Shown: positions 1 to 64,000 of the stretch, one piece after another
How the letters are laid out: the number at the start of each line of letters is the position of its first letter
Numbering within the stretch: position 1 is the stretch's first letter
Sequence record: KT895374.1
DNA: 64,000 nucleotides
Direction: 5' to 3' (one strand)
Program-made: the position numbers and the translations under genes
The notes under the pieces: model-generated
What the model was told of the DNA's origin: nothing
The model's database searches: none
The model's input: the letters and a program-made list of their open reading frames with translations, nothing else

Positions 1-11
1 AAAAAAAAAAA

Positions 12-53
12 AAATATATAGTAACCAATAGATTTATTGGTTACTATATATTT
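12..53. terminator. 19-bp perfect inverted repeat, intrinsic terminator downstream of the minus-strand gene 59..331
   Basis: AAATATATAGTAACCAATA-gatt-TATTGGTTACTATATATTT, preceded by an A-tract (U-tract on the minus strand). Confidence 0.8.
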
Positions 54-58
54 CTATT

Positions 59-331
59 CTAATAATTTTTTTCAATGAATGCTTCTACTTCATCTGTACT
101 ATAGAACCAATCAGGTGTATTCTCTGGCTGATAGCCAGTTTCCTTATCTATAAAACCATATCCTGAAATAATTAGTTCAACTTCTGGATGATATTCTCTT
201 ACCTGATCTTCACTTATATAAACGTTCTGATAGTAAGGATCTCCATTTTCTTTAAGACCTGCATCTGAATACAAACGAATTATTTCAAATTTTTCTAAAC
301 TCTTAACTACTTCCACTTTACCCATCTCCAT
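59..331 (-). CDS. hypothetical phage protein (90 aa)
   Basis: ORF with a phage promoter motif upstream (351..358) and a terminator downstream. Confidence 0.7.
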   Translation of the reverse strand: MEMGKVEVVKSLEKFEIIRLYSDAGLKENGDPYYQNVYISEDQVREYHPEVELIISGYGFIDKETGYQPENTPDWFYSTDEVEAFIEKNY

Positions 332-350
332 TCAATATAGTATCATTCTT

Positions 351-358
351 ATAATATA
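351..358 (-). promoter_or_regulatory. early-type promoter TATATTAT-N6-G
   Basis: Member of the 14-site motif set described in the findings. Confidence 0.6.
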
Positions 359-373
359 TAATTAAATAACAAG

Positions 374-1108
374 TTACATTTCATTAATTTCTCTCATATT
401 ATCTCTTAATTTATTAAGGGTATCATTATATTTTTCTAAAGATTTTTTATATAAATCTGAGTTATCCTTTTTAGATTCTAAAGCCAACTTATAATATTCT
501 TTTAATGCTAAAGAAGTACTATTAATAATTTTTTCAATTTCTTCATTATATACCATTAAATCTTTGTTATTGTATACAATAGATAAGCCATCAATTAATT
601 CGATAATGCTTGATTGAAATTCATAATAAACTTCTGGATAATCTTTAATTAAAGACTTTGTAAGAAGTATTACCTGAAATAAAATTCTTTTCCCTAGATA
701 ATTATTATTCCCATAAAAATTATAAGATTTCTCATTTTTTATACTGCCAAAAATATTAAAGATTTTATTCTTCTTTTCTTGGGGAAATGAAAATGGTAAT
801 TTTAAAATAAAACTACTAGGAGTTAATTTTGCATAACTGCCAGAGCAAGTAGTTCTATAAATAATAAGATCTACTATATTTGAAAAGGATCTTTTTAATT
901 CCTCTCTAGAGATTCTAACAATTGGTTTAACCCCAGTATAATGTGGACCACTTTTTGCAGGATAAATATCTAATTCCCATTCATCTCTAAAGGATGGTAC
1001 TCTAAAATAATAAGCTTCTAAAAGTTCTAATCCTTTTATATCTTTATCTTTATTTGTATAAATAACATAGCCGTCTTTTGGAAAAACTCCCATTTTTAAA
1101 ACCTCCAA
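374..1108 (-). CDS. hypothetical protein, paralogue of 32253..32957
   Basis: Shared C-terminal half: ILLTKSLIKDYPE...LKEYYKLA...MREINEM vs IVLTKTLRDDYPE...IKEYYKLA...MKRINDL. Confidence 0.75.
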   Translation of the reverse strand: MEVLKMGVFPKDGYVIYTNKDKDIKGLELLEAYYFRVPSFRDEWELDIYPAKSGPHYTGVKPIVRISREELKRSFSNIVDLIIYRTTCSGSYAKLTPSSFILKLPFSFPQEKKNKIFNIFGSIKNEKSYNFYGNNNYLGKRILFQVILLTKSLIKDYPEVYYEFQSSIIELIDGLSIVYNNKDLMVYNEEIEKIINSTSLALKEYYKLALESKKDNSDLYKKSLEKYNDTLNKLRDNMREINEM

Positions 1109-1161
1109 CTTTTATTTTATTAATTTCTTTTTTTTATTTTCCTTATTATGAATATAAAAGA

Positions 1162-1195
1162 AACGATTAATAGACTAGTTAGTCTATTAATCGTT
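1162..1195. terminator. 16-bp inverted repeat terminator
   Basis: AACGATTAATAGACTA-gt-TAGTCTATTAATCGTT. Confidence 0.75.
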
Positions 1196-1324
1196 ATTTA
1201 GGTAATTTTTATCTATGATGGGAAATTCATGACTGCATTGCGGGCAAGAAGGTTCATTAAATATCATTCCTTTAATCCATTCGTAACTACACTGGACACA
1301 AATACATAATGACTCTTTCTTCAT
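1187..1324 (-). CDS. small Zn-ribbon protein (45 aa), not in the ORF track
   Basis: Manual translation MKKESLCICVQCSYEWIKGMIFNEPSCPQCSHEFPIIDKNYLNND; two CxxC pairs; GGGGG RBS. Confidence 0.75.
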   Translation of the reverse strand: MKKESLCICVQCSYEWIKGMIFNEPSCPQCSHEFPIIDKNYLNND

Positions 1325-1368
1325 TTTAATTCCCCCTTTATTTAATTGTTCTATTTGTTTTTTTTATT

Positions 1369-1599
1369 TTATTCTTCTATTATTTTATCTTCTCCAATTA
1401 AAATTTCAACAAAAATTGTATCATCTATTTGATATACTTTTACAGAAACTAATTTTTCATTATTTAAAACCAATAATTTATTTGAAAACTCTGTTGTTGC
1501 TTCAATAACATCTGTAATTCTATATTTTTTACCACTTACTGAAAATTTAATACTTTTATCTTTTCTATAATTATTTTTTAAAATTTCTAATAATTCCAT
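1369..1599 (-). CDS. hypothetical protein (76 aa)
   Basis: ORF in a tightly packed minus-strand operon. Confidence 0.7.
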   Translation of the reverse strand: MELLEILKNNYRKDKSIKFSVSGKKYRITDVIEATTEFSNKLLVLNNEKLVSVKVYQIDDTIFVEILIGEDKIIEE

Positions 1600-1601
1600 C
1601 T

Positions 1602-2309
1602 TTATTTCCCCTTTTGATATTTCTCATGTTCCTTCAACATATTGTTTAAATAATCTATTTGTCTACTAGAGGTCAATACTGTATCAGATTTTTTATTTGC
1701 CAATATTGTTTTGATTGAATTTATAATCATATCATTTAGAATCTCATAATTTGTTTTAATTTTATTATCTACACCCAAATAGAATAAGTCATCAATTGTA
1801 TTTCTGTCAGTAATTTGATCTTCAATTAAGGAATCAATATCTTTTTGAATATTTTCCAAAAAGGAATTAAACAATTCTTCCTCTAATGATCCTGAAAATT
1901 TTAAAGGTATCAATAATTCACAATTATCCTTTTTAATTATAATTTCAGATTTTTTATCTAATAGGTCTAAATATTTTTCATCTAATAAATTATCAATTTC
2001 TTTGGAAATAAATTCTAGGATTATACTGCATAGTTTTGGTACAAAACGTTCTGAAAACTCAACGTCTCCATTAGAAATAATACTGTTATAGTTAGAAGAA
2101 ATAGTAAAACCTGCATTACCCATAATATCTTTTATATCAAATTCACTAATTATTAGGAAACTTGGCATATTTTTATATTTTTTTGCACGATAGATCAATT
2201 TCCCAAATCTTGCGTTTAACCCTTTATTTATAAAAGGTATTAATATATTAAAAACATTATTTATTTTTATATTAGTGTCTATTATAGTCTTACTATGATT
2301 GATAATCAT
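1602..2309 (-). CDS. hypothetical protein, tandem paralogue of 2306..2965
   Basis: Shared motif F(Y/F)(L/I)GxDNKIKTNYE(I/V)LN. Confidence 0.75.
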   Translation of the reverse strand: MIINHSKTIIDTNIKINNVFNILIPFINKGLNARFGKLIYRAKKYKNMPSFLIISEFDIKDIMGNAGFTISSNYNSIISNGDVEFSERFVPKLCSIILEFISKEIDNLLDEKYLDLLDKKSEIIIKKDNCELLIPLKFSGSLEEELFNSFLENIQKDIDSLIEDQITDRNTIDDLFYLGVDNKIKTNYEILNDMIINSIKTILANKKSDTVLTSSRQIDYLNNMLKEHEKYQKGK

Positions 2310-2965
2310 AATTCATATTCTCCTCTTTTTATCTTTTCACGAATCTCATCTAAATAGTCTCTTTGAGATTGGGGAAAAACAAGCTCATTTTTTTGATTTT
2401 CTACTTTATCTTTTTCTATCATATCTAAAGCATTTAATATATTAGAATTCAACACCTCATAATTAGTCTTAATTTTATTATCTCTTCCAATAAAAAATAT
2501 ATTTTGGCTATTTTCTAATGTATATTCTAGAACATTATCCTTGATATAATTTTGAACTCTTTCTTTAAATTTTTCCAATAATTTTTCATCTATCTCCTGA
2601 TTCAATTTGAGACTGAAATGTAAGCTATTTTCTTCATCAAAATATGATTTTCCTTCAATTAAACTTTTATATTTTTCAGGAATGAATGATATAAAATTAT
2701 CAGTAATAAAAGTTTTAATTATGTCTTTTAAATTACTTTCTTCCATATGGTTCAGGTTAAATTTTACATTGGACAAACGTAATAAAGTATACATTAGATT
2801 ATAAGAATCAATTTTTATAGAAAGTTTAAATTCTCCAAAAGTATTTAAATCTTTTATTTCTTTTTCAATTGCTTTTTCAATAATTTCTTCTACCTTATCT
2901 AGAGAACTACTAAAATAACTATTCAATCTAATATTACTTAAAACTATTTCATCTTTAATATTCAA
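2306..2965 (-). CDS. hypothetical protein, tandem paralogue of 1602..2309
   Basis: Shared DNKIKTNYE motif and C-terminal QxDYL; 4-nt overlap with the downstream gene. Confidence 0.75.
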   Translation of the reverse strand: MNIKDEIVLSNIRLNSYFSSSLDKVEEIIEKAIEKEIKDLNTFGEFKLSIKIDSYNLMYTLLRLSNVKFNLNHMEESNLKDIIKTFITDNFISFIPEKYKSLIEGKSYFDEENSLHFSLKLNQEIDEKLLEKFKERVQNYIKDNVLEYTLENSQNIFFIGRDNKIKTNYEVLNSNILNALDMIEKDKVENQKNELVFPQSQRDYLDEIREKIKRGEYEL

Positions 2966-2989
2966 TTAAATTTCTCCTTTCAAAATATT

Positions 2990-3034
2990 AACTTAAATAA
3001 ATATAAATCTTAAAGATTTATATTTATTTAAGTT
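2990..3034. terminator. 21-bp perfect AT-rich inverted repeat
   Basis: AACTTAAATAAATATAAATCT-taa-AGATTTATATTTATTTAAGTT. Confidence 0.6.
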
Positions 3035-3080
3035 TTAGTCTTTAATATTTAATTCTAAAAATATAATATATATTTAAATA

Positions 3081-3194
3081 TTAATCTTCTTTATTTAAAT
3101 CTAATTCATTCTCTTGCTTTAATTTTTCTCTTTCAATGCTTCTTAAATACATCTGAATCTCAAAATCTTTATCCTCAAAATTTTTATTAGACAT
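3081..3194 (-). CDS. small hypothetical protein (37 aa), not in the ORF track
   Basis: GGAGG RBS; MSNKNFEDKDFEIQMYLRSIEREKLKQENELDLNKED. Confidence 0.6.
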   Translation of the reverse strand: MSNKNFEDKDFEIQMYLRSIEREKLKQENELDLNKED

Positions 3195-3209
3195 TTTATA
3201 TTCCTCCAT

Positions 3210-3854
3210 CTATCTATTTTTTAAATCTACTAAATAATCTCTTTTTAATGTATAAAAATAATCATTATCATCTAATTCTTTAATAATTTGATTACATACA
3301 AATTTGAAATTACTATCATATTCTGTTTGATCGATTGTAAACCCTCCCCTTACCTCATCAAAGACCATCATATTTTTATTTTCTAATAATTTTTTAATTA
3401 AATAACTTTCAATTCTTTTATTTGTATCGTGTTTAAAAGTATTCATAACTTCTTTTTCATTTATATTCTTTACATTTATAACGATTGTAAACCCTTCTGA
3501 CCACGTTGGTAGTTTAGTTTGGACAATATTCTTTTTATTCTCTAATGAAAAAAAATTAAAAATGTTATTTTCAATAAATTTTTTAAAGAAATGAACTACT
3601 GCTAAAGGTAGGTTATTGTTAGCATGTCGATAGTATTTATCACTTATGTTTAAAAATGCATTTGATAGCTGATTTATTAAGTCACTCAGATCAATATCAA
3701 TATCTGTTACTAATGATCTCTTAATATCTTCTTTTCTCATTTCATATAGATCTTCAAACCTATTATTAATGAATGATGATATATACTCCTGATTTGTAGA
3801 AATTGTCTCCCCTAAGTCATTTATAAACCTATGCCCAATTTCAAATTTTTTCAT
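3210..3854 (-). CDS. hypothetical protein (214 aa)
   Basis: ORF with GGGAGAG RBS and an AACA-N6-TA motif upstream. Confidence 0.7.
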   Translation of the reverse strand: MKKFEIGHRFINDLGETISTNQEYISSFINNRFEDLYEMRKEDIKRSLVTDIDIDLSDLINQLSNAFLNISDKYYRHANNNLPLAVVHFFKKFIENNIFNFFSLENKKNIVQTKLPTWSEGFTIVINVKNINEKEVMNTFKHDTNKRIESYLIKKLLENKNMMVFDEVRGGFTIDQTEYDSNFKFVCNQIIKELDDNDYFYTLKRDYLVDLKNR

Positions 3855-3927
3855 AATTCTCTCTCCCTTTTAAATATAGAAAATCACAATATCTATAAAG
3901 ATGTTTGTGATTTTCTATATTTTTTAA

Positions 3928-4182
3928 TTAAATGATTTCCCGAATAAAGAAACCAATTTTATGATTACAATCAAATTTTTCGTAGATTTCAAATTGTTCA
4001 CCAATAATATTTTGAGCTGTTAATTTAGCACCCAGAAATGACAACCAACGATCTTCTGCCGCTTCATGAGTGTCAACACCTTCATTATTATAAACCCACC
4101 CTATTTTATCGTCTTCCAAAAAGAAAATACCTGAATTATATTCGTTTTTTAAAGTTTTATAAACATCTTGTAGACTCATCAT
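3928..4182 (-). CDS. hypothetical protein (84 aa)
   Basis: ORF directly downstream of 4192..5442. Confidence 0.65.
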   Translation of the reverse strand: MMSLQDVYKTLKNEYNSGIFFLEDDKIGWVYNNEGVDTHEAAEDRWLSFLGAKLTAQNIIGEQFEIYEKFDCNHKIGFFIREII

Positions 4183-4191
4183 AATCTTCCT

Positions 4192-5442
4192 TTACTTTTT
4201 AATATCCTCTATAGTTTTGATGAGATCTCTTCTATCGTCCATTATATACTTTCTGATAAGGTTTAATCTTTTTAGATTCCCATAAATAATAATTGTATAC
4301 ATGACATTTTTTAGAGGATCTTTAGTTTTTAAGGTGGTGTTTTTCCAATCGACTTCAAAGAAACCTTCATCAAGCTCTTTGTTATCCAATAGGACTTTTA
4401 CATTAAATAATTCCTTGAGGTTTAATTTTGCTTTTATAGCTTCTTCAAGCACTTCCCTAATTTCAGGATCTAATAATCTCTCAAATTGAAGATAATCAAT
4501 TTCTGTATTTATATCAGGTTCATATCCTTTATATTTCAGGAGGTGCATATTATCAATTTGTTCTCTAATAAAATGTGTAGGTACTTGAAATTCATATTTC
4601 ATTTTTCCATCATCCTCTAGATCTAATGGGATGTCTGGTACATCATCTTTAATTTCCATCACAAAATTTGAATGACTCCAAAAATCAAAAGAAAAGTTAA
4701 ATTCAACTGTTGAATCTTTTATAACTAATCCCTCTGTATTAACTTCTACGGTAGGAATATCTGGAAAATGTGTTAGAATATTAGTTTTATAATTATAATA
4801 ATATTTACTAGTTCCTGAAGCAGTATCAATACTTTCGGATATACCATTATAAGAATTATCAAATAGGTATTCTTCTAACTTGTTACGATCTACTTGATTT
4901 TTAAGATTAAGATTTAATCTCTGTGCAATATAAGTAGTATAAAGTTTAGGAATTCTAGTCTGAAGTCTAACATCATTAAGATAGAATCGACCACCAACCT
5001 CAAAGTTTTGCCTAATATAATGCAAGACATTAAGGGCTGATAATTTTGTTTGTAATACAATCTTTACATTAAAATCCATTTTAATTCGATCTGGTATAGA
5101 ATAAATATAAATATTATTCTTCTCATCATATAAGACTCCATTATATTGCTTGTGTGGTTTTTTAAATGTAAAATATTGAGTAGTATGCCATTTTGGTAAG
5201 AGTTCCATAAAACTATCTTCAGCAGTGTATTGTGTATCAATAACTAATAATGGTTTACTAAGTTTAATTATCTTATCATCTTCTAATCTTACTTCATTTA
5301 ATGAGTCAATAATGTACGTATCTTTAAAAAAATTAGGTGGAAATACTTCTTGTAAGAAACTCCTAGCATAGCCAGTAGCATTTCCAATTAGAGATGAAAT
5401 AGACGATGATGCTTTACAAGAAATAATTTGGGTTTCCTTCAA
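4192..5442 (-). CDS. hypothetical protein, possibly a virion structural protein (416 aa)
   Basis: Long ORF preceded by a late-type AACA-N6-TA motif; structural role is inference only. Confidence 0.55.
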   Translation of the reverse strand: MKETQIISCKASSSISSLIGNATGYARSFLQEVFPPNFFKDTYIIDSLNEVRLEDDKIIKLSKPLLVIDTQYTAEDSFMELLPKWHTTQYFTFKKPHKQYNGVLYDEKNNIYIYSIPDRIKMDFNVKIVLQTKLSALNVLHYIRQNFEVGGRFYLNDVRLQTRIPKLYTTYIAQRLNLNLKNQVDRNKLEEYLFDNSYNGISESIDTASGTSKYYYNYKTNILTHFPDIPTVEVNTEGLVIKDSTVEFNFSFDFWSHSNFVMEIKDDVPDIPLDLEDDGKMKYEFQVPTHFIREQIDNMHLLKYKGYEPDINTEIDYLQFERLLDPEIREVLEEAIKAKLNLKELFNVKVLLDNKELDEGFFEVDWKNTTLKTKDPLKNVMYTIIIYGNLKRLNLIRKYIMDDRRDLIKTIEDIKK

Positions 5443-5490
5443 TTATATCACTTCCATATACTTAATATTGGTATGTTTTAGTATAAAAAA

Positions 5491-5515
5491 AAATAAGGGT
5501 ATATAACCCTTATTT
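5491..5515 (-). terminator. intrinsic terminator
   Basis: AAATAAGGGT-atata-ACCCTTATTT with an A-tract on its left. Confidence 0.75.
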
Positions 5516-5993
5516 AAACTAACTCCATTGAATTTTCTAGATTATTTAACTCTTCTAAAATTTCCCTTAATTCATTAATAATTGGTTTCTTCCAATATTT
5601 ATCAATACTTTTAAATAGATCCGATTTGAATTCCTTATTAATTTTCATTCGTTTTACTCTTTTAATGAAATTGTTAATATCGTCTTCCTCATCTAATGTA
5701 ATGTCTTCTAGTTCTTGATGTAAAATTGTTTGTAAATCTGGTGAAATGTCATAAATTGCAAAAATAGATTCTAGGCTTTCAAAACCAATAGCATAATCAA
5801 TATTTCCAATAGATTCTAATGAGCTAGGAACACTTCCAATAATATAATCTACATTCTTCCAGTTATCATAAAAATATTCCTTTACTTGCTCATTTCCAAA
5901 TTCAATATCTGTTACAGAATTTAATTTTTCTTTTAAGAGTAGTCCTTTAGATTCTAATTGATTCAATAGTTTATTAATTTTAGATTCTTGCAT
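5514..5993 (-). CDS. hypothetical acidic protein (159 aa)
   Basis: ORF with AAGGA RBS. Confidence 0.7.
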   Translation of the reverse strand: MQESKINKLLNQLESKGLLLKEKLNSVTDIEFGNEQVKEYFYDNWKNVDYIIGSVPSSLESIGNIDYAIGFESLESIFAIYDISPDLQTILHQELEDITLDEEDDINNFIKRVKRMKINKEFKSDLFKSIDKYWKKPIINELREILEELNNLENSMELV

Positions 5994-6014
5994 AATATAT
6001 TCATCCTTTGTTTT

Positions 6015-6677
6015 TTAATATAGTTTTTCTATAATAGGTATAAGTATTCTTGGTGATGCTATTCCTGTATTACTTATGGTATGTGTACTTCCTGTTATAT
6101 TAAATCTTTTTGTTTGCTCTTCTCCAAAATAGGTACAACTATGTGATTCAATCCATCCATACTTTTCAGTATATATTTCTATATCTAATTTCTTTAAATG
6201 ATATCCTTTATCTTTTATGGTCATATCCACTACACGATTTTTAATTTCTAATTCATCCAGAAATTCAATAGCATTATTTAATAGTAAATTAAAATCTTCC
6301 TCCCATTTATCTTTAGTAGTAAAACAAAATTGTTCTAATTTAATAAATTCTTCTAATCTTAAATTTTCAATTTCAATATTTTCTCTTCTGAAGCAGGTAT
6401 TTTGAGCATAGATTTTCATTGAATCAACTTTCTTATCTTGAAAATATTCTAAAATTCCCTGTTCAGCAGAACCAGCTAAAGCATTTCTTCTATCACTAAT
6501 GTGTAGTGAGTCTCTTCTGTCAAAACCCTGTTTATCAAGAGTTTCCCATTTTATTGCAGAAGGAACTGATAGATACTTAAATCCTTTAGAATCTAGTTTA
6601 TCTGAAAATCTCCTAAATAAATCTCTTTCTATTTTAGATAATTCAAAATCTAATGTGTTATTATACATTTTCTTCAC
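6015..6677 (-). CDS. seryl-tRNA synthetase-like class II catalytic core, lacking the N-terminal tRNA-binding coiled coil
   Basis: LAGSAEQ (TxE-like serine-binding loop), NTCFRRE (motif 2), LEEFIKLEQF, KLDIEI, IESHSC, HTISNTGIASPRIL (motif 3); only 220 aa. Confidence 0.8.
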   Translation of the reverse strand: MKKMYNNTLDFELSKIERDLFRRFSDKLDSKGFKYLSVPSAIKWETLDKQGFDRRDSLHISDRRNALAGSAEQGILEYFQDKKVDSMKIYAQNTCFRRENIEIENLRLEEFIKLEQFCFTTKDKWEEDFNLLLNNAIEFLDELEIKNRVVDMTIKDKGYHLKKLDIEIYTEKYGWIESHSCTYFGEEQTKRFNITGSTHTISNTGIASPRILIPIIEKLY

Positions 6678-6978
6678 TTTTAACTTTACTATTTAATTCT
6701 GCAAATTTTAATAATTCATTAAAATCCATATTATTATTTTCAGCAAATCCTTTAACTGCACCAATGATATCTGATAGCTCAATAGCTAACATCAAATATT
6801 GTTCTTGTTCTAATGCATCTTTAGCTTCTAAGACTTCTTCTTCAATTTTAGAGAACTCTCCATATTTACCTTTTTCAATTGCTCTTTTATGGTATCCTTT
6901 ATTCTTATTATTTTTACTACGATAATCTTTATCAAATATATGACTTTTATAAGGTACAGATACTTCTTCCATTTTCAT
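6661..6978 (-). CDS. MazG-like all-alpha nucleotide pyrophosphohydrolase
   Basis: SKIEEEVLEAKDA...IELSDIIGAV matches the EExxE...ExxD MazG pattern; overlaps the SerRS-like gene by 17 nt. Confidence 0.65.
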   Translation of the reverse strand: MKMEEVSVPYKSHIFDKDYRSKNNKNKGYHKRAIEKGKYGEFSKIEEEVLEAKDALEQEQYLMLAIELSDIIGAVKGFAENNNMDFNELLKFAELNSKVKSEENV

Positions 6979-6982
6979 AAGA

Positions 6983-7363
6983 TCATTCTCCTTTTATTTT
7001 CTTAATTAAACCATCTTTAATAGTTGCAGTATATTCCTCTTTATTCTGAATCATATTAAATAGCGACTCACTCTTGGTTTCAACCCAAACTTTATCATTA
7101 TCAATACTTACTTGTAATAGATATCTTTCACTTTCATTTTTATTTCTTTTAGGAATCAAATGCTTATTTTCAATAATTATATTTTTATCTTTAACTTCTA
7201 AATCTGAAATCTTTTGATTGTTTATAAACTGATTTTCTTCTGGTGGAAAAGATAATAATATCATGATAGTTAATAGAATAAATGATAAAACAATTAAAAT
7301 TATATACTTTATTGAAATCCTTTTATCTTTTACAATAGATCTTTTTGATATTCTAGTCTCCAA
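6983..7363 (-). CDS. single-pass membrane protein, paralogue of 8304..8606
   Basis: N-terminal hydrophobic helix; shared WVxTKSExL(F/Y)N...Y...IKDG(L/I)I. Confidence 0.7.
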   Translation of the reverse strand: METRISKRSIVKDKRISIKYIILIVLSFILLTIMILLSFPPEENQFINNQKISDLEVKDKNIIIENKHLIPKRNKNESERYLLQVSIDNDKVWVETKSESLFNMIQNKEEYTATIKDGLIKKIKGE

Positions 7364-7385
7364 AATAATCCCCCCGAATTACTTT

Positions 7386-7838
7386 TTAAATCTTTGAAAT
7401 AACATCTGACAGATATTGACCTTTATTTAATTTAATTAATTTGGGAAAGGTTTCGCTTTCAATCTCTTTAATAAATTTTTCCCAATTGTCATTAATAATT
7501 TTAGCAAATGCCTCAGTATTACCACGTTTTTTGATTCGCTCCATATATTCTTCTTTTAATTCAATAGAAGGATATACAATAGTGTAGTCCATTTTATTAT
7601 TTTCTAATTCTTTTCTAACTAGGTGATGTGTAGATATTAGAATATAATCAACCTTACCAATATTTTCCTTAATATGTTTAATATAATTATTTGGGAAATC
7701 AGGATTTCTTTTATCTGTTTTATCTACCCATGAAAAATCAATACTATCTGAATCTAATATTGAATAGTCATTATTATTCTTAAACAGACTACTCTTACCA
7801 ATAGCTGGAAAACCTGAAATAATTTTAGTTTCTTTCAT
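7386..7838 (-). CDS. P-loop NTPase, nucleotide-kinase-like
   Basis: N-terminal Walker A IISGFPAIGKS followed by ILDSDS. Confidence 0.65.
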   Translation of the reverse strand: MKETKIISGFPAIGKSSLFKNNNDYSILDSDSIDFSWVDKTDKRNPDFPNNYIKHIKENIGKVDYILISTHHLVRKELENNKMDYTIVYPSIELKEEYMERIKKRGNTEAFAKIINDNWEKFIKEIESETFPKLIKLNKGQYLSDVISKI

Positions 7839-7989
7839 TTTGATTTCCCTCCATACTATTATTTAATTTTGATAGTAAAATTTTTTTAAATGAATAGTCA
7901 TTAAAATTTTCAATGTTATTTTCTTTTTTGTTAGTTTTAATAATTTCAATATGTTTTAAATAATCTTTACCTGTAGTTACAAATATCAT
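7825..7989 (-). CDS. small hypothetical protein (54 aa), not in the ORF track
   Basis: GAGGAG RBS; fills the gap between 7838 and 7991. Confidence 0.5.
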   Translation of the reverse strand: MIFVTTGKDYLKHIEIIKTNKKENNIENFNDYSFKKILLSKLNNSMEGNQNERN

Positions 7990-7990
7990 A

Positions 7991-8242
7991 TTAAATTTTC
8001 TCCTCTCTTATAATTTTATCAATGGTTGCATGCATTGCATGTAAGTAAAATAATACATCTACAATTTCTCCATCCATTAATTTTTCTCTATAATCTTTAA
8101 ATTTTTTTAAATGTAAGATAATCTCATAATTATTTTCCTTTTCATTTTCTTTCTCCAATGAAAGATAGGAATTTTTTATTTTCTTATTTATTTCTTCAAT
8201 TCTTTTATTAGCAAACCATAGATCATCTCTCTTTTTTACCAT
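7991..8242 (-). CDS. hypothetical protein (83 aa)
   Basis: AAGGAG RBS. Confidence 0.65.
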   Translation of the reverse strand: MVKKRDDLWFANKRIEEINKKIKNSYLSLEKENEKENNYEIILHLKKFKDYREKLMDGEIVDVLFYLHAMHATIDKIIREEKI

Positions 8243-8259
8243 TAATGTATCTCCTTAAT

Positions 8260-8299
8260 AAAGATAACCTAGACTCAAATAAGAATCTAGGTTATCTTT
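8260..8299. terminator. inverted repeat terminator
   Basis: AAAGATAACCTAGA-N12-TCTAGGTTATCTTT. Confidence 0.7.
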
Positions 8300-8303
8300 T
8301 TAT

Positions 8304-8606
8304 TTATTCTTCAATAATACCATCTTTAATATTTAAATTATATTGATTTTTTTCATGTAGTTTATTATAAAGTTTTTCTGATTTTGTCATTACCCATTTT
8401 CCATCAATTTTAAAGTAGTACTCGTTATCTTCATCTTTTTTATGTTTAATTTTTTGTATTTTTTCCTCAATAGTTACCCTATCACTAAAAGTAACTTCAT
8501 CAGGCTCTAATTCACTTTGCTGTTTTATTTCAACCATTGTAATTATCATAACTAAAGATATAGCAATAATTATGATTGATAATGTAATTACTATTTTATT
8601 TAACAT
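8304..8606 (-). CDS. single-pass membrane protein, paralogue of 6983..7363
   Basis: N-terminal TM helix; KWVMTKSEKLYN...IKDGII. Confidence 0.7.
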   Translation of the reverse strand: MLNKIVITLSIIIIAISLVMIITMVEIKQQSELEPDEVTFSDRVTIEEKIQKIKHKKDEDNEYYFKIDGKWVMTKSEKLYNKLHEKNQYNLNIKDGIIEE

Positions 8607-8623
8607 TCTTATTCCCCTGTTTA

Positions 8624-9910
8624 TTAGTTGTTTAGTATATGAATTCCTAATTGCTGATCTTTTACTAAATCAAAATCACTATTGAATTCTCCATCATCCC
8701 TATTCACAATAAAGCTTTCTGGTGATAATTTTTTAAAGTGCTTATGAGCTTTAGGATCCATAACTCCAATAATATTTAAAACATCTCCGTCAAAATCTCC
8801 TGAGAAAGCAGATAAAAGGTTATTACTAATACCTAATGTTAGATCTTTATAGTCTTTTTTAACTACTGCTACTTTTACATATAAAATACTACCTAATGAA
8901 ATTGTCGGATTCCTATTAAGTAAGAATCTTAAACCATTTTTAGTTTTCTTTACTAACTCCATCATAAAGTTATAGAATTCTTCATTATAACCTAGCATTC
9001 CTTTTTCCCATTCTGTTGTTGCTTGATTATAATTTATACCTTTTACTTTACTAATTAAATTGATAATTTGAAATTTATATAGTTCTCCAAATGTCCTATA
9101 AGGCATTGCTACCTCATCAATCTGATAAGTAGTTAAAGGAGTAATTACATTACGAGCACTAAAATCTAATCTTGATCCGTAAATATCTCTACGAATTAAA
9201 CCCTTCTTACCTTTTAGTTGATCAATAATTTTTTTATGAACAATATTTGTATAAGACTGAATTTGATATAAGAGAGATAATTTTAATAAATCAATATTCT
9301 CTTTGTTCTCAATAACTTTATCTTTAATTTCTTTTGAATAAAGAATTAAGAAATTATAATCATTATTAATTTCATCAAATATTAAAGTATTTCCCCTCAT
9401 TGTAGCAGGTCTAAGTTTAGATGAGTATACTGGAAATTTATTAATAAAAATAAGATCATTATGTTTCGCTAGAAAATCAAACTCTTTTTGATACTTATTT
9501 TTATTTGTATATTCCTCCATCAAATTCCAAAATCTTTCTTTAAATTCAATCAGACCAATATCAAAGTTAGGATCTCTATTTTCATCTTCTTCATTAATAG
9601 GTTCTTGAACTTTCTCGCCACTATGATCAATTGGTATATTAAAGTTAATGATGTTATTAACTTTTGGAATACATTTACGCACTAACTCAAATAATGCTGG
9701 ATTAATAACATAGTATGGATCAAAATTAATCCATCCAATCGTTCCAATATCCTTATCATTATCACTTTCATTAAAACTTCCAAAAATTCTTTCTGAATAA
9801 ATTCCATCATCTAGGAATTCATTACTGTTGTTAATTGATTTTTCATTTGTAATTAAATTTTCTTCATTGTAAATCTTGTCATAATCAATTAAAGAAATTT
9901 TTTTTCCCAA
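8624..9910 (-). CDS. phage multisubunit RNA polymerase beta' subunit, N-terminal/catalytic part
   Basis: GIYSERIFG, LKGKKGLIRRDIYGSRLDFSARNVITP, LLNRNPT and catalytic FSGDFDGD; TTG start with GGGAGG RBS; 428 aa, typical of split jumbo-phage RNAPs. Confidence 0.92.
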   Translation of the reverse strand: MGKKISLIDYDKIYNEENLITNEKSINNSNEFLDDGIYSERIFGSFNESDNDKDIGTIGWINFDPYYVINPALFELVRKCIPKVNNIINFNIPIDHSGEKVQEPINEEDENRDPNFDIGLIEFKERFWNLMEEYTNKNKYQKEFDFLAKHNDLIFINKFPVYSSKLRPATMRGNTLIFDEINNDYNFLILYSKEIKDKVIENKENIDLLKLSLLYQIQSYTNIVHKKIIDQLKGKKGLIRRDIYGSRLDFSARNVITPLTTYQIDEVAMPYRTFGELYKFQIINLISKVKGINYNQATTEWEKGMLGYNEEFYNFMMELVKKTKNGLRFLLNRNPTISLGSILYVKVAVVKKDYKDLTLGISNNLLSAFSGDFDGDVLNIIGVMDPKAHKHFKKLSPESFIVNRDDGEFNSDFDLVKDQQLGIHILNN

Positions 9911-9980
9911 AGAAAATCATCCTCCCATTCAAATTAATGTTACTAATATTCTTAAAAAGTAACAAATATCATACACATAA

Positions 9981-9988
9981 ATAATATA
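9981..9988 (-). promoter_or_regulatory. early-type promoter upstream of the RNAP beta' gene
   Basis: TATATTAT-N6-G with G at 9974. Confidence 0.65.
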
Positions 9989-10021
9989 TATTTATTTTTT
10001 ATATATGTATTAATATAATAT

Positions 10022-10045
10022 AATAAGGGGTTTTTATCCCTTATT
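10022..10045. terminator. terminator of the structural operon
   Basis: AATAAGGG...CCCTTATT hairpin after 10056..11294. Confidence 0.6.
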
Positions 10046-10055
10046 ATATTATATT

Positions 10056-11294
10056 TTATTTAAATAATAACTTTGAAGTATTATTATCTATTATACCTGT
10101 TTTTTTAATATTTTTATTTTTTTGAAAATTCATAACTAAATCTTTAGTATACTCATCATACCAACCAATATTTTCTATATGATCAGTATAACCTAATTCT
10201 ATTAACCTATTCTGAATTAGTTTTATATCATCACCATACATCATAGGAGTCTTATATTCTATAGTTCTACGTATAATATTATAATCACTATTAGTAATAA
10301 ACTCCCATGTAATAGGTCCAACTTTACCATCAATAGTTAATGAATGATTTCTTTGAAATTCAGAAACTTTATCCATAGTTTCGTTATCATAAATTCCTGA
10401 TATAGGACACTTATATCCTAATAGATTTAATCTATTCTGTAATAATTTAATATCTTCTCCAAACAAAATAAATTTAGGATTAGATTCAAAATATAAAACT
10501 CTATTAAATGTTTTATCATTCTTAAAATATTCCAAAGATATTTTTTTAATAGAAATATAATCATCTTCATCCATTATTCCATCTGGTATTAAATTATAAT
10601 ATTTTTGAAATCCAATAAGTTTATCTTTTGTTTCTAAACTAAATATTCCTGATATAGAACATTTGTATCCCAATAGATTTAATAATGTTTGTAATTCAAT
10701 TATATCATTTCCTTGCATATTATTCTTTGGATCATAGAAAATTTTTCTCCCACCGAAAGTATAAATTATATTACCGTTAGGTATGGTTCTAAATTTACTT
10801 ACTAATTTATCTGAACTTTCATCAATTATTTCATTAATGGGAAAAAATAATCCAGGAGTTTTAAAATTAGAATTTAATTCTTTAAGCGTATATACGTCTC
10901 TAATAGGATATTTATCTAATAAATGTTTAATAAGAGTAATGATTGAATTCTTTTGCTGACTATTTATTAATGAGTTATCAAAATTACCCTCGACCTGAAT
11001 ACCTAGACTATTAATATTAAAATTACTATTATCATCTTTAGAGAAGTCACCATAAATATTATCTTCTCTACCTCTTACAATGACACCATTTTTTTGAATA
11101 AAATAATGACCACCAAACATTGATTTAGAATTTTCATATTTGTCTTCTTTATCAATATCATAAATATCAGGATTCTTTCTATCCTGTGTATCATAAAATA
11201 TGATAAATAAAGGTCTATTACCTGTAGTTAATTTACCTATTGGTTTTATATTTGAAGCTATAATGTTAATAGACAAATTAATCACTTCTTCCAA
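10056..11294 (-). CDS. amidase_2/T7-lysozyme-fold domain (apparently non-catalytic) plus three peptidoglycan-binding domains
   Basis: GGHYFIQKNGVIVRGR...NSLGIQVEGNF...TPG; three repeats of GxDIxxLQxxLxxLGY...GxYDxxT...VxxFQ. Confidence 0.8.
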   Translation of the reverse strand: MEEVINLSINIIASNIKPIGKLTTGNRPLFIIFYDTQDRKNPDIYDIDKEDKYENSKSMFGGHYFIQKNGVIVRGREDNIYGDFSKDDNSNFNINSLGIQVEGNFDNSLINSQQKNSIITLIKHLLDKYPIRDVYTLKELNSNFKTPGLFFPINEIIDESSDKLVSKFRTIPNGNIIYTFGGRKIFYDPKNNMQGNDIIELQTLLNLLGYKCSISGIFSLETKDKLIGFQKYYNLIPDGIMDEDDYISIKKISLEYFKNDKTFNRVLYFESNPKFILFGEDIKLLQNRLNLLGYKCPISGIYDNETMDKVSEFQRNHSLTIDGKVGPITWEFITNSDYNIIRRTIEYKTPMMYGDDIKLIQNRLIELGYTDHIENIGWYDEYTKDLVMNFQKNKNIKKTGIIDNNTSKLLFK

Positions 11295-11814
11295 TATAAT
11301 TTAATCTTATTGATGTTAACGTATTATTTTCCAATTCTACATAATTAGTATTAGCTTCAAAATCATCAGCAATTGGTTTAAGTATTTCTGAATATTCTTT
11401 TAAAATATTCTTTTGATACTCATTAGCTTTTTTCAACTCATCAATAATTTCCCAAATTCTTCTAATTTTATTTTGCATACCAGTATTAAACTTATTAAGA
11501 TACTCAATATGATATAGCAGTCTCTTACTATAACTATATATTTCAGACTGAATTTCTTCTGTTTCTTTAAATCCATTTTCCAGAAAATCCTTTAGATCAT
11601 CTAGTAGACTATTAACCACATCAACTTGTTCGTCAGTATCATTTTTTAGTTGTTCAATATCATTTAATTTATTTTCAAGTTCTTTCGTTTTACTAACAAT
11701 TAGACCATTTTTATTAACTGAAATATGACCGTCAAAACGGTTCATTATAACTTGACCTGATTGAGAATCTTTAATAAATTCTTCTGTTAAAGGTTGATAA
11801 GCAAATCTTCCCAA
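11278..11814 (-). CDS. coiled-coil virion-associated protein
   Basis: GQVIMNRFDGHISVNKNGLIVSKTKELE motif, then heptads; lies in the structural operon. Confidence 0.65.
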   Translation of the reverse strand: MGRFAYQPLTEEFIKDSQSGQVIMNRFDGHISVNKNGLIVSKTKELENKLNDIEQLKNDTDEQVDVVNSLLDDLKDFLENGFKETEEIQSEIYSYSKRLLYHIEYLNKFNTGMQNKIRRIWEIIDELKKANEYQKNILKEYSEILKPIADDFEANTNYVELENNTLTSIRLNYIGRSD

Positions 11815-11828
11815 TTAAATACCCTCCT

Positions 11829-12359
11829 TTAAATCAGTTTTTTACCATCATTATTACTTATTTTTTGATTTTTAATATCATTTGCTAGAAATTTTAATTC
11901 GTCAATAGAAGCTTTAATAGATAGTGTATCTTTTAAGTTTGTAATGATAGGATCTAAATAATTTCTAATTTCTTGATATTGAAAATTTTTAATCTCTAAA
12001 GAGAATTTAGAAACATCAGTCATAAGTTCATTTAATTTCATTTCAATTTCTTCTAAGTTGATCTTAAGCTCTTCAGCTTTTTCTTTAACTTTTTTTGTAT
12101 CGTCTCTTATACTATCAAAATTCTTAACAAGAGTATCAATATCTTCTGCATTCTTAATGAATTCTTTTATTAGTTCATTTTTATAACCTAGAAGCGCATT
12201 AATTTGCGCTTCTAGTTCCTTAGTCTTACTTTTAAATTTACCTTTTCTTTTAAAAGTAATATGACCAGTTTTTTTATCTACTATTAATTCCCCTTCTTTA
12301 GCATTAAACATGTTTTTCTCAAGAAGAGGTCGAATAATTATTTTCCAATCCATAATCAA
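11829..12359 (-). CDS. coiled-coil virion-associated protein
   Basis: GELIVDKKTGHITFKRKGKFKSKTKELE motif, then heptads. Confidence 0.65.
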   Translation of the reverse strand: MIMDWKIIIRPLLEKNMFNAKEGELIVDKKTGHITFKRKGKFKSKTKELEAQINALLGYKNELIKEFIKNAEDIDTLVKNFDSIRDDTKKVKEKAEELKINLEEIEMKLNELMTDVSKFSLEIKNFQYQEIRNYLDPIITNLKDTLSIKASIDELKFLANDIKNQKISNNDGKKLI

Positions 12360-12364
12360 TTCAC

Positions 12365-15300
12365 CTATCTTTGGTTATTTTTTAACCATATTATTTCACC
12401 AATCAAACTAGAATTTTCCTGAAGACCATTCATCATAATTAGAGCCTGTTCAATTTTACCAGTTAATTTAACACTTAAATCTTCAATAGTAATTCTATTA
12501 GATTGAGTCAGACTATAGATTTCAGAAAGCTTATCTCTCATACTTTCAAGGAAAGTTAAATCAATAAAGTTTAGATAGTTTAGAATAGAATCCATTTTAT
12601 TAATATCGCTTGATATCTCAATATTTCTCTTTTTCAAAATATCTAAATGTTTCTTAAGACTATCTCTTAATTTAAATAAACTTTCAATTTTATTTCTGTT
12701 ACTTTGAAGATCAATGTCAATCTTCTTAATAACTTTATTTAATAAAGCTAATAACTCTTCTAATTCTCTTGTTTTGCTTATTAGGTATCCATCATCATAA
12801 ATAGAGAAGTGACCTGAATCTAAATCAACTACCATTTCCCCATCCACAGCTTTAATTTTATTAACTTCAGTTAAAGGCTCGATACTAAGTCTTTGAGGAC
12901 CAATTGGTTCAGGTATTTTATTAATGATAGTAAAACTAACTACTGAAGTAGCTCTTAAACCATTAACCTTTTTAATATTGGTTGCTGAAAATTGATAGCT
13001 TCCTGGATAATCAATCAACAAACCTCTATTAGATTTTTTACCATTCAATCTAAATTCTTGCGTAACCTCATATTCAAGTTCTTCATCTAATACATCAGGT
13101 CTTGCTGATTCTTGAATTACATCAGGATCAACACCAATAATTTTCGGTGCTTTTGGAGGAATAGAATCCAATTTAAACTTCTTAATAGTAGTTGCGGTTA
13201 GACCATTTAATTTCTTTTTAGCAGTTACTATTAGTGTATACTCTCTAATCTCTTCCTTCTCATTATAAATAGGAGTTCCTAAAATATAATCTTTTCCATC
13301 TAGGGTTGCAGTATATTCATTACCATAAATATATTCAACGACAGGAGATACTGCATAGTATGTGTCAATACCTTCCTTAAATCCTAAAATAATTGGTGGA
13401 TCAGGTGGCATTTTATCAATATTGGTAATATCTCTTGAATTTGATACAAAGTAATCAAGAGGATCAAGATATCTAGCATACACTGTAGTATTATCTGTTA
13501 CTTCAAATGGTTCATCGTATGCAGTCCATTCTCCTGAACCAATTTTATACTCTAATTGATTAGCATAATCAGGATAAACAATAGTAACCATATCTTTTAT
13601 ACTTGGAATAGTATCTGGCTCTACTAAGATAATAGGTAAAAGATCTTCATTTGGATTTACAATTTTAAAATTAACTTCTCCAAAAGAAATCTTAAAATTA
13701 CTTTTCTTTCTTCTAGCAACCATTAAATTATAATCACCAGTCTTTGTGATTGTAGTACCCAATTCAAATGGTAGACCATTTAAATATGCATCATTTAGAT
13801 CATTACTATCAGGATCATTATTTAAACTATCTTGAATTGAAAAAGCAATAGAGCTTTCTACACTATTTTCTGGATAGTTAGGATCTTCAGCTTTAACATA
13901 GATTATATAATTTCCTTTATTTCTTAAAATATTACCTTTAACATAATCATTTACTTTTTCACTTTTAAATGTTAAATTATAGGTATATTTTAATCCCTGA
14001 AATTCAGTCCATGTTGGCTGAACTGCCGCATTATCACCTCTAAATACCTGTCCTTGTTCAATATCTGTATCGGTTAATTTATTTTTAATAATTACTTGGA
14101 TATTACTCATATCTTTAGTTGGTGCAATAATAGAGAAGCTTCGAGTAACAATTTTAAAATTCTCAGGGAAGTTACTATCAATAAATTTAACCTCTAGTAC
14201 ATAACTACCTACTTCAGTTAAGATATCATCTTCATCACCTTGTTCGTACTCTCTTCTAGATCCATTGAATGTAATCCAAGATTCATAATCTAAACTTTCT
14301 GGTAAAGCACCCATGAACCAATAAGGTTTAACAGCAATACCCTTAAAAATATCATTATCTTGTATCGGTTGACCTGTAACATTATTAACTATTACAACGT
14401 TAATATCAGTCATTTTAATTTGTTTATCTGTTATTCTAAAATTAAGAGTTTCTTCCTTACTATTACTTGTATTATCAAATTCCTCTAAAATAAACTTGAT
14501 TTGATAATCCGCATTATCAGTTAGAACTGTAACACCTTTAATAAATTCTATTTCTTCACCGTCTTGATACATAGTATAATAAACATCAATATCTTCTGGA
14601 TCATCCCAAGTTGGTACAACTACCTCTTCTTGAAAAATCCGTCCTTCATCTATTGTGCTCTCATCAAGATCATTATATACTTCAATTTTATTATCTAGAT
14701 CTATTTTCTCTAATGTAATAACAAAATTTCGATCGTAAATCCGATTATCACCTTTAGCATTTATAACATCTAATGAAATAGTATATTTACCTTCATCAGT
14801 AAAAGTATCAGATCCAGCAGTAAAAGCTAAAGGACTACCATCTTTAGTTAGAGAATATCCTTGAATTTCAATATCCTCTGGAAGTTCCATCCAATAAGGT
14901 TTTACAGGTAATGCTTTAAAAATTTCTCCCTCTGAAATTATTTCTTCATCGTCATTAGCAATATTTACAAAATCAGGTTCAAAATTATTAAGGTCTGTAT
15001 TTGGTTGAAGAACTTCAAAAGGAATCTCCTCATTGTAAGAATTATCTGGATAATACTTATCAACTAAAAGAAATTTAATTACATATTTTCCAACACTAGT
15101 TAAGGTCATTCCTTCATTATAGGAGATTAAACTTCCTTGAAAAGCTAATGTATAATTATAATTAACATTAGGATTCTTATCCCAAGCAGGTTTAACCATA
15201 CCCTCAAAAGTAGAATTAATAGTAATAGGTTTTCCTGTTAAAGCATCCCTAACTTTTAAAGCATTTTTATTCCAATCAACAGGTGCATTTAATAAAGTAA

Positions 15301-16675
15301 ATTTAACTGTACCTGATTTTTGATTATCTTCATAATATTTATCAGTTAGTACATAAGTAACATTATATACTCCTGCTATATTGTATATTGTATTTTCTAA
15401 AAAATTTCCTTTACTTTGATTATCTAAGGAATAAGTCAGAGTATAATTTATATCTTGCAGTTTTTCCCAAGCAGGTTTAACTTCTCCTGTGAAAGTTGAA
15501 TTATTTGTTATATTTCCATTAGACAATAAATCTTTAATTACAAAAGAAATATTATCCATATCTTTTTTAGGAGGTAATATGGAAAAAGAAAATTCATTAG
15601 AATCTCTTTTATTTTCAGGAAAATTTAAATCAGTTGCAGTTATTACTAATGTATAATTTCCATATTCTTTTAGTTCTGTTCCCTCACTATAATTAAGACT
15701 AGATCCATCTTTTTTAAGTTTTGCAGTAAACTTAATGTTTGATGTATTATCATTCCAGTCTAATTTAACTGAACTGCTAAATTTTGTGTTGGTAGTGATA
15801 GATTTATTAGAAACAGTATCTTTTAAAGTGAATGTTACACTAGATAAATCCGCTGGACCAACACTAGAAAATGAAAGTATATACGTACCATCATCATCTT
15901 GTCTAGAGATAATAGATTCTCCATCTAAGTTTAATGCTGGGGCAATACCAATAGCATCATTATTAGATATTGATTGAGAAAAAGTTCCATCCATAGTAAT
16001 ACGATAATTAATATGACCGTAGTCTGGATATGCGGTTCTTAACCAGAAGTAAAAGTTAGAATCTTTATTTAAAGATACATGTTTATAAACACTATTATTT
16101 ACAGCTTCTTCAGTAGGTTTCAGCCTTCTATTTCCTGAATTACTAAGATGCGTAATAATAGTACCTTCTTTACCAATAGAACCCTGAAGTCCTAATTCAG
16201 TCATACTAAAAAGGAATACACTATCTGTAGTATTCTCTAGACCACCACCATCAGTATCAGCCAGTACATTTTTTAAAGTAGTCTTGAGTATTCTATCTTT
16301 AAAATCACTTCCAAAACTATTTAAAAATCCATTTTTAATATCATATGAGTTTCCATTAGGAAAGCCAGTTGGTGGCATATCCGTAGAATGAGAAGGTGAA
16401 TACCAAGGACTTACTTTATCACTATTAAGCCATTGTCTAATATTTGATTGAGACCATCTATTATTCCCTGAAGTTTTCCGACCACTATCGCTATTGGAAG
16501 GTTCTTTTGCATCATAACCGTTTACTTCTAGAATATTATTAGACATTAATGTTGTAGAGTTTACAGGATAGCCATTTATATTCTGTCCTACTACTCTCCA
16601 TACAATTGGTTTCCCATTATATTTAGTAGTAGGATCTTTAACTAAAGATCCTACTGGAATTTCTTTCAATAGCAC
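12365..16675 (-). CDS. large tail fibre/adhesin: DUF6273-like N-terminal domain, ~10 Ig-like repeats, C-terminal coiled coil
   Basis: PIVWRVVGQN...NNRWSQSNIRQWLNS...FWLRT...GIAPAL; ~95-aa repeats with V(K/Q)PxW...GxYxI; 1436 aa. Confidence 0.7.
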   Translation of the reverse strand: MLLKEIPVGSLVKDPTTKYNGKPIVWRVVGQNINGYPVNSTTLMSNNILEVNGYDAKEPSNSDSGRKTSGNNRWSQSNIRQWLNSDKVSPWYSPSHSTDMPPTGFPNGNSYDIKNGFLNSFGSDFKDRILKTTLKNVLADTDGGGLENTTDSVFLFSMTELGLQGSIGKEGTIITHLSNSGNRRLKPTEEAVNNSVYKHVSLNKDSNFYFWLRTAYPDYGHINYRITMDGTFSQSISNNDAIGIAPALNLDGESIISRQDDDGTYILSFSSVGPADLSSVTFTLKDTVSNKSITTNTKFSSSVKLDWNDNTSNIKFTAKLKKDGSSLNYSEGTELKEYGNYTLVITATDLNFPENKRDSNEFSFSILPPKKDMDNISFVIKDLLSNGNITNNSTFTGEVKPAWEKLQDINYTLTYSLDNQSKGNFLENTIYNIAGVYNVTYVLTDKYYEDNQKSGTVKFTLLNAPVDWNKNALKVRDALTGKPITINSTFEGMVKPAWDKNPNVNYNYTLAFQGSLISYNEGMTLTSVGKYVIKFLLVDKYYPDNSYNEEIPFEVLQPNTDLNNFEPDFVNIANDDEEIISEGEIFKALPVKPYWMELPEDIEIQGYSLTKDGSPLAFTAGSDTFTDEGKYTISLDVINAKGDNRIYDRNFVITLEKIDLDNKIEVYNDLDESTIDEGRIFQEEVVVPTWDDPEDIDVYYTMYQDGEEIEFIKGVTVLTDNADYQIKFILEEFDNTSNSKEETLNFRITDKQIKMTDINVVIVNNVTGQPIQDNDIFKGIAVKPYWFMGALPESLDYESWITFNGSRREYEQGDEDDILTEVGSYVLEVKFIDSNFPENFKIVTRSFSIIAPTKDMSNIQVIIKNKLTDTDIEQGQVFRGDNAAVQPTWTEFQGLKYTYNLTFKSEKVNDYVKGNILRNKGNYIIYVKAEDPNYPENSVESSIAFSIQDSLNNDPDSNDLNDAYLNGLPFELGTTITKTGDYNLMVARRKKSNFKISFGEVNFKIVNPNEDLLPIILVEPDTIPSIKDMVTIVYPDYANQLEYKIGSGEWTAYDEPFEVTDNTTVYARYLDPLDYFVSNSRDITNIDKMPPDPPIILGFKEGIDTYYAVSPVVEYIYGNEYTATLDGKDYILGTPIYNEKEEIREYTLIVTAKKKLNGLTATTIKKFKLDSIPPKAPKIIGVDPDVIQESARPDVLDEELEYEVTQEFRLNGKKSNRGLLIDYPGSYQFSATNIKKVNGLRATSVVSFTIINKIPEPIGPQRLSIEPLTEVNKIKAVDGEMVVDLDSGHFSIYDDGYLISKTRELEELLALLNKVIKKIDIDLQSNRNKIESLFKLRDSLKKHLDILKKRNIEISSDINKMDSILNYLNFIDLTFLESMRDKLSEIYSLTQSNRITIEDLSVKLTGKIEQALIMMNGLQENSSLIGEIIWLKNNQR

Positions 16676-16698
16676 AGTAATTCACTTCCTCTTATCTT

Positions 16699-18489
16699 CT
16701 ATTTTTTAAGAGTGGGTGTAATTGATGTCTTAATATCACCCTCTTCTACTCCCTCAAATTCAGGGATTTTTGGTTCTTCTTTATCTATAATATCAACTAT
16801 TTTAGAGGTTAAATAACTTTCATAATCATCATCACCATCAAGACTCTTAACATAGATTACACAGTTATCATAAATTTTAACTGGATCTCTATAAAATTTC
16901 CATTCACCATCATCTATTTTATATAGAAACTTCATAGTTTTATCTTCAAATGGAAAATTAACAGTTGCAATAGTTCTATAACATAATTCATTAGGACTTA
17001 ATGTGATAGTATATCTATATTTGATCTTCTTATAAAATTCAATAATTGTGTTAGTTGATTCTAGTTGATTTGAAAGTTTTTTAGCACGAGATACTATACG
17101 ATAGATACCTTTTTTAGTATAAGTTGACTGTTCAGGAACTTCAACCCATTGTGTATCAAATAAATCTTTCCTATAATAAACCTTAGTAATTGCAATAGCG
17201 CCTGTTTCAACTTGAATAATAGGAGATACTGGACTAGGATATTTACCAACTAATCCAAAATCTCTCCCCTGCCAACTTTCTGATCCAATTCTAATAATAG
17301 GTGGATCTGGAGGAGTATTATCAATTGTAAATATACCTGTTGCCGTAGCAGTTTTATTATTAGTAGTTCTTCTAACAACTACAGTGATAGTATATAATCC
17401 ATTTTCAACCACTGGATCACCTAATGTATAAGTTTTACCATTTAGTTTAGCGCTTACTAAAACACATTTATCAGGAACTTTAATAGTAGGGAAACATGGA
17501 CCAACAAATACTTTATTTGTTATATCATATATAATTGAAGGTTTTTCTTTATCAAATATTGTAATTTTTGGTACAGGTGCTGGATCAGCAATTGTGATAC
17601 TTACTTCTGAACTATCAGACTTTCCTGAAACTTTACCTGTTGCTGTAACCTTTAAGTTATAAGTTCCATAATCTGTTAGGATTTGATTATTAGAAATTGA
17701 ATAGTCTTTTTTATTTCCTAAGAAAGTTTGATAAGTAGTGTTACTAGTTTTATAGGTATATTTACTTGTATCAGTCTCCCAATATACTTTAACAGGTCTA
17801 TTTACATAGTAATCTGAAGGTTTATCAGGGATTTCAATTTTATTTTTCAATGAATTCTTAATATCAAAAATAGTAATATCTGCAGGTGGCTCATCTGGTA
17901 TTGATCTAATGCCAGTGATCTTAATTGTTCCTGAAGAAGTTGTGGTGATTTTAGGTTTCTTACGTCTAACTTTTGCTTTTACTGGTCTTCTATAAGTATT
18001 TCGAACAGCCCTAACAAAGTTACCTTTATACCAACCACTCCAGTCACCTTGACTAACAGTATTAGCCCATTGATACGTTCCAGGAATCATTTCATATGCT
18101 GATCCTAGACCAGTAGTATCAATAAATTGAGATGAGGTTTGAGATCTTGGTTTATCTTTTGATTTATATGAAATATATGCATAGGGAGGAACACCATATG
18201 TCATTCTATTTTTTTCATATTTATTTCCAAACCAGTTCCAAGTTTCCCAATGAATATCATAATCATCAACTTCAGTTTTTAAAGTAATTTTTCCATTCTT
18301 AGTAATTCTTAATGATGAAGGAATAGTTGTCCATTTTCCACCATTTAATGAATAATATTTCCTATTTCCTTTTGGAGTGTGGAAACTAATTTTTATATCT
18401 CCATTAGAATAGATCTGCTCTACTTTTATATAAAAGCTTTTATTTGATCCATAAATTTTTTGCCCTTTTTTATACGCTGTAGCTGGCAT
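16699..18489 (-). CDS. virion protein with Ig-like repeats, partly paralogous to 12365..16675
   Basis: YKIDDGEWKFYRDP vs YKIGSGEWTAYDEP; IDNTPPDPPII vs IDKMPPDPPII. Confidence 0.7.
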   Translation of the reverse strand: MPATAYKKGQKIYGSNKSFYIKVEQIYSNGDIKISFHTPKGNRKYYSLNGGKWTTIPSSLRITKNGKITLKTEVDDYDIHWETWNWFGNKYEKNRMTYGVPPYAYISYKSKDKPRSQTSSQFIDTTGLGSAYEMIPGTYQWANTVSQGDWSGWYKGNFVRAVRNTYRRPVKAKVRRKKPKITTTSSGTIKITGIRSIPDEPPADITIFDIKNSLKNKIEIPDKPSDYYVNRPVKVYWETDTSKYTYKTSNTTYQTFLGNKKDYSISNNQILTDYGTYNLKVTATGKVSGKSDSSEVSITIADPAPVPKITIFDKEKPSIIYDITNKVFVGPCFPTIKVPDKCVLVSAKLNGKTYTLGDPVVENGLYTITVVVRRTTNNKTATATGIFTIDNTPPDPPIIRIGSESWQGRDFGLVGKYPSPVSPIIQVETGAIAITKVYYRKDLFDTQWVEVPEQSTYTKKGIYRIVSRAKKLSNQLESTNTIIEFYKKIKYRYTITLSPNELCYRTIATVNFPFEDKTMKFLYKIDDGEWKFYRDPVKIYDNCVIYVKSLDGDDDYESYLTSKIVDIIDKEEPKIPEFEGVEEGDIKTSITPTLKK

Positions 18490-18505
18490 TTATTTTTCAC
18501 TTCCT

Positions 18506-19099
18506 TTAACCTATTAAGATAATCAATAATTCCTCTTCAGGTTCAATTTCACTAAATTTTAATTTAACTAGATTTTCATCAATTTCTAATATTTCATAAT
18601 CTTTTAATTTATGAGTTTTTAAGTCTCGGATATTAATTAAAGGAAAAGGAGTATCTAAAGAATGTTCAATAGTGTATTCTAAAACTAACTCTTCATCTTT
18701 TATTTCAGGAACTAAGATTTTAGTAAATTTTAAAACACCATCTTTTGATGGTTCTTTGATCTCTATTTTTCTCTTAATATCTGCTGATAAGTCTTCTAAT
18801 GGAATACCTTTTGTTGGTTTTTCATATTTATTATCCCACTCAACAGTCTTACCATCACTTAGGTGTCTTTTTGAATCTTCAATATGATTTTTAACATAAG
18901 TTAACTTAGCCATTTTTTCTATTTCATTTATCTTTTCTAAAATATCATCCATAGATAGATCCTCATTAATAGAAATACTACTTAACTTATTATTTAATTC
19001 TTTTACTAATCCTTCTAAAAGAGATAAACGATTATTTAAAACCTTATAAATGTAGCCATTTTCAACATCATTACTTTCAATATTTAATTGATTAGGCAT
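18506..19099 (-). CDS. tail-fibre-associated protein with one His/GIP repeat unit
   Basis: HIEDSKRHLSDGKTVEWDNKYEKPTKGIPLEDL matches the repeat of the adjacent fibre gene; start moved to ATG 19099 on the AAGGAAGGTG RBS. Confidence 0.7.
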   Translation of the reverse strand: MPNQLNIESNDVENGYIYKVLNNRLSLLEGLVKELNNKLSSISINEDLSMDDILEKINEIEKMAKLTYVKNHIEDSKRHLSDGKTVEWDNKYEKPTKGIPLEDLSADIKRKIEIKEPSKDGVLKFTKILVPEIKDEELVLEYTIEHSLDTPFPLINIRDLKTHKLKDYEILEIDENLVKLKFSEIEPEEELLIILIG

Positions 19100-19158
19100 T
19101 GTCGCACCTTCCTTATTTAAATGCATCTTATCTAATTGTTTTAATAAAGAAAATTATA

Positions 19159-19200
19159 AAAGTAATATAAACAAGAATAAATCCTTGTTTATATTACTTT
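19159..19200. terminator. 17-bp inverted repeat terminator
   Basis: AAAGTAATATAAACAAG-N8-CTTGTTTATATTACTTT. Confidence 0.75.
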
Positions 19201-19210
19201 ATTTAAGTCT

Positions 19211-21949
19211 TTATCGTACTACAATTTGTCCAACAAAATCTTCAGCAAAAGAAACAGTGACAACTTTAGTATCATCATTTATTTGAACAGAAGATGGGAT
19301 AACTTGAGTCCAAACTGTTTGGAATACTTTATCTTCTTCTGGAATTGTTTCACCTTCGGCTGGTTCAGGTGTAACATCTAATTGCTCAGATTTGAAAGCA
19401 GCTACAAAAAATTCAAAACCAAATTCATGAGTTAATTGATGAGCTTCGGATGCAATTTCAACTTTTTTAGTAGCTTCTTCTACTTTTAAAGTATACTTGT
19501 CTTGGACAAGACGAGAAGTAACTTCAGTTGAAAGATCAGAAGCAGGAATACCTTTAGATGGTTTAGTATAAGCTTGTTCCAATTTAGTACGATCAGCTGT
19601 AGACAAATGAATTGCTTCATCAGAAACGTGTTCTGATAGAGAATCAATTGTTCCAGATAGTTCAGTAGTTAAATCAGAAGCAGGAATACCTTTAGATGGT
19701 TTAGAGTACTTACCATCCCACTTAGTACGATCACTTTCAGTTACATGGGCAACCTGATCGTTTTTATGAGCATCCAAATTGGTAATCGTTGCAAAAGAAT
19801 CAATCTTAGTTTTTAAAGTAGTTGAAAGATCTGCCTGTGGAATACCAGTAGATGGTTTAACATACTTAGCGTTCCAGCCGTCACGTTCTGATTGAGTAAC
19901 GTGTTTAACAGTATCAGTAGCATGAGCATTGAAATCTGTTGTAGAAACCATTCCATTTACTTTTGAACGGAAATTTTGCTCAATATCAGTTTCAGGAATA
20001 CCAGTAGATGGTTTAGTATAAGCACCATTCCAAGTATCACGCTCTTCAGCAGTGATATGAATAACAGTATCATTAGCATGACTAGTTAGATCTGAAGCTT
20101 TAGCTGAAGTCTCAATTTTAGTTTTAAGACTAGCTTCTAAATCAATAGCAGGAATTCCTTTTTCTGGTTTATCATATTTAGCAACCCATGAAGCACGCTC
20201 TTCAGCAGTAACGTGTTTAACAGTATCATTAGAGTGTGTAGTTAAAGCATTAGTAGAAGCTTTACTATCAACCTTTGCTCTAAATGCAACAGTTAGATCT
20301 TCTTCAGGAATACCATCTTTTGGCTTATCATACTTAGCTCCCCATTTAGCTTTTTCTGTTTCAGTTGTATGTGCAACTTTATCAGCAATATGAGCAGAAA
20401 GATCAGCCGCTTTAGCCGCAGAATTAATCTTAGCTGTAACATCTTTATGGAGATCTTCTTCAGGAATACCATTAGTAGCCTTCTGGTATCTAGAGTTCCA
20501 AGAATCACGTTCTGATTGAGTAACGTGTTTAACTGAATCAGTAGCATGAGTGTTGAAATCTGTATTAGATACTTTACTATTCAATTTAGTTTGAAGACCT
20601 GCAGAAAGATCATCTTCAGGAATACCATTAGCAGGTTTATCATACTTAGCATTCCACTTAGTACGCTCACCATCTTGAACGTGAATCTTACCATCAGCTT
20701 TATGAACATTCCAAGCAGTACGCTCATCAGCTGTAATATGAATAGTAGCATCAGTGGCATGTTCTTTCAATTCATTTTTAGTAGCCGCAGTATTTAATTT
20801 ACTTTGGACAGAAGAAGTTAAATCTCCTTCAGGAATACCGTTAACAGGTTTCTCATATTTGCTTGACCAAGCAGTACGCTCTGTGCCAGTAATATGTCGT
20901 ACTTCATCTTCTTTATGGGATTGAAGTTCCTCATCTTTAGCCGCTTCAGAAATTTCATCTTGAACATACTTCTCTAGATGGTTAAATGGAACTCCACCTT
21001 CTGGCTTTAGATATTTAGCATTCCATTTTTCTCTTTCAGTATCAGTAATATGTCGTACTTCATTCTCATCATGTTTTTTAAGATCATCAGCTTTAGCCAT
21101 TGAATTAATAGTGTTTTGTACACCTTCAGAGAAATGAGTAAATGGAATACCAGTAGCAGGTTTATCATATTTCTTATTCCATTTAGCACGTTCACTAGTA
21201 GAAGTATGAATATCACCATTTTCAGTATGAACCTTAAGATCTGTATCAAGAGCTGAAGCATCTACACGATCTGTAAATTCTTTAGCGATATCAGTTTTAG
21301 GGATACCCAAAGAAGGTTTATCATATTTCTTATTCCAAGCAGTACGTTCAGCCGCAACAATATGGCGAACATCATCCATATCATGGATATCATAGTCTCT
21401 ATGAAGAACTACTTCTTTATCCATAAGCTCAACTTTAATAGCTTTATCATCATTAAAGATATCACTTTTAGATACTTTAGCGGTTAAAATACTATCAACT
21501 TGAGATTTAGTGTAAAAACGAGTAGTATCAAGTGTAAGAGTATTTAGATCTTCAATGTTTTCTAGACGGATACTACCTGTAAAGCGACCATTTTCATCGA
21601 TCATGGCTTTTACTTTACCTTTAGAAACAAGAGTTAAAATGTTTCCAGTGCTAGTATTTTCAATAACGTTTGAACCATTACCACGAAGCATTGTATCGTT
21701 ATTTCGAGTATGCTTCTTGTCAATAGCATCTTTCAATTCAGCATTCATTGTAACACCTACTCCTGAATCATATACTGGATTTCCTGTCTCATCATAACCG
21801 ATAGGTGAAGTATTATAGCTTCCTGGAGAGACAATAATTTTGGATAATGAGCTAAATCTAGAATTAGATGATAATTGATCAATAATTGATTTACTTAGAG
21901 AATTAGAACTCAAAGTTGTAGAATAAAAAGAATTTAGATCATATGCCAT
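19211..21949 (-). CDS. tail fibre protein with 12 full ~52-aa repeats and one partial repeat
   Basis: Unit HxxDxxxHxTxxERxxWNxKYxKPxxGIPxxDL; ATG 21949 preferred on the AAAGGTGG RBS (track start 21961). Confidence 0.75.
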   Translation of the reverse strand: MAYDLNSFYSTTLSSNSLSKSIIDQLSSNSRFSSLSKIIVSPGSYNTSPIGYDETGNPVYDSGVGVTMNAELKDAIDKKHTRNNDTMLRGNGSNVIENTSTGNILTLVSKGKVKAMIDENGRFTGSIRLENIEDLNTLTLDTTRFYTKSQVDSILTAKVSKSDIFNDDKAIKVELMDKEVVLHRDYDIHDMDDVRHIVAAERTAWNKKYDKPSLGIPKTDIAKEFTDRVDASALDTDLKVHTENGDIHTSTSERAKWNKKYDKPATGIPFTHFSEGVQNTINSMAKADDLKKHDENEVRHITDTEREKWNAKYLKPEGGVPFNHLEKYVQDEISEAAKDEELQSHKEDEVRHITGTERTAWSSKYEKPVNGIPEGDLTSSVQSKLNTAATKNELKEHATDATIHITADERTAWNVHKADGKIHVQDGERTKWNAKYDKPANGIPEDDLSAGLQTKLNSKVSNTDFNTHATDSVKHVTQSERDSWNSRYQKATNGIPEEDLHKDVTAKINSAAKAADLSAHIADKVAHTTETEKAKWGAKYDKPKDGIPEEDLTVAFRAKVDSKASTNALTTHSNDTVKHVTAEERASWVAKYDKPEKGIPAIDLEASLKTKIETSAKASDLTSHANDTVIHITAEERDTWNGAYTKPSTGIPETDIEQNFRSKVNGMVSTTDFNAHATDTVKHVTQSERDGWNAKYVKPSTGIPQADLSTTLKTKIDSFATITNLDAHKNDQVAHVTESDRTKWDGKYSKPSKGIPASDLTTELSGTIDSLSEHVSDEAIHLSTADRTKLEQAYTKPSKGIPASDLSTEVTSRLVQDKYTLKVEEATKKVEIASEAHQLTHEFGFEFFVAAFKSEQLDVTPEPAEGETIPEEDKVFQTVWTQVIPSSVQINDDTKVVTVSFAEDFVGQIVVR

Positions 21950-21972
21950 TAAAAAGTCCACCTTTCTATGTT

Positions 21973-24300
21973 TTAATCTTTGTAATTATCCTTGGAATAA
22001 GGCTCATTACAATCGACTAATATATTGTTATTTAAATAAGGAAGAATAATGGGAATATTTTCATTTAAATAGGTTAAAAAAGGTGTCAGGTTTTCATTGT
22101 TACAATTTATATCAATGGCATTTCCTTCCAATAGATTACTATCTATAAAATTATATAAAAGGAATACTCTAGATGGATTAAATAATCTAACATTATCATC
22201 ATACTTATAATCATTATAAGAACGGTTACTATTTAGACTTATATCATGATTAAAATAAATTGAAAGTTTTTCTTTAGGATTTATTGTAACAATTCCACCC
22301 TTAATATTTGTAAATAGGACTTCATTGTTAGAATTTAATCTAGGACTAATTTCATTTTTAATCATCTCATAAATTTGCTCTAAATAATTATATTTACTAT
22401 CAAATTGATAGATATATTTTAATCCTGTATAAGAATCTTTATCATCTTCTTTAATTTCTGGAATATCTTTTAAATCTATATACTTATTGATAAAATCATT
22501 ATGACCTGATTCAATGTATTCTTTATCCAACTCATTAGGATTTTCTTTATATAAATTTATTAGATTTTGAATGATAGGATCTTTTTCATAATGAAATCTA
22601 ATCATTATATTTTTTCTTGATTTTACATTCTTAAATGCTAATACTTTTGAATTAAGAATATCATATTGATCTTTATTTACCTTTTTATTATTAATAAAAA
22701 CAGTAAATGTATTTTCAATCAATGGGCTAGAATTATCAGGAAGAGTTACAATACTTCTATTATTAAAATTGGATTCGGATTCTTTAAAAAAGTAATAGGT
22801 ATTATCTAGATAATCTCTATAAATAATCTCTATTTTAGAACCAAAGAAAGTCATATCTTTAAATAGAATCATTGAAGGAACTTGTTTATGAAGTTTTAAA
22901 TTAATTAATGTATAGTCCTGTTCAGGAACTAATCTATAACCATTAACATATACTTCAATTTTTTCAATATCTGATAAAAATTCATTGATTACTTCACCTT
23001 TAGATGTAACATAAGTAACTGGAACAAAATAACAAGGTACTTGATATTCTTTAGCCATCTTATTGTACATATCAGTTTTAAAATACATGACTTCTGAAAG
23101 ATGATTAGTTGTGATCATTATTTCATTCCCAATTTTTGCAACATATGCATCTTTTATTCTAACTCTTAAGGAATATTTATTAGAGCCTTTATTGATAATA
23201 GTTACTTTTGTCCTTAAAGGATTAACTCTTTTCCAAGAATTACTATTTTTAAATCTAACATAAATTGAAAAATCTTTATGATTTACAAAACTACCAATTG
23301 AAGAATCATTAATGGTGATTCCTTTAGTATATAAATCCTCTAAATCATTATCATCCTGAATCATATACTTTAAATGATAATTTTCGGAATCTATTAATCT
23401 TTTTCTAAAATCCTCTAATGAAATAGTTGAATTATTTTTAATATCATATTCAGTGAGAAAAGCCTGATTTATTCCATCCTTTTTAATCTGGTGAGTATCA
23501 TCTCTACCGAATGTTTTCTTTCCATCAACAAAGACATTTAATTTATGAGAATCAGAGATAAAATGATTAATATCTTTTAAAATAAATTTATATTTTTCTC
23601 CACTTTTCCCAAAAGAAGCTTCCTCACCATAAATATCAAAAGGACTTTGTAGTTTGTATATTCCTTTTGTTCCAGAAGTTAATTTAAAATTTCTTTCATT
23701 AACTTTACTAGACATATAAGAAATAAGTTTTTTAATCTCATTAGGATCTAAACTCTCTACATTATTTAGAGAATCTATTAAAAATTTATCTTTATATCTA
23801 ATATCTCCATTAATTGTTATTTGCTTAATTTTAGATATACTATCAATATTTCTTTCTAATAATATTCCTTTTCTACTAGGGTAATAATAGTCTAATGAAT
23901 CTTTATAATTAAATAATCTAATTCTAACATATAAATCTTCTTGATCTGTATATTTATCAATTTTATCTGATAGAGTTATAAACTCTTTAGTGAAACCATT
24001 TTCAATTTCTTTTAATCTATAAAGTACTTCTTCCTTACTATTGATGATTTCTATTTGATTAGTAATAGTTAATTGAGAGAAGTTTTTAAATTTCCAAGTA
24101 ATATCTTCCTTAGAAATATTTAAATTTTCCAAAAAAAAGAGAGGAATCTTTTCTGATACCTCCCTTTCCATTCCTCTCTCATCTTTTACAATCAGATCTA
24201 TATTTAGATATGAACTATGAAATTCTCTATTACTATAGGTAATAATTTTTTCAATATCAATAGGAGTGTCCATTTTATCTGATTTATAAAGAGTAGCCAT
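21973..24300 (-). CDS. virion structural protein, baseplate/tail-associated (775 aa)
   Basis: Lies in the structural operon; N-terminus carries the WKxKN...YYP..GI repeat of the upstream gene. Confidence 0.6.
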   Translation of the reverse strand: MATLYKSDKMDTPIDIEKIITYSNREFHSSYLNIDLIVKDERGMEREVSEKIPLFFLENLNISKEDITWKFKNFSQLTITNQIEIINSKEEVLYRLKEIENGFTKEFITLSDKIDKYTDQEDLYVRIRLFNYKDSLDYYYPSRKGILLERNIDSISKIKQITINGDIRYKDKFLIDSLNNVESLDPNEIKKLISYMSSKVNERNFKLTSGTKGIYKLQSPFDIYGEEASFGKSGEKYKFILKDINHFISDSHKLNVFVDGKKTFGRDDTHQIKKDGINQAFLTEYDIKNNSTISLEDFRKRLIDSENYHLKYMIQDDNDLEDLYTKGITINDSSIGSFVNHKDFSIYVRFKNSNSWKRVNPLRTKVTIINKGSNKYSLRVRIKDAYVAKIGNEIMITTNHLSEVMYFKTDMYNKMAKEYQVPCYFVPVTYVTSKGEVINEFLSDIEKIEVYVNGYRLVPEQDYTLINLKLHKQVPSMILFKDMTFFGSKIEIIYRDYLDNTYYFFKESESNFNNRSIVTLPDNSSPLIENTFTVFINNKKVNKDQYDILNSKVLAFKNVKSRKNIMIRFHYEKDPIIQNLINLYKENPNELDKEYIESGHNDFINKYIDLKDIPEIKEDDKDSYTGLKYIYQFDSKYNYLEQIYEMIKNEISPRLNSNNEVLFTNIKGGIVTINPKEKLSIYFNHDISLNSNRSYNDYKYDDNVRLFNPSRVFLLYNFIDSNLLEGNAIDINCNNENLTPFLTYLNENIPIILPYLNNNILVDCNEPYSKDNYKD

Positions 24301-24310
24301 TCAATCACCC

Positions 24311-26863
24311 TTAATCTTTAATAATATAATAAACCTTTTCATAATCTTTATCAGAAACTGATGCTGACACGTCTAATTTATATTCAGATTCATTTTCAGT
24401 ACTATCTATTTCAACTTTAAAATTAGTTATATCAGGTTTATGATTGTTTTCTAATTTAAAAGGTATTCCATTTATACTAGGATAATAAGAAACTAATTGT
24501 TCTTCTTCTGTAAAAACTCTTAATCTGAAAAAGTAATCACCGTTATCATAATCATTGAAATCAATTTCTTCCATTAATTCTTTATATTCAGTCTGATTAG
24601 ATATTGTAAAAACCTTCCCTAGTCCATCAAGGTCTCCACTATTATTTAGAATTTCAGCTTGAATATTTATTGGTGAACTTGATAGGTTTCTAATTAACCA
24701 ATAGAATTCATTGTAATCTCTGTATAGATTTTGAATATCAAACATATATACTCTTTCTATAATTGAATTTATTTCATTACCCTCATCAATACACTCTATA
24801 AATAAATCAATATATGCTTTTCTTATATCATCTTTAGGATATTTTTGATAGGTTTCTAATTTTAAAGGAGTTTCTACATATTCTTTTGATTCTTCAATAA
24901 TATTTCCCTTACTATCTGTTACAGAGTAAGTGACCATATCATCTTCATTATCTTCAATGATGCCATTATAATTTATAACAGTTTCATCATCTTCATTAGT
25001 TTCAATTCCAATTGAATTTGTAGTTATTATTGGTTTAGTATTTTCTATAGTTGTAAATTTGATTCCCTCTTCATTTGGATAGTATTGAATCAAATCTTCC
25101 TCTTCTGATATTATTCGAATTCTATAATAATATTCCCCCTGTTTTAATTTAGGTCGTATTCTATCTTTTATTTCAACTGGTCTTAACGTTTCTCCAGTTC
25201 TATTTTCATTTCCTAAATAAACAGTATTTATCTCAATTTCTTCTTCAGTGTTTCCTTCTTCATCAGTAACTGAAACAAGATTATGTTCTAATATCTCTAA
25301 CTGTGTAATTAGTTCAAATCTAGAAAAATTATCTAATTTCCAGCTAAAAATATGTCCTAATCTTTCACGCAATGAAGATATAATAAAAGAGTTAGCTCTA
25401 ACTGCAAGAGTAGCTTCTCCACCCTTATCATCTATTACATAAATTACAATATTTGATCCTGAAGCATCAACAGTATATTCTTCTTTTAAGTTTAAATTAT
25501 AAGGGGTTTCTATATAATCTCTTGCTTCTCTAATTATTGTTCCTTCTTCATCTAAAACTGTAAAAAGAATATGATCATTTTCAGGATCAGTAATATCTGC
25601 GTTTAAGATTAAAAATCTTGTATCATCTAAATCTCTCATAAGATACGCTTCATTTAATGTAATGATTGGATTTAGATGAGGATATCTTGTGAATTGTATA
25701 CCTTCCTCGTTTGGATAATAGGTAGACCAATTATCTTCTTCACTCCATACTTTTAGACGAAACTTGTAATAATTCTTTTGAATAGCAAACTCTTCAGCGT
25801 CTTCTATATTAATAAAATTATATGAACCTCTATATTGATTTACTTCTCCAACCTTAACTATTTGATTATAAAAATCTAATACCTCTGGTTGCATAGATAT
25901 ATTTCTATTAGATCTATTTTTAAATTTCCATACAAAATGATCTCGGACTCTACGAAGATTATCAATTGAAAATAAGTCTACCTGATAGGAGTGACTATTA
26001 TTTCCATATATTTCATCAAAGACATTAACTGTAATAATTAACTTACTAGTATTAAAGAAAGTTTTAGGATATTCATACTCAAAAAAATCAATTCGTGGTG
26101 TGTAATCAAAATTAATCATCTCTTTTAATGTATTACCTAGATTATCTTTAATATTGTATTTTACTCTATCTTCTTCTTCATCACTAATAATTACCTTACC
26201 AGTTAATTTAAAAGTGCTTTTTTCTTCTAATAAAACAATATCTTTTAATCTTACTCTTGGATTTTCATTATTCCTTACAATAAATTTTATACCTGAATCG
26301 TCAGGATAATATCTATTCCAGTTTTCATCCTTACTATAATATCGAATTCGATAATAGTATTCGCCTTCCTCTAAATCTTTTAAGTTAATAGATGATCTAT
26401 AATTTGATGTACCTTTTTTATTAGAATCCATTCGGTATTCTAAACTATTAGTCATAAGTTCTTTTTCTTTGTTGACTATTTCAACCATTGTATAAATTGA
26501 ATAAGGAGAAAAGTTTTTAACTTTCCAAGAAAATTCATCCAATTTAGTTCTCTCTAGATTATAAATATCATATAGGTTAAAATCTTTTCTTATAGTATTA
26601 ATAGATCCTAAATCATTTTCAGCTTCAATAGTAATATAACTATTTGAGTTTTTAAACTTAACGTCTTCTAAAAAAATAACTTTAGATATTTTAATAGGTG
26701 ATAGTTTATACTCTTCTATTTGATCTATAATTTTACCATCTTCATTTTTAATTTTATACTTAATATTATTGCCATTATCATCCTCGATAATGGCAATAAC
26801 TCTTAGCTGAAGTCTATTTTTAGAATCCGAATCAACAGTTACAGATTGAATATTTAATTCCAT
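24311..26863 (-). CDS. virion structural protein with four ~200-aa beta-rich repeats (850 aa)
   Basis: Repeated F.WK.KN.S...EI...Y..RI...YYP...GI.F...P.I...I.D.E.D.V.Y. Confidence 0.65.
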   Translation of the reverse strand: MELNIQSVTVDSDSKNRLQLRVIAIIEDDNGNNIKYKIKNEDGKIIDQIEEYKLSPIKISKVIFLEDVKFKNSNSYITIEAENDLGSINTIRKDFNLYDIYNLERTKLDEFSWKVKNFSPYSIYTMVEIVNKEKELMTNSLEYRMDSNKKGTSNYRSSINLKDLEEGEYYYRIRYYSKDENWNRYYPDDSGIKFIVRNNENPRVRLKDIVLLEEKSTFKLTGKVIISDEEEDRVKYNIKDNLGNTLKEMINFDYTPRIDFFEYEYPKTFFNTSKLIITVNVFDEIYGNNSHSYQVDLFSIDNLRRVRDHFVWKFKNRSNRNISMQPEVLDFYNQIVKVGEVNQYRGSYNFINIEDAEEFAIQKNYYKFRLKVWSEEDNWSTYYPNEEGIQFTRYPHLNPIITLNEAYLMRDLDDTRFLILNADITDPENDHILFTVLDEEGTIIREARDYIETPYNLNLKEEYTVDASGSNIVIYVIDDKGGEATLAVRANSFIISSLRERLGHIFSWKLDNFSRFELITQLEILEHNLVSVTDEEGNTEEEIEINTVYLGNENRTGETLRPVEIKDRIRPKLKQGEYYYRIRIISEEEDLIQYYPNEEGIKFTTIENTKPIITTNSIGIETNEDDETVINYNGIIEDNEDDMVTYSVTDSKGNIIEESKEYVETPLKLETYQKYPKDDIRKAYIDLFIECIDEGNEINSIIERVYMFDIQNLYRDYNEFYWLIRNLSSSPINIQAEILNNSGDLDGLGKVFTISNQTEYKELMEEIDFNDYDNGDYFFRLRVFTEEEQLVSYYPSINGIPFKLENNHKPDITNFKVEIDSTENESEYKLDVSASVSDKDYEKVYYIIKD

Positions 26864-26875
26864 CTAAAACAACAC

Positions 26876-27820
26876 CTATCTTAATAATTTACTAAATTCA
26901 GTATAAACATCAGCAATATATTTCCCAGCTACACTTTCAATAATATAATCTTTTGAAATTCCACCGTTTACTACTGAACCGAAAATAACAGAATAGAATG
27001 ATGCTAAATTATCAACCGCTAATAATGAACTCTCCCCATACATTCTAACCCAGTCATTGATAAACACTCTAACCGTTAAATCTCTCATACCTTTTAAATC
27101 TTTTATATTTTCAAAGAATTTAAAAATATCATCATAAGCATTATCATCCAGTTTACTTTCTTCTTCTTTGATTAGTTTTAGTGGGGATTTATTAAAACAT
27201 GCATAGTATGCAATATTATCAACTGTTTCACTATCTATTTTACCACACATATTGATTAAGAAAAATTTAGCCAGTAGGAACGATACTAGATCAGCTCTAA
27301 ATGGTTCAATACTTGTTGCAAATAGTTTGTCTAAGATTTTACCATTCATTTTTGCATAAACTATAGCACTATTTCTAATGATATTGATATTATTAGTGAA
27401 TCTATTCCAATTATTAGCAAGTTCTAATTGAATCATTCCATTTTGCATAAGATTAAATAATAATTTTGGATAAATATCAAATACTTCAGTACCTTTTGGC
27501 TTTTTTGCAAAGTCATTCAGGTTAATCACTGAAACCATTTGACCTTTATATTGCATTCCAAAAGTTGACAAATATTTAGGTATTTCAATGGTTGGATTCC
27601 AGATAGGTATGATTTTACCATTATTAAAATGCTGAAGAGTTTTACCTTTTCCACCAAAATTAATTCTTCTAGATATAATATTTAAAGCTTCATCTAGTTC
27701 ATTTGATTTTACAGCATCCCGATCAATGTTAACTGCATTAATATTTTTAACTACTTTTGGATTTGATATAGCTTGTTTAAAAATAGCACTGTCTCTTATT
27801 GTTTTCAAAATACTAGCCAC
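26876..27820 (-). CDS. hypothetical protein heading the late structural operon (314 aa)
   Basis: GTG start; AACA-N6-TA motif at 27838..27849. Confidence 0.65.
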   Translation of the reverse strand: MASILKTIRDSAIFKQAISNPKVVKNINAVNIDRDAVKSNELDEALNIISRRINFGGKGKTLQHFNNGKIIPIWNPTIEIPKYLSTFGMQYKGQMVSVINLNDFAKKPKGTEVFDIYPKLLFNLMQNGMIQLELANNWNRFTNNINIIRNSAIVYAKMNGKILDKLFATSIEPFRADLVSFLLAKFFLINMCGKIDSETVDNIAYYACFNKSPLKLIKEEESKLDDNAYDDIFKFFENIKDLKGMRDLTVRVFINDWVRMYGESSLLAVDNLASFYSVIFGSVVNGGISKDYIIESVAGKYIADVYTEFSKLLR

Positions 27821-27837
27821 CTTTTTATTTACTATTA

Positions 27838-27849
27838 TATTTAGTTGTT
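27838..27849 (-). promoter_or_regulatory. late-type promoter AACA-N6-TA heading the structural operon
   Basis: Minus strand AACA-ACTAAA-TA just upstream of the RBS. Confidence 0.55.
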
Positions 27850-27890
27850 TTGAAAGAGGGTTAATATATAAAATGAAAAAAAAAAAAAAA

Positions 27891-27918
27891 ATAGGATTTA
27901 GTAATTACTAAATCCTAT
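27891..27918. terminator. 28-bp perfect palindrome, probable terminator
   Basis: ATAGGATTTAGTAATTACTAAATCCTAT next to an A-tract. Confidence 0.65.
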
Positions 27919-27962
27919 CGAAGATATTATTATTAATAGTTATATTTAAAGATATTATTTAT

Positions 27963-28148
27963 TTAATCTTCAATTAAGACAGATGCAAGTACAACATCTT
28001 GAAGAATAAAATTCTGACCGTCATCACCTTCAACCGCACATAGACCATCATGAATATCTCTAATTGTACCATTAATAATAAATCTTCTAAAACCTCTTGT
28101 AACTTCAAATTTAACTTTCTGATCAACTTCTAATTTCATTTGTCTCAT
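27963..28148 (-). CDS. small beta-barrel (SH3/KOW-like) protein (61 aa)
   Basis: Alternating beta pattern KVKFEV...INGTIRDI...CAVEGDDG; GGGAGAGG RBS; fold is inference. Confidence 0.6.
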   Translation of the reverse strand: MRQMKLEVDQKVKFEVTRGFRRFIINGTIRDIHDGLCAVEGDDGQNFILQDVVLASVLIED

Positions 28149-28233
28149 AACATAGCCCTCTCCCTATTGGTATATAATAAATTTAACGTGGTTTTTGTTT
28201 TCTTTTTCTAATAAGCATTTTCTTATTTCTAGT

Positions 28234-28448
28234 GCATCTGCTAATTCTTAGTAGTAGGTTTAATTTCCTGATCTCTCTAGTAATCAACACAGCTTTTGTC
28301 TCCTTTACCAACAATATTAATAAAAATTTAACTGTAAGACAGTTAAAGGTGATTATAATTTACTTAGCATCTTGTTTACCGCTAAACAAGACGTTCCATA
28401 CCGTTACCGTTTTTTCTCTATCATTCTATACGATAACGCTAGCAACGC
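28234..28448 (-). ncRNA. candidate structured non-coding RNA (~215 nt)
   Basis: Promoter-like TATATTAA-N6-G puts +1 at 28448; the 5' end GCGUUGCUAG pairs with the 3' end UUAGCA(G)AUGC; internal 11-bp and 9-bp hairpins; no credible minus-strand ORF. Confidence 0.45.
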
Positions 28449-28518
28449 CTATTTTTAATATAATCTACCATTTAAAGATTATTGAAAGGACTATTATAGG
28501 TATTTATAGCGCATCTAA

Positions 28519-29229
28519 TTATTTTACTTTTAATAAAGATTGAGTCATAAATTTACCTAAGTCTTCATCTTTTATTCCGCTATTACTATTAATATATCTT
28601 GAGATACGCTCAATAGCATTTGAGAAAGGAATTTTCTTCATATTATAAGTAAATCCTTTTTCAAAATTATATGAATGAGAAAAGTTATGAAGGTCTCTAG
28701 TGTCTAAACTAATTAGATAGAAATCACCATCGATTAATCTAATAGAAAATTTAGGTACTGAGTCGCTTTCATTAATCATCTCACGAGTAAATACAATTTC
28801 TTTACCATCTTTTAAAATCTGAATATAATCAAAGAATGTTTTACTTCTTTCAATATTATTCCAGAAACTTTCTTTTTCTGCTCTAATAATTCTTTCTTTC
28901 GTTAAGTTTGCATGATCTTTTCTTTCTTTCAAGATAACATTCTTTCCCATAATCTCTAAAAACTTAGGGTCATTAAGAGAACTTCTTCCGAAGTCCTCCA
29001 GACCTAAAGCCGCACCAAATGTCTTAACTGGAATAGACATTGGTTTTTGCAGATTATTAGGAAAGATAGAAATAATATCTTGATCAATACTATCAGTTTC
29101 TCTTTGATAAACATAATAAGCTTCACTATAGTTTAGCTCACTAACAAATCTGAAGAAAGCGATATTTTTCTCTCTGTATGCTTCATCAATTTTAGTTTCA
29201 TCAAATTCGAATCTCTCAGTTTTAATCAT
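28519..29229 (-). CDS. hypothetical protein (236 aa)
   Basis: Long ORF with AAGGGT RBS. Confidence 0.7.
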   Translation of the reverse strand: MIKTERFEFDETKIDEAYREKNIAFFRFVSELNYSEAYYVYQRETDSIDQDIISIFPNNLQKPMSIPVKTFGAALGLEDFGRSSLNDPKFLEIMGKNVILKERKDHANLTKERIIRAEKESFWNNIERSKTFFDYIQILKDGKEIVFTREMINESDSVPKFSIRLIDGDFYLISLDTRDLHNFSHSYNFEKGFTYNMKKIPFSNAIERISRYINSNSGIKDEDLGKFMTQSLLKVK

Positions 29230-29268
29230 AATAAGTTTCTACCCTTCTATTTTTAATTTAGTTAATAA

Positions 29269-29772
29269 CTATTTTTTATTCTTAGTTGTTGATGATTTTT
29301 TTACATTAGATTTTGATTTTGTCTCTTTATTATCTGATTTTGATTCTTCTTTCTTTTCTTCAGTTTTTTCATTTTCTTTCTTTTGATCTTTTGTATCAGA
29401 TTTATCTTCAGACTTTTCTTTATTTAATTTTTCATCAACTTTTTTCTGTACTTCTTCTTGTTGCTCTTGAATTTCTTCTTCAACTTCTTCAGGTTCTAAA
29501 CCATCTAGTTCATTTTCAATTTCCTCCTTAGTAGATTTAACTAAGTCAGATTCTTCTTCAAAATCTCTTTCAGAAAATTCTACGGCTTCATCAATAGTTT
29601 CTTCAATTTCCTCTTCTGAAAGTTCTTCTTTGCTAGGCTTTAATTTTTCTTTAAGGTTTTTAACTTTCTCTTTACCTTTCTGTGCTAATTCAGTTTCCTT
29701 AAATTTATCATAAGCCTTTTTAGTTCCGATTCCGATAATAATTCCTGCACCTAAGATAGCTGATTTTTTCAT
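29269..29772 (-). CDS. membrane-anchored acidic, low-complexity protein (167 aa)
   Basis: N-terminal AILGAGIIIGIG segment, then an E/K-rich tail. Confidence 0.7.
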   Translation of the reverse strand: MKKSAILGAGIIIGIGTKKAYDKFKETELAQKGKEKVKNLKEKLKPSKEELSEEEIEETIDEAVEFSERDFEEESDLVKSTKEEIENELDGLEPEEVEEEIQEQQEEVQKKVDEKLNKEKSEDKSDTKDQKKENEKTEEKKEESKSDNKETKSKSNVKKSSTTKNKK

Positions 29773-29827
29773 TATATTTTCCCCATTTCATGTTTTTTAG
29801 TAGTATTGTTAATTTAATTATTAGAAG

Positions 29828-29938
29828 TTATTTAACAAATTTTCTAAGTAATTCACGAGTTACAACGCCAGCAGTAGTTCCAATTGCAGTTTTGATAAAT
29901 ACTTCTTTAGTTAAATTGAAAAATCTTTTTTTGCTCAT
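29828..29938 (-). CDS. cationic amphipathic peptide 4 (36 aa), not in the ORF track
   Basis: MSKKRFFNLTKEVFIKTAIGTTAGVVTRELLRKFVK; GGGGGAG RBS. Confidence 0.75.
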   Translation of the reverse strand: MSKKRFFNLTKEVFIKTAIGTTAGVVTRELLRKFVK

Positions 29939-29962
29939 TTCAATCTCCCCCTTAAATTTTAT

Positions 29963-30085
29963 TTAATTATCTAGATCTACAAACTTTTTAAGTAATTTAT
30001 CAGTAACTACTGAAGCCGTTCCTTGTACAGCAGTATAAATGGTTATAATTTTTAATGCATTTTTAAAGGCTTTTCTCTTACTCAT
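29963..30085 (-). CDS. cationic amphipathic peptide 3 (40 aa), not in the ORF track
   Basis: MSKRKAFKNALKIITIYTAVQGTASVVTDKLLKKFVDLDN; AGGAG RBS. Confidence 0.75.
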   Translation of the reverse strand: MSKRKAFKNALKIITIYTAVQGTASVVTDKLLKKFVDLDN

Positions 30086-30097
30086 TCCTATCAACTC

Positions 30098-30208
30098 CTA
30101 TTTAATTTCTTTAACAGCAGCGTCTGTTAGTTTGCTAGCCGCATATTGAATTGATAATGAAACTGCTAAAACTTTAATAATTTTGATTGCTGTTTTTCTC
30201 TTACTCAT
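30098..30208 (-). CDS. cationic amphipathic peptide 2 (36 aa), not in the ORF track
   Basis: MSKRKTAIKIIKVLAVSLSIQYAASKLTDAAVKEIK; GGGGG RBS. Confidence 0.75.
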   Translation of the reverse strand: MSKRKTAIKIIKVLAVSLSIQYAASKLTDAAVKEIK

Positions 30209-30237
30209 TTTTAATCCCCCCAATAAAATATTTTAAA

Positions 30238-30339
30238 TTATTTATTTTTAAAGCATCTTTCTAGATATTTTCCAACTAATATTTGACAAGATATTGCGGC
30301 TGTCATAGACAAGGTAAACTTAATAAGATCTTTTTTCAT
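30238..30339 (-). CDS. cationic amphipathic peptide 1 (33 aa), not in the ORF track
   Basis: MKKDLIKFTLSMTAAISCQILVGKYLERCFKNK; GGAGGG RBS inside the end of the upstream gene. Confidence 0.7.
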   Translation of the reverse strand: MKKDLIKFTLSMTAAISCQILVGKYLERCFKNK

Positions 30340-30340
30340 T

Positions 30341-30685
30341 TTAATTCCCTCCAATTTCAATAAATTCTAGAAGAGTATTGAGTTCTTCAGCTAATTCTTT
30401 TCTATTAAATTCATCTGATTCATCATTATATTCAATGATTACCTTTTGATCAGTAATATTAAAATAGAGAGTATCATTATTATTCATTATGTGAAATGAA
30501 GAACTTCTTACATTACTTTTGACGAGATGTGTTATTTTTTTAAGTTCTTCTATTTCAAATTCTCCTATTACGTTAGAATTTTTTACCATAACAATTTTTT
30601 CATCCTTAATACCTATACCATAATCATTGCTGTCGAAATAAGCTAATTTAAATAACGAGCAAAGTTTAATCCTAATATCTCTCAT
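30341..30685 (-). CDS. hypothetical protein (114 aa)
   Basis: AGAGGA RBS; first gene after the leftward early-type promoter. Confidence 0.7.
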   Translation of the reverse strand: MRDIRIKLCSLFKLAYFDSNDYGIGIKDEKIVMVKNSNVIGEFEIEELKKITHLVKSNVRSSSFHIMNNNDTLYFNITDQKVIIEYNDESDEFNRKELAEELNTLLEFIEIGGN

Positions 30686-30774
30686 ATTTTTTCCTCTTTT
30701 CTACTTTTTATTTTTGTGAATGGATCATAGAAATTTCCTTAATTCTATAATGTTTTTATTCTTCTTTCACTATT

Positions 30775-30851
30775 ATAATATATATTTATTCGAATTTTTT
30801 GATACGGTTAGCAAATTTTAACTTATTTTTTAAAGCTATATTATTAAAATG
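30775..30851. promoter_or_regulatory. divergent pair of phage early-type promoters at the strand switch
   Basis: TATATTAT-N6-G on the minus strand at 30775..30782 and on the plus strand at 30837..30844. Confidence 0.7.
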
Positions 30852-30878
30852 TAAAAGAAAATTTGGAGGAGATATTAG

Positions 30879-31334
30879 ATGTACAAAAAAATTAAGGTTG
30901 GATTTTTAATGATTTTAGCAAGTCTTCTATTAATTTTATCGGGATGTGACTTATTATTTGGAAAAAGTAAGGAGAGAACAAGTGCTGATGAAGATGCTGT
31001 AAGATTAGAAAACGAGGTAAGTAAAGTTAGTGGGAAGGTAAAAAGTTCTGAAAATGAAAAAATTAATGAAAAAGTAAAATATAATATTATATATTTTGAA
31101 TATTTAAATAATAGTCAAGAAGCTTATCCAAGTCTAGATATTGGTTATATTGACATAAATGGAGAAAGAAAAAGTAAAATTTTTGAAAATTATCAAGAAA
31201 AAATTATTGAAGGTAAAAAACCTTATTTAATTGTAGAAAATGATAAAGCTTTTATTTATAGACCACCTTATATTAGTTATATTCAAGATGATACGGATGG
31301 AAAGATAATTAATAAGAAAGAGAATGATGAATAA
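30879..31334 (+). CDS. putative lipoprotein
   Basis: Signal peptide with lipobox LLLILSGC. Confidence 0.75.
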   Translation: MYKKIKVGFLMILASLLLILSGCDLLFGKSKERTSADEDAVRLENEVSKVSGKVKSSENEKINEKVKYNIIYFEYLNNSQEAYPSLDIGYIDINGERKSKIFENYQEKIIEGKKPYLIVENDKAFIYRPPYISYIQDDTDGKIINKKENDE

Positions 31335-31831
31335 TGTTTATAAAAAGAGTGATTGTATTAATTTCGTTAATCCTAGTATTATTATTTATTAATAATATTG
31401 AAGAACTATCAGCTTCTACAGGAACTGCAGTTAGAGCAAGTATCTCAGCTTCAACAAATGTAACAAATAGAACTCCTATCAATACATTAGCTAGAAATAG
31501 CTATATAGGGTCATCAAGTAGTTATGCTAACAGATCTATTGGTTTATACAACTATAATATAAATATTATTAATAGTACCTATAATAGCTATTTACCATAT
31601 TGGATAATCTTTGATAGTGTAAATCTAAATAATTCACAAAAGAGCTTTTTAAAAGATAATAAAAAATTTATTAATGATATAAAAAATAATAAAGGTAAGT
31701 ATTGGATACTAATTAAAGAAACTAATGGATCTAAAAAAGCAGTATCCGTAGATAAAGAGCAATATAACCAACTTAATATAGGAGATAATATACATATTAA
31801 GAATGGTCTATTAAAAATAAAAAATAAGTAG
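31334..31831 (+). CDS. secreted or membrane-anchored protein
   Basis: N-terminal hydrophobic helix; C-terminal VSVDKEQYNQLNIGDNI beta-barrel-like segment. Confidence 0.65.
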   Translation: MFIKRVIVLISLILVLLFINNIEELSASTGTAVRASISASTNVTNRTPINTLARNSYIGSSSSYANRSIGLYNYNINIINSTYNSYLPYWIIFDSVNLNNSQKSFLKDNKKFINDIKNNKGKYWILIKETNGSKKAVSVDKEQYNQLNIGDNIHIKNGLLKIKNK

Positions 31832-31845
31832 TAAACTTTGAAAGA

Positions 31846-32181
31846 ATGGGGAAAAAGAAAATGAGAAAATTTGATTTTGAAAAAGCAAGCATTATTATTA
31901 AAGAGGAAATTAACAAAGGATTACTATTAGTTACTGCAGGATTAGAAGATAATGATGATTCTTGGGCGACCATCTACAGAGATGGTCGTTTTTGGAATCC
32001 TAAAGATCGTTTAGACATTTATCAGGGAATTTTTGCAGTAGAAGACAATAGTGATGTACCAGTTATGAACTTACGCTATAGAGATGGAAAAATAAAAACT
32101 TTAGAAATGTATATTGAAAGTGATGAAGAAATTAAAAAAGAAGATTATAAAATGGTAGACAACTGGGAGAGTTTAAATTAG
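31846..32181 (+). CDS. hypothetical protein (111 aa)
   Basis: ORF in an operon. Confidence 0.7.
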   Translation: MGKKKMRKFDFEKASIIIKEEINKGLLLVTAGLEDNDDSWATIYRDGRFWNPKDRLDIYQGIFAVEDNSDVPVMNLRYRDGKIKTLEMYIESDEEIKKEDYKMVDNWESLN

Positions 32182-32252
32182 GGATTAAATATTAGGTGAG
32201 CATTATCACTCACCTAATATTTTTATATTATTATAGAGGGGTGTTAAAAATA

Positions 32253-32957
32253 ATGGATACTATTTATTACAGGGTATGTCTTTTAAGAGATCATCCAGAG
32301 CTTAATTTTTTGGAAGTCTATAACTGTTCAGAATTATGCGGCAGGTTTACTATACATGAAAAAACTTTTTGGTCTAGTTTCTTTGGAGATCAACCTCGAT
32401 TGTCTGTATCCATGGCAGGAGCACAAGTGAGGCTTAATTTCTCATCACCTGTTTCAAGTAGAGAAAGTGATTGCATAGAATTCGTTAATCATCTAACTGA
32501 TTTAGAACCAATCGAAAAAGAGAAACCAAAGAAATCCTTATTAAATTTCTTTGGATTGGGTAAAAAAGTCCAACAAAAAAATAAGCAATTAGAAAAAAAT
32601 CCTAGAAGATACTATAATTTTTACAACACAGACTATTCAAAAGAGGTACTTGATCTTATTGTCCTTACAAAAACACTAAGAGATGATTATCCTGAAATAT
32701 TTGCAACCTTTTCAAAATCAATAGAATATACAATAGAAAGTTTATTAACATTGGCAAAAAATGACTATGCTCATAGAGATTTTAATCATAGTCTCAAAAA
32801 TGGTATATCATTAATTAAAGAGTATTATAAACTTGCTGTGGTAGCAAAAGAGAAAGCGGATTCCGAAACGAAAAAAATAGTTGAAGCGAGTATAAAACTT
32901 CACAATCAAGCTATAGAAGAACTTACATCAGGCATGAAACGAATTAATGATTTATAA
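32253..32957 (+). CDS. hypothetical protein, paralogue of 374..1108
   Basis: Start moved to ATG 32253 (GAGGGGTG RBS, promoter at 32224..32231); shared C-terminal half. Confidence 0.75.
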   Translation: MDTIYYRVCLLRDHPELNFLEVYNCSELCGRFTIHEKTFWSSFFGDQPRLSVSMAGAQVRLNFSSPVSSRESDCIEFVNHLTDLEPIEKEKPKKSLLNFFGLGKKVQQKNKQLEKNPRRYYNFYNTDYSKEVLDLIVLTKTLRDDYPEIFATFSKSIEYTIESLLTLAKNDYAHRDFNHSLKNGISLIKEYYKLAVVAKEKADSETKKIVEASIKLHNQAIEELTSGMKRINDL

Positions 32958-33069
32958 TTTTCTTTATCAAAGAGTTTTTTATGATTGAGTGGAAAAGAGT
33001 ATAGTACTAATTTTACCCACTATTGATGATTTCTACTCAATCATATATTATGGGAGGTTAATTTTTTTG

Positions 33070-33471
33070 ATGGAATTTTTAAATATATTTATTATTCTAA
33101 CTATTGCATTTCCAATAGCTATACTTATAAACATGAATATTAATAGAAAATTGAGAGTTTATGAAAGATATTATCTCTTCTTTATTATATTCACTTTATT
33201 ATTTTTATTTTTCCCCACATTATGGATAAACGTGCTTTTTAATGAGTCAACATATTATCAGTTGATTTTAATAGCTATGATATTCTGTAGCATATTTGTA
33301 TTTGATGGTATAATTAAACAAATGAATTATGACTTTAAAAATAATAAGAAAAAATTTGAAAAGAAATATAAAACTTATTTCGCAAAAATGATTATGGTTG
33401 CTACTGTTACTGTCTTTGGAATAGTTCTCGTATTTGCAAGTATTGTAATAATTTTTATTAAAAATTGTTAA
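33070..33471 (+). CDS. multi-pass membrane protein
   Basis: About four hydrophobic helices; start moved to ATG 33070 on the GGGAGG RBS. Confidence 0.7.
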   Translation: MEFLNIFIILTIAFPIAILINMNINRKLRVYERYYLFFIIFTLLFLFFPTLWINVLFNESTYYQLILIAMIFCSIFVFDGIIKQMNYDFKNNKKKFEKKYKTYFAKMIMVATVTVFGIVLVFASIVIIFIKNC

Positions 33472-33671
33472 GAGGGTGCTGGGGATTGGTTTTATTTAAT
33501 TTATTATGGTTTTTAATCATAGGTTTTATTTTTACTTATATTTCTACTTTTTTAATTAGTGATATCATTAAATTAGAAAATCGGAATATGGCTTTATTAA
33601 ACCTTGTCATTTTAATTCTTTATACTGGATATTTTTCTTATGCTATAAATAAACTATCAAGTATTTCATAA
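33465..33671 (+). CDS. small two-TM membrane protein
   Basis: Two hydrophobic segments. Confidence 0.6.
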   Translation: MLRGCWGLVLFNLLWFLIIGFIFTYISTFLISDIIKLENRNMALLNLVILILYTGYFSYAINKLSSIS

Positions 33672-33677
33672 TTAACT

Positions 33678-33709
33678 AAATAAAGAAATCAAATTTGATT
33701 TCTTTATTT
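33678..33709. terminator. 32-bp perfect palindrome
   Basis: AAATAAAGAAATCAAA|TTTGATTTCTTTATTT followed by a T-tract. Confidence 0.7.
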
Positions 33710-33730
33710 TTTTATTAGAATAAATAAAAT

Positions 33731-33738
33731 TATATTAT
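33731..33738 (+). promoter_or_regulatory. early-type promoter upstream of the SbcD-like gene
   Basis: TATATTAT-N6-G with G at 33745. Confidence 0.65.
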
Positions 33739-33778
33739 AAATATGTAGTTTATAATTAATGAGGAGAGTGTGTAATAG

Positions 33779-34885
33779 ATGAAAGATAATAAGTATTATG
33801 GTTTTGCAATCGCTGATATTCATTTTGGAAAGAAAGATGATATTTCTTTATTTAATCAGTTAAATGATGTTTTTATAAAGAAAATTAATCAAGAAAAAAG
33901 TGATATTGATTTTGTTATTATTGCTGGTGATTTATTTGATAGAGTTTTAAAATTAAATGAAGTTGGAAGTAATTTAGCTATTAAGTTTGTAGATACATTG
34001 GTAGATCTGTCAAATGAATATAACTTTGCAATTAGAATTTTAAAAGGTACTAGAACTCATGATTTTAATCAATTAGGTAATTTTAAACATATTGAAGCAA
34101 AAGAATATCCTAGATTTCAAATCATTGAAAGTGTAGAAGAAGAAGAAATTTTTCCTGATATTTATTTTCTTTATTTACCTGAAGAATATATGGATAATCC
34201 TGAAGATTTCTATAAATCTTATTTCAATTTAGAAGAAGATGTTAAATATGATATGATCTTCTTTCATGGTACTTTTGATTTTGTAGGTTACATACCTCAT
34301 ATTGAGTCTGAAAGACATGTAAAAGAAGCACCAGTTTTTAACAGTGATCAGATTTCAAGCATTGTTCATGGTAAAGCAATCGGTGGTCATATTCATACAA
34401 GACATACCTATAAAGATAAAATTGAATATACTAGTTCTTTTAGTAGATTTTCGTTTGGAGAAGAAAAACCAAAAGGATTTGTAGAAATTACCTATGATCC
34501 ACAAGAATTAAAATGTAATACAAGATTTATTGAAAACACTTTAGCACCTGATTATATCACTATCAATATGGAAGAAATGGCGGGTATTTCATTAGAAGAT
34601 AAAATTAAGAGAGTTAATGCATTAAAAAAAGAATATAAAAATATAAGAATTAAAGCTAAGAATATTAATAATGAAGATGTTACTCTAATGAAAGGATTAG
34701 TCAATGGTGACGACAATATCAAACTTGATATTAAAAAAGATGATATTGAGGATAAAATTGACGAAGCATATTTATTTATCATCAATAAAGAATACAGTCT
34801 TCCAAAAACAGTTCAAAAGTATATTGAGCTTGAAACAGGAAAAAATTTATCTATAGATGAGATTAATAAATCATTAACTAAGTAA
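33779..34885 (+). CDS. SbcD/Mre11-like metallophosphoesterase nuclease
   Basis: IADIHFG, IIAGDLFD, GTRTHD, FFHGT, GGHIH motifs. Confidence 0.85.
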   Translation: MKDNKYYGFAIADIHFGKKDDISLFNQLNDVFIKKINQEKSDIDFVIIAGDLFDRVLKLNEVGSNLAIKFVDTLVDLSNEYNFAIRILKGTRTHDFNQLGNFKHIEAKEYPRFQIIESVEEEEIFPDIYFLYLPEEYMDNPEDFYKSYFNLEEDVKYDMIFFHGTFDFVGYIPHIESERHVKEAPVFNSDQISSIVHGKAIGGHIHTRHTYKDKIEYTSSFSRFSFGEEKPKGFVEITYDPQELKCNTRFIENTLAPDYITINMEEMAGISLEDKIKRVNALKKEYKNIRIKAKNINNEDVTLMKGLVNGDDNIKLDIKKDDIEDKIDEAYLFIINKEYSLPKTVQKYIELETGKNLSIDEINKSLTK

Positions 34886-34953
34886 TCTTATAAAAAATAA
34901 AACAAGTGAGTAACAAACTATCGATAATAGTTAAAAGAGAGAGGAAGACTTGA

Positions 34954-36690
34954 ATGGCATTTAGTGATAGAAATAAAAAAAATACACAAGAAAAAGTAAC
35001 CTTCCCAATTGAAATTACCATGTTAGACTCCCTGATTCAGTATATTTTTAGTGATAATGCAATTATCACTAAAAAAAGTTTATTAAATCTAAAATTATTA
35101 ATGGATCAAATTGATCTATCTTTCTTTGAAAATGATTTTCAAAGATTAATTAGAGTTAATATCATTAATACTCTTTTAGAAGGAGTTCTAGAGAATAGTA
35201 TCACTAAAGATGCTTTATTAAAAAATTACTGTAAAGATGAATTAGTTAAATATGGCGAAAATGTTGATCTGATTATTGAAGCTGATTATATTAACACATC
35301 ACTATCAAATGATGAAGTTTACTATATTAGTGAATTTATTGAAAGAAATTTAACTTATTTACATCTATTCAAGCATAAAGATGAGCTATCTCAAGCTTTA
35401 CAAGTATTAAATGTTAGTTCCCATAAAAACCTAAAAGACATTAATAAAAGATTTGAAAAAATCATTACTCTAATGCATAATGATATTAAGAATTTTAAAT
35501 CAGTTAATAAGTTTGCTGAAATGGACTTTAATCTAGCTGAAGATAATTCAGCTGGAAATGCCTTTCAGAAATCTATTGAAGAATTAAGTAGACCGAATAA
35601 TAAACTTCCATCTGGTATTAAAAAATTAAATGAAATGTTAAACGGCGGCTTTGAAAATGGTCGTTGTTATTTAGCATTAGGACTACCTAAGAGTTTTAAA
35701 TCAGGAACATTGCTTAATATTTGTATTTGGATTTGTAAGTATACAAGGGAAGTTATAACTAAGGATAAAACTAAAAAACCTTGCGTGTTATATGTTACTC
35801 AAGAAAATAGCGTGAAAGAAACTGTAGCTCGTATGTTTTCCTATGCAAGAGGTGATAATGACGGTATTGAGAACTACGAATACCGAGAAGCAATTAATAT
35901 TACTCGTGAAGCAGTTTCAGGTGAAGCAGACATTACGTTAGTTGTAAAATATCGTCCTCATCTATCAATTAACACAAAAGATTTAGATGATATGATTGAT
36001 GAAATGGCTGATGAAGGTTATGAAGTCATTGCACTTGTACATGATTATACAAAACGTATTAGACCTCAAGTATATATGAAAGATATGCGTTTAGATCTAG
36101 GTGAGGTCATCAATGACTTTACTGTGATTGCAAAATCTCGTGATATTCCTGTTATAACTGCAGGACAATTAAACAGAAACGCTTTAAATTTAATTGAAGA
36201 AGCAATAAAAAGAGGAAAAAATAACTTAGCAAAAGAACTGCATGGTTCTCATGTAGGTGAATCAGCTTTAATGTTAGAAAACGTAGACTATGCATTTATT
36301 GTTCATAAAGAAGATCAGATTGACAGACAGACAAATGAAATTATTAGAACTTGGTTAGCCTTTAAGCTGATTGTGTCTAGAGCAAAGAAAAATTCAGTTA
36401 ATTATCTTGTACATCCATTTGAAATGGAAAATGGAATTAAATTGGAAGAAGATTTTAATCTAAATAAATCTTTATCACAAGAAGAAATAGACAACGGTTT
36501 TGAGGACTTTGATCCAAATAAAATAAGAGAAGAAGCTAGTAAAAATATTCATTCAAATTCAAAGATAAAAACAAACAACAGTAATAATTCAGTAGCATTT
36601 GATCCTTTTAATCAATTACCAAAAGAAAAGAAAGAGAATAAATCAGTTAATTTACCTGTAGAATCAACTGTAGGCGGCGTGGATTTTTAA
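34954..36690 (+). CDS. dnaB: DnaB-like replicative helicase
   Basis: SGIKKLNEMLNGGF, Walker A GLPKSFKS, YVTQEN, VHDY, VITAGQLNR, VGESALMLENVD. Confidence 0.88.
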   Translation: MAFSDRNKKNTQEKVTFPIEITMLDSLIQYIFSDNAIITKKSLLNLKLLMDQIDLSFFENDFQRLIRVNIINTLLEGVLENSITKDALLKNYCKDELVKYGENVDLIIEADYINTSLSNDEVYYISEFIERNLTYLHLFKHKDELSQALQVLNVSSHKNLKDINKRFEKIITLMHNDIKNFKSVNKFAEMDFNLAEDNSAGNAFQKSIEELSRPNNKLPSGIKKLNEMLNGGFENGRCYLALGLPKSFKSGTLLNICIWICKYTREVITKDKTKKPCVLYVTQENSVKETVARMFSYARGDNDGIENYEYREAINITREAVSGEADITLVVKYRPHLSINTKDLDDMIDEMADEGYEVIALVHDYTKRIRPQVYMKDMRLDLGEVINDFTVIAKSRDIPVITAGQLNRNALNLIEEAIKRGKNNLAKELHGSHVGESALMLENVDYAFIVHKEDQIDRQTNEIIRTWLAFKLIVSRAKKNSVNYLVHPFEMENGIKLEEDFNLNKSLSQEEIDNGFEDFDPNKIREEASKNIHSNSKIKTNNSNNSVAFDPFNQLPKEKKENKSVNLPVESTVGGVDF

Positions 36691-36691
36691 G

Positions 36692-36734
36692 ATAATAAAG
36701 AAAGACTCTTTACTAAAGAGTCTTTCTTTATTAT
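36692..36734. terminator. 20-bp inverted repeat terminator
   Basis: ATAATAAAGAAAGACTCTTT-act-AAAGAGTCTTTCTTTATTAT. Confidence 0.8.
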
Positions 36735-36759
36735 TTAAGCAAGATAAGGAGGATGCAAT

Positions 36760-37377
36760 ATGGAAATAGAGGAAATTGAAAAAACTTTATTAGAGTACGA
36801 AATAACCCCTAACGAATGGTATCGAATTTCAAGAGATGAAAAATTATCCGAGGACTTTATGGAGAAATATCAAAATAAATTAAATTGGGAAAATATATTT
36901 ATACATCAAAAATTATCTGAAAAATTTATAGAAAGACATCAAGATAAAGTTAGCTGGGCTATAATTTCTTCTTGTCAAGAATTATCTGAAAAATTTATAG
37001 AAAAACATGCGGATAAATTAGATTTTCATTGTATTTCTATATATCAAAAATTATCGGAAGAATTCATCGAAAAATATCAAGATAAATTTTACTTTAGTAC
37101 TATATCTGACTATCAAAAATTATCTGAAAAATTTATAGAAAAACATGCGGATAAATTAAATTGGATTTCAATTACTAGGCGGCAAAAATTATCTCTTGAA
37201 TTTATAAAAAAACATCAAGATAAGGTGGATTGGTCTTATATTTCTCGATATAGAAAACTATCTGAAGATTTCATATTATCTTTCTGGGAAAAAATAGATC
37301 TAGATAAAGTGATAATTAATAAAAGAGCTGAAATTACTGAAAAAATTAAAGTTAAATACGGGTTATATAAATTATGA
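36760..37377 (+). CDS. Trp-repeat family protein (7 x 23-aa repeats)
   Basis: WxxIxxxQKLSExFIEKxxDKL units; tail KIKVKYGLYKL. Confidence 0.8.
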   Translation: MEIEEIEKTLLEYEITPNEWYRISRDEKLSEDFMEKYQNKLNWENIFIHQKLSEKFIERHQDKVSWAIISSCQELSEKFIEKHADKLDFHCISIYQKLSEEFIEKYQDKFYFSTISDYQKLSEKFIEKHADKLNWISITRRQKLSLEFIKKHQDKVDWSYISRYRKLSEDFILSFWEKIDLDKVIINKRAEITEKIKVKYGLYKL

Positions 37378-37477
37378 GTTCAGAAAAAGTTAAGACAATA
37401 TATAAATTAGATAAAATTTAGATAAGTTATTCGTATTTCAATATAATATTTTATATTATGGATTGGAGTCTATTTAG

Positions 37478-38005
37478 TTGAAAAATTTAATTTCTACTGT
37501 AGTCTTAAAGTTAAAATTATATTTTTTAAGTCTTAGCACAAAACCAGATGATGAAAATGTTTATTTATGGCAATTATTTACTGAAAGACTATTTCAACTT
37601 TTTATTGAGAATAAAATAAATTTTAATACAATTGTTAAATATAAAACTTATTTAAAATGGAATGAATCATATTTATTTGACAGAAAAAGATTCTACAATA
37701 AATTAACAAATGAAGAAATCAATTTATTAAGGGATAATAAAAATAATTTTCTAATAAATACTGTAGATCTATTGATTTTTAAATCGGATATAGATGATAA
37801 ACTTATATCTATGTGTAAACCAAATCATGTAGAATCATCATATAATAATTTTTTAATGTGGGAAAATATCAGCATTAATGGTAAATTATCAGAGAATTTT
37901 ATTAAAGAAAATATAAATTTTCTTCATAAAAAAGAGTTATTAAAAAATAAAAATATTAATCAAAATTCAAAAATAGTAACTCTTATTAAATTGGAGGACA
38001 TCTAA
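37478..38005 (+). CDS. Trp-repeat-related protein, tandem paralogue of 38005..38541
   Basis: WENISINGKLSENFIKEN; tail KIVTLIKLEDI. Confidence 0.75.
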   Translation: MKNLISTVVLKLKLYFLSLSTKPDDENVYLWQLFTERLFQLFIENKINFNTIVKYKTYLKWNESYLFDRKRFYNKLTNEEINLLRDNKNNFLINTVDLLIFKSDIDDKLISMCKPNHVESSYNNFLMWENISINGKLSENFIKENINFLHKKELLKNKNINQNSKIVTLIKLEDI

Positions 38006-38541
38006 TGAAAAATTTAATAACTATTACATTTTTAAGGTTTGAATTATTTTATCTAAAGTATCGTACTAAAGAAACAAATTATAACATGTATACTTATTTT
38101 AAATGGCTAAAGTTTACAAAAAAATTAGTAAGGCTATTTGTAAGAGATAAAATAAATTTTAACATATTTGTAAAATATAAATATTACTTGAGATGGTCAT
38201 CCAATAATCATTCATTTGATGAAATTAAATTCTATAATAAGTTAGGAAATGAGGAAATCAATCAATTACGAGATAATAAAGGAGAAATTCTGTTAGATAT
38301 TGAAAATCTATTAACTTTTAGAACAGATATAGATGAAGAACTTATATCCATGTGTAATTTAGAATATAATAAATATCCTGATAATCTTAGGATGTGGGTA
38401 AATATTAGTAGAAATGGTAAGTTATCGGAAAAATTTATTAAAGACAATGTAAGTTTTCTTCATAGAAAAGAGTTATTTAAGAATAAGAATATTGATCTAA
38501 ATTCAAAAGTAGTAACTCTCCTTAAATTGGAGGATATCTAA
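38005..38541 (+). CDS. Trp-repeat-related protein
   Basis: WVNISRNGKLSEKFIKDN; tail KVVTLLKLEDI. Confidence 0.75.
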   Translation: MKNLITITFLRFELFYLKYRTKETNYNMYTYFKWLKFTKKLVRLFVRDKINFNIFVKYKYYLRWSSNNHSFDEIKFYNKLGNEEINQLRDNKGEILLDIENLLTFRTDIDEELISMCNLEYNKYPDNLRMWVNISRNGKLSEKFIKDNVSFLHRKELFKNKNIDLNSKVVTLLKLEDI

Positions 38542-38870
38542 TGAGTAATTTTTCAAACTTTCCAAATTATGAATCATTGAAAGATAGAATAATGAGAGCT
38601 AGTGAAATTATAGAAACCAACCAGATGGAAGCTAAGGAGATTCTTACAAATGAAACATATATAGAAGACGGTGAAGAAATAACTAATATTCTTTCAATCA
38701 GAGGAGTCTTGAATTCCATATATAATCATAGAATTCAACTATTTCTTGAAATGAAAAATAGGGGTTCACAATTTGATTTAAAAGGTGATTTATATATGTC
38801 AATATTTGAGAAAGGAAGAACAATGTGTTTAGAAATATTAAAAGATGAAAATAATAGATTGCAAGTTTAG
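38541..38870 (+). CDS. hypothetical protein (109 aa)
   Basis: GGAGG RBS; coupled to the upstream stop. Confidence 0.7.
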   Translation: MSNFSNFPNYESLKDRIMRASEIIETNQMEAKEILTNETYIEDGEEITNILSIRGVLNSIYNHRIQLFLEMKNRGSQFDLKGDLYMSIFEKGRTMCLEILKDENNRLQV

Positions 38871-38888
38871 CAATCTATTATTTTTTTT

Positions 38889-41345
38889 TTAATAAGTTAT
38901 TTCTAGTTTATCAAAAATTACGTCTGATTGGTTTATTGTTTGGAAACCAATCTTACCCTTTAAAAATGGATCTTTATTATCGGTATACTCTACTAAGGGA
39001 AAACCACCTATTTTATCATAAACTCTTATTTTGTTATTAAATAATGTAATAAAGATTGACAGTTTATTGTTATTGTAGGTTTGTTTTGTAGATGCTAAAA
39101 ATTTACCCCTAATTTGAAGGCTTTTTCCCTTATCAATATTTATCTCTGAATAATCAGGAGATATTTTATATAAACCTGATAATAATATATCTTTCTCATC
39201 CTCAATAGAATTATCTCTCTTAATAGTATAGAGATAATATTCTTTTTCATTTTTATATCTAAATATAATAGAAATATTTCCTCTCTTATTTAAATCTTGA
39301 GGACTAATATTTAAAAAGATTCGATGATCTGTAAATTCTAAGTTACCATCATATACATAATTAGATACTCCATCTTTGTAACCAATAGTTGTAATAGAAT
39401 TATCTATCATCTTCCATTCTTTAGGACTATTAATTACTTTTAAATTCCTATAATCAGCATTTAATACTAGATAATTATCATTAGAATTTATTTCACAATA
39501 GATTTTAATAGATACATTTTGATTTAGATATTTATTATCTAAATTAAATTCTACTCTTTCTTCTCCTAAATTTTTTTCTGTAATATATTCATTATCAATT
39601 TCAAAACGAATATAATCTCCACTATTTGATTCTATTATTATCTTAGGATCAACAATAAATAAATTAGACTTTATAATTAATTGATTATTATCTAAATTAA
39701 ATTCAGAATATATATTACTAATGATATTTTGAATATTATTAAAATCTAATCCGTTCTTATAAATCTTAAATAAAAACTGTTCATGTTTATCATATATTTC
39801 AATTTCTGATGAATTGTCAATCTCATTTATTTTCATATCACTAACAGAATTAAAAATATTCCGATCTAATGATTTAAAAGTTTTACCACTATCATTAGAT
39901 TCCAATATACTAAAGTATGAATTAGGTTGCTCTACAGAATCATATCTGACTTTAATCTGATTCCATCCTTGTTTTAAATTAATTTTAAAATCCTTTAATC
40001 TTATAGGTTGAACCTCAAGAGATTTGATAGTGACTACACCTTTTCCTTTGGCTGGAAAATCTATATCTAATGATTTTATTTGAACTTTTCTTTTAATATT
40101 AACAGGTAAAGATATTTTTGTAAAATTACCATTATTATTGAAGTAAAATTTTTCACCATCATAACTATGTGTTTCTTCAGTATCATCCGAATAAATAACT
40201 TTAACTCTAGCACCTGAAAAATTTAAATCTGATTGGTAATTAGTTTTATATGTTGTTGAGATAACAATATCAAAATAACTCTTTAAATCAGATACATCAA
40301 TATTAACATTTGCAATATTTAAAAATTCTTCTTCATCTAATTCTTTAGTTAAATAATAATTTTCATCTTCTTCTATTAACTCACCATTAATAATTTCCCA
40401 TCCATCAGTATTACCTAATTTGAAATCTGAATTTTTACTTTGTGTTTCAAAAATATTTTCATTAATAGAAAAGTTATCACTTGTAGAGCTAAATAACAGT
40501 TTATCATCTAACCAAAATTTATTTTCTCCAAAAAACATTGGTTTGAAGACTAATTCTTTATCTTCTTTTGAATAAATAAAACCGTTAAATTCTTTTCTAA
40601 AATTCTTTTTATAACTTTCAGGTAGCCCAAAGTCACTTTCATTCAAAGCTAAATAGTCCGAGTATGTACTATTAGTTAAATTAGTAATACCCAAACCTGC
40701 ATCAATGATATCATATTCATCTAGTCTTATTTTACCATTAATTCGATAATCACCAATTTCTTTAAAATTTCCATCAAGACTATCCAAATTATCAGATTTC
40801 TTATCAGAAATCTTAGTTGGAGTTCTAGGTTTTATCTTCTTATTATAATCTTTTGATACAATTTTATTACTAGGGGAATTTAAATCTTTTAATAATTCTC
40901 TTTTAATTTCTTTTGGATTTTCATAATTAAACATTTCTTCTGACTCTTTTTCAATAATGTCATTAATAATATTAATGTAAGAAGGATCGAATAATTTAAT
41001 ATTTGAATAATTTAATTGTACTGGTTTCATAATATCATTAACAAATAATACAAGATACCATAAATCAGTTGTACCATAAACATCATAACTTACATATTCA
41101 GGTCGGTAAAATAAATCTTTACTAATTTGGTAATCAATTAGGTAATTCTTAATAATATGCTCATATTTCTTAAGTATATTTACACCAAAAACGATAGTAT
41201 CATCAATTTTATAATACTTACTACTATAATCTAAGGTTAATTTATTACCTTTGGCATGTAGTACTGATTCCATCATAGAAGCAAAACCAGCACTATATAT
41301 AGCATCATCACCTAAATCATAATAATTTTTATTATTGATATTCAT
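38889..41345 (-). CDS. baseplate wedge-like protein (T4 gp53/LysM-like N-terminus) with beta-sandwich domains
   Basis: YRPEYVSYDVYGTTDLWYLVLFVNDI; C-terminal KGKIGFQ...VIFDKLEI lectin-like end. Confidence 0.65.
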   Translation of the reverse strand: MNINNKNYYDLGDDAIYSAGFASMMESVLHAKGNKLTLDYSSKYYKIDDTIVFGVNILKKYEHIIKNYLIDYQISKDLFYRPEYVSYDVYGTTDLWYLVLFVNDIMKPVQLNYSNIKLFDPSYINIINDIIEKESEEMFNYENPKEIKRELLKDLNSPSNKIVSKDYNKKIKPRTPTKISDKKSDNLDSLDGNFKEIGDYRINGKIRLDEYDIIDAGLGITNLTNSTYSDYLALNESDFGLPESYKKNFRKEFNGFIYSKEDKELVFKPMFFGENKFWLDDKLLFSSTSDNFSINENIFETQSKNSDFKLGNTDGWEIINGELIEEDENYYLTKELDEEEFLNIANVNIDVSDLKSYFDIVISTTYKTNYQSDLNFSGARVKVIYSDDTEETHSYDGEKFYFNNNGNFTKISLPVNIKRKVQIKSLDIDFPAKGKGVVTIKSLEVQPIRLKDFKINLKQGWNQIKVRYDSVEQPNSYFSILESNDSGKTFKSLDRNIFNSVSDMKINEIDNSSEIEIYDKHEQFLFKIYKNGLDFNNIQNIISNIYSEFNLDNNQLIIKSNLFIVDPKIIIESNSGDYIRFEIDNEYITEKNLGEERVEFNLDNKYLNQNVSIKIYCEINSNDNYLVLNADYRNLKVINSPKEWKMIDNSITTIGYKDGVSNYVYDGNLEFTDHRIFLNISPQDLNKRGNISIIFRYKNEKEYYLYTIKRDNSIEDEKDILLSGLYKISPDYSEINIDKGKSLQIRGKFLASTKQTYNNNKLSIFITLFNNKIRVYDKIGGFPLVEYTDNKDPFLKGKIGFQTINQSDVIFDKLEITY

Positions 41346-41358
41346 AAGTAAAACTCAC

Positions 41359-41940
41359 CTATTTCTTTTTATATTTATCAATATTGGTTTTTATTTTTTG
41401 AAAATTAAAATATCTCTGTTTTGTATATTTATAATTTAAATTAGAAAACTTAAGATTCTCTTCCCAATTATCTTTTAAACATTCATCAATGTATTTGATT
41501 CTAGTAAAATCTAGCTCATGCTGTCTTAGTAAGGGAGATAATACTTTATCAGCCAATTGTTGACATAATCTATCTTCTAAAGTATTAATAGAAAAATCTT
41601 CGGATATTACAACTACAATACTATTCATATATTTATAATCAATAATACTCGCAGATACTAAATCTTCAACAAAATAACTTGGTTGAAAATCAGCCAAACC
41701 TTTATATATTACATAGTCACGCTCCATATATTCTACAAAATAATGACATGGTAATGCATCTTTTTTTAAATCATCAATAAAATAATTTTGCCAAGTACCC
41801 CATGTAAAACCATTATTACCTTGAATTACAAATGGATCAATATAGAATTTTTCCATCAGATTTCTAGCATGAGTAATAATTATATAATCGGTACGTCTTC
41901 TAATTCTTCTAAAGTTTCTTAAGATATACAAGTTATTCAC
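41359..41940 (-). CDS. degenerate amidase_2-fold protein in the baseplate cluster
   Basis: YIIITHA...PCHYFVE...NSIVVVI...F pattern; the C-terminal zinc-ligand His is not evident. Confidence 0.45.
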   Translation of the reverse strand: MNNLYILRNFRRIRRRTDYIIITHARNLMEKFYIDPFVIQGNNGFTWGTWQNYFIDDLKKDALPCHYFVEYMERDYVIYKGLADFQPSYFVEDLVSASIIDYKYMNSIVVVISEDFSINTLEDRLCQQLADKVLSPLLRQHELDFTRIKYIDECLKDNWEENLKFSNLNYKYTKQRYFNFQKIKTNIDKYKKK

Positions 41941-42430
41941 CTAACTTTTTAATATTTTCTTCACTAATAATTAATTTCTGTGATCCCACACCCAGAATAA
42001 ATTCTTTTTTATCTTTATTAAAACATAATGAAGCTTCTTTACTCTGATATATGACATCAATATTTTCTTGAGAAGGTTTATTATAAATTGAATTATTAAA
42101 AAAGAATGGTAATTGTGGATCACCATTAAAAAAGAATACTGTGACTTTACTTCCTATTTCTGGTTTGATTGATTGTGAATTAGTGCTAAATTGTTTACAC
42201 CATATCCCATTTAGAGTTTTAATAGATTTAATATTTTCTTTTCGATTAATGATATTTTTATTATTAATATTTTCATCATATTCCATAGGGTCTTCTTTTT
42301 TAGAACTTACATTAAGACCTTCTACGTAAATTAAAAATTTATCTTCTTTTCTATCTAGAACTATACCGTTAAATAAATTATCAAAACTAATATTATCAAA
42401 GGATTCGCTCTCAAAATTCATTAAATTCAT
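41933..42430 (-). CDS. baseplate hub/spike protein, gp5/VgrG-type OB fold
   Basis: FNGIVLD...IYVEGL...IWCK...PEIGSKVTVFFFNGDPQLP; start moved to ATG 42430 (GAGAGGA RBS). Confidence 0.7.
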   Translation of the reverse strand: MNLMNFESESFDNISFDNLFNGIVLDRKEDKFLIYVEGLNVSSKKEDPMEYDENINNKNIINRKENIKSIKTLNGIWCKQFSTNSQSIKPEIGSKVTVFFFNGDPQLPFFFNNSIYNKPSQENIDVIYQSKEASLCFNKDKKEFILGVGSQKLIISEENIKKLGE

Positions 42431-42442
42431 TCCTCTCATATA

Positions 42443-42454
42443 TAAAAATATGTT
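42443..42454 (-). promoter_or_regulatory. late-type promoter heading the baseplate cluster
   Basis: Minus strand AACA-TATTTT-TA. Confidence 0.55.
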
Positions 42455-42478
42455 CAATAATAAAAAATAATTTAAATT

Positions 42479-42486
42479 TATATTAT
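42479..42486 (+). promoter_or_regulatory. early-type promoter heading the main Trp-repeat array
   Basis: TATATTAT-N6-G with G at 42493; back-to-back with a minus-strand late motif at 42443..42454. Confidence 0.65.
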
Positions 42487-42523
42487 AAAATTGATTATAG
42501 TAATAATGGAAGGAGAATATCTA

Positions 42524-43093
42524 ATGTCTTTTACAATTGGAGAAATTTTAGAGTCAGATTTAAATAATAAAAAAATAAAGAGTTTCTGGGAAAATATAAG
42601 AAATTATAATATTAGTGACGAATTCATAAATAAATATGATTATTATTTATTTTATATTGAAGAGTTCAGTCTCTATGATAATTATAATTTTTTACATAAA
42701 TATGGATTAAGGAAAGGAAAGATAAGAGAATATCAATTTTTAATACATTGGTGGGCAGGATCTAACTTAATTATAAAAATATTGGGTCAACCTAGAGCTA
42801 GATCATTTTTAGAAATATTTTTAGATGAGCATACACAAAAAAGAATTATAGAAAATGGCGGTATAGATGAGTTATTTTCGGGCAATTATACATTTCTTAA
42901 TGATGATAATGTATTATTCTTTAAAGATATTTTAGAGTCTCGTGATTTTTGGAAGTATTTTTCTGAAGAATATCCAATTAATTTTAAACTATATAAGGAA
43001 TTAGAGGATAAACTATTTATAAAATTAATGTTAAAAAATGAGTATATTAAGGATAAAAAACTTTTAAATGTATTAAAACTTATGAATTTGTAG
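42524..43093 (+). CDS. Trp-repeat-related protein (divergent)
   Basis: FWENIRNYNISDEFINKY; tail KLLNVLKLMNL; start moved to ATG 42524 (AAGGAG RBS). Confidence 0.7.
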   Translation: MSFTIGEILESDLNNKKIKSFWENIRNYNISDEFINKYDYYLFYIEEFSLYDNYNFLHKYGLRKGKIREYQFLIHWWAGSNLIIKILGQPRARSFLEIFLDEHTQKRIIENGGIDELFSGNYTFLNDDNVLFFKDILESRDFWKYFSEEYPINFKLYKELEDKLFIKLMLKNEYIKDKKLLNVLKLMNL

Positions 43094-43105
43094 GAGGATA
43101 TTATT

Positions 43106-43480
43106 ATGGATAATGTTTCTAATGAACTAATTGAATTATTGAAAAAATATGGTCGTGGTTATACATTATTTAAAGATGGGAGTATAGATACTGACTGGAC
43201 TTTGGTGAGTGAAATGCCACATTTAACTGAAGAAATTATCTTAACATATAGTGATAAGTTAAATTGGAGTCTACTATCTATACATCAAAGATTATCAGAA
43301 AACATCATTAGGAAATTTGATGATAAAATAGAATGGAATTTAGTATCTATGGACCAAGAACTATCAGAAGAACTAATAAAGGATTATTATCATAAAATAA
43401 ATTGGAATTTTTTAAGAATAAATAAAAATATTAAATGGAATAATAATATTGAAGCTCTAGAAAAAATGTCTAAATTATAG
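43106..43480 (+). CDS. Trp-repeat family protein
   Basis: Three 23-aa repeats; tail NIEALEKMSKL. Confidence 0.8.
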   Translation: MDNVSNELIELLKKYGRGYTLFKDGSIDTDWTLVSEMPHLTEEIILTYSDKLNWSLLSIHQRLSENIIRKFDDKIEWNLVSMDQELSEELIKDYYHKINWNFLRINKNIKWNNNIEALEKMSKL

Positions 43481-43490
43481 AGGTGTCAAT

Positions 43491-43829
43491 ATGAGTATAG
43501 AAGAGTTAGAGAATGAATTTAGAGATGAAATCAAAAACAATACATGGTCATCTATTTCATTTGATCAGAGACTATCTGAAGATTTCATCAAAAAATATAG
43601 AGATAAAGTAAACTGGCGTATTATTTCAATTTACCAAGAATTAACAGAAGATTTTATTGATTGCCATAAAGATAAAGTAAACTGGTATTATATTTCAATC
43701 CATCAAAAATTGTCAAAGGATTTTATAATTAAAAATAACGATAAAATAAATTGGAGAAATATTAAATATAATAACCATATTGACTTTGATGAAGAATTAG
43801 AAACTCTTTATCAATTACATGTAGTTTAG
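43491..43829 (+). CDS. Trp-repeat family protein
   Basis: Three repeats; tail ELETLYQLHVV. Confidence 0.8.
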   Translation: MSIEELENEFRDEIKNNTWSSISFDQRLSEDFIKKYRDKVNWRIISIYQELTEDFIDCHKDKVNWYYISIHQKLSKDFIIKNNDKINWRNIKYNNHIDFDEELETLYQLHVV

Positions 43830-43850
43830 AAATTATAGGAGGGTCTCATT

Positions 43851-44549
43851 ATGAATTTAGAAGTTCTAGAAAAAAAATTAAAACCCATGATTGAAGCAGA
43901 AAAATGGAATTCTATATCAGGATACAGTAATGGTTTATCAGAGGAATTCATAGAAAAATATGCTGATAAAATAGAATGGAATATATTATCCCAGACACAA
44001 AAATTGTCCGAATCGTTTATAGAAAAGCATTTATATAGATTCATTTCTTTAAAATTTTTAATTATGAAACAAAAATTGTCTGAATCTTTTATAGAAAAAC
44101 ATGTGGAATGTGAGATTTCAGAATATTGGATACTGGTTTTTCTTTATCAAAAAATTTCTGATAGATTTTCTAATAAATATGCAAGATATGTTAATTGGAA
44201 GAGAATATCAGGAATTTATAGTTTAAAAGAAGAATTTGTAGAACGATATAGCGATAAATTAAATTGGAAGAGAATGTCGATAAATCGTAAATTATCAGAA
44301 TCATTAATAGAACAATATTTGGATAAATTAGATTGTGAGCGTATATTAAAAGCTCGTAAATTATCAGAATCATTTATAGAAAAACATCAGGATAAATTAA
44401 ATTGGAGACTTATATCACTTTATCAAAAAATTTCAAAAGAATTTATAATTAGAAACAAAAATAAGATAGATTGGAAAATAATTGAGCATAACATCTATGT
44501 TAGCTTTGATGAAGAACTAGAGACTCTCTACAAATTATATGTAGTTTAG
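43851..44549 (+). CDS. Trp-repeat family protein
   Basis: About eight repeats; tail ELETLYKLYVV. Confidence 0.8.
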   Translation: MNLEVLEKKLKPMIEAEKWNSISGYSNGLSEEFIEKYADKIEWNILSQTQKLSESFIEKHLYRFISLKFLIMKQKLSESFIEKHVECEISEYWILVFLYQKISDRFSNKYARYVNWKRISGIYSLKEEFVERYSDKLNWKRMSINRKLSESLIEQYLDKLDCERILKARKLSESFIEKHQDKLNWRLISLYQKISKEFIIRNKNKIDWKIIEHNIYVSFDEELETLYKLYVV

Positions 44550-44569
44550 AAATTATAGGAGGTCTTAAT

Positions 44570-45409
44570 ATGATTATGTATTCAGAAGAAGAATTAAAAC
44601 TTTTGATTAAGGAGAATAGTTGGGGAATTATCTCAACGAGCGGACAAGAATTGTCCGAAGAATTTATGGAAAAATATGCAGATCATATTTGGTGGAATGA
44701 TTTATTAGATCATCAGGAAATACCAGAAAGGATTATTAAAAAATATGTAAAAAAATTTAATTTAAAAAAAATATTTATGGAAAAAAAGATGTCGGAATGG
44801 TTTATTGAGAAATATGCAAATCAAAAATATGGTCCTAATTATTGGAACGAAGTTTTTGTGTATCAAGAATTGTCCGAAGAATTTATTAAAAGACATATAT
44901 CTCATGTTAACTGGACTAAGTTAATAAAAGAACACTATGTTTCTGAAGAATTTATTGAGAAATATGCAGACAAAATAGATTTTAACAAAATTGCAGAATA
45001 TCAAAAATTGTCAGAGTCTTTTATTGAAAAATATAAAGATAGACTTAATTGGAAGGATATTATCGAACATCAGGAATTATCTGAAAGTTTTATTGAAAAA
45101 CATCAGGATAGACTAGAATGGCAATATATTTTTATTTATCAAAGATTATCTAAAGAATTTATCACCAAATACCAAGACAGGGTGGAAGATTGGAATTTAA
45201 TTTCATGGAATCAAAAATTGCCAGAAGAATTAATTATTAAGTATCAAGATAAGATTGATTGGCTTTGTATCTCTCAACAACAGGAATTGTCCGAAGAATT
45301 TATTGAAAAATATCACCATAAATTGAATTGGATAGCCCTAAAACGCTGTAATCCATATATTGAATTTAATGAAAAAATAGAATCTTACTATAAATTATAT
45401 ACGCTTTAA
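44570..45409 (+). CDS. Trp-repeat family protein
   Basis: About ten repeats; tail KIESYYKLYTL. Confidence 0.8.
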   Translation: MIMYSEEELKLLIKENSWGIISTSGQELSEEFMEKYADHIWWNDLLDHQEIPERIIKKYVKKFNLKKIFMEKKMSEWFIEKYANQKYGPNYWNEVFVYQELSEEFIKRHISHVNWTKLIKEHYVSEEFIEKYADKIDFNKIAEYQKLSESFIEKYKDRLNWKDIIEHQELSESFIEKHQDRLEWQYIFIYQRLSKEFITKYQDRVEDWNLISWNQKLPEELIIKYQDKIDWLCISQQQELSEEFIEKYHHKLNWIALKRCNPYIEFNEKIESYYKLYTL

Positions 45410-45431
45410 AATTGATAGCTGGGGGAAAATT

Positions 45432-45830
45432 ATGAATTTAAGTAGAGAGATTTTTTTAAATGAGACAAGTAAAGTCAAAGATCTTTTTCCTGAAAAAATA
45501 ACTATTGAATTTGCTGAAGAAAATATTAAGGATAATCTTGATTGGGCATTTGTTTCAGGATATAGAGAGTTGTCTGAAGAATTTATTGAAAGGTTTTCTG
45601 ATAAAATTCGATGGGAATGGGTTGCTCATGGTACAAGAAATTTATCAGAACCATTTATTGAAAAATATAGTGATAAACTTAATTGGTTGCACATTAGTTC
45701 TGATCATAAATTATCGGAAAGCTTTATAATTAAACATCAAGAAAAAATTAAATGGACTTTTCTTAAAGATAATCAAAATATAGAATTTACTAAAAAACTA
45801 GAGACTCTATATAACTTATATGAAATATAA
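45432..45830 (+). CDS. Trp-repeat family protein
   Basis: Three to four repeats; tail KLETLYNLYEI. Confidence 0.8.
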   Translation: MNLSREIFLNETSKVKDLFPEKITIEFAEENIKDNLDWAFVSGYRELSEEFIERFSDKIRWEWVAHGTRNLSEPFIEKYSDKLNWLHISSDHKLSESFIIKHQEKIKWTFLKDNQNIEFTKKLETLYNLYEI

Positions 45831-45838
45831 CATTTGGG

Positions 45839-46369
45839 GTGATAATTATGCACTTTAATGAATTTGAATTTACCACCCTCTATGGAGATAATAGAACTGT
45901 AGAGGAATTGGAGAATCATTTTAAAGATGAAATAAAAAAATCAAATTGGGATTTAATATCTAATAGTACCATTTTAAATGATTCATTTATTGAAAAATAT
46001 AAGGATAGGCTAAAATGGATTAATTTATGTATTAACCATAAGATAACAGAAGAATTCATTGAAAAATTTTATGAAGAAATCCATTGGAATATAATTTCAG
46101 CGGAGCAAAAATTGTCGGAATCAATTATAAATAGATATTCTAATGAACTTGACTGGAATTATCTAAGTACTTTTCAAAACATGTCTGAATCGTTTATTGA
46201 AAAAAATGCTGATAAAGTTAATTGGAGTGAAATAAGCTTATTTCAAAAATTGTCCGAAGCATTCATTGAAAAACATCAAGACAAAATTGATTGGAATGAA
46301 ATAGCAGATAATGAGAATATAATCCTTACAGATAAAATAAAAACCTTAATTAATTTACATAAGGTATAA
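45839..46369 (+). CDS. Trp-repeat family protein
   Basis: Five repeats; tail KIKTLINLHKV. Confidence 0.8.
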   Translation: MIIMHFNEFEFTTLYGDNRTVEELENHFKDEIKKSNWDLISNSTILNDSFIEKYKDRLKWINLCINHKITEEFIEKFYEEIHWNIISAEQKLSESIINRYSNELDWNYLSTFQNMSESFIEKNADKVNWSEISLFQKLSEAFIEKHQDKIDWNEIADNENIILTDKIKTLINLHKV

Positions 46370-46410
46370 ATTAAATTTATATTATATATGAGGGGTGAGA
46401 ATAATAATTT

Positions 46411-46983
46411 ATGAAAATAATAGAATACTTAAAAGATAATAAAGAATTCTGGGAAGGTATTAGTAAATATGATCTTTCTGATGAATTTATTAATAAATAT
46501 CAAGAATATTTAAATTGGTTAGAACCCGATTTTCTATTTTATTCTAAAGGTGCTTTTAATCCAAAACTTAAAAAAATAAAATTAATAGAAAAATATAAAT
46601 ATAAAATTTTATGGGATTATGATCTAATTTATATAACATTGTTAAAGAAGCATTATGAAAATGAATTTATAAAATCTGATAAAATTGTAGATTTTATAAA
46701 TTCTCTAGAACCTGTTTTTGGTAGAAACAAAAATTTTCTCATTTCTTCAGTTATAAGAAATGAAATATTATGGAACGATTATCATATATTAAACACTATT
46801 GAAAATATAGAGAAATATAAGGACTATATTTCATGGGAGGAATTTTGCAAATATTATCCTATTACTATTGAGATATTTAATAAATTTAAAGATGATTATT
46901 TAATGTTAAATTACTGTTTATTAGAAAATGATCAAATAACTGATGAAAAATTAAAAACAATGATTCGACTAAATAGTATTTAA
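46411..46983 (+). CDS. Trp-repeat-related protein (divergent)
   Basis: FWEGISKYDLSDEFINKY (cf. 42524..43093); tail KLKTMIRLNSI. Confidence 0.7.
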   Translation: MKIIEYLKDNKEFWEGISKYDLSDEFINKYQEYLNWLEPDFLFYSKGAFNPKLKKIKLIEKYKYKILWDYDLIYITLLKKHYENEFIKSDKIVDFINSLEPVFGRNKNFLISSVIRNEILWNDYHILNTIENIEKYKDYISWEEFCKYYPITIEIFNKFKDDYLMLNYCLLENDQITDEKLKTMIRLNSI

Positions 46984-46998
46984 TAAGGAGGAATATTT

Positions 46999-47439
46999 TT
47001 GAACAGCCAGTACAGTCATAAAGAACTAAGCAAACAATCAAACTTATCATTTCTATTATTAAAAGAAATAATGAATGAAGAAATATCTACAAAAGAAGAT
47101 CAAATCTTTCTTTATGATAAACCCTTACGAGACAATGATGATAAAAAAATGTTAATATATAGTCTAAATTCTAAAAACATTAGGAGAAAGAATAAAAAAG
47201 AGTATTCGTGTTTTAACCCTTTTTTAAATAGTGATCACTTAGATTTAATGATTGACTTAATATATAAAAATGAAGAGGATATAGATTGTATTGAAATAGA
47301 GGAGGAAAGTGAAAATAAATATTCAATAAAAGTTAAAAATATAAGTAACAACATTATGAAAAAGGAAGAGTTTTATAATAATGAAAGTAAAAATAAATCT
47401 ATAATGAATATATTATTGAATTATTATGAAATAAATTAG
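46999..47439 (+). CDS. hypothetical protein (146 aa)
   Basis: AAGGAGG RBS; TTG start. Confidence 0.7.
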   Translation: MNSQYSHKELSKQSNLSFLLLKEIMNEEISTKEDQIFLYDKPLRDNDDKKMLIYSLNSKNIRRKNKKEYSCFNPFLNSDHLDLMIDLIYKNEEDIDCIEIEEESENKYSIKVKNISNNIMKKEEFYNNESKNKSIMNILLNYYEIN

Positions 47440-47450
47440 GAGTGTTTTAA

Positions 47451-47936
47451 ATGTCTTTAGCTTCTTCACACTATCTCAATAAAATTGAAATGGATTTCAT
47501 TACACTATCTAAGACTTTAAAAAATTTGTATTCAGAAGATATAGATGTAATAAAATCTTTTTTAACATGGTTAAGAAGATATTATAAGAAAAGAGAATTA
47601 ATGTTCCATCAAGTTAATCTATCAATTGAAAAATTAAAGAATTATACATTAAAAATAAATAATGAAAATAAAGATCTTCATCCTTATATAAAATATGTAC
47701 CATTAGAATTTTGGAAAGAAGTTAGTTATTATAAACTTAGTAGCAAGGAATTAGAAGTATTTGCAGATGTTTTAGATTGGAAAATAATTTCATCAAACCG
47801 TCTCTTTTCATATGAAGAAATTATAAAATTTGAAAAATATATAGATATTGATATTTTAAAAAAGGATAATCTTCTCCTATTATTATTGAATGAAGATGAA
47901 AGATTAGAAACATATCTAGAACTCTATAGTTTATAG
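47451..47936 (+). CDS. Trp-repeat-related protein with a unique N-terminal domain
   Basis: FWKEVSYYKLS...LDWKIISS; tail RLETYLELYSL. Confidence 0.7.
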   Translation: MSLASSHYLNKIEMDFITLSKTLKNLYSEDIDVIKSFLTWLRRYYKKRELMFHQVNLSIEKLKNYTLKINNENKDLHPYIKYVPLEFWKEVSYYKLSSKELEVFADVLDWKIISSNRLFSYEEIIKFEKYIDIDILKKDNLLLLLLNEDERLETYLELYSL

Positions 47937-47948
47937 GGGGTTCATTAA

Positions 47949-48455
47949 TTGCTTAATACTAAGTATGGACGTAGTAATATTGCCAATAAATATTTAATTA
48001 TGGAAAATTGTAAAATCTTAAAAAGAATAATAAGTGTTTTATCAAAGGATAATAAGACATCTAAAAAAATAAAAAAAGAAATAGAATGGTTATTTATAGA
48101 TACCTATATATTAAATAAATATTTTCGGACAGAAAAAGGTATTATGACTGAATCAATGGCAATAGCTTCCAATTTAGAAGAAATTAAAGAATCAGATGAA
48201 ATTGTTGAAAAAATTAGGAAGGTAGTTCCTAGATATTTGTGGAGAAGTTTACAAATAAAACTAGATGAAGAAGAGTTATTAATTTTTAAAGATGCTTTGT
48301 ATTGGGATGATCTAAGTCTTGATTATCCTTTTACAAGTAATTTTATCTATGAAAACAGGGATTTAATTAATTTTAATAATTTAAGTAAAAATATTAATAT
48401 GGTAAATCATCCTGATAATAAATTAAAAACTTTTATAAAGATAAATAACCTATAG
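47949..48455 (+). CDS. Trp-repeat-related protein with a unique N-terminal domain
   Basis: LYWDDLSLDYPFTSNFI; tail KLKTFIKINNL. Confidence 0.7.
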   Translation: MLNTKYGRSNIANKYLIMENCKILKRIISVLSKDNKTSKKIKKEIEWLFIDTYILNKYFRTEKGIMTESMAIASNLEEIKESDEIVEKIRKVVPRYLWRSLQIKLDEEELLIFKDALYWDDLSLDYPFTSNFIYENRDLINFNNLSKNINMVNHPDNKLKTFIKINNL

Positions 48456-48476
48456 GTGAGAGGAATTTAAAAACTA

Positions 48477-48956
48477 ATGAACTTAGATAAACTATCTAAA
48501 GAGGATATCATCAATAAAATAAAAGAAACATTAAATGAAAGATTCCCCGATAGTAAATATTTAAATGATATTATTTTTCCTGCATTTAAGCAATATTTCA
48601 TTCAAGCATTAGGGTATGTTTCTCTTGAATCAAAATACTCTAATTCATTGAAAGTTATATTATCTTATTTATTAATAAATAAAGAAATAGAAGATGAAGC
48701 ATTAACTTTAAAAAAATTATTACCATCTAGCTTTTGGGATTTTATCTCTTACCAAGATAATCTACCTAATGGTTTTATAAGAGAATATAAAGATGTATTA
48801 AATTTTAAAATATTATCTCTTCATCATCATTTAACATGTGAATTTATTATTGAGTATAAAGATCTAATTAATTTCAATAATATTAAAACTAATTTAGTCA
48901 CTAAACAAAATAAAGATAAACGCATAAAAACCCTATTAAAATTATATGATGTATAA
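48477..48956 (+). CDS. Trp-repeat-related protein, paralogue of 48977..49516
   Basis: FPDSKYLNDIIFP; FWDFISYQDNLPNGFI; tail RIKTLLKLYDV. Confidence 0.72.
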   Translation: MNLDKLSKEDIINKIKETLNERFPDSKYLNDIIFPAFKQYFIQALGYVSLESKYSNSLKVILSYLLINKEIEDEALTLKKLLPSSFWDFISYQDNLPNGFIREYKDVLNFKILSLHHHLTCEFIIEYKDLINFNNIKTNLVTKQNKDKRIKTLLKLYDV

Positions 48957-48976
48957 AGAAGGGAGATTAATGATTA

Positions 48977-49516
48977 ATGAAAAATACATGGCTTAAAAAT
49001 AAAATTAATGAAGATGAAAAAGAAATTGAAGAGATTTTATTATTAAAATTTCCTGATAGTCATATTTTAAAAGATATTATTCTTCCTAATTTTAACCAGA
49101 TGATTAAGGAACTAAAAATTATATTTACCAATTCTGAATATGGGTTCGCTAATTCTGCATATGGATCTTCTTTTTCCCCTCCACTTCGTAGTAATAATAA
49201 TTTAGAGCGTAATATTGGTTTTATATTGGAAAGATTAAAGGGTAATCTTAAAGTACAAGAAGAGCGTAGATTTTATGAAAAAGTGTTTATTGATCGGGTA
49301 TTTTGGAGAGTAGTATCAGGTACAAATGGGTTAAATGAAAGTTTTATAGAAGAATATAAAGAATTATTAGACTTAAATACTATCTCAAAGCATCAGGATC
49401 TATCATATGAATTTGTATTTAGAAATAAAGAAATACTTAATTTTGAATTACTAAGCAGAAATAAAAATATTAAAGATGGAAAGCTAAGAACATTTGTAGA
49501 AATAAATAATATATAA
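48977..49516 (+). CDS. Trp-repeat-related protein
   Basis: FPDSHILKDIILP; FWRVVSGTNGLNESFIEEY; tail KLRTFVEINNI. Confidence 0.72.
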   Translation: MKNTWLKNKINEDEKEIEEILLLKFPDSHILKDIILPNFNQMIKELKIIFTNSEYGFANSAYGSSFSPPLRSNNNLERNIGFILERLKGNLKVQEERRFYEKVFIDRVFWRVVSGTNGLNESFIEEYKELLDLNTISKHQDLSYEFVFRNKEILNFELLSRNKNIKDGKLRTFVEINNI

Positions 49517-49544
49517 AGTTAGCAAGAGATTATGGGGGATAAAT

Positions 49545-51084
49545 ATGATTATTACACCAACTGATAAGCAATCAAAAGCTATTAAGGATATTATTGCTTG
49601 GTATACAGGTAATGAATTTAATGGAAAAGATCCAAATAGAATTTTTACATTAAGTGGTTTAGCAGGATCGGGTAAAAGTTCCGTAGTTAAATTATTTATT
49701 GAGGAATTAGGATTAACAAATAATGAAGTTGCCTTTGCTGCTTATACGGGAATGGCAGCTAATGTTTTATTACAAAAAGGTAATACAGGTGCTACAACCA
49801 TTCATAAATTAATTTATGATACAGTACCGATAAAGAATGAGGAAACAGGAGAAATAGAAAAGTTTATACATCAATTAAAAGAAGAATTAGATAGAAAAGA
49901 AATTAAGTTAATAGTTATTGATGAAGTTTCAATGGTAAATGAGTCAATGTTGGAACAACTTAAAACCTTTGGTGTTAAAATTATTGCTATTGGTGATCCT
50001 GGTTTATAATAAAAGTTGGCTTGGATCTAAAAATACTTCTTTAATTGCTGGAAACTCCTTAGAACCTATTAAACTAAAACGTGATTGGTAACAATGAGCG
50101 TGAAAGTTAAAAATTAGTAGGATTGGACAATCAGCCGCTAAGTTCCTTTAATAAGGAGAAAGTTCAGAGACTATCAAAAACCTTTAGGTGAGTAGAGTAC
50201 ACTGTAAGCGTTGACAGTGGAAACAAGAAGCATCTTTAAAAGATGAAGATATAGTCCATTCTTATAGGAAACTATAAGCAGTTCATAAGAGAACGATATA
50301 AGTAGTAGCGCACTTATATGAATAAAATATGCAACTTCCACCAGTAAGTGGAGGTAATACACTTCTTAGAAATCCTGATGTATTCTTAGATGAAATACTA
50401 AGACAGGCATTAGATAATGAAATTATAAGACTATCTATGAAAGCTAGAAATGGAGAATATATTAATTTTGGAAGATATGGAAATGATGTAGTAGTAATTA
50501 GAAATAATCAGATTGAACCTGAAATGTTTATGTCAGCTGATCAGATCATTGCAGGAAGAAATGCAACAATTTCTGCATTAAATACTTATCATAGAAAGAA
50601 ACATCTAGGAATTAATGATCCTATGCCTATTGTTGGAGATAAAATTATTTGTCTAGATAATAATTGGAATTATGTATTAACAGAGGGGAATATTGAGATT
50701 TCCTTAGTAAATGGATCTATTGGAACAATTGAAGAAATGAGTAATCTACAGAGAGCTAGACTATACAACTTTACTTTTAAACCAAACTTTATGAAAGAGA
50801 AAGCATTTCATGATGTACATGTGGATAAAATTCCATTTATGCATGAAACTCTTCAGCAATCAATTAAACCAAAAGAACTTTATATTTATAGAAAGAAATT
50901 TATTGATGGAAATGGTATTAATAAATTCAATTATGGTTATGCTATAACATGCCATAAAAGTCAAGGATCAGAGTTTAATAACGTTTTACTTTTTAATGAA
51001 GTAATTAATAAGAGAATGCATCCTAGATGGTTGTATACAGCAATTACTAGAGCTAAAGAGAAATTAATTATTGTAAATGTATAG
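49545..51084 (+). CDS. RecD/Dda-like SF1B helicase, spliced (exons 49545..50003 and 50332..51084, 403 aa)
   Basis: GLAGSGKS, AAYTGMAA, VIDEVSMV, GDPG|QLPPV restored by splicing, YAITCHKSQGSEF, YTAITRAK. Confidence 0.9.
50004..50331 (+). ncRNA. group I intron (IA2-like), ORF-less, 328 nt
   Basis: Exon ends in U, intron ends in G; P AATTGCTGGAAA, Q AATCAGC, R TCAGAGACTA, S AAGATATAGTCC; P1 with a U-G pair; P10 AAGTTG/CAACTT. Confidence 0.92.
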
Positions 51085-51089
51085 CAATA

Positions 51090-51120
51090 TAACCAAACCT
51101 TATAATATAAGGTTTGGTTA
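51090..51120. terminator. bidirectional terminator between convergent genes
   Basis: TAACCAAACCTTATA-a-TATAAGGTTTGGTTA. Confidence 0.8.
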
Positions 51121-51128
51121 TTTAAATA

Positions 51129-51782
51129 TTATTTAGAAAATACATGTCCGCCAATGCGATTGACTACTGTTAAGGACGCTTGCCAATGATTAGTTGCAAT
51201 TTTTGGATTATAAAAATATAAGGCATCAGTACCTTGACCCCTAGTATTTAGTGCCTGATCCGTAGCACGATATGATTCAGCTGTTGCAGATCTATTAATT
51301 GCACCATTAGTTACAGGAGAAAATTGCCCTCTTTGATAAATAACTCCTGTAATAGTATTGGGGAATTTTGGACTATCAACTCGATTTAATACAACTTTAG
51401 CTACCGCTACTTTTCCAGCATATGGTTCATTCTCAGCTTCAGCTCTAACAAGTTTAGCCAATAGTTCTCTTTCATTTTGAGCTACTGATGTATTTTTACT
51501 TTGAGACTTATATTCAGAAACTGATTGTTTTTTAACTTTTGAAACTTCTTTTTTTGTATATTGGGGAACTTTACCTTCTGGAATTTTAATTTTTTGATTG
51601 ACTAGGATAAGATCATCCCATTTATTGTTTTCTTTTCTAAGATCACTTAACGTAATATTATAAGTTCTACTAATACCCCAAAGAGTATCACCTTTTTTAA
51701 CATTATATAACGTTTCTGCTTGAGCAGATAATACAGGAACGCTTAGAAGAAATAATAATGTCAGCATTAAAACCTTTTTCAT
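51129..51782 (-). CDS. SleB/Hydrolase_2-type cell-wall hydrolase with signal peptide and LysM domain
   Basis: Signal peptide ending AQA; LysM YNVKKGDTLWGIS; LLAKLVRAEAENEPYAGKVAVAKVVLNRV...QFSPV. Confidence 0.88.
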   Translation of the reverse strand: MKKVLMLTLLFLLSVPVLSAQAETLYNVKKGDTLWGISRTYNITLSDLRKENNKWDDLILVNQKIKIPEGKVPQYTKKEVSKVKKQSVSEYKSQSKNTSVAQNERELLAKLVRAEAENEPYAGKVAVAKVVLNRVDSPKFPNTITGVIYQRGQFSPVTNGAINRSATAESYRATDQALNTRGQGTDALYFYNPKIATNHWQASLTVVNRIGGHVFSK

Positions 51783-51906
51783 ATTTCATTCATCCTTTCC
51801 TATTTATGATAGTATGTTTAATTTGACATATGTAAAAAGACCTATTTTTTCTTTTATTTAATAAATTCTCTTGTTTAATATAAAAATTTAGGAGGTACAT
51901 AGAAAA

Positions 51907-52077
51907 ATGTCATTTGAGATTGAGAAAATTATAGATACTGATTTATTTAAAATGGAACATGAAGAAATTAAAGTATCAAATAATAAACCTTTTTTAACTA
52001 AAAAAGAAAAAATATATTATAAATATGGATTAACCAAAAAAGGAAAGAGTAAAAAAAGAAAAAGAAAGGATAAATAG
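51907..52077 (+). CDS. small basic protein (56 aa), not in the ORF track
   Basis: AGGAGG RBS; MSFEIEKII...KKRKRKDK; abuts the next start. Confidence 0.6.
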   Translation: MSFEIEKIIDTDLFKMEHEEIKVSNNKPFLTKKEKIYYKYGLTKKGKSKKRKRKDK

Positions 52078-52896
52078 ATGAATACTTATGTCGTACCTAA
52101 TAAAATTGATTTTAAATTAATAGAAGAATATCCAAATTATATTGATTGGAGATATATTCTGGATACTAAAATGGATCAAGAGACATTTGATAGATTGTTA
52201 GACGATCATTTTACTAAACTAAAATTTAGTAACTTTGGGGCATTTACTAATACTGATTTATTGGTAAAAGAAAAAAATATACGCAAAATTATTAAAAAAA
52301 TATTAGATGAAAATAATTATAATAGATATTCAATGAGGTCTCTTATACTAAATATTGTTAAATACATCAGTATAGGTGACTTTATTCTTATCTTATCTCA
52401 TGGAAATTTGTTAGAAAATAAAAAAATTTATGAAATTTTATTCTCTGATATAATAAATAAATACAATGATATAAATTCTCTAAAAGCATTCTATTCCTTA
52501 ACTGAAAAATTACCTTACTTTTTACCTGTTAGAAATGGATGGGAAAATTTAATTAATCTTAATAATCGGGTAAATGAAGATGGTTATAATTACAACATTG
52601 ATGAAATATTGCTTAAAAATTCAGAAAAAATAGACTGGAATTATCTACTTCAATGTTATCGGCTAGATTTTTTCAAAAATGAAGAGATTTTATCATCCAT
52701 TCTAAAAAATAATGAATCAGGAAAAAAATATATTTGTAAAAATTATAAACTAACTAAGAAATTCATAATTAAGAATATAAATTATATAGATTTTATTTGT
52801 TTGAAAGATAATAAAAGGTTAGGCATTAAATGGTCTGAAGAAATGGAAAATGAGTATCAAAAACAGAAGGTAAGAGAAGAATTAAATAACCTGTAG
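52078..52896 (+). CDS. Trp-repeat-related protein (divergent)
   Basis: YIDWRYIL, KIDWNYLL, YKLTKKFIIKN. Confidence 0.65.
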   Translation: MNTYVVPNKIDFKLIEEYPNYIDWRYILDTKMDQETFDRLLDDHFTKLKFSNFGAFTNTDLLVKEKNIRKIIKKILDENNYNRYSMRSLILNIVKYISIGDFILILSHGNLLENKKIYEILFSDIINKYNDINSLKAFYSLTEKLPYFLPVRNGWENLINLNNRVNEDGYNYNIDEILLKNSEKIDWNYLLQCYRLDFFKNEEILSSILKNNESGKKYICKNYKLTKKFIIKNINYIDFICLKDNKRLGIKWSEEMENEYQKQKVREELNNL

Positions 52897-52909
52897 ATAG
52901 GGGAAGAAT

Positions 52910-53647
52910 ATGGAATTTCAAAAATTTTTAACTATTGATAAAATTAATTTAGAGTTTATAAAAAATAATGAAAAATATATTAAATGGGAAGAAATTATTT
53001 TACTGCAAATAGAACAAGATGCGCTCTATTATATTCTTAAAAATTATCAAAAAGAATTAAATCTATTTTCATATGCATATTATGGTAATAGTTATGATAA
53101 AAAGAATATAGACCATATTTTAAGTTTATTAAAAGATAATGATATGAAAATAAATCTCCTTTCAGGATTAATAAGTAAGAAAGGATTTACAAGAGATAAT
53201 ATAATAGATAGAGAATTTTTCATGAAATATAAAGATTTATTCTTTCAAACAAAATATATGAATTCATTTTTTAGTGGCAGTAGCAGGATTGATATCCAAT
53301 TTATTGAAGAAATTTATTCTTATATGACTGAAGAATATTGGGATTTCTTATCGTTTAATCCAAATATCGATAGAGAGTTTATAACATATTTCTCAAAGAA
53401 TCTTAATTGGAAATTTCTTTTAAAAAATCAAATAAAGAGTTTATTTAATGAAAAATTTATTGAAGAAAATTGTAAAAATTTTGGACCAAAAGAATGGAAA
53501 TATATATCAAGACACTTTAAGTTAACTAAACGATTTGTAGTAAAACATATAAAAGATCTATCAATGAGTGATTTAAAAGACAATGGATTAATAAAATTTG
53601 ATTGGACTAAAGAAATGAGAGCAAAATATAAATTAGAGGTGCTATAA
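52910..53647 (+). CDS. Trp-repeat-related protein (divergent)
   Basis: YWDFLSFNPNIDREFI, EWKYISRHFKLTKRFV; tail MRAKYKLEVL. Confidence 0.7.
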   Translation: MEFQKFLTIDKINLEFIKNNEKYIKWEEIILLQIEQDALYYILKNYQKELNLFSYAYYGNSYDKKNIDHILSLLKDNDMKINLLSGLISKKGFTRDNIIDREFFMKYKDLFFQTKYMNSFFSGSSRIDIQFIEEIYSYMTEEYWDFLSFNPNIDREFITYFSKNLNWKFLLKNQIKSLFNEKFIEENCKNFGPKEWKYISRHFKLTKRFVVKHIKDLSMSDLKDNGLIKFDWTKEMRAKYKLEVL

Positions 53648-54601
53648 TTGTCTAAAAAAAATTATTCTAATATTATAAGAATAGAAAAACATGAAATTGA
53701 TGAAGAGTTTATTCAAGACAATTATGATAGAATAAACTGGTGGTATCTTTCACAATCAGATATAAATTTTGATATATGTAAGCAATTTAAAGGTAAAATT
53801 AATTGGTCGGTGTATTTTGATCTTAATCGAAAATGGGTAAATGTTGAAAATGTAATAGAAGTTCAAAAATATATTGATTGGGAAGAATTTACTAGATCTT
53901 TTATTTATAATATAGATGATAAAATGATTCTTAAATTTAGAGATAAACTAGATATAAATTATTTGGTTGAAAAAAGGGAATTGAATACAAAATTAATTAA
54001 TGAAATTCAGGAATATGTTGATTGGAAAAAAATAGATAGTTTTGAAAAATTTAAAAATCTAAAATTAAGCACTATCGAAAAATATATAGCTCCTAACTAT
54101 TCAGAAGATGATTTTTTCTGGACTGAATTATGTTTGACTTATAAATTAACAGAAAAATTTATTAATAAACATATAAAAAAATTTAATATTGAAGATCTAA
54201 TGTTGAAACAAAATTTAGGGAAAAAATTTATTAAAGAAAATTTGGAAGAAATTAAAAAACATCCAGATTTTATACCATACTTATTTATAAACAATAAAAA
54301 ATTAGATTATGAAGTAATTCAATTGTTTGATATCATTGAAGAAAATCCTGAATCTTTTGTGAATACTTGTTTTTATAATATGCATTATGAACTACCATCA
54401 GAATTATTTATTAATAACCCTGAAGTTGTTAATGATATTTATGACCTTAAGAGTTTTTATACAAAATATAAATTTGATATGGACTCCCTTCATGCCATTA
54501 AAAAGGATATTGACAAAGAAAATTCAAAGTTATTATTTCAAAATAAATATATAAAAGGAGATAAGAACTTAAAAGCCTTCATTGATCTAAATTTATTATA
54601 G
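53648..54601 (+). CDS. Trp-repeat-related protein (divergent)
   Basis: INWWYLS, INWSVYF, IDWEEF, FWTELCLTYKLTEKFI; tail LKAFIDLNLL. Confidence 0.7.
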   Translation: MSKKNYSNIIRIEKHEIDEEFIQDNYDRINWWYLSQSDINFDICKQFKGKINWSVYFDLNRKWVNVENVIEVQKYIDWEEFTRSFIYNIDDKMILKFRDKLDINYLVEKRELNTKLINEIQEYVDWKKIDSFEKFKNLKLSTIEKYIAPNYSEDDFFWTELCLTYKLTEKFINKHIKKFNIEDLMLKQNLGKKFIKENLEEIKKHPDFIPYLFINNKKLDYEVIQLFDIIEENPESFVNTCFYNMHYELPSELFINNPEVVNDIYDLKSFYTKYKFDMDSLHAIKKDIDKENSKLLFQNKYIKGDKNLKAFIDLNLL

Positions 54602-54644
54602 AATCCAAAACAATAGATTAGATCTTATAAGAGGAGGAAAAAAG

Positions 54645-54893
54645 ATGGAAGCACCAACAATTAATAAAATTTTAAAACCTGCTGTAGAAGAAAAAACTTT
54701 ACATCATATTTCAACAACATCACTAAAATGTTTTTATTTTAGTCGAATGAATGATATTGTATTTGATGATGAACATGAAGTTCTTAAATGGAGAAGTATT
54801 GATGATGGAATGAATTATTATGCTGATTATACAGATATTAATATGATTGTATGTAAAGATACTCCAGACCAAGAAATTCCACGTTACTATTAA
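54645..54893 (+). CDS. hypothetical protein (82 aa) in its own transcription unit
   Basis: AACA-N6-TA at 54609..54620, GAGGAGG RBS, terminator at 54899..54937. Confidence 0.7.
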   Translation: MEAPTINKILKPAVEEKTLHHISTTSLKCFYFSRMNDIVFDDEHEVLKWRSIDDGMNYYADYTDINMIVCKDTPDQEIPRYY

Positions 54894-54898
54894 AATAG

Positions 54899-54937
54899 AG
54901 AATATATATCCAATTAAGATAAGTGGATATATATTCT
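54899..54937 (+). terminator. intrinsic terminator
   Basis: AGAATATATATCCA-N11-TGGATATATATTCT then TTTT. Confidence 0.75.
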
Positions 54938-54980
54938 TTTTAATTTAAATTAAATAATAAGGGAAGAGGGTTGTTTTTAA

Positions 54981-55271
54981 ATGGAAGTATTAGAAAAATA
55001 TAGAACTAAAGATTACATAATTAGTAAACTAGATCACACTATTTCAGATTCTGAAGGGATAGAAAAGAAATTAATATTTATTCTAGTAGGAATCGCTGAA
55101 AAAATTTTAGTATTAGAAAATAAAGATAAAAACACAGAAAATGTTGAAATTAACTTTTATACAAACGATCAGAACGATTTAACCGAGGTAAAAGATTCTA
55201 GCTTAATTGAAAAAGGTATGGAATTATTATCTGAATACGATACAAGATTTAATTTAGGGATTATGAACTAA
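54981..55271 (+). CDS. hypothetical protein (96 aa)
   Basis: GAGGG RBS. Confidence 0.65.
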   Translation: MEVLEKYRTKDYIISKLDHTISDSEGIEKKLIFILVGIAEKILVLENKDKNTENVEINFYTNDQNDLTEVKDSSLIEKGMELLSEYDTRFNLGIMN

Positions 55272-55570
55272 TGGATAATTTAAAAATAGAAAGTAATATA
55301 AGATTAAATACCAAGAAAAAATATTTCATTTTAGAAACTTGGACAATCTATATTCCTAGTGCAAATGGTGGAGTTAGACATAGACCAACAAGATTATTAA
55401 TAAATAAAGCTTTTTATAGAAGAAAATCAGCTGAGAAATATATTAGGAAAATTATAAAAAAGAGTAATGTATCAATTGCGGAATATGAGATCTTTAAAAG
55501 AAACAAAGACGAAACTATTTTAAAATTTTTTAATAATGTTAAAACAAAAATTTTATTAAAATACTTATAA
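55271..55570 (+). CDS. hypothetical basic protein (99 aa)
   Basis: Coupled to the upstream stop. Confidence 0.65.
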   Translation: MDNLKIESNIRLNTKKKYFILETWTIYIPSANGGVRHRPTRLLINKAFYRRKSAEKYIRKIIKKSNVSIAEYEIFKRNKDETILKFFNNVKTKILLKYL

Positions 55571-55616
55571 ACTTATATTATAGATATGATCTATCATAAT
55601 TAAGGAGGAAATTATA

Positions 55617-56084
55617 GTGAAAGAGAATGATATAGTAGTTTATGAAAATTTTAATAAGCTTTCAAAAAACATTAGGAAGAGAGTGATTTTTAGTTTTAAA
55701 GTTGAAGATGAAAATGTTATAAAAAAAGTAAAAGATTTTGCTGAAAATAAGATTGTCAATTATAATGCATTAGATAAATTTATTGAATCTAGTTCAATAA
55801 CTGAGGATCAACTTAGAATTAACTATTGTGGTTTACCGATGTCAATTGATAACAAAAAAGTTAGGAAGGAACTCTTCACCTTTATAGAAAAAGTATTTGA
55901 TAAAGTATACTATGAAAGATCTGGTAGGGAAATTCAAATCTTTGATCCTAAAAAACAACTTCTAATAATGAGATTTAAATTAGATAATGTTATACCTCTT
56001 AAAAATGAAGAATCTATTGCTAAAATTATAACTGATATCTTTTGGAAAGAACAAGCAGAGATGATTATAAAGATGCAACGATAA
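55617..56084 (+). CDS. hypothetical protein (155 aa)
   Basis: AAGGAGG RBS; promoter motif at 55574..55581. Confidence 0.7.
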   Translation: MKENDIVVYENFNKLSKNIRKRVIFSFKVEDENVIKKVKDFAENKIVNYNALDKFIESSSITEDQLRINYCGLPMSIDNKKVRKELFTFIEKVFDKVYYERSGREIQIFDPKKQLLIMRFKLDNVIPLKNEESIAKIITDIFWKEQAEMIIKMQR

Positions 56085-56109
56085 AAATAAAGAAGGGTAT
56101 GATTCTTTT

Positions 56110-56625
56110 ATGAAAAATCTAAGTAGGGAAGAAACATCAGTAAAAGTAAGAGAAATTATCAAGGAAAAACCTGAATATTCAGTTGAAAGAATTGCTGGAG
56201 AATTAGAACGTAGTACTGATTATGTTCGGAGTGTTATGAAAGAATATGGTATTGAAAAGAAAAAACATGTAAAAAGAAATGATAAAATTGATGAAATTGA
56301 AAGATTAGTTAATAAATTTCCAAGAATTACTATCAAGGAAATTGCTATTAGGCTTAATGTAAGTACTGTTACTGTTGGAAAGATCATGCGAGAAAATAAT
56401 ATAATGACTCAGACTCAAATCATTAAAAAGACTAAAAGAGAAGATATTGAAAAACTAATTAATGAAAATCCACATTGGACGTTGTTACATCTATCTCAAA
56501 AACTTAATATTTCAAAAGATCATTTAAGTTTCTTAATTAAAAAATATAAAATTGTATATAACAAGAAGAGAAGTAACATTACAATCCCAGTAAGTAAAAA
56601 TTTATCTCAAGGAGTTATAAATTAA
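56110..56625 (+). CDS. protein with three tandem HTH-like repeats
   Basis: PEYSVERIAGELERS, PRITIKEIAIRLNVSTVTV, PHWTLLHLSQKLNIS. Confidence 0.7.
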   Translation: MKNLSREETSVKVREIIKEKPEYSVERIAGELERSTDYVRSVMKEYGIEKKKHVKRNDKIDEIERLVNKFPRITIKEIAIRLNVSTVTVGKIMRENNIMTQTQIIKKTKREDIEKLINENPHWTLLHLSQKLNISKDHLSFLIKKYKIVYNKKRSNITIPVSKNLSQGVIN

Positions 56626-59219
56626 TGGTTGCTAAAAAACAAATGGAATATAATGAGGATTCAATTGTAGTATTAGAAGGACTAGAAGGCATTAGAACCA
56701 GATTTGATATGTATGTAGGTGGTAAGGATACAGCTTCCTTCCATCTAGTCAAAGAAGTGGTAGATAACTCCATTGATGAAGTATTGAATGATTTTGCTAC
56801 AAAAATTAATGTGGAGTATATTGAGAAAGATAATAAAATTATTATTGAAGATGATGGTCGAGGTTTACCAGTAGAAAAACATAAAAAATTAAAGAAACCT
56901 ACAATTGAGATTTTATTTACAGAAATCCATTCAGGTGGTAAGTTCGATAAAAATTCTTTCAAAGTATCTGGTGGGAAAAATGGCGTTGGTGTAAAGGCTA
57001 CAAATGCCTTATCTGAGTCATTAATTGTTGAATCATTCTATAAAGGACATCATTATAAAATTGAATTCTCTAGAGGTAAAGTTGTAAAACCATTAGAAAA
57101 GCTAGGTACTACAAAAAAATCAGGGACTAAAGTAACATTTATTCCAGATAGCACAATTTTTGGAGATTATGCTAAATTAGACCCTAATATCTTAAAAGAA
57201 GAATTGGATAAAAGAACTTATATCAATGCTGGTTTAACAATTAACTTCAAATATGGTAAGGAAAAATTAAAATTTTATCATGAAAATGGAATTAAAGATT
57301 ACTTAACAGCTCTTAATGATGATCCTCTATCAGATATTATTGAGTTTAAATTTGACGATAAAGATCTAAATAACTACCATGTTGTATTTAATTATGCTAA
57401 TAAAGATGAAGAACATATTAAGTCATTTGTTAATGGTATTGCAACAAGCAAAGGTACTCATGAGACAGGTTTTAAAACTGGTTTAACAACAGCTATCTTA
57501 GAGTATATTAGATCAAATAATCTATTGAACAAGAAAAATGAAAAGTTAGAGATTAAAGGGGAAGATATTAGGTCTGGTTTATTTACTATTATCAACCTAA
57601 AACATACTCTACCAGAATTTAAGAGTCAAACAAAAGATGAATTAAGTAATACTGATGTTATTGGAGTTATGAAAGTAAAAACACATGAAAGTACTTTAGA
57701 TTGGTTAAATAAAAATCCTGAATCAGCTAAAAAAATTTGTAACAGAATTATTGCGTTTGCTATTGGAAGAAAAGAAGCTAATGCGATTAAAGATAAAATT
57801 ATTAAAGTGAATAGTGGATCTTCAGGTTTATCTTTTATGGCTTCATTCTATGATTGTGACAATCGTGACATTAATGAAAATGAAATTATTGTTATTGAGG
57901 GAAAATCCGCTTCAGGAAATGTTCGTAATGCTAGGGATGCTAATATTCAAGCAGTATTTCCATTAAGAGGTAAACCGCTTAATTCTTATAATTCAAACCA
58001 TGCTAAAATTTTACAAAATAAAGAATATAAAGAGTTAATCAAAGTAATGTTTGGTAGTACTGATTTAAAGAATATTAATTATGAAACACTTAGGTATGGT
58101 AAATTAGTAATACTAAGTGATGCAGATGATGACGGTGAAATGATTGCCGTCAATAAATCTTTCTAACTGCTGGAATATCTTTAGAGTCTATTAAACTACA
58201 ACGTAATTGGTAACAATAAGCGTGATAGTTAAAAATTAATAGGATTAGATGATCAGCATCTAAGTTTCTCTTTCTAGAGAAAAAAGTTCAACGACTATCT
58301 TTTATAGAGTACAGTACAAGTGTACTGGAAAAGGAAGATACCTTTGATAAGGTAAAGATATAGTCTCATCTTATAGGATAACTATAAGCAGTTCATAAGA
58401 GAACGCATTAAAGAGTAACGTCTTTAATGGAAGATAATGTATCATATTGCCGCTTTATTATTAAGTTTTATTCATAGAAACTTTATAAAACTTATTGAAG
58501 ATGGTAGAATCTATATTGCAATGTCACCTCTTTATCGTATTAATAAAAATGGAAAATATATTTATTTTAAAAATGATAAAGAGTATGATAAATATCTAGT
58601 TAAAGAAATCTCTGAAACGTATGATTTAAAGGATATTAAAATGAAAGATTTTATCCAAAATGGTAAAAAATTCGTTCAAAAATTTGATCAAGTAAGATAT
58701 AAATACAATATTGATAGTTCAGTTTTAAATATCTTAGAAAATCATTACAAAGTAACTGGAACTGTGACAAGTGATGATGCATTTGAGGAATTAAAAGAAA
58801 AAGAATTAGAAATTACTAAGGAATCTAACTATTATCAAGTATCAGGACTAGTAGGAAATTCATGGCATAATTTCAAAATTGACTCTGATTTCTTAAAAGA
58901 TATTGACAGTTTATCAAAAACATATGCATTGGATATTGTTGACATTATCAATAAAAAAGATAAATCAACTGTTAATGATATGTATATTTACGATGCTTAT
59001 CATAAACTGTCAAGTTCTGTTAAATTTGAGAGAAAACGTTTTAAAGGAATTGGAGAAGCTAATGCAGATGAATTATTCGATACAACATTAGATCCTAAGA
59101 AACGTGATATTTTACAAGTTCAATTAAACGATTTTGATAAATCTGGAAATCTAAATGAATTATTCTTTGACAAAAATAAAGCTAACTTAAGAAAAGAATT
59201 TATTTTGGAAAATTTATAA
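56625..59219 (+). CDS. gyrB: type IIA topoisomerase B subunit (GyrB-like), spliced (exons 56625..58136 and 58440..59219, 763 aa)
   Basis: EVVDNSIDE, DDGRGLP, HSGGKF, GGKNGVGVKATNALS, EGKSA, PLRGKP, DADDDG|YHI restored by splicing, RFKGIGE. Confidence 0.9.
58137..58439 (+). ncRNA. group I intron (IA2-like), ORF-less, 303 nt
   Basis: Exon ends in U, intron ends in G; P AACTGCTGGAA, Q GATCAGCA, R TCAACGACTA, S AAGATATAGTCT; P1 UGACGGU/GCCGUCA with a U-G pair; P10 AUGAU/AUCAU. Confidence 0.92.
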
Positions 59220-59224
59220 AATAT

Positions 59225-59259
59225 AAAAGTAACTACTCTAATATAGAGTAGTTACTTTT
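59225..59259. terminator. 16-bp inverted repeat terminator
   Basis: AAAAGTAACTACTCTA-ata-TAGAGTAGTTACTTTT. Confidence 0.8.
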
Positions 59260-59284
59260 ATTTAAATAAGAATGGAGTTAGTAG

Positions 59285-60487
59285 ATGGATAATTTAAAAA
59301 ATAGATTAGAAGAATTAAATTTTAATATCGATAATAATTTAATACTTCTATCATTAGAAACATTAGATAAAAGAGATCTTGAAATTTTTAAATATATAGA
59401 ACACTGTGATAACCATATAAATAAAAATTTTTATAAATTGGATCTTAATATTTTTATCGAAGAATTTAATAAAATAAATAAGGTAAATTCTATTTTATTT
59501 CTAAGGCAAAATATAGTGTGCTTTAAATTGTCTAATTATGATCTTACAGAAATTGGGGGAATCAATAATCCAAAATATATAGTTCCAATTTTAACTTTAA
59601 TCTTTGAAATATTCTTAGAAAATAATATTTCATATGAGGTTGAAACATTACCTTATAAAAATGATTATCTTAATCTTTTAAGTAAACATTATGAAATTGT
59701 AAGAAGTATTCAAAAAAAGGATACCCCGTATAAAATTTCTTTTGATAGATCAGTTCTTGATACTGGAAATATTTTTAAGAAGATTGTTAAATTTATTTAT
59801 GAAGTAGTGTGTAAAAATTATGATGTCTCAGATTTTAAGAAAGATTTAAATTTTTTAAAAACCGATAGTTATGAAAGAGAAAATTTAAATTATCCTTATT
59901 TAGATTTAATGTATTTTGGAATACTAAAACCTACTGGTCATATTAGTAATGGTGTATGGTATGATTTTGTAGAATTAAATTATAAACTTTTATATAAAGA
60001 TTTAGATTTAAAAGATAAGGGAGCTATCAAATTATATTTCAATAGACTATTGGATGATTTTAAAAAGAGATTAGAAAATAAAAATAGAAAAAAATTATTT
60101 AATAAGAAAGAAGCATTGAAAAGTAATCAAAATTTAAGAAAAGCTTTGGAGGATTTTGATAAATATAAAGAAGTTTTTTACAGCAAATCTTTAACATATG
60201 GTCTAAATCCATTAGATTTATTAGCACATAGAAGTATATTCAAATATGAATATATGAAGTTAATAAATAATGCTTTAGTATTATTATTGGACAATTTAAA
60301 TCCAAAAGATCCAGATGATTTAGAGAAATTAACAAATTTGGAAAAACATTTGTTAAACAATCGGGGAAGATTTCAAGATGGTTATGATTTTTCTACTATA
60401 CTAAGGAAAGAATTATTTGAAGAGATTTATAATAGTTCAGAGGGTTATAAAAGGTTAATGACTAAAAAAAGTCTTAATGAAATATAA
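59285..60487 (+). CDS. hypothetical protein (400 aa)
   Basis: Long ORF with GGAG RBS; no motif recognised. Confidence 0.75.
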   Translation: MDNLKNRLEELNFNIDNNLILLSLETLDKRDLEIFKYIEHCDNHINKNFYKLDLNIFIEEFNKINKVNSILFLRQNIVCFKLSNYDLTEIGGINNPKYIVPILTLIFEIFLENNISYEVETLPYKNDYLNLLSKHYEIVRSIQKKDTPYKISFDRSVLDTGNIFKKIVKFIYEVVCKNYDVSDFKKDLNFLKTDSYERENLNYPYLDLMYFGILKPTGHISNGVWYDFVELNYKLLYKDLDLKDKGAIKLYFNRLLDDFKKRLENKNRKKLFNKKEALKSNQNLRKALEDFDKYKEVFYSKSLTYGLNPLDLLAHRSIFKYEYMKLINNALVLLLDNLNPKDPDDLEKLTNLEKHLLNNRGRFQDGYDFSTILRKELFEEIYNSSEGYKRLMTKKSLNEI

Positions 60488-60492
60488 TAATT

Positions 60493-60526
60493 AAATAAGA
60501 ATAATCATTAATGATTATTCTTATTT
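60493..60526. terminator. 34-bp perfect palindrome
   Basis: AAATAAGAATAATCATT|AATGATTATTCTTATTT followed by a T-tract. Confidence 0.7.
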
Positions 60527-60596
60527 TTTTTTAATTAATTTTAAAATATATATTATTTTATAGATAATAAATAATTGAATAGTGAGGAGTTTTTCT

Positions 60597-60824
60597 ATGT
60601 TTAAAAAATTAAGAAGTATTTTTAAAAAAATTGAATGCAGACATGAGGATATTGAAAGGGGATCATTTGGAGCAATAATGATGTCTTCAGTCGATTATTA
60701 TCAATGTAACAAATGCGGCTTATACGGTGATGATGGTTTTGGGAGAAATTTAATTGAAAGAAATAATTACAAAAAACTTAAGGAACTATACTACAAAAAA
60801 AGAACTATAAAAAGAGGTTACTAA
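60597..60824 (+). CDS. small protein with a CxH...CxxC Zn-binding motif
   Basis: ECRHED...YQCNKCG; start moved to ATG 60597 (GAGGAG RBS). Confidence 0.6.
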   Translation: MFKKLRSIFKKIECRHEDIERGSFGAIMMSSVDYYQCNKCGLYGDDGFGRNLIERNNYKKLKELYYKKRTIKRGY

Positions 60825-60825
60825 A

Positions 60826-61284
60826 ATGGAAAAAAGTGAAAACTATTACAAAATAAAAGAATTATTAGAAATGAATCCTTATATAAAATCAACTGAAATA
60901 GCAAAAAGATTAAATCTAACACCAGCAACGATTTATTATTATATTAAACTCTATAATATGAGAGATAGAAATACTGAAATGAATAGTAGGAGTATTGAGA
61001 CTGTAAGAAAGATTAAAGAAGCAATTAAAAATAATCCTCACTACAATATTAGACAAATTGGAGAAAGTGTAGGTATTAGTGGAAAAAGTGCGTTTTATTA
61101 TATTACAGCATATAACCTTGCATATAAAAGTAATGAAGAAAAAGTAAAGGAATATTTAAAAGAAAATCCAGTATCAACTATAGAACAAATTTCAGAAGCA
61201 TTAAAAATTAAACATAATACAGTTTATAATATTATTTATCGCAATGATCTAAAATATTTAAAAAAGAAAAAGGGGAAAAAATAA
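60826..61284 (+). CDS. protein with three tandem HTH-like repeats
   Basis: PYIKSTEIAKRLNLT, PHYNIRQIGESVGIS, PVSTIEQISEALKIK. Confidence 0.7.
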   Translation: MEKSENYYKIKELLEMNPYIKSTEIAKRLNLTPATIYYYIKLYNMRDRNTEMNSRSIETVRKIKEAIKNNPHYNIRQIGESVGISGKSAFYYITAYNLAYKSNEEKVKEYLKENPVSTIEQISEALKIKHNTVYNIIYRNDLKYLKKKKGKK

Positions 61285-61617
61285 ATGGGTATTTTAAGAG
61301 CTTCTATGATCCAAAAGCATATAAATAAAAATCCAAATCAAAATATGGAGCAGATTGCTAAAGAACTAAAAGTTTGTAGAGGTACAATTGCAAATTTCAT
61401 TCAAAAATATAATCTAAATTATCAACCTAAAATCAAAGGTCCAGAGAGTAAAATAGATATTCAAGAATTAAAGGAAATCTTAAAGGATGCTAGGGATTGG
61501 AGACTAAAGGATATCGCTGAATATTTCGATTGTTCAATAAGTAGGATTTCAGTCATTATTAAAAAACATGAATTAAATTATAGAGATAAAAGAAAAAAGA
61601 TTAGTTTTAAAAATTAA
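61285..61617 (+). CDS. protein with two HTH-like repeats
   Basis: PNQNMEQIAKELKVCRGTI, WRLKDIAEYFDCSISRI. Confidence 0.7.
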   Translation: MGILRASMIQKHINKNPNQNMEQIAKELKVCRGTIANFIQKYNLNYQPKIKGPESKIDIQELKEILKDARDWRLKDIAEYFDCSISRISVIIKKHELNYRDKRKKISFKN

Positions 61618-61748
61618 GAAAATAAATAACAAGAAAAATGTATAATGGAAAACCGTATCAAAGAGTCTATACAAATATATATTATTAAGTTGTATGGATT
61701 TAAAATAAGATAAGGAGGATTCATAAAGATTAAAATAGTTTTAAAAGC

Positions 61749-61756
61749 TATATTAT
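61749..61756 (+). promoter_or_regulatory. early-type promoter upstream of the MoxR ATPase
   Basis: AAAGCTATATTATTAAAATG is identical to the 30832..30851 context; a second site lies at 61678..61685. Confidence 0.7.
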
Positions 61757-61811
61757 TAAAATGAAAGTAATAAAAAAACAAGTACACAAAAAAAAGGGAG
61801 AGTTTTAAATT

Positions 61812-63011
61812 ATGAAAATGTCAGGACTATTAAAAGCTATTCAAATCGCAGTTGAATCAGGATCAGTACCAATGGTTATGGGGCATGCAGGAATCGGAAA
61901 ATCTACAGTTGCAAAATTATTGGCAAAAGTGTTAGAAGAAAAGCATGATAGAGAAGTAGAATACGTTGAGGTTTATGGATCAGTTTTAAAAGAGGGCGAA
62001 TTGACAGGTATGCCAATTAATACTGTAGAAACTTACAACGGCAGAGAAATGAATGTTACTACATATACAGTTCATACTGCTGTTAAAAAACTTTGGGAAG
62101 CTAGTGATGCAGGTAAAATTCCTTTACTATTCCTAGATGAAATTAACCGTTCAGATATTGCTGTTCAACAAGAATTGATGCAAGTATTACTTACTAAAGA
62201 AATCAACGGAAATCCTCTACCAGAAGAAACAATTATGGTAGCTGCTGGAAACCCAGACAGTGAAGATGATGAAGGTTTGGATTACCAAGTAAATACAATG
62301 AACTATGCATTGCGTGATCGTTTTACTGAACTTACTCTTGAAGCAGATCCAGATGAATGGATTAAATGGGGATTGCAGTCTGTAGAAATGGAAATCAACG
62401 GTAAGAATCAAAGTACTACAATGATTCACAAAGATATCATTGAGTATATTACTAATCATCCGACAAACTTAATTATTGTTAATGCTGATCAACAAGAAAA
62501 GAATCCAACACCACGTTCTTGGGAACGTACCTCTGACGCTCTAAGATATTTTGAAAGTGAAATGAATCTAAACAATGAAGATGATCAAAAAGCATTATTA
62601 GCAGTTATTCAGGGTAATATTGGTAGTAATATTGCTAGTGACTTTATTTCATTTAAGCTTAACAATGATCAACCAATGATTGATCCTGCTAGAATCATTG
62701 ATAATAAAGATCTTGGTAAGGATGAAAAACTTCTAAAAGAAATTGAAGAAGAAACAATGATGCGTTTAAATCTTCTTTCAAGATATGTCTATATGTATAT
62801 TGCTAAAAATTACAACAACTTCAATGATAAAAAATTAGATAACTATATCACATTTTTATCTTTGATCCCATCAGATCTTCTAATGGGTACTATCAGCGAT
62901 ATCAAGAAAGATAAGTCAGAAGATGTTCGAAAAATCTTCTCTGAAAAACTAGTAACTAGTGATGAATTCATCAAGTTTGCTGGTGAAATTATTAACAGTG
63001 CTCAAAACTAA
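61812..63011 (+). CDS. MoxR-type AAA+ ATPase
   Basis: GHAGIGKS, GELTGMP, LLFLDEINR, VAAGNP, ALRDRF, PTPRSWE. Confidence 0.88.
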   Translation: MKMSGLLKAIQIAVESGSVPMVMGHAGIGKSTVAKLLAKVLEEKHDREVEYVEVYGSVLKEGELTGMPINTVETYNGREMNVTTYTVHTAVKKLWEASDAGKIPLLFLDEINRSDIAVQQELMQVLLTKEINGNPLPEETIMVAAGNPDSEDDEGLDYQVNTMNYALRDRFTELTLEADPDEWIKWGLQSVEMEINGKNQSTTMIHKDIIEYITNHPTNLIIVNADQQEKNPTPRSWERTSDALRYFESEMNLNNEDDQKALLAVIQGNIGSNIASDFISFKLNNDQPMIDPARIIDNKDLGKDEKLLKEIEEETMMRLNLLSRYVYMYIAKNYNNFNDKKLDNYITFLSLIPSDLLMGTISDIKKDKSEDVRKIFSEKLVTSDEFIKFAGEIINSAQN

Positions 63012-63028
63012 ACTAGGACGTGAATAGT

Positions 63029-64000
63029 TTGAATAAAAACCGAGTAGAAAGTAACGGGACAAGATTAGGTCTATACGAGGAAATAAAAAAGGTATATAAT
63101 CGTAAAGAATTAGTACCAGTGGAAGATTCTATTAAAAACACAAAAGAAATTAATAAGTACTTTTCACTTCTAATTACAAGTCTTATTCTTGAAAATGAAA
63201 ATGGCGAAAATAAATTTTTCGCCTTCTTCATGTCTAATCTAAGAAAAGAAATTGTACATGATCCAAAATTTGCACCTGCCGCAGTAAACTATGATGATCG
63301 AGCTAGAACATTTAATCTCTTTTTAAATCCATATAAAATGTTCTTATTTAGTGAAAAAGAAATTATTGCTGTTTTGATCCATGAATTACTTCATATTGCA
63401 AATAATCATATCTACAGATATCGAATTTTAAATTCTAGTGTAAGTTCAAAAGATATGCATAGAGTGAATATTGCAATGGATTGTGCAATTAACCAGTATA
63501 TTCCAAATTTACCAGACGGATTAATCACGCTAGATTATGTTAAAAAAGTAACTGAAATGCCTGATTTAGAAGCTAAGAGAGAATTTGAATACTACTATGA
63601 AATTCTAAAAGAAAAAGGCAAAGAGCAAGACAAAATGGAACAAGAAATGATGGATCAGTTAAAAGAAAAATTAAAAGAGCAAATGGAAGGAAACGATCAA
63701 GATAGTTCAGGTGAGGGAGAATCATCAGAAAATCAATCAGGTTCTGGACAACAAGGAGATGGATCTGAAGGAGAAAATTCTGAAAATGGTAAAGGATCAG
63801 GTGGTGGAAATCCAAATGAAATTACAGACGATGATGTTGACAGTAATGGTCAATTAAATCAATCAGGTAAAAATAAACGTTTATCTAATAGTCATGATCC
63901 TCATAGTCTTTGGAATGGTAATTCTTCTGAAAAAATGACTGAAAAAGAAATGAATGATATCATTCAAAAAATCTTAGAAGATTCTAGAGACAAAAATAAA
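63029..64000 (+). CDS. DUF2201-like HExxH metallopeptidase/vWA-associated protein, truncated by the window edge
   Basis: Open frame from TTG 63029 to the window end; AVLIHELLH, NIAMDCAINQYI, then a G/S/E-rich linker; follows the MoxR ATPase. Confidence 0.8.
   Translation, partial: MNKNRVESNGTRLGLYEEIKKVYNRKELVPVEDSIKNTKEINKYFSLLITSLILENENGENKFFAFFMSNLRKEIVHDPKFAPAAVNYDDRARTFNLFLNPYKMFLFSEKEIIAVLIHELLHIANNHIYRYRILNSSVSSKDMHRVNIAMDCAINQYIPNLPDGLITLDYVKKVTEMPDLEAKREFEYYYEILKEKGKEQDKMEQEMMDQLKEKLKEQMEGNDQDSSGEGESSENQSGSGQQGDGSEGENSENGKGSGGGNPNEITDDDVDSNGQLNQSGKNKRLSNSHDPHSLWNGNSSEKMTEKEMNDIIQKILEDSRDKNK

Follow-up and report, generated by a model that had tools for sequence, protein, structure and literature searches.

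The adjoining genes gp012 and gp011 of Bacillus phage vB_BpuM-BpSp most likely encode a two-part enzyme unit, as they are co-oriented, overlap, and have relatives that almost always occur together and are sometimes fused. The window, the 64,000-nucleotide stretch of DNA analysed here, corresponds to positions 1-64000 of this phage and is 100% identical to record KT895374.1, which already labels gp011 'seryl-tRNA synthetase'. Our best, though tentative, explanation is a serine-adenylating enzyme (gp011) in complex with a nucleotide pyrophosphatase (gp012), with an acceptor that is not tRNA and is probably a nucleotide. The genes have been annotated before, but the obligate two-gene module itself is undescribed. 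A literature search returned no paper treating the pair, the one paper that mentions both genes handles them separately, and the BpSp proteomics paper mentions neither gp011 nor gp012.

On the minus strand, gp011 occupies 6015..6677 when read from a GTG at 6677 (220 aa), or 6015-6668 from the annotated ATG (217 aa). The preliminary description had called this ORF an arm-less seryl-tRNA synthetase (SerRS) core on the basis of four motifs, all of which we found in the 220-aa reading: GSAE at residues 69-72, CFRRE at 95-99, ESHSC at 177-181 and TGIASPR at 204-210. The serS model TIGR00414 aligned with gp011 over model positions 172-400 of 418 only (E 6.4e-18), at a score of 65 bits that lies below the curated cutoff of 301.65. 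Profile searches matched gp011 to solved SerRS structures, with E 1.4e-22 to residues 159-396 of 1ser, and to PHROG 4806 with 4.6e-56. All top 50 structural matches of the AlphaFold model (pLDDT 90.8) were superpositions on SerRS catalytic domains, with TM 0.82-0.88, and the proposed kinship with SerRS stood up at the level of fold as well as of a complete serine/ATP site. Canonical SerRS was the best match by both sequence and structure, and gp011 shares the fold, motifs 1-3 and serine/ATP residues of the bacterial-type enzymes (T. thermophilus 1ser/1sry, E. coli 9qof).

All the residues with which Thermus SerRS binds ATP and serine are retained: T225, E227, R256, E258, R271, F275, E279, E345, S348, T380 and R386 of the T. 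thermophilus enzyme correspond to S70, E72, R97, E99, R107, F111, E115, E177, S180, T204 and R210 of gp011, and these positions are mostly invariant among 33 relatives. Alignment to 1ser placed all three class II motifs in gp011, including the motif-1 proline. Although identity within the core family falls to 45-65%, all catalytic residues, among them the arginines of motifs 2 and 3 and the E/S pair that binds Mg, show little or no variation. Such conservation speaks against a non-catalytic subunit in the manner of HisZ or SLIMP, in which the core would sense serine or ATP and regulate the MazG-like enzyme, since regulatory synthetase paralogues usually lose some catalytic residues. HisZ is itself a class II paralogue, and its step in histidine synthesis immediately precedes that of the HisE pyrophosphatase, which is a suggestive parallel, but we consider a purely regulatory role very improbable.

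What gp011 lacks is as clear as what it keeps. Its start corresponds to residue 159 of the T. thermophilus enzyme; the N-terminal coiled-coil arm is missing, as are the first ~55 residues of the SerRS core (equivalent to ~100-158). A search of the predicted model for a helical arm found none, and the C-terminal hairpin is shorter than in canonical SerRS. In place of the canonical motif-2 loop of 13 residues, which carries a conserved GxxGKDxKG-like pattern and a net charge of +2 (17 distinct loops), the phage cores have a loop of 7-9 residues, 4-6 residues shorter, with a net charge of about 0. Together these comparisons show that gp011 derives from SerRS and is a class II catalytic core whose ATP/serine pocket is intact but which has neither the arm nor the canonical motif-2 loop; it is not a canonical SerRS.

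The partner gene, gp012 (6661..6978, minus strand; PHROG 6408), lies upstream of the core and encodes a small all-alpha protein of 105 aa. Its conserved domain covers residues ~28-103, and the N-terminal 27 residues are unconserved and modelled with low confidence. Among 15-18 relatives, E47, E48, E51, D54, E67 and D70 are invariant, forming, on two helices, the EExxE...ExxD motif shared by the all-alpha NTP pyrophosphohydrolases (MazG, HisE/PRA-PH, T4 gp56-type dCTPase and MazZ). The HisE model TIGR03188 matched gp012 with E 6.5e-4 and 19.9 bits, under its cutoff of 42.7, and 12 of the 18 family members match it too. A profile search of the PDB gave no match. Foldseek returned almost exclusively MazG/HisE proteins as top matches, with probabilities of 0.8-0.99 but E-values of 0.4-3, and the NTP-PPase matches from a viral library search were in the same weak range. 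MazG/HisE proteins are the best, though weak, matches of gp012 in both sequence and fold, and the combined evidence, weak for any one method, supports the earlier 'MazG-like' label for what appears to be a small helical MazG/HisE-like protein with a metal-binding-type acidic motif.

Compared with the MazG/HisE superfamily, gp012 has a conserved domain of only ~75 residues, three predicted helices where four are expected, scores below family cutoffs, an N-terminal segment of its own (GxHxxxIxKGxxGxxSK) and an obligate link to a SerRS-like core. The residues H30, S43 and K44 are invariant and lie outside the acidic motif. MazZ, encoded beside PurZ in Z-genome phages, is likewise a small phage pyrophosphatase adjoining the gene of a ligase-type enzyme. 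Two other identities for gp012 were ruled out. A split-off SerRS arm is incompatible with the invariant acidic MazG-type motif, with three short helices and no long coiled coil, and with C-terminal fusion to the core in Microcystis phages, and a generic, independent phage MazG does not fit the 217 phage records in which gp012-like genes have an adjoining divergent short core.

The overlap of the two genes noted previously was confirmed. The gp012 stop codon (TAA, 6663-6661) overlaps the start of gp011 by 17 nt if translation begins at GTG 6677 and by 8 nt if it begins at the annotated ATG 6668, so that the shared interval spans at most 6661..6677. Overlaps of -1, -4 and -8 nt between core and partner were seen repeatedly at other loci, and because the 8-nt overlap recurs there, the ATG is the likelier start. 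Such a layout is typical of translational coupling. The downstream gene gp010 (5514..5993, minus strand; PHROG 21807) is apparently co-transcribed with the pair, and directly after it on the same strand lies an intrinsic-terminator-like hairpin with a 10-bp stem and a T-run (5491..5515), one of two terminator-like sites found against 0.4 expected, which probably marks the end of the transcription unit. A neighbourhood comparison showed that gp010 is not conserved beside the pair at other loci, and gp010 and gp013 were both ruled out as conserved third components. The P-loop gene pointed out earlier, gp014 (7386-7838), does lie 407 nt upstream of gp012, with gp013 intervening. Its suggested membership in the module did not survive comparison, since it is near the pair at no other locus and its family is distributed differently; searches of the PDB and NCBIfam with gp014 gave no match. 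BpSp itself is a jumbo Bacillus phage of the PBS1/AR9 type and carries a Ugi gene.

A survey of gene neighbourhoods, as the preliminary description had envisaged, showed that the pairing is widely conserved. The partner lies upstream of the core on the same strand in 25 of the 26 dereplicated lineages with enough upstream DNA, whereas none of 38 canonical SerRS genes has a MazG-like gene beside it. A shorter sister pair (PHROG 6408 plus PHROG 4806) occurs in about 270 deposited phages, including phi92/rV5-like, Acinetobacter T4-like, phiCbK-like and Microcystis phages. In these phages the two families are adjacent and ordered as in BpSp. Phage records number 273 for one family and 217 for the other; their organism counts mirror each other and their coordinates are neighbouring, and the two genes are adjacent in phi92, Octan and Kikimora. 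The phi92 products had previously been annotated as a protein with a MazG-type fold (gp197) and a putative SerRS (gp196), and database labels for the core read 'seryl-' or 'histidyl-tRNA synthetase'.

The cores of the phi92-type phages make up a sister clade that is more divergent and shorter (180-195 aa); the longer form of ~220 aa is found in BpSp, in phage G and in many huge phages from metagenomes. Long-type and short-type cores each form one clade apart from canonical SerRS and, unlike canonical serS, are paired with a MazG-like gene. Domain fusions exist in both orders, from MazG-like domain to core in P0154, on a 397-kb contig, and from core to MazG-like domain in gp129 of Microcystis phage MaMV-DC. 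The link between core and partner is real, not due to chance, and phages that differ greatly from one another have conserved the pair.

These data bear on the alternative that the core is a minimalist but genuine SerRS, charging host tRNA-Ser through acceptor-end contacts only and raising the supply of Ser-tRNA during infection, with the partner helping in some other way, for example as a structural or RNA-binding adaptor. Fully conserved serine/ATP-binding residues and motif-1 proline would suit such an enzyme, as would its annotation as SerRS in the databases. Lack of the arm is no proof that tRNA charging has been lost, since small class II enzymes, PylRS catalytic domains among them, charge tRNA with no large additional domains. 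In E. coli SerRS, however, deletion of the arm lowers charging by orders of magnitude and leaves activation intact, and 9qof, among the fold matches of gp011, is an arm-deleted E. coli SerRS that still binds a seryl-adenylate analogue. The short, uncharged motif-2 loop also argues against tRNA charging, as does the lack of tRNA genes anywhere in the 255.6-kb BpSp genome. Brevundimonas phage Kikimora keeps a full-length SerRS as well as a short core with its partner, and the two are therefore not redundant. Directly after the core, phi92-like phages encode a homologue of YqeY (1ng6, E 1.1e-4), and domains of this type are known to help in binding tRNA; this favours the SerRS alternative and counts against our preferred explanation. 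The YqeY family is nevertheless distributed differently among phages, and the protein was ruled out as a conserved third component. A tRNA-charging role would also give no account of why a MazG-like partner with an acidic metal site is obligate and can be fused to the core, and we regard it as rather unlikely.

Under the serine-adenylation model, gp011 would use ATP to turn L-serine, or a compound very similar to it, into seryl-adenylate, and would not recognise tRNA-Ser in the canonical way. The seryl group would then pass to a small acceptor held or produced by gp012. The most economical guess for this acceptor is a nucleotide, for instance an NMP that gp012 would generate from an NTP and that would imitate the terminal adenosine 5'-phosphate of tRNA. 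The reaction would yield a nucleotide that is aminoacylated or conjugated to serine. A radical SAM enzyme, sometimes fused to the MazG-like domain, may add a further step in about a third of lineages, BpSp not being one of them. The module would act within the nucleotide and replication gene context of large virulent phages, not in the translation apparatus. The most specific form of the model, in which the synthetase-derived core aminoacylates free NMP from its MazG-like partner as a one-residue 'tRNA' and a radical SAM enzyme elaborates the product in some lineages, is more doubtful and in our view unlikely. If it were true, a serine-nucleotide conjugate would serve these phages as a metabolite, a signal mimic or a polymerase-directed agent. 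Two points weigh against the serine-adenylation model as a whole: the scores behind the MazG/HisE assignment of gp012 are weak, and a pyrophosphatase that releases PPi is not an obvious fit beside an adenylating enzyme that PPi inhibits.

An intact adenylation site paired with a pyrophosphohydrolase-type protein could also indicate an Ap4N or alarmone module. Synthesis of Ap4A from aminoacyl-adenylates is established class II enzyme chemistry, and NTP or ppGpp might attack seryl-adenylate to give Ap4N-type compounds, as with LysU and other class II enzymes. The partner would then shape or degrade these compounds or (p)ppGpp, with RNA capping or a blunted stringent response as the outcome. A connection between phage MazG proteins and alarmones has long been under discussion, as the reference list of one article indicates (PMC8953757). 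Making and then hydrolysing a compound within one fused protein would be futile, however, and the radical SAM variant has no place in such a scheme, which makes it improbable. Of the roles put forward at the outset, transfer to a nucleotide, Ap4N or alarmone chemistry and action as a decoy are all speculative.

The core and its MazG-like partner are the only genes conserved together across loci, except for a radical SAM gene inserted or fused in 11 of 32 lineages. The radical SAM enzyme of the three-gene loci belongs to a new 265-aa family, and dozens of clusters contain a 331-aa fusion of radical SAM to MazG-like domain. We searched BpSp and phage G for a radical SAM homologue and found none. 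This variant invites comparison with EpmA (PoxA/GenX) and EpmB, in which a class II synthetase core paralogue without a tRNA-recognition domain likewise accompanies a radical SAM enzyme. By analogy with EpmA acting on EF-P and with the ligases that join an amino acid to a carrier protein (aa:CP ligases), the core might move serine onto a protein, either a gp012-like partner or a host factor, with the radical SAM enzyme taking an EpmB-like step. In known cases the acceptor gene adjoins the synthetase paralogue (PMC9437257), and the invariant H30, S43 and K44 of gp012 would be in keeping with an acceptor. EpmA is LysRS-derived, though, and the invariant EExxE...ExxD motif suggests an enzyme instead of a passive acceptor. 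Weak EpmB matches were obtained for 6 of 10 radical SAM members, but these were limited to the generic cluster-binding N-terminus and no better than matches to NrdG, viperin or HxsC. With the radical SAM gene present in only 11 of the lineages, protein aminoacylation seems less probable still than an alarmone role.

The aa:CP ligases of Bradyrhizobium and Agrobacterium, to which gp011 had been likened at the outset, are likewise SerRS-like adenylating enzymes that lack the arm and whose acceptor, which is not a tRNA, is encoded by an adjoining gene, so that they follow a like evolutionary logic. They derive from the zinc-dependent methanogen-type SerRS and adjoin carrier-protein genes. By contrast, the phage core is of the bacterial type: with an E cutoff of <=0.01, the PDB entries matched by its family profile were limited to PylRS and to SerRS of the bacterial, eukaryotic and Pyrococcus types, with no aa:CP ligase and no M. 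barkeri/methanogen-type SerRS among them. Since the equivalents of the serine hydroxyl-binding residues E279 and T380 are kept, no zinc site replaces them in gp011. The conserved neighbour is MazG/HisE-like, and no carrier-protein or phosphopantetheinyl-transferase genes are conserved nearby. The likeness to aa:CP ligases therefore holds as a functional analogy only.

The pair sits amid nucleotide-metabolism and replication genes, with NrdD adjoining it in phi92 and primase and SbcCD genes in its neighbourhood. In phage RXM the context comprises RNR, ThyX and a dNMP kinase (PMC8953757). This setting, and the resemblance of a pyrophosphatase, a ligase-type enzyme and an occasional radical SAM enzyme to known modification pathways, would suit a step of virion-DNA hypermodification, in which a serine-derived base is made at the nucleotide level as in the T4 system of dCTPase, hydroxymethylase and kinase. 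The pair is carried by Vequintavirinae and phi92-like phages, which are reported to be exceptionally vulnerable to restriction-modification (PMC8594841), so that the virion-DNA role put forward initially is unlikely as a general one. The P-loop gene near the BpSp pair is not co-conserved, and the Ugi gene already implies a different DNA peculiarity. We give this possibility the least credence.

Truncated aminoacyl-tRNA synthetase paralogues have repeatedly acquired new chemistry, as in aa:CP ligases, EpmA, AsnA and HisZ. The phage cores, at about 180-230 aa, are among the smallest class II cores known, and the module would test how little synthetase suffices for activity. Cultured phages carrying it number several hundred, among them E. 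coli workhorses (phi92, rV5-like), and huge phages carry it too; solving the function of the core would correct a widespread misannotation as tRNA synthetase. The obligate, fusable partner makes this a concrete two-protein system open to expression and assay in laboratory strains, and one from which a new host-takeover mechanism or phage nucleotide metabolite may emerge.

Compared with PADLOC defence models, neither core nor partner nor fusions had a meaningful match. For the radical SAM enzyme the comparison gave only a weak pVip match (1.8e-5), and searches aimed at naming its family gave generic matches only. Its bacterial cousins adjoin genes for a Ham1 NTP pyrophosphatase and a PnuC-type nucleoside transporter.

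The gene pair lies in the 255,569-bp genome of Bacillus phage vB_BpuM-BpSp (BpSp), of the genus Takahashivirus (KT895374.1); bases 5400-8300 match that record with 100% identity and unchanged coordinates, which makes the window its positions 1-64000. In the record, gp011 (6015-6668, annotated as seryl-tRNA synthetase), gp012 (6661-6978, annotated as hypothetical), gp013 (6983-7363) and gp014 (7386-7838) all occupy the minus strand. Genes gp014 to gp010 are closely packed on this strand, and directly 3' of gp010 is a 10-bp hairpin that leads into a T-run (5515-5491, minus). As the preliminary description stated, gp011 starts inside the gene before it; its overlap with gp012, which ends in TAA 6663-6661 (minus), is 17 nt if translation begins at GTG 6677 or 8 nt with the annotated ATG 6668. 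Because the 8-nt overlap recurs in unrelated loci, ATG 6668 is the likelier start, giving a protein of 217 aa. Also within the locus, gp013 and gp017 (8304-8606, minus) are small paralogues with 31-39% identity over ~60-100 residues, each with a hydrophobic N-terminal segment.

The SerRS motifs reported earlier (GSAE, CFRRE, ESHSC and TGIASPR) were all found in the 220-aa ORF, and the claim that the coiled coil is absent also held, as gp011 matches the serS model only at positions 172-400 of 418, with a score of 65 bits that is far under the 301.65-bit cutoff. A profile built from 33 gp011 relatives aligned with residues 159-396 of T. thermophilus SerRS (E 1.4e-22), placing Thermus T225, E227, R256, E258, R271 and F275 at gp011 S70, E72, R97, E99, R107 and F111, and Thermus E279, E345, S348, T380 and R386 at E115, E177, S180, T204 and R210. 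These Thermus residues bind ATP, Mg and the serine hydroxyl, and most of the 11 corresponding positions, along with the motif-1 proline P39, are invariant in the gp011 family. The structural comparison suggested at the outset gave the same picture: all 50 of the best PDB matches to the AlphaFold model of gp011 (pLDDT 90.8) were SerRS catalytic domains (query-normalised TM 0.82-0.88), one of them an arm-deleted E. coli SerRS holding a seryl-adenylate analogue. gp011 lacks the coiled-coil arm altogether and begins only ~55 residues into the canonical core, and both its motif-2 loop and a C-terminal hairpin are incomplete. The family motif-2 loop has 7-9 residues and a mean net charge of 0 (28 distinct loops); that of canonical SerRS has 13 residues, a conserved Gly/Lys-rich pattern and a mean charge of +2 (17 distinct loops). 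Sequence and model together show gp011 to be a predicted catalytically complete, arm-less SerRS-type core.

The conserved portion of gp012 spans residues ~28-103, with H30, G37, G40, S43, K44, E47, E48, E51, A52, D54, A55, E67, L68, D70, G73 and A74 invariant. Among these, E47-E48-x-x-E51 and E67-x-x-D70 make up the EExxE...ExxD signature of all-alpha NTP pyrophosphohydrolases. The HisE model TIGR03188 weakly matched 12 of 18 family members (best E 6.5e-4), and the predicted structure has three helices with pLDDT >90 across residues 40-100. Its best PDB fold matches were almost all MazG and phosphoribosyl-ATP pyrophosphatases (probability <=0.99, E 0.4-3), and a viral structure library returned family members first, then many NTP-PPase or MazG proteins. 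Annotators of phi92 and of an Acinetobacter phage independently called gp012 homologues MazG-like. "MazG/HisE-like" is thus the best description of gp012, resting on scores that are singly weak yet concordant and that fall short of proving family membership.

To survey the neighbourhood of the core, 109 loci were taken from viral, genome and metagenome collections and every ORF was scored with family HMMs. Short cores (218-251 aa) formed 32 clusters at 85% identity. The proposed pairing was borne out: 25 of the 26 clusters whose upstream DNA exceeded 1 kb had a co-oriented gp012-like gene upstream, as did 3 further clusters with little upstream DNA. As a control, none of 38 full-length SerRS genes from the same scans, mostly from candidate-phyla bacteria, had a gp012-like gene nearby. 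The surveyed loci contained no other conserved neighbours of the core. The P-loop kinase-like gene gp014 (PHROG 4182), noted earlier upstream of the pair, proved a neighbour and not a member of the module: it is absent from all other loci, and the phages that carry its family (T5-like Salmonella phages, Aeromonas phages and others) differ from those with the pair.

The same pair occurs in phage G (gp286/gp287) and in an uncultured 485-kb phage, LR745208.1. In phage G (202662-207372; L002:1-4325) it sits just downstream of a KptA-like RNA 2'-phosphotransferase and an NAD synthesis block (nicotinate phosphoribosyltransferase, NaMN adenylyltransferase and NAD synthetase), a neighbourhood not conserved in other loci. 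In LR745208.1 the core is split over two frames (N-part 5870-6202, C-part 6142-6462; L003:5870-6462) downstream of an intact partner gene, reflecting either an assembly frameshift or a pseudogene. In 217 deposited phages gp012-like genes appeared to stand alone, but phi92 proved to have a short core adjoining its copy. There gp197 (PHROG 6408, as gp012) precedes gp196 with a 4-nt overlap, and gp196 (190 aa; PHROG 4806, as gp011) keeps SAEQ, CYRTE, KLE and TGIAEPR. This short core type is present in 273 phage records, and organism by organism its numbers parallel those of the gp012-like gene (112 and 113 for Escherichia, 13 and 13 for Caulobacter, 10 and 10 for Pectobacterium, 8 and 8 for Cronobacter), with adjoining coordinates in the records common to both tables (phi92, VEcB, inny, 92CQ and MRostami-2023b). 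In Brevundimonas phage Kikimora, too, the gp012-family HMM located the partner upstream of the core; in Acinetobacter phage Octan it matched the N-terminal domain of the 207-aa protein encoded ahead of the core, and in Microcystis phage MaMV-DC the last 75 residues of the core protein. These results show that the partner of the core is obligate and can be fused to it.

Three independent architectures join components of the system: a 352-aa MazG-like-to-core fusion present on two contigs, one 397 kb long; the core-to-MazG-like fusion of Microcystis phages; and a 331-aa radical SAM-to-MazG-like fusion directly upstream of the core, a type often seen in the set of 242 radical SAM relatives. Some lineages (11 of 32) add to the pair a ~265-aa radical SAM protein, placed between partner and core or fused to the partner. 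It carries a CX3CX2C cluster motif and SGNGEPS, resembles many radical SAM families only over their generic N-terminal part, and has a homologue in no deposited phage, BpSp and phage G included. The radical SAM gene at L005:5172-5950 and at L021:4982-5972 is disrupted, lying in two or three separate ORFs beside an intact core and partner, consistent with a dispensable step or one being lost. Existing annotations are inconsistent, naming the core a seryl- or histidyl-tRNA synthetase and the partner hypothetical or MazG-like. No paper in the searchable literature described the two as a module that is conserved and fused, or reported the radical SAM variant, and aaRS paralogue reviews list only SerRS2, SLIMP and aa:CP ligases as SerRS paralogues (PMC9437257).

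A maximum-likelihood tree built from 75 catalytic domains placed the long BpSp type (support 90/87), the short phi92 type (support 100/100) and canonical SerRS (support 95/95) each on one side of a branch. Together with the bit-score gap between family members (120-340 bits) and canonical SerRS (<=117 bits), these groups argue from sequence that the cores are long-standing phage lineages rather than host genes truncated recently.

We tentatively favor a reading in which gp011 would make seryl-adenylate and pass serine to an acceptor that is not tRNA-Ser recognised in the canonical way, while gp012, of a nucleotide-binding pyrophosphatase type, would most likely supply or process the acceptor, yielding a serine-nucleotide product. 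That the core is instead a minimalist SerRS charging tRNA appears unlikely. This idea draws on the YqeY homologue (B. subtilis YqeY, E 1.1e-4) directly after the core in phi92-like phages (phi92 gp195, a stand-alone GatB C-terminal-type domain, L115:4349-4783), but the gene holds this position only in those phages, and the YqeY family (152 phage records, many from Vibrio phages) differs from the core in host distribution and is absent from BpSp. Moreover, ARAGORN found no tRNA or tmRNA genes in the whole 255.6-kb BpSp genome (the window and L110-L113), an unusual condition for a jumbo phage. Alongside its short core and partner, Kikimora has a full-length SerRS that groups within the canonical clade, so the same job for both is unlikely. 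Ap4N or alarmone chemistry is a more doubtful alternative, serylation of proteins is slightly less probable again, and a regulatory, non-catalytic role is improbable. Least credible is DNA hypermodification; a general protective role of that kind is disfavored because the BASEL study (PMC8594841) reported the pair-carrying Vequintavirinae and phi92-like phages to be "exceptionally susceptible" to restriction-modification.

Bacterial cousins of the radical SAM component (~40% identity) adjoin a Ham1-type NTP pyrophosphatase, a PnuC-type nucleoside transporter and an NrtR-like regulator, neighbors that hint further at a nucleoside or nucleotide substrate. On one bacterial metagenome contig (L119:2569-5834), the Ham1 and NrtR-like genes come before a 277-aa cousin, which overlaps the end of a fusion between a PnuC-type nicotinamide-riboside transporter and a nucleoside deoxyribosyltransferase-like domain; this operon looks like undescribed nucleoside salvage.

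The BpSp genus is that of PBS1 and AR9, and gp259 (202377-202742; L112:38377-38742, outside the window) encodes a uracil-DNA glycosylase inhibitor, so uracil probably replaces thymine in BpSp DNA. Since AR9 and PBS1 were not among the tblastn matches to gp011, the pair is not part of the core of the uracil-DNA lifestyle. Near the pair, gp018 (8624-9910, minus) encodes a 428-aa, fragment-sized RNA polymerase beta' homologue with the catalytic DFDGD motif, and further split beta/beta' genes are dispersed in the genome (gp155, gp212, gp219, gp245, gp250 and gp303), like the scattered genes of AR9-type phages, which have two multisubunit RNA polymerases. G+C in the window is just 22-34%, and both GC skew and coding strand change sign at about 30 kb and once more near 40-42 kb, then stay positive.

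Follow-up and report, generated by a model that had tools for sequence, protein, structure and literature searches.

We propose that the 370-nt gap between gp030 and gp029 of Bacillus phage vB_BpuM-BpSp is an intercistronic, non-coding spacer together with a small open reading frame (ORF35) missed by the annotation, that it lies within an early operon running from gp036 to gp029, and that it carries hairpins acting in cis and an internal late promoter. We give this reading a probability of about one in two. The hairpins, the sequence motifs, ORF35 and the synteny with phage AR9 are all observed directly in the DNA. The first-pass annotation had placed here a discrete, closed RNA of 215 nt (28234-28448, minus strand). 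Our analysis does not support that molecule: its last third overlaps ORF35, its 5' end is a chance-level motif, and its closing helix vanishes when it is folded in context.

Composition and folding of the gap

The window that we analysed is a stretch of 64,000 nt that matches bases 1-64000 of vB_BpuM-BpSp (KT895374.1) exactly. This 255.6-kb jumbo phage has Bacillus pumilus as its host and belongs to the genus Takahashivirus, alongside AR9 and PBS1; it is a poorly annotated uracil-DNA jumbo phage and a relative of AR9 and PBS1. The gap (28149-28518, minus strand) carries no annotation and is flanked by gp030 (28519-29229, minus strand), an orthologue of AR9 g287 with 27% identity over 99% of its length, and by gp029 (27963-28148, minus strand), which bears out the earlier description of a spacer of about 370 nt between minus-strand genes. 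Equally well founded was the remark that this spacer is richer in G and C than others. Its G+C content is 0.30 overall, the highest of 17 spacers, and reaches 0.41 in the best 80 nt; in the first 50 kb, the 16 other spacers that are 60 nt or longer range from 0.10 to 0.28, and the mean for coding sequences (CDSs) is 0.248. Within those 50 kb the gap is the sole truly non-coding G+C-rich island, the one other equally G+C-rich intergenic stretch being a gene absent from the annotation. In an A+T-rich genome, an island that is non-coding, structured and rich in G+C is a classic signature of an RNA gene.

The missed gene just mentioned (1187-1324, minus strand) lies inside the 275-nt gap between gp003 and gp002 and encodes a 45-aa, zinc-ribbon-like product with two CxxC pairs. 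A ribosome-binding site and a late-promoter motif are found just 5' of it, and a 15-bp terminator hairpin directly 3'.

Three hairpins are predicted in the minus-strand RNA of the gap. HP1 (28390-28449) has an imperfect stem of 18 bp that closes a loop of 19 nt (dG -19.5); it is longer than the hairpins given in the first-pass annotation and was absent from its list. HP2 (28368-28393) has 11 bp, including one G-U pair, and a 4-nt loop (dG -11.1), and competes with the 3' end of HP1 for a few bases. HP3 (28318-28347) consists of an A-U-rich hairpin of 9 bp (28347-28327, dG -6.3) with a U-rich run after it. HP2 and the 9-bp hairpin of HP3 had both been noticed earlier, and we found each where it had been seen (28393-28368 and 28347-28327), predicted with high probability. 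The other pairings put forward at the same time fared poorly: the closing helix has a pair probability of about 0.5 in the isolated 215 nt and of 0.00 when the gap or a longer transcript is folded, and the competing CCUUUA/UAAAGG pairing has a probability of about 0.02 or less.

We compared the folding of the gap with that of shuffled sequences. On the minus strand, the 215 nt from 28234 to 28448 gave a z score of -2.11 (10 of 200 shuffles were as good), the 133 nt from 28318 to 28450 gave -2.61 (1 of 200), and the whole 370-nt gap gave -3.07 (1 of 100). The plus strand of 28318-28450 gave -2.70, with 2 of 200 shuffles as good. Measured against shuffles of its own, the plus strand does no worse than the minus strand, so that the signal looks like one of palindromic DNA, without strand specificity. 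We also ran a fold scan across both strands of the 64 kb in windows of 120 nt, corrected for composition. The best windows in the gap (28321-28470, minus strand) ranked 105-116 of 4260, in the top 2.5%; most of the top ranks went to long terminator-like hairpins between genes, and a few to long inverted repeats within genes. Structure is limited to 28320-28450 (z about -2.3 to -2.6), and from 28111 to 28320 it is below average, the part that holds ORF35 being unstructured. Together, these results point to a structured segment of about 130 nt and moderate stability, rather than to a closed molecule of 215 nt.

Promoter motifs, ORF35 and candidate transcript ends

The start site proposed for the 215-nt RNA is an early-promoter-like TATATTAA-N6-G (28448-28462, minus strand). 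We found that the sequence is indeed present at 28462-28448, but that it does not stand out from chance as a promoter. The consensus for early promoters of AR9, which are used by the virion RNA polymerase, is AAATATATATTAT-N6-G (PMC5312081), and according to the AR9 authors one departure from it can be enough to abolish a predicted early promoter (PMC5312081). In our window, exact TATATTAT-N6-G occurs 16 times against an expectation of 4.1, an excess indicating that the motif is real in vB_BpuM-BpSp; versions with one mismatch occur 85 times against 95.9 expected, and are thus at chance level. The whole genome holds 48 exact sites, about 78% of which have AAA at positions -5 to -3. From 38 such sites we built a whole-genome promoter matrix, on which the training sites score 10.9-24.8 bits. 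The site at 28462 scores 0.4 bits, which places it at rank 378 of 510,908 positions, and about 0.27 equally good sites are expected per gap. It shares with the AR9 early promoters TATATTA and a G six bases downstream, giving 7 of the 8 core bases plus the G, but differs from them in having neither the upstream AAA (-5 to -3) nor the final T. A promoter scan called no host-type sigma-70 promoter at the proposed start.

Elsewhere, the early motif carried over from AR9 is exemplified by sites at 30768-30782 (minus strand), 33731-33745 (plus strand) and 61749-61763 (plus strand). A TATATTAA variant that does have the AAA is found at genome position 169338, upstream of gp218, in a promoter-like position.

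The late promoters of AR9, recognized by the non-virion RNA polymerase, have the consensus AACA-N6-TA/G (PMC5312081). An exact AACA-N6-TA is located in the gap at 28365-28376 (minus strand); transcription from it would start at A28365, and the start codon of ORF35 lies 75 nt further downstream. This motif is 4.6-fold denser in spacers (2.0/kb) than in CDSs (0.44/kb), and most of its copies in spacers precede a gene start by 20-80 nt; by chance alone, 0.16 copies are expected per gap. In sequence and in placement, the copy at 28376-28365 resembles the late promoters of AR9, being an exact match, in a spacer, and upstream of an ORF with a ribosome-binding site. It differs from them in that it is a prediction from a motif of low information content, whose AACA sits in the 3' arm of HP2.

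ORF35, which carries no annotation, occupies 28183-28306 (minus strand) together with its ribosome-binding site: AAAGGAG (28306-28300) stands 9 nt before a GTG, which opens a frame of 35 codons (28290-28183) that would encode a very basic peptide. We scanned 50 kb for ribosome-binding sites with a start codon behind them that opens an ORF of 30 codons or more. There are 42 such combinations, and 35 of them are annotated gene starts. The remaining seven consist of two alternative in-frame starts, two clearly spurious ones, the 45-aa zinc-ribbon gene, and two adjacent starts of ORF35 (GTG at 28290 and TTG at 28287). About 0.01 ORFs with a ribosome-binding site are expected by chance per gap. ORF35 thus has the ribosome-binding site, the start codon and the open frame of a small gene. 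Its codon usage (log-odds -0.20) falls in the spurious range, genes scoring +0.31 +/- 0.14, and it matches no PHROG or Pfam family. The lack of homologues says little here, because the flanking real genes have none either. On its sequence features, we consider ORF35 likely to be a missed small gene. Upstream of it, from 28315 to 28518, all three minus-strand frames contain several stops and show no coding-like codon usage.

We then considered where an RNA from this region could end. At 28234, the 3' end proposed for the 215-nt RNA, there is no terminator, and the position falls inside ORF35; with a chance-level motif at the other end, the 215-nt molecule has defined ends on neither side. HP3 is followed by a U-run of 8 in 12 and contains only 2 G-C pairs; it is weaker than all 12 other terminator-like hairpins (-10.7 to -24.5), and a terminator scan did not call it. 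HP3 may be at most a weak terminator, or else the 5'-proximal hairpin of a late transcript. A strong intrinsic terminator, with a 13-bp stem and about 15 T, is present at 27876-27919 (minus strand), where it would end the operon after gp029.

A probable early operon in synteny with AR9

The gene order in AR9 is g287, g286, g285, g284, g283, g282, g281, g280. The homologues of gp030, which corresponds to g287, are confined to AR9 and its near-identical kin. The orthologue of gp029 is g283, which likewise has 61 aa and to which the match is weak (29.5% over 44 aa), and g281 and g280 equal gp028 and gp027 in length and position. In AR9, g292 has an early start site, and no further start is mapped before the late start of g281 (PMC5312081), which indicates that the block is one early operon. 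In vB_BpuM-BpSp, an exact consensus early promoter lies upstream of gp036 (30768-30782, minus strand), and there is no hairpin of at least 9 bp between this promoter and the gap. By analogy with AR9, we infer that gp036 to gp029 form one early operon whose transcript reads through the gap.

Two further observations concern this block. Four of its genes, gp032-gp035 (29828-30339, minus strand), are tandem paralogues of 33-40 aa with 23-53% identity; a basic N-terminus and a hydrophobic core are common to all four, and together they resemble an array of small membrane peptides. In AR9, the spacer between g284 and g283 (L002:4646-4736) contains a strong GGAGG ribosome-binding site and an 11-codon mini-ORF just upstream of g283, in parallel with the position of ORF35 upstream of gp029; the two peptides are unlike.

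These features suggest how the region may be expressed. The virion RNA polymerase would start at the early promoter upstream of gp036 (+1 at about 30768), and the early transcript would read through gp036-gp030, the gap and gp029 and stop at the terminator at 27919-27876. HP1, HP2 and HP3 would fold locally in the gap RNA and most likely serve in cis to hinder decay or processing of the RNA; HP3 may be a weak attenuator as well. The late motif (+1 at A28365) probably yields a second, shorter transcript that comprises ORF35 and gp029 and has HP3 near its 5' end.

Gram-positive mRNAs can carry stabilising hairpins, intercistronic or 5'-proximal, as well as stabilisers of the SD type; examples are the aprE leader, the 5' stabiliser of phage SP82 and the STAB-SD of cryIIIA. 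The gap would be akin to these in its stem-loops and its strong ribosome-binding sequence, placed before a short distal cistron with a strong terminator; it has no sequence similarity to them. A spacer with cis-acting hairpins is also close to the fallback of the first-pass annotation, a cis-regulatory leader, which our results support in part. Four observations count against the spacer reading: the composition and structure are also a signature of RNA genes, the codon usage of ORF35 is poor, the late motif may be a chance occurrence, and HP3 is weak.

AR9 has, exactly at the position of the gap, three genes of 131-146 aa (g284-g286). The gap could thus be a functionless remnant of the lost counterparts of these genes, its hairpins and motifs being due to chance and ORF35 a leftover open stretch; we regard this as somewhat unlikely. 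Consistent with decay, the G+C content is coding-like rather than spacer-like, and the frame that holds ORF35 contains 5 stops in 123 codons, compared with 14 in each of the other two frames. In addition, AR9 g284 aligns weakly to the ORF35 frame, with a score of 43 that 4 of 300 shuffles also reached. However, this match loses significance after nine tests, the 43-aa piece has no PHROG or Pfam match, and the rest of the gap (28315-28518) offers no frame with coding-like codon usage. Moreover, a strong and well-placed ribosome-binding site and an exact late motif are unexpected in decayed DNA, and the fold is more stable than that of shuffles. We prefer to see the gap as a spacer with cis-acting hairpins and a small gene.

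The earlier statement that an RNA from this locus could not be assigned to tRNA, tmRNA, SRP RNA or RNase P agrees with our searches for known families. The covariance models of Rfam 15 gave no match at gathering thresholds in the whole window, and chance-level matches only (14-17.5 bits) at E up to 10 in 27800-28700; ARAGORN found no tRNA or tmRNA gene. The Rfam search has power here, as it finds group I introns elsewhere in the genome: five that exceed the gathering score, at 66-83 bits, and a partial sixth, all in other large gaps. Like group I introns (RF00028), the gap is large, unannotated and relatively G+C-rich in an A+T-rich phage genome, and we considered whether it might be a degenerate one. 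We rejected this candidate: RF00028 gives no match even when E is allowed to reach 10, and gp030 and gp029 are each complete, as separate genes.

The introns themselves lie at L009:27518-28991 (genome 191518-192991, minus strand) and at L008:2789-3039 and 4154-4425, and none is annotated in the record. Three or four of them crowd one 1.47-kb gap beside pieces of an RNA polymerase beta-subunit gene, an arrangement implying that one gene is divided among very short exons. Three more unannotated gaps of about 390-460 nt (genome 79168-79572, 136710-137173 and 162221-162609) have no Rfam match at gathering thresholds.

Searches for relatives of the gap were negative as well. Against 50,697 phage genomes, blastn with an E cutoff of 10 returned only chance, A-rich matches. 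Exact-pattern scans of viral, metagenome and genome collections returned three matches, none of which extends past the pattern and all of which are in unrelated contigs of 34-57% G+C. Paralogues were found neither in the rest of the phage genome nor at the syntenic locus of AR9. The lack of conserved homologues in phage, viral, metagenome and genome collections counts against an RNA gene. The two flanking proteins are equally isolated, gp030 and gp029 finding only themselves among 5.8 billion proteins and nothing in viral contigs.

gp029 and the possibility of a discrete RNA

gp029 has gene-like codon usage (+0.46) and encodes a protein of 61 aa. A phmmer search with this protein finds long tandem-repeat proteins, with E down to 1.6e-20, whose repeats Pfam calls Tudor_5; gp029 itself has no direct Pfam match. 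Its structural model (pLDDT 80) is a five-stranded small barrel. The best PDB matches to this model are weak, with E of at least 0.01 throughout, and include the Tudor domain of PHF1 (TM 0.6) and Hfq (TM 0.65). With Tudor_5-type repeats by sequence and a small barrel by modelling, the earlier label of SH3/KOW-like was a fair one. It is reasonable, given the model, to describe gp029 as a Tudor/SH3-like small beta-barrel, for which RNA binding would be only a candidate role.

The AR9 orthologue of gp029 shows an unexplained RNA signal. In RNA-seq of AR9, g283 (L002:4737-4922) reaches FPKM values of 116,547, 1,018,650 and 283,868 at 5, 20 and 40 min, respectively (PMC5312081). Its neighbours have values of 0 to about 1,400, so that g283 is hundreds to thousands of times higher (PMC5312081). 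This signal is by far the largest of AR9; the paper maps no start for it and does not comment on it (PMC5312081). A g283 amplicon served for qPCR in the same AR9 study (PMC5312081), which makes carry-over a plausible trivial cause. The signal could thus reflect either a very stable processed RNA or carry-over of the qPCR amplicon.

In vB_BpuM-BpSp, HP1-HP3 and the U-run (28449-28320) might form a small RNA of about 130 nt that would be made from a weak promoter of its own or cut from the operon transcript, in the manner of an sRNA derived from the 3' UTR of gp030, and would act in trans, perhaps with gp029. We consider such an RNA improbable. It would fit a gap that has no equal in 50 kb as a truly non-coding, G+C-rich island and that folds better than its shuffles, both as a whole and in the segment concerned. 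Its layout of stem-loops followed by a hairpin with a U-tail would be akin to that of bacterial small RNAs, the TATATTAA variant at 169338 is plausibly placed as a promoter, and gp029 models as a Tudor/Sm-like barrel. Set against these points, the promoter in the gap is at chance level, the plus strand folds as well as the minus strand, and the fold windows rank just 105-116 of 4260. In addition, HP3 is a weak terminator, no homologues or paralogues were found, and no Rfam family matches although group I introns were found in the same genome. The comparison with small RNAs of jumbo phages and with bacterial sRNAs derived from 3' UTRs is similarly divided: the gap shares with these a G+C-enriched, structured, non-coding segment downstream of a gene, with a terminal hairpin and a U-run, but it differs in having no conservation, no Rfam family and no supported promoter.

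More specifically, the 130-nt cluster (28449-28320) might be an orphan sRNA released from the early operon transcript and acting with gp029 or on its expression. The AR9 g283 signal keeps this version alive, and we give it a slightly lower standing still, as quite improbable.

Finally, it is very hard to credit that a plus-strand gene of 103 codons (28232-28543) fills the gap: this frame is the longest open one there, and blastp in a small database pairs it, at E 1.6e-4, with an open frame on the strand opposite gp218. It has no ribosome-binding site, however, and a codon usage (-0.33) typical of spurious frames, which attain a length of 103 codons at other places in the window; it matches no PHROG or Pfam family, and the match to the gp218 locus has no DNA-level counterpart (17.8 versus a null of 16.5 +/- 2.1). 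Because the frame is antisense in both partners, this match is most likely an effect of composition, and we rejected both the gene and the link to the gp218 locus.

The early and late promoter motifs of AR9 carry over to vB_BpuM-BpSp. If the gap is a spacer with cis-acting hairpins, as we favour, its value would lie mainly in annotation: an early operon of this phage would gain a small ORF, stabilising hairpins and, probably, an internal late promoter. It would represent a new regulatory RNA of phage only if a discrete RNA were shown. With a small-barrel protein encoded next to it, and with the RNA-seq signal at the orthologue of that protein in AR9, the question of a discrete RNA is a worthwhile one.

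Follow-up and report, generated by a model that had tools for sequence, protein, structure and literature searches.

The giant Bacillus phage vB_BpuM-BpSp (BpSp; GenBank KT895374) has a genome of 255.6 kb, of which a stretch of 64,000 nucleotides (hereafter, the window) was analysed. The original prediction described in it four tandem ORFs of 33, 36, 40 and 36 residues. This is confirmed here by the features summarized in Table 1: the four ORFs are on the minus strand, start with ATG and lie in a run of genes with intergenic spacers of only 1-29 nt. They had been taken as unannotated, but all are already present in GenBank KT895374 under the names gp035, gp034, gp033 and gp032, each as a "hypothetical protein". 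As had been proposed, every ORF carries its own strong ribosome-binding site, a G-rich Shine-Dalgarno (SD) sequence located 6-9 nt 5' of the start (GGAGGG, GGGGGG, AGGAG and GGGGGAG from gp035 to gp032), and the Lys/Arg-rich beginnings were likewise found (MKK, MSKRK, MSKRK and MSKKR, in the same order).

Table 1. Features of the gp036-gp029 region of BpSp (positions are those of the window).
Feature	Position	Strand	Description
AR9-type early (virion RNA polymerase) promoter AAATATATATTAT-N6-G	30768..30787	-	Exact consensus match; predicted start G 30768
gp036	30341..30685	-	114 aa; first gene of the predicted operon; orphan
gp035	30238..30339	-	33 aa; charge +5; two Cys; 16-residue uncharged run; most divergent paralogue
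gp034	30098..30208	-	36 aa; charge +6; N-terminus MSKRK; gp033 paralogue (z 8.7)
gp033	29963..30085	-	40 aa; charge +5; N-terminus MSKRK; predicted single helix, residues 2-39
gp032	29828..29938	-	36 aa; charge +7; N-terminus MSKKR; GxxxG within core; gp033 paralogue (z 12.5)
gp031	29269..29772	-	167 aa; short Gly/Ile-rich N-terminal segment and long acidic/Lys-rich tail; AR9 g288 counterpart
gp030	28519..29229	-	236 aa; 27% identity to AR9 g287; synteny anchor
gp029	27963..28148	-	61 aa; last gene of the predicted operon; weak AR9 g283 counterpart
Intrinsic-terminator-like hairpin	27890..27919	-	13-bp stem followed by a T10 run; closes the predicted early operon
AR9-type late promoter motif AACA-N6-TA	27838..27849	-	Just 5' of gp028 (virion protein); delimits the early unit

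The array belongs to what is predicted to be an early transcription unit of the AR9 type, made up of eight genes from gp036 to gp029. A leftward early-type promoter had been proposed upstream of the peptides, and the sequence found there is a perfect match to the early consensus (AAATATATATTAT-N6-G) that was defined experimentally in phage AR9 by dRNA-seq; the late-motif consensus comes likewise from the AR9 literature. The promoter is oriented with the genes, 83 nt upstream of the gp036 start codon, and its element is identical to the annotated early promoter of AR9 g292. Matches to the early consensus with at most one mismatch numbered 10 in the window versus the 0.98 expected, and a scan for sigma-70-type promoters yielded fewer sites than in shuffled sequences, so that it was uninformative. 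The hairpin was the sole terminator-like site in the 26800-31400 interval, and no late motif was found within the operon before gp031. The stop of gp036 is 1 nt before the start of gp035, whose SD lies within the last codons of gp036. On either strand of the 27800-31000 interval there was no Rfam match, even at a permissive threshold, and no antisense RNA feature was found there by the same means. As to the larger products, gp036 had no homologue among 5.8e9 proteins and the AF2 model made from its sequence alone had low confidence (pLDDT 51), gp031 matched AR9 g288 (BLASTP E 4e-14, composition correction off), and Pfam, PHROG and NCBIfam scans of gp031, gp036 and AR9 g288 gave nothing usable.

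The coding evidence indicates that gp035, gp034, gp033 and gp032 are very likely real genes. Genome-wide (255.6 kb), a strong SD (AGGAGG matched at five or more of its six positions) precedes 12 of the 460 ATG ORFs of 30-45 residues, and three of these 12 are in the array. The GC contents of the array at the first, second and third codon positions were 0.34, 0.33 and 0.17, respectively, with GC3 far under GC1 and GC2, as in the flanking genes. When alignments were compared with those of shuffled sequences, gp033/gp032 (53% protein identity) and gp034/gp033 reached z values of 12.5 and 8.7, while the figure for gp035 versus gp032 was 3.7 (p 0.006), with gp035 scoring 45 bits against the family profile. 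Three of the four peptides are, by these alignments, clear paralogues and the fourth (gp035) is a marginal one, pairwise identities ranging from 23% to 53%. At the DNA level, gp032 and gp033 show a residual 73% identity across 41 nt, and repeats are left in the array at a spacing of 123-144 nt. The dN/dS ratios were 0.26 and 0.49 between the clear, adjacent paralogues and about 1 for gp034 versus gp032, all of them rough values because dS was saturated (1.4-1.7). An HMM search of the six-frame ORFs of at least 20 residues in the full 255.6-kb genome disclosed no further paralogues (next best E = 0.17). We also considered a single broken gene, since gp034, gp033 and gp032 share a reading frame, and rejected it because all three are equipped with an SD and an ATG of their own. 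The proposal that gp031 begins with a segment similar to the peptides did not hold, as the alignment scores were no better than those of shuffles (z ≤ 1.3) and the likeness is compositional; a derivation of the array from the 5' end of gp031 was discarded on the same result.

It could be argued that the array is made of non-functional or decaying duplicates, that is, of small ORFs that survive by chance or whose translation serves no purpose, considering that the family was found in one genome only, that gp035 is just marginally related to the other peptides and that gp034 and gp032 gave a dN/dS close to 1. We regard this as very unlikely, however, because all four have kept an intact ATG, a strong and well-spaced SD and an open frame despite identities of 23-53%, because GC3 is low as in real genes and dN/dS is below 0.5 for the adjacent paralogues, and because a plan of charged, uncharged and charged segments is retained in all four.

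Similarity searches placed the family in BpSp alone. The peptides had no match in Pfam, PHROG or NCBIfam at E ≤ 1-5, nor did their profile match any PDB sequence at E ≤ 10. The search of related phages by tblastn that had been suggested was carried out with the four peptides as separate queries on 50,697 phage records (E ≤ 10), and it returned the self-matches plus one chance match (E = 6). A profile built from the four peptides found only these four in a set of 5.8e9 proteins and, in an exhaustive search, among 1.84e9 cluster representatives, together with long repetitive proteins that in both cases were judged spurious. With queries of 33-40 residues such searches detect fairly close relatives only: in the phage-wide tblastn, gp033 missed its own 53%-identical paralogue gp032, and gp032 matched a second place in the BpSp record. 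Within that reach, the peptide family is known from a single genome. Closer relatives of BpSp were sought with gp030 and with an alignment of gp028 in IMG/VR, the JGI metagenomes and the GTDB genomes, and only AR9 was found; AR9 was also the only match of gp030 in the set of 5.8e9 proteins.

AR9 (Takahashivirus PBS1) provided the comparison. Its operon g292-g283 has a promoter element and spacing identical to those of BpSp, adjoins the virion-protein genes g281 and g280 (gp028 and gp027 in BpSp) and shares g288, g287 and g283 with BpSp (gp031, gp030 and gp029, respectively). RNA-seq has shown g292-g287 to be early or pre-early in AR9, with an early pattern for g288. In contrast, reading of the syntenic region showed that in AR9 no small-peptide gene separates g289 from g288, and that the start of the operon is taken by other genes, the membrane-protein gene g292 and the lipoprotein gene g289. 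In terms of gene content, the four-peptide array is a BpSp-specific addition relative to the AR9 operon. By a reading of the syntenic regions, the island gp029-gp042 is entirely absent from Listeria phage LPJP1 and Staphylococcus phage Machias, and the products that it encodes around the array include the lipoprotein-like gp037, the signal-peptide-bearing gp038 and the multi-transmembrane gp041 and gp042. Since the surrounding island is rich in envelope-directed products, an action of the peptides at the membrane is a reasonable guess.

The same neighbourhood raises the question of whether the peptides assemble with gp031 or are themselves associated with the virion, for instance as small basic peptides, packaged inside or ejected, that would serve in DNA neutralisation or entry. 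Their genes are directly upstream of gp031 in one predicted operon, and Gp31 appears in the BpSp virion proteome, as do Gp25 and Gp28 of the same region (PMC4870245). The absence of the peptides from that proteome is uninformative, because species of 3.8-4.5 kDa would run off the 15% SDS gel used (PMC4870245). We nevertheless find a virion role improbable: the promoter is early and the late motif is missing before gp031, AR9 g288 has an RNA profile of the early type and carries no virion-protein annotation, and AR9 has g288 without the peptide array. Moreover, the N-terminus of gp031 shows no homology with the peptides and the Gp31 entry is internally odd, with 4 peptides yet 4.2% coverage (PMC4870245).

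The peptides are strongly basic (net charge +5 to +7, pI 9.7-11.2), 44-50% of their residues are hydrophobic, and Pro, Trp and His are absent from all four. Of the Ala/Gly/Thr/Val richness that had been described, Ala, Thr and Val are indeed enriched (3.4x, 1.9x and 1.7x, respectively), as is Lys, but Gly is not (0.7x). The layout common to the four consists of charged ends flanking an uncharged Ala/Thr/Val/Ile core of 11-16 residues, the uncharged runs exceeding those of shuffled sequences with p values of 0.005-0.08 per peptide. The hydrophobic stretch of the original prediction is thus real as an uncharged run, but its insertion into a membrane is unfavourable: the best 19-residue windows had energies of +4.4 to +8.2 kcal/mol, to be compared with -0.5 to -3.3 kcal/mol for the signal or transmembrane segments of gp037, gp038, gp041, gp042 and gp160 of the same phage (approximate energies, on the scale of Hessa et al. 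2005). By this measure the cores lack the length and apolarity that a classical transmembrane helix or translocon-type insertion calls for, which leaves the idea of membrane anchors weak. Amphipathicity, which had also been proposed, was not demonstrated either. Compared with composition-matched shuffles, the hydrophobic moment had z values of 0.1-1.9 over the whole helix and of 0.7 at most in 18-residue windows, and it was significant in 11-residue windows of gp033 and gp035 only (p = 0.02). With insertion unfavourable and amphipathicity not above that of shuffles, neither of the two classic modes of membrane binding appears to be clearly encoded in the peptides. An AF2 model of gp033, the only peptide modelled, was a single helix spanning residues 2-39 (pLDDT 84), a prediction for a very short peptide from an alignment of four sequences. 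The conserved positions are spaced at roughly i/i+3/i+4, and small-xxx-small motifs were in excess (17 observed versus 9.6 +/- 2.3 expected, p 0.003), an excess that partly restates the clustering of small residues within the core.

These properties are also compatible with soluble basic helices that would work off the membrane, inhibiting a host or phage protein such as a defence or housekeeping enzyme, binding nucleic acid or forming homo- or hetero-oligomeric coiled coils. The unfavourable insertion energies and non-significant amphipathicity agree with this, as do the very high positive charge and the single long, unbroken helix predicted for gp033, and the i/i+3/i+4 spacing and small-xxx-small enrichment are those of helix-helix packing. 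Early phage operons, besides, are typically full of small protein inhibitors. We believe that soluble helices are a somewhat unlikely explanation: a conserved MSK(R/K)(K/R) start with an uncharged core behind it is how membrane-targeted N-termini are usually built in Firmicutes, hydrophobic residues amount to 44-50%, the adjacent genes are envelope-directed, and no nucleic-acid-binding or inhibitor family was matched in Pfam, NCBIfam, PHROG or the PDB.

We then compared the array with known classes of small peptides. The likeness to leaderless bacteriocins, on which the original prediction had built its first suggestion, concerns the organization of the genes. Aureocin A70, garvicin KS and cereucins V/X/H come from three or four genes in tandem, whose cationic products of about 30-34 residues undergo no processing, and the BpSp array is similar in number and size, with four tandem leaderless cationic peptides of 33-40 residues (+5 to +7); phage lysis could, we infer, free them without a transporter, so that the four would jointly kill competing Gram-positive cells. 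The clusters of leaderless bacteriocins, however, are located on bacterial plasmids or chromosomes and include genes for an ABC transporter and for immunity, in most cases with a regulator gene too, whereas the BpSp array is in a phage early operon that lacks such genes, none being annotated across the genome (318 features); no transporter-like product was found among gp036, gp031, gp030 and gp029 by annotation, Pfam, NCBIfam or PHROG. In addition, none of the searches (Pfam, NCBIfam, PHROG, PDB and the sets of 5.8e9 and 1.84e9 proteins) related the peptides to a bacteriocin family, the composition is unlike theirs (Trp absent, Gly-poor), and an immediate-early promoter would drive expression in a cell that is about to die. 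We conclude that the proposal is unsupported and that a bacteriocin is highly improbable.

Other classes fitted in part. The peptides do not correspond to holins, which are expressed late and lie beside an endolysin gene, the BpSp operon being early and containing no endolysin. They resemble TisB-like type I toxins and viroporins in being single predicted helices of about 30-40 residues with basic flanks and a Thr/Ser/Gln core, and in small pore-forming helices such a core could line an oligomeric pore, for which several copies are needed. Type I toxins such as TisB, however, have far more hydrophobic cores and an antisense-RNA antitoxin, whereas for BpSp membrane insertion was not predicted and the 27800-31000 interval disclosed no antisense or Rfam feature. 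Cationic alpha-helical antimicrobial peptides, including the phage "disruptin" type, are similar in length, charge (+5 to +7), hydrophobic content (44-50%) and predicted helicity, but amphipathicity defines that class and the BpSp peptides do not exceed chance in it, save for the 11-residue windows of gp033 and gp035. Disruptin-type peptides, furthermore, are products of late lysis-cassette genes of Gram-negative phages, in contrast to the early BpSp array. Signalling pre-peptides of the Phr or arbitrium type were rejected, as both an adequate hydrophobic signal-peptide core and an adjacent receptor gene are absent.

Taken with their neighbourhood, the peptides probably help the phage to act on the host cell envelope, and the explanation that we tentatively favour is that they may be early host-takeover or exclusion peptides acting from inside the cell at the membrane. 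Tandem duplication would have yielded four paralogous genes specific to the BpSp lineage, which the injected virion RNA polymerase would co-transcribe within the gp036-gp029 operon minutes after infection, each peptide being translated from its own strong ribosome-binding site. Having neither a signal peptide nor an exporter, the peptides should remain in the cytoplasm, where the Lys/Arg ends may attach them to the anionic cytoplasmic face of the Bacillus membrane and the small-residue cores may pack helix to helix, among the peptides or with host membrane proteins. The outcome would be a disturbed envelope function, for example in division or wall synthesis, in the membrane potential or in the entry of further phages. 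A precedent is Gp11 of Staphylococcus phage PhiNM1, a 53-residue early membrane protein that blocks division via MurG and DivIC and that has two clearly predicted transmembrane helices and a proven membrane location (PMC11237401). Both are very small early products in a Gram-positive host, with an action from inside at the membrane that is shown for Gp11 and considered the likeliest for BpSp, but the BpSp peptides are shorter, have one weakly hydrophobic core, come as four paralogues and are dissimilar in sequence. A comparable host-arresting small early product is gp56 of Bacillus phage SPO1.

A more specific mechanism can be drawn from the small-xxx-small cores. The four paralogues might co-assemble through them into a hetero-oligomeric, viroporin-like leak of the cytoplasmic membrane within minutes of infection, and a fast but partial collapse of the proton-motive force would then stop flagellar rotation and exclude superinfecting phages like BpSp, as PBS1-type phages attach to rotating flagella. 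We give this only a very slim chance; if true, it would be an exclusion mechanism not described before, exerted via a multi-peptide phage channel.

Jumbo phages of the AR9/PBS1 group hold many tiny early genes of unassigned role, and annotation often misses or ignores small proteins. Here, four peptide genes could be confidently placed in a unit predicted to be read by the virion RNA polymerase, in a variable island enriched for envelope-directed products. Should the peptides prove inactive, the array would be one more orphan duplication. At 33-40 residues they can be synthesised, which makes them cheap and concrete targets for finding how phages disable or shield Gram-positive cells, and if they turn out to act on membranes or to block an essential enzyme of the envelope, they would join the few phage-derived leads against Bacillus and its relatives.

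The four small ORFs gp035, gp034, gp033 and gp032, which lie in tandem in the leftward early operon of phage BpSp (Table), had been predicted from the sequence to be unannotated cationic peptides. Over the 3 kb around these ORFs the window shows 100% identity to Bacillus phage vB_BpuM-BpSp (KT895374.1), with matching coordinates. BpSp is a jumbo myovirus of Bacillus pumilus (255.6 kb, 25.9% GC) placed in Takahashivirus together with PBS1 and AR9, and the window is very AT-rich (GC about 22-35%), so that the G-rich Shine-Dalgarno sequence found 6-9 nt before each ORF of the array is conspicuous. The predicted ORFs, each with an ATG start and a strong ribosome-binding site (RBS) of its own, are present, and GenBank already lists them. 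When ATG ORFs of 30-45 aa were counted on both strands of the whole BpSp genome, a strong Shine-Dalgarno sequence (correctly placed and agreeing with AGGAGG at five or more of six positions) preceded only 12 of 460, three of these 12 being array members; that of the fourth is GGGGGG. The intergenic spacers in the array region measure 1, 29, 12 and 24 nt. GC at the three codon positions (0.34/0.33/0.17) follows the same pattern as in gp027-gp036, and Nei-Gojobori dN/dS values, which are rough as synonymous sites are saturated, were 0.26 for gp033/gp032 and 0.49 for gp034/gp033. Considering also the paralogy and DNA repeats described below and the charged-uncharged-charged layout kept in all four peptides, several independent signals agree that gp035-gp032 are real genes, and a non-functional array is unlikely.

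Table. Position of the peptide array and its transcription signals in the window
Feature	Position	Strand	Description
AR9-type early promoter	30768-30787	-	exact consensus copy, 83 nt upstream of gp036 start codon
gp035	30238-30339	-	ATG ORF, 33 aa, GenBank 'hypothetical protein'
gp034	30098-30208	-	ATG ORF, 36 aa, GenBank 'hypothetical protein'
gp033	29963-30085	-	ATG ORF, 40 aa, GenBank 'hypothetical protein'
gp032	29828-29938	-	ATG ORF, 36 aa, GenBank 'hypothetical protein'
Terminator-like hairpin	27890-27919	-	13-bp stem + T10 run, just past gp029
AR9-type late motif	27838-27849	-	AACA-N6-TA, ahead of virion-protein gene gp028

The peptides are related to each other. gp033 and gp032 share 53% identity (z = 12.5 over shuffles) and gp034 matches gp033 with z = 8.7 over shuffles, the kinship of gp035 being marginal (z = 3.7 to gp032, p = 0.006). 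Residual DNA repeats at 123-144-nt spacing, covering the RBS-plus-start and C-terminal coding parts, indicate an old tandem duplication of a unit formed by RBS and ORF. Both duplication units (123 and 147 nt) are a whole number of codons long, and gp034, gp033 and gp032 share one reading frame (29828-30208, minus strand), in which only a lone stop codon and a further 4 or 8 codons, bearing the next Shine-Dalgarno sequence, part one gene from the next. No further paralogue was found in the BpSp genome, and the predicted resemblance of the start of gp031 to the peptides was not significant. An unannotated tiny ORF between gp310 and gp311 (genome about 249320-249400, plus strand; about 35320-35400 of piece L008), with an MSKRR start and then a strongly hydrophobic stretch, was the third-best non-self match to the peptide profile (E 0.19, not significant). 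Annotated micro-genes also lie elsewhere in the genome: gp160 (genome 119983-120096, plus strand; L006 5983-6096), which has a strong RBS and whose 37-aa product is convincing as a single-TM peptide, and gp262 (203723-203818, plus strand; L007 39723-39818), of 31 aa, Lys/Asn-rich and with a net charge of +10.

The tblastn search proposed with the original prediction, carried out with each peptide on about 50,000 phage genomes, yielded no relative. Family libraries held no real relative and PDB sequences none, and a four-sequence profile found none among 5.8 billion proteins or, exhaustively, among 1.84 billion representatives; the few non-self profile matches were rejected as relatives, being long repetitive proteins, one of them resembling a translated CRISPR array. 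Since the queries are so short that only fairly close relatives are detectable, "orphan" here means "no relative detectable". A closer relative of BpSp was sought in IMG/VR, JGI metagenomes, GTDB genomes and the 5.8-billion set, without success.

The virion RNA polymerase that AR9 injects reads early promoters with the dRNA-seq consensus AAATATATATTAT-(6N)-G(+1) (PMC5312081). As predicted, a leftward promoter of this type precedes the array, and it is an exact copy; at up to one mismatch the window contains 10 matches versus 0.98 expected. A simple scan of the minus strand between this promoter and the hairpin past gp029 detected no terminator-like site, and the late motif lies beyond, from which we infer an early operon of eight genes, gp036-gp035-gp034-gp033-gp032-gp031-gp030-gp029. 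The syntenic AR9 operon, g292 to g283, starts at an early promoter that is annotated and whose element is identical, and the operon's genes, including g288, display early or pre-early RNA-seq profiles (PMC5312081). On the opposite strand, a two-mismatch copy, AAAGCTATATTAT-N6-G (30832-30851, plus), is directed rightward to gp037, so two early promoters facing away from each other may be present in the intergenic region of 193 nt. The 5' leaders of gp036 (30722-30734, minus) and AR9 g292 (61-73 of piece L002), diverged otherwise, share the 13-mer ATTTCTATGATCC, which contains a mini-ORF of 3-6 codons in both phages and does not recur above chance elsewhere in the window.

BpSp gp031, gp030, gp029, gp028 and gp027 correspond to AR9 g288, g287, g283, g281 and g280, respectively, and nothing resembling the four peptides was found in the AR9 g289-g288 interval. 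The gp029-gp042 island is wholly absent from the corresponding place in Listeria phage LPJP1 and Staphylococcus phage Machias, where the gp028 homologue has the divergent helicase operon as its immediate neighbour. The array is thus part of an early island that varies between lineages. The divergent early genes (30879-33671, plus) are envelope-directed: gp037 is lipoprotein-like with an LSGC lipobox, gp038 has an N-terminal signal peptide or TM segment, and gp041 and gp042 are multi-TM proteins, all four being candidates for superinfection-exclusion functions; the leftward operon that corresponds in AR9 encodes a lipoprotein (g289). Between gp030 and gp029, 370 nt (28149-28518) lack an annotated gene where AR9 has g286-g284, and include a late-promoter-like AACA-N6-TA (28365-28376, minus). 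gp027 (24311-26863, minus; 850 aa), adjoining virion-protein genes, aligns twice to g280, and the shift of about 400 residues in the second alignment suggests that part of the protein is duplicated.

The peptides (3.8-4.5 kDa, pI 9.7-11.2, net charge +5 to +7) contain 44-50% hydrophobic residues and lack Pro, Trp and His. Relative to the genome average, Ala (3.4x), Thr (1.9x), Val (1.7x) and Lys (1.7x) are enriched, and Gly is below it, contrary to the predicted Gly-rich core. Charged residues concentrate at the ends, leaving uncharged runs of 16, 13, 16 and 11 residues, longer than in shuffles (p 0.005-0.08), and small-xxx-small motifs are enriched (17 vs 9.6 +/- 2.3, p 0.003). AlphaFold2, with the four-sequence alignment, predicted gp033 as one unbroken helix (residues 2-39, mean pLDDT 84). 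For the best 19-residue windows the approximate insertion energy was +4.4 to +8.2 kcal/mol, compared with -0.5 to -3.3 for true signal or TM segments from BpSp itself, gp160 among them; the scale is reportedly that of Hessa et al. 2005. Hydrophobic moments of the helices were no greater than those of the same peptides shuffled, except weakly for 11-residue windows in two of them, so amphipathicity is not clearly supported. In insertion energy and in hydrophobic moment, the peptides do not agree with what was expected of membrane-active amphipathic peptides.

With neither signal peptide nor exporter, the peptides would remain inside the infected cell, where basic ends and a weakly hydrophobic, small-residue core could favour association, at the periphery or as oligomers, with the anionic membrane of Bacillus or with host membrane proteins. 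We tentatively regard such association as the best fit; other small early phage proteins act in this way, for example PhiNM1 Gp11 (53 aa; targets MurG and DivIC). A soluble helix that binds protein or nucleic acid, doubtful in itself, is nearly as likely, since both membrane-insertion signatures are unclear. A link to gp031 (29269-29772) or the virion is improbable: Gp31 is listed once in the BpSp virion proteome, but with 4 peptides and only 4.2% coverage, about 7 of 167 residues (PMC4870245 Table 2), an inconsistency that weakens the structural claim, and the listing clashes with the early promoter and the early profile of AR9 g288. The parallel with bacteriocins is the least credible, two of the three testable family traits, homology and cluster content, being absent. 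The original prediction was largely right in its observations, save for annotation, Gly content, gp031 similarity and the unsupported amphipathicity, and its interpretation is only partly supported.

These results show that BpSp has a tandem array specific to it, made up of four paralogous peptide genes that look translated; the genes follow a perfect match to the early-promoter consensus and belong to a variable island oriented towards the envelope. Nothing in them would surprise a specialist. The array, a new orphan case of a well-known type of phage gene, that of small early candidate host-directed peptides, would be sensible and cheap to study by experiment.

Follow-up and report, generated by a model that had tools for sequence, protein, structure and literature searches.

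Genes and elements of the array

The stretch of DNA considered here (the window, 64,000 nt) corresponds to nt 1-64000 of Bacillus phage vB_BpuM-BpSp (hereafter BpSp; GenBank KT895374.1), an AR9/PBS1-like jumbo phage. It carries 18 paralogous genes, namely gp045-047, gp052-059, gp061-064 and gp069-071, whose products combine 23-residue tryptophan (Trp) repeats with a constant C-terminal tail, putatively a cap, in which residues are numbered backwards from the carboxy-terminus (e.g. Thr-8). All 18 start coordinates are those of real ORFs on the plus strand. The genes and the promoter motifs among them are the following:

36760..37377, plus strand: gp045, 7 repeats and cap with V replacing Thr-8; phrog_3532, 9e-65
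37447..37466, plus strand: variant AR9-type early-promoter motif, upstream of gp046-048
37478..38005, plus strand: gp046, own N-terminal part, 1 canonical repeat and cap; phrog_28532, 1e-96
38005..38541, plus strand: gp047, close paralogue of gp046, 1 canonical repeat and cap
42474..42493, plus strand: AR9-type early-promoter motif at the head of the gp052-058 unit (13-mer and G, spaced by 6 nt)
42524..43093, plus strand: gp052, degenerate repeats and cap; phrog_3532, 6e-11
43106..43480, plus strand: gp053, 3 repeats and cap with A replacing Thr-8
43491..43829, plus strand: gp054, 3 repeats and cap, 112 residues; modelled, pLDDT 89
43851..44549, plus strand: gp055, 8 repeats and cap
44570..45409, plus strand: gp056, 10 repeats and cap
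45432..45830, plus strand: gp057, 3 repeats and cap
45848..46369, plus strand: gp058, 4-5 repeats and cap; alternative start GTG at 45839, the one given in the initial annotation
46373..46392, plus strand: AR9-type early-promoter motif, heading gp059-064 and a helicase gene
46411..46983, plus strand: gp059, degenerate repeats and cap; phrog_3532, 5e-23
47451..47936, plus strand: gp061, own N-terminal part, 2 degenerate repeats and cap; phrog_22019, 2e-9
47949..48455, plus strand: gp062, own N-terminal part, 2 degenerate repeats and cap; phrog_22019, 3e-67
48477..48956, plus strand: gp063, own N-terminal part, 2 repeats and cap
48977..49516, plus strand: gp064, poorly modelled N-terminal part, 2 repeats and cap; second modelled paralogue
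52078..52896, plus strand: gp069, long, degenerate member, weakest tail of the 18; phrog_3532, 3e-36
52910..53647, plus strand: gp070, degenerate repeats, 1 canonical repeat and cap with A replacing Thr-8
53648..54601, plus strand: gp071, degenerate repeats, 1 canonical repeat and cap

Within the array, gp060 (46999-47439) is not a member according to PHROG profile search, and the region also encodes baseplate proteins at 38889-42421 on the minus strand. Upstream of gp045 lie the helicase gene gp044 and then a hairpin.

All 18 paralogues fall into one phmmer single-linkage cluster and match the linked PHROG families 3532, 22019, 28532 and 11920 with E-values down to 1e-102, gp061 being matched by phrog_22019 only. 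The initial annotation, made from the window's sequence, had counted about 18 such paralogues, which is correct and yet understated, since the same clustering gives 51 (+6) Trp-repeat genes over the whole genome, i.e. 57. With about 18% of the genes and 13% of the DNA of a 256-kb genome, BpSp represents an extreme case for this family. All 57 share their strand and gene blocks with the early and replication genes.

The repeat unit and its variable positions

Counting with an HMM built from the window's own repeats gave from 1 to 10 copies per gene, in line with the range first proposed; gp046, gp047, gp070 and gp071 hold one canonical repeat each, and only degenerate units are present in gp052, gp059, gp061-064 and gp069. 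Regarding sequence conservation, column entropy over 29 ungapped repeats indicates that W1 is invariant and that I4, S5, Q8, L10, S11, E12, F14, I15, K17 and K21 are conserved. The scaffold positions that are most conserved have an entropy of at most 1 bit, as against 3.0-3.5 bits at the hypervariable positions 2, 3, 6, 7 and 19, and about 2.5 bits at positions 13 and 16. Strong variation just after the Trp on a constant scaffold, as originally noticed, is thus confirmed at positions 2, 3, 6 and 7.

The C-terminal tail

Whatever the number of repeats or the nature of the N-terminal part, the proteins share a near-universal ending, [TSDN]-E-K-[LIV]-x-T-h-h-K-L-x-x-[LIV]-COOH, and the tails align without gaps when counted from the C-terminus, which upholds the constancy initially claimed for this element. 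Information reaches 1.5-2.9 bits per column at positions -13, -11, -10, -8, -5, -4 and -1, compared with 0.03-0.24 bits in 224 control ORFs, and synonymous codons differ at the conserved residues, indicating selection at the protein level. A tail HMM matched 0-6 residues from a C-terminus in all cases and never internally. About 55 of the 57 BpSp paralogues stop at exactly the same residue of the tail, phage G being less strict, and the last residue is hydrophobic in 56 of the 57 tails. Position -13 lies one residue ahead of the predicted helix start, where a helix N-cap residue is usually found, and 52 tails out of 57 have T, S, D or N there. Thr-8 and Lys-5, for which a plain cap has no obvious need, are conserved in 40/57 and 37/57 tails, respectively; the matching positions of internal repeats, 16 and 19, are free to vary. 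The weaker tails include gp069, which matches poorly, as well as gp045, gp053 and gp070, with V or A instead of Thr-8.

Regarding structure, the tail helix aligns to a helix of the internal repeat, and the S-E-x-F-I-x-K helix of internal repeats is the only other place where the tail HMM gives matches, weak ones, so that tail and repeat helix are one and the same element. In the AlphaFold model of gp054 (pLDDT 89, pTM 0.78), the constant element forms one helix of about 11 residues (101-111), the last of the protein, with a block pLDDT of 94. In gp064, only the C-terminal 70 residues are modelled with confidence (pLDDT 77-89), with the helix order A-B-A-B-A-long B. Peptide ligands of PDZ or tail-specific proteases and C-terminal degrons would call for a free, flexible end closed by a hydrophobic residue; such a residue ends 56/57 tails, but in both models the tail segment is predicted as helical with confidence rather than flexible. 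Homologous caps are found in six phage G paralogues, where 0-12 extra residues follow, in Listeria phage LPJP1 and in the metagenomic P0204, P0202, P0208 and P0259; in other relatives, the cap is replaced by a beta-rich domain or a RING finger. The tail is most likely the C-terminal capping unit of the solenoid, formed by a last repeat that has diverged and whose helix is lengthened and N-capped. The autonomous docking peptide originally put forward does not agree with a segment that is homologous to the repeat and predicted with high confidence as the last solenoid helix.

Promoters and expression

The early-promoter consensus of AR9 (PMC5312081) has 19 exact copies in BpSp. In the window, the genes are arranged in operons with intergenic gaps of 10-22 nt, and 14 of the 18 lie behind two or three AR9-type early motifs; such motifs also precede many of the 57 genes. 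At 42474, the 13-mer has the same sequence as the early promoter annotated before AR9 g013 and occupies the syntenic site, between the baseplate block and a RecD-like helicase. As the first bases of the 37447..37466 motif deviate from the AR9 consensus, its activity is uncertain, and motif search found no early motif upstream of gp045 and gp069-071. The early-type promoters previously assigned to most of these genes therefore hold at the operon level, for 14 of 18 genes, but not as one promoter for each gene. On the strength of these motifs, most members are probably transcribed early in BpSp.

Relatives in other viruses

The family is the "tryptophan repeat gene family", a name already borne in GenBank by 7 of the 18 genes. 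To our knowledge, no function or binding partner has been described for any of its members in any organism. The initial statement that no system of this type had been characterised is thus right for function but not for the family itself, which was already named. Its profile matches 5791 clusters at 50% identity, and these thousands of sequence clusters spread over phages, insect poxviruses, giant viruses and some Bacillota chromosomes, for a family with neither a Pfam model nor a solved structure. Among PDB entries, phmmer (best E 0.07, spurious) and Foldseek (best E 6, TM ≤0.18) retrieved no relative, and known solved helical solenoids of the HEAT, ARM, TPR and LRV types showed no sequence or fold similarity detectable by these searches. 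A PADLOC scan of six members returned no match to a defence-protein model apart from one 22-bit hit without a matched stretch.

Foldseek matches comprised named entomopoxvirus members, phage G gp558-563 and giant-virus proteins, with TM-scores of about 0.7-0.86. Against BFVD, ten entomopoxvirus proteins were matched (E 4e-9 to 2e-4, probability 1.0; 24-47% identity; TM 0.68-0.80 for eight of the ten named), nine of them carrying the family name and the tenth being listed only as AMV029; the entomopoxviruses named are those of Melanoplus sanguinipes, Amsacta moorei, Choristoneura biennis, Mythimna separata and Adoxophyes honmai. These proteins agree with those of BpSp in their 23-residue Trp repeat and in their predicted fold, and they likewise form an uncharacterised family with many copies per genome. 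They differ in that the host of BpSp is a bacterium and its copies number 57, and in that the BpSp copies end in a short cap, whereas an F-box was reported on one entomopoxvirus member (PMC7728225). The metagenomic relative P0070 ends in a RING finger.

Among phages, phage G (gp556-563) and Listeria phage LPJP1 (PHROG 3532 and 11920), which are also jumbo phages of Bacillota, harbour tandem arrays of the same repeat with a homologous C-terminal cap unit. The cap consensus nevertheless differs phage by phage, up to 12 residues following it in phage G, the arrays hold fewer genes (six or seven in the stretches read), and BpSp possesses subfamilies with other N-terminal parts that occur in no other phage record. 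AR9 and PBS1 gave zero tblastn matches to the family.

The likeness to poxviral ankyrin/PRANC adaptors, suggested in the initial annotation, is one of analogy, i.e. a multigene family of a large DNA virus with a variable repeat surface and a constant C-terminal element, the difference being that the constant element of BpSp is a single helix homologous to the repeat. The poxviral connection turned out to be closer than claimed, since entomopoxviruses have the same repeat. Pfam scans of the 18 proteins matched no ankyrin, PRANC or F-box domain. We know of no SCF ubiquitin ligase in the bacterial host.

Proposed role and alternatives

The reading we favour, with a probability of roughly 0.55, is that these proteins are Trp-repeat solenoids closed by a capping tail and acting as early, diversified binding proteins. 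They would be small, soluble, all-alpha solenoids in which each unit comprises a short helix A beginning at the Trp and then a short helix B corresponding to the LSE-x-FI part. In the capping unit, the last helix A would be followed by a loop, whose Asn is near-invariant, and then by an N-capped helix B reaching the carboxy-terminus; this final helix B would close the hydrophobic core, so the tail would not be a separable docking peptide. As the exposed faces, formed by positions 2, 3, 6 and 7 on helix A and by positions 13, 16 and 19 on helix B and the loop after it, differ from repeat to repeat and among paralogues, each protein may present its own binding surface. The family would have expanded by tandem duplication in accessory early-gene slots of an AR9-like genome, and most copies would be read in operons from early promoters of the virion RNA polymerase. 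By stoichiometric binding, the proteins may then block or redirect different host or defence proteins soon after infection, a function in binding and the kind of target both being proposals. The distribution of the family follows an arms-race pattern, with 57 genes in BpSp, tandem arrays in LPJP1 and phage G, absence from AR9 and PBS1, and subfamilies restricted to BpSp.

It is rather unlikely that, instead, a constant C-terminal module, i.e. the tail and perhaps the last one or two repeats, docks all paralogues onto one shared partner, such as a protease, a chaperone or the phage assembly machinery, to which the variable part brings a target. Such docking would suit a tail conserved on two helix faces, including at Thr-8 and Lys-5, whose counterparts in internal repeats are exposed and hypervariable, as well as its residue-exact, hydrophobic ending and its retention where repeats are barely recognisable. 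Besides, relatives in eukaryotic viruses join the repeat to ubiquitin-ligase modules, namely the RING finger of P0070 and the F-box reported on a single entomopoxvirus member (PMC7728225), which suggests that target recognition within an adaptor is a task that the repeat array can fill. Against this stand the homology of the tail to a repeat helix and its predicted place within the fold, the tolerance of phage G paralogues for up to 12 residues after it, a length of 13 residues, which is too short for an independent domain, and the lack of any Pfam, NCBIfam or PADLOC domain in it. Delivery of targets to a single hub, as the initial annotation envisaged, found no candidate hub, the nearby AAA ATPase being MoxR-like and the metallopeptidase a DUF2201 protein, neither linked to the family. 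Still more doubtful is the specific version in which the last repeats and the tail form the docking module and Thr-8, Lys-5 and the terminal carboxylate, probably exposed, hold about 57 early proteins on one phage or host machine. Were this so, these proteins would be a bacterial-virus counterpart of the poxvirus repeat and F-box adaptors, made from the same repeat as that of entomopoxviruses.

Compared with early binding proteins, virion or assembly components, i.e. internal head or ejected proteins with the tail as a packaging or processing signal, are very improbable: the BpSp family is large, paralogous families of this kind do occur in other jumbo phages and baseplate proteins are encoded at 38889-42421, but that block, encoded on the opposite strand, is also conserved in AR9, where it stands without the family, which is missing from both AR9 and PBS1 although their virions are built alike, and all 57 genes keep to the strand and blocks of early and replication genes, many behind AR9-type early motifs. 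A modular binding of nucleic acids, one repeat per base or base step, as in other helical repeat proteins that read by a residue code, which would make the proteins early regulators acting on RNA or DNA of the phage or the host, is equally hard to credit, for the regular 23-residue period, the few fixed positions holding nearly all the variation and ten basic members (pI >8.5) are set against a mostly acidic family (median pI 6.0; 34/57 below 6.5), net charges of -6 to -13 in the canonical long arrays, and no sequence or fold similarity to known nucleic-acid-binding repeats.

Scale of the expansion

Expansions of such size, rare in phages, are well known from large eukaryotic viruses, where they form host-range and immune-evasion families. 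Small and well-predicted members such as gp054 suit a first structure, and the defined variable positions are the place to look for targets. Another small, uncharacterised domain multiplied tens of times is the zinc-ribbon family of phage G, with roughly 35 copies (PMC7824862), from which the BpSp family differs by its fold and its larger share of the genome.

The tryptophan-repeat family in BpSp

Bacillus phage vB_BpuM-BpSp (BpSp; KT895374.1, 255,569 bp), which infects Bacillus pumilus and belongs to the genus Takahashivirus, encodes a helicase (34954-36690) that tblastn finds there with 100% identity and matching coordinates, its nearest relatives being those of AR9 and PBS1 (52%); the G+C content of the window is 22-35%. 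All 18 coordinates listed for Trp-repeat paralogues in the initial annotation correspond to ORFs on the + strand, namely gp045-047, gp052-059, gp061-064 and gp069-071. GenBank names seven of them "(putative) tryptophan repeat gene family protein" and the remaining 11 "hypothetical"; all 18 are joined by the PHROG profiles phrog_3532, 22019, 28532 and 11920, themselves annotated as of unknown function. With an HMM trained on the repeats of the window itself, the 23-aa unit was found seven times in gp045, three times in each of gp053, gp054 and gp057, eight times in gp055, ten times in gp056 and four to five times in gp058; a single canonical unit is present in each of gp046, gp047, gp070 and gp071, whereas gp052, gp059, gp061-064 and gp069 have none but degenerate units. 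Located within the array, gp060 (46999-47439, +) is ruled out as a family member, as it belongs to a different PHROG (24572) and is devoid of Trp repeats; its final residues resemble the tail shared by the paralogues only faintly.

Regarding the repeat itself, the column entropy of 29 ungapped repeats bears out the constant scaffold with variability after the Trp that had first been proposed. The Trp is invariant and I4, S5, Q8, L10, S11, E12, F14, I15, K17 and K21 are conserved, with an entropy of 3.0-3.4 bits at positions 2, 3, 6, 7 and 19 and of about 2.5 bits at positions 13 and 16. When the remainder of the BpSp genome was included (all-vs-all ORF phmmer, E < 1e-4, single-linkage clustering), the paralogy held but the family size, initially put at about 18, had to be raised, the main cluster alone comprising 51 ORFs, all on the + strand and distributed in nine arrays.

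Arrays of the main cluster in the BpSp genome (+ strand)
Window: three arrays
gp099-104: one array
gp108-114: one array
gp123-127: one array
gp192-194: one array
gp233-242: one array
gp305/307: one array

A second cluster of six genes (gp166-169, gp172 and gp173; KT895374.1 123832-128107, outside the window) is unlinked to the main family at E < 1e-4 and ends in a tail closely similar to that of the family, E-E-N-x-T-K-L-[KR]-L-L-x-[ILV]. Taken together, the two clusters represent 57 of the 318 genes, i.e. 34 kb or 13.3% of the BpSp genome. The family already has a name, and some of these genes already bear it as their annotation. The size of its expansion in BpSp, the inclusion of the divergent "hypothetical" genes and the anatomy of the putative C-terminal cap appear to be undescribed in the searchable literature. 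A separate cluster of five paralogues lies at 56110-56625, 60826-61284 and 61285-61617 in the window and at KT895374.1 237258-239305; its two members outside the window have the basic C-terminal end K-K-Y-N-L-K-Y in common, and one of these two is annotated as a TPR protein.

The shared C-terminal tail

In an ungapped alignment anchored at the last residue (-1), the tail reads T, S, D or N at -13, then E/D, K/E/R, [LIV] at -10, any residue, T at -8, a pair of hydrophobic residues, K at -5, L/M at -4, any two residues and [LIV] at -1. Its columns hold up to 2.9 bits of information vs. 0.03-0.24 bits in 224 control ORFs. An HMM of the tail built on the window members uncovered more copies elsewhere in the BpSp genome, and all matches of at least 6 bits end 0-6 residues from the C-terminus with none internal, which agrees with the strictly C-terminal location claimed at the outset. 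In addition, a profile of the last repeat plus tail matched 27 of the 57 paralogues end to end, including 10 that were absent from its building, and all 27 matches stop 0-1 residue before the C-terminus. At the conserved residues, synonymous codons vary (ACT, ACA or ACC for Thr-8 and five codons for Leu-4); the constraint therefore acts on the protein, which rules out that the tail is an element of the nucleotide sequence or results from recent gene conversion.

Sequence comparison and structural modelling favour the view that the tail is a BpSp-specific dialect of the repeat that caps the solenoid. In the AlphaFold2 model of gp054 (pLDDT 89, pTM 0.78), obtained with an alignment of six paralogous C-terminal segments, every repeat is predicted as a short helix A beginning at the Trp followed by a short helix B, and the tail unit as a helix A (88-93) that is joined by a loop (94-100) to a long helix (101-111; block pLDDT 94). 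Residue -13 directly precedes the long tail helix in this model, and 52 of the 57 paralogues have there one of the usual helix N-cap residues T, S, D or N. The gp064 model is poor over the N-terminal 105 residues and confident (77-89) over residues 107-177, which follow the same order as in gp054, A-B-A-B-A-long B. In 265 relatives from outside BpSp, the sole weak matches of the tail HMM coincide with the internal-repeat helix S-E-x-F-I-x-K, which makes the tail helix the counterpart of the repeat helix B. The tail as such is not a trait of the whole family, since its HMM scores no more than 4.7 bits in these 265 relatives, most of which end in other domains. Homologous end units are nonetheless encountered: six tandem paralogues of phage G have one (Asn, [IL]-S-x-E-L, amphipathic helix) followed by 0-12 extra residues, five paralogues of the Listeria phage LPJP1 have their own version with the L-S-x-E-F signature still visible, and similar units occur in the metagenomic proteins P0204, P0202, P0208 and P0259.

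The initial annotation had instead proposed that the constant tail docks all paralogues on one partner acting as a hub, which now seems rather doubtful. The tail may still have a second role beyond capping, in that Thr-8 and Lys-5 are equivalent to positions 16 and 19 of the repeat, at which internal repeats vary freely, and in that the protein end is kept exactly in about 55 of the 57 paralogues. As for a protease hub, the window encodes gp083 (61812-63011, +), a MoxR-like AAA_5 ATPase, and gp084 (63029-64000, +), a DUF2201 putative metallopeptidase; no link of this pair to the family was found and it was rejected as a candidate.

Expression of the arrays

The intergenic gaps are mostly 10-22 nt long and contain a ribosome-binding site only, so that the genes form operons. 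In AR9, the early promoter consensus consists of a 13-mer, six bases and then the G start (PMC5312081). The BpSp genome contains 19 exact copies of this consensus and 31 sites under a relaxed form, and in the region of the 18 genes the following lie upstream of family genes.

Early-type motifs upstream of family genes (AR9 consensus)
42474: early-type motif, upstream of gp052
46373: early-type motif, upstream of gp059
37447: early-type motif, more deviant, upstream of gp046

AR9 and BpSp have a common gene order (helicase, a few small genes, minus-strand baseplate block, early promoter, small genes and RecD-like helicase), and the 13-mer at 42474 shows no difference from the early promoter annotated in AR9 at the equivalent place. 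Because of these motifs, and by analogy with the gene order and 13-mer of AR9, early units probably hold 12 of the 18 genes, a number that rises to 14 should the variant motif be functional. The earlier view that most of the genes stand behind early-type promoters can thus be kept for these operons but not for gp045 and gp069-071, for which no AR9-type early motif was found. Between two family arrays, on the opposite strand, gp067 (51129-51782, -) encodes a SleB-like cell-wall hydrolase (Hydrolase_2) with LysM and a hydrophobic N-terminus, a candidate signal peptide; an early-like motif with one mismatch lies upstream (51884-51868). Besides, a 16-bp AT-rich hairpin (38847-38885), terminator-like on both strands, separates the convergent gp048 and gp049 (baseplate wedge).

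Relatives and proposed role

Neither Pfam nor NCBIfam scans returned a meaningful model for the family, PADLOC defence models gave no meaningful match among the scanned members, no PDB relative was found by sequence or by fold, and the searchable literature yielded no study of what the family does in phages. Foldseek against predicted viral structures gave 50 matches at E ≤ 1e-3, among them BpSp paralogues, phage G gp558-563, proteins of five entomopoxviruses that bear the name "tryptophan repeat gene family", and proteins of Marseillevirus, Pithovirus, Orpheovirus and Solumvirus. When 1.84 billion representatives were searched with a profile, this returned 5791 clusters at E ≤ 1e-3 and 1683 at E ≤ 1e-10, almost always via the repeat part alone. 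Among phage records, the repeat is found in BpSp, LPJP1, phage G, Clostridium phage c-st and one other Bacillus phage, with no match in AR9 or PBS1, and for two of the BpSp subfamilies no phage record other than BpSp gave a match; a Planococcus chromosome carries a single-copy homologue amid metabolic genes. About half of the outside relatives have 81-150 further residues beyond the last repeat, and among the first 120 relatives this extension is commonly a beta-rich domain; a RING finger closes one relative, and DUF7666 opens some others. Many metagenomic relatives (from a 64.5-kb contig, and P0001-type proteins) combine Trp repeats with a conserved beta-rich C-terminal domain without Pfam match, and others have DUF7666 at their N-terminus.

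One Amsacta moorei entomopoxvirus member is reported to carry an F-box (PMC7728225), and such RING and F-box fusions in viruses of eukaryotes show that the repeat array can serve as a recognition module. The BpSp proteins are small, mostly acidic solenoids (median pI 6.0) whose exposed helix faces differ between repeats and between paralogues. Their genes have undergone tandem multiplication in slots for accessory early genes and are subject to turnover between related phages; these features fit a set of early binding proteins, each with a distinct host or defence protein as its possible target, with the cap holding the short solenoid folded. A role in the virion or in nucleic-acid binding is unlikely.

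Group I introns in the window

Two group I introns (RF00028) were detected only by Rfam scans of 400-550 bases, the scan of the entire 64-kb window giving no match at either threshold and missing both, so that the window may conceal further introns. The first (49967-50278, +; 79 bits, E 1e-20), between gp065 (49545-50009) and gp066 (50329-51084), splits a RecD/Pif1-like helicase gene, the halves of which are separate hypothetical proteins in GenBank and which is one gene in AR9 (g016). The second (58127-58388, +; 64.5 bits, E 3e-16) lies between gp077 (56625-58166; "DNA topoisomerase") and gp078 (58437-59219; "DNA-gyrase B-subunit"), which are probably one split gene.
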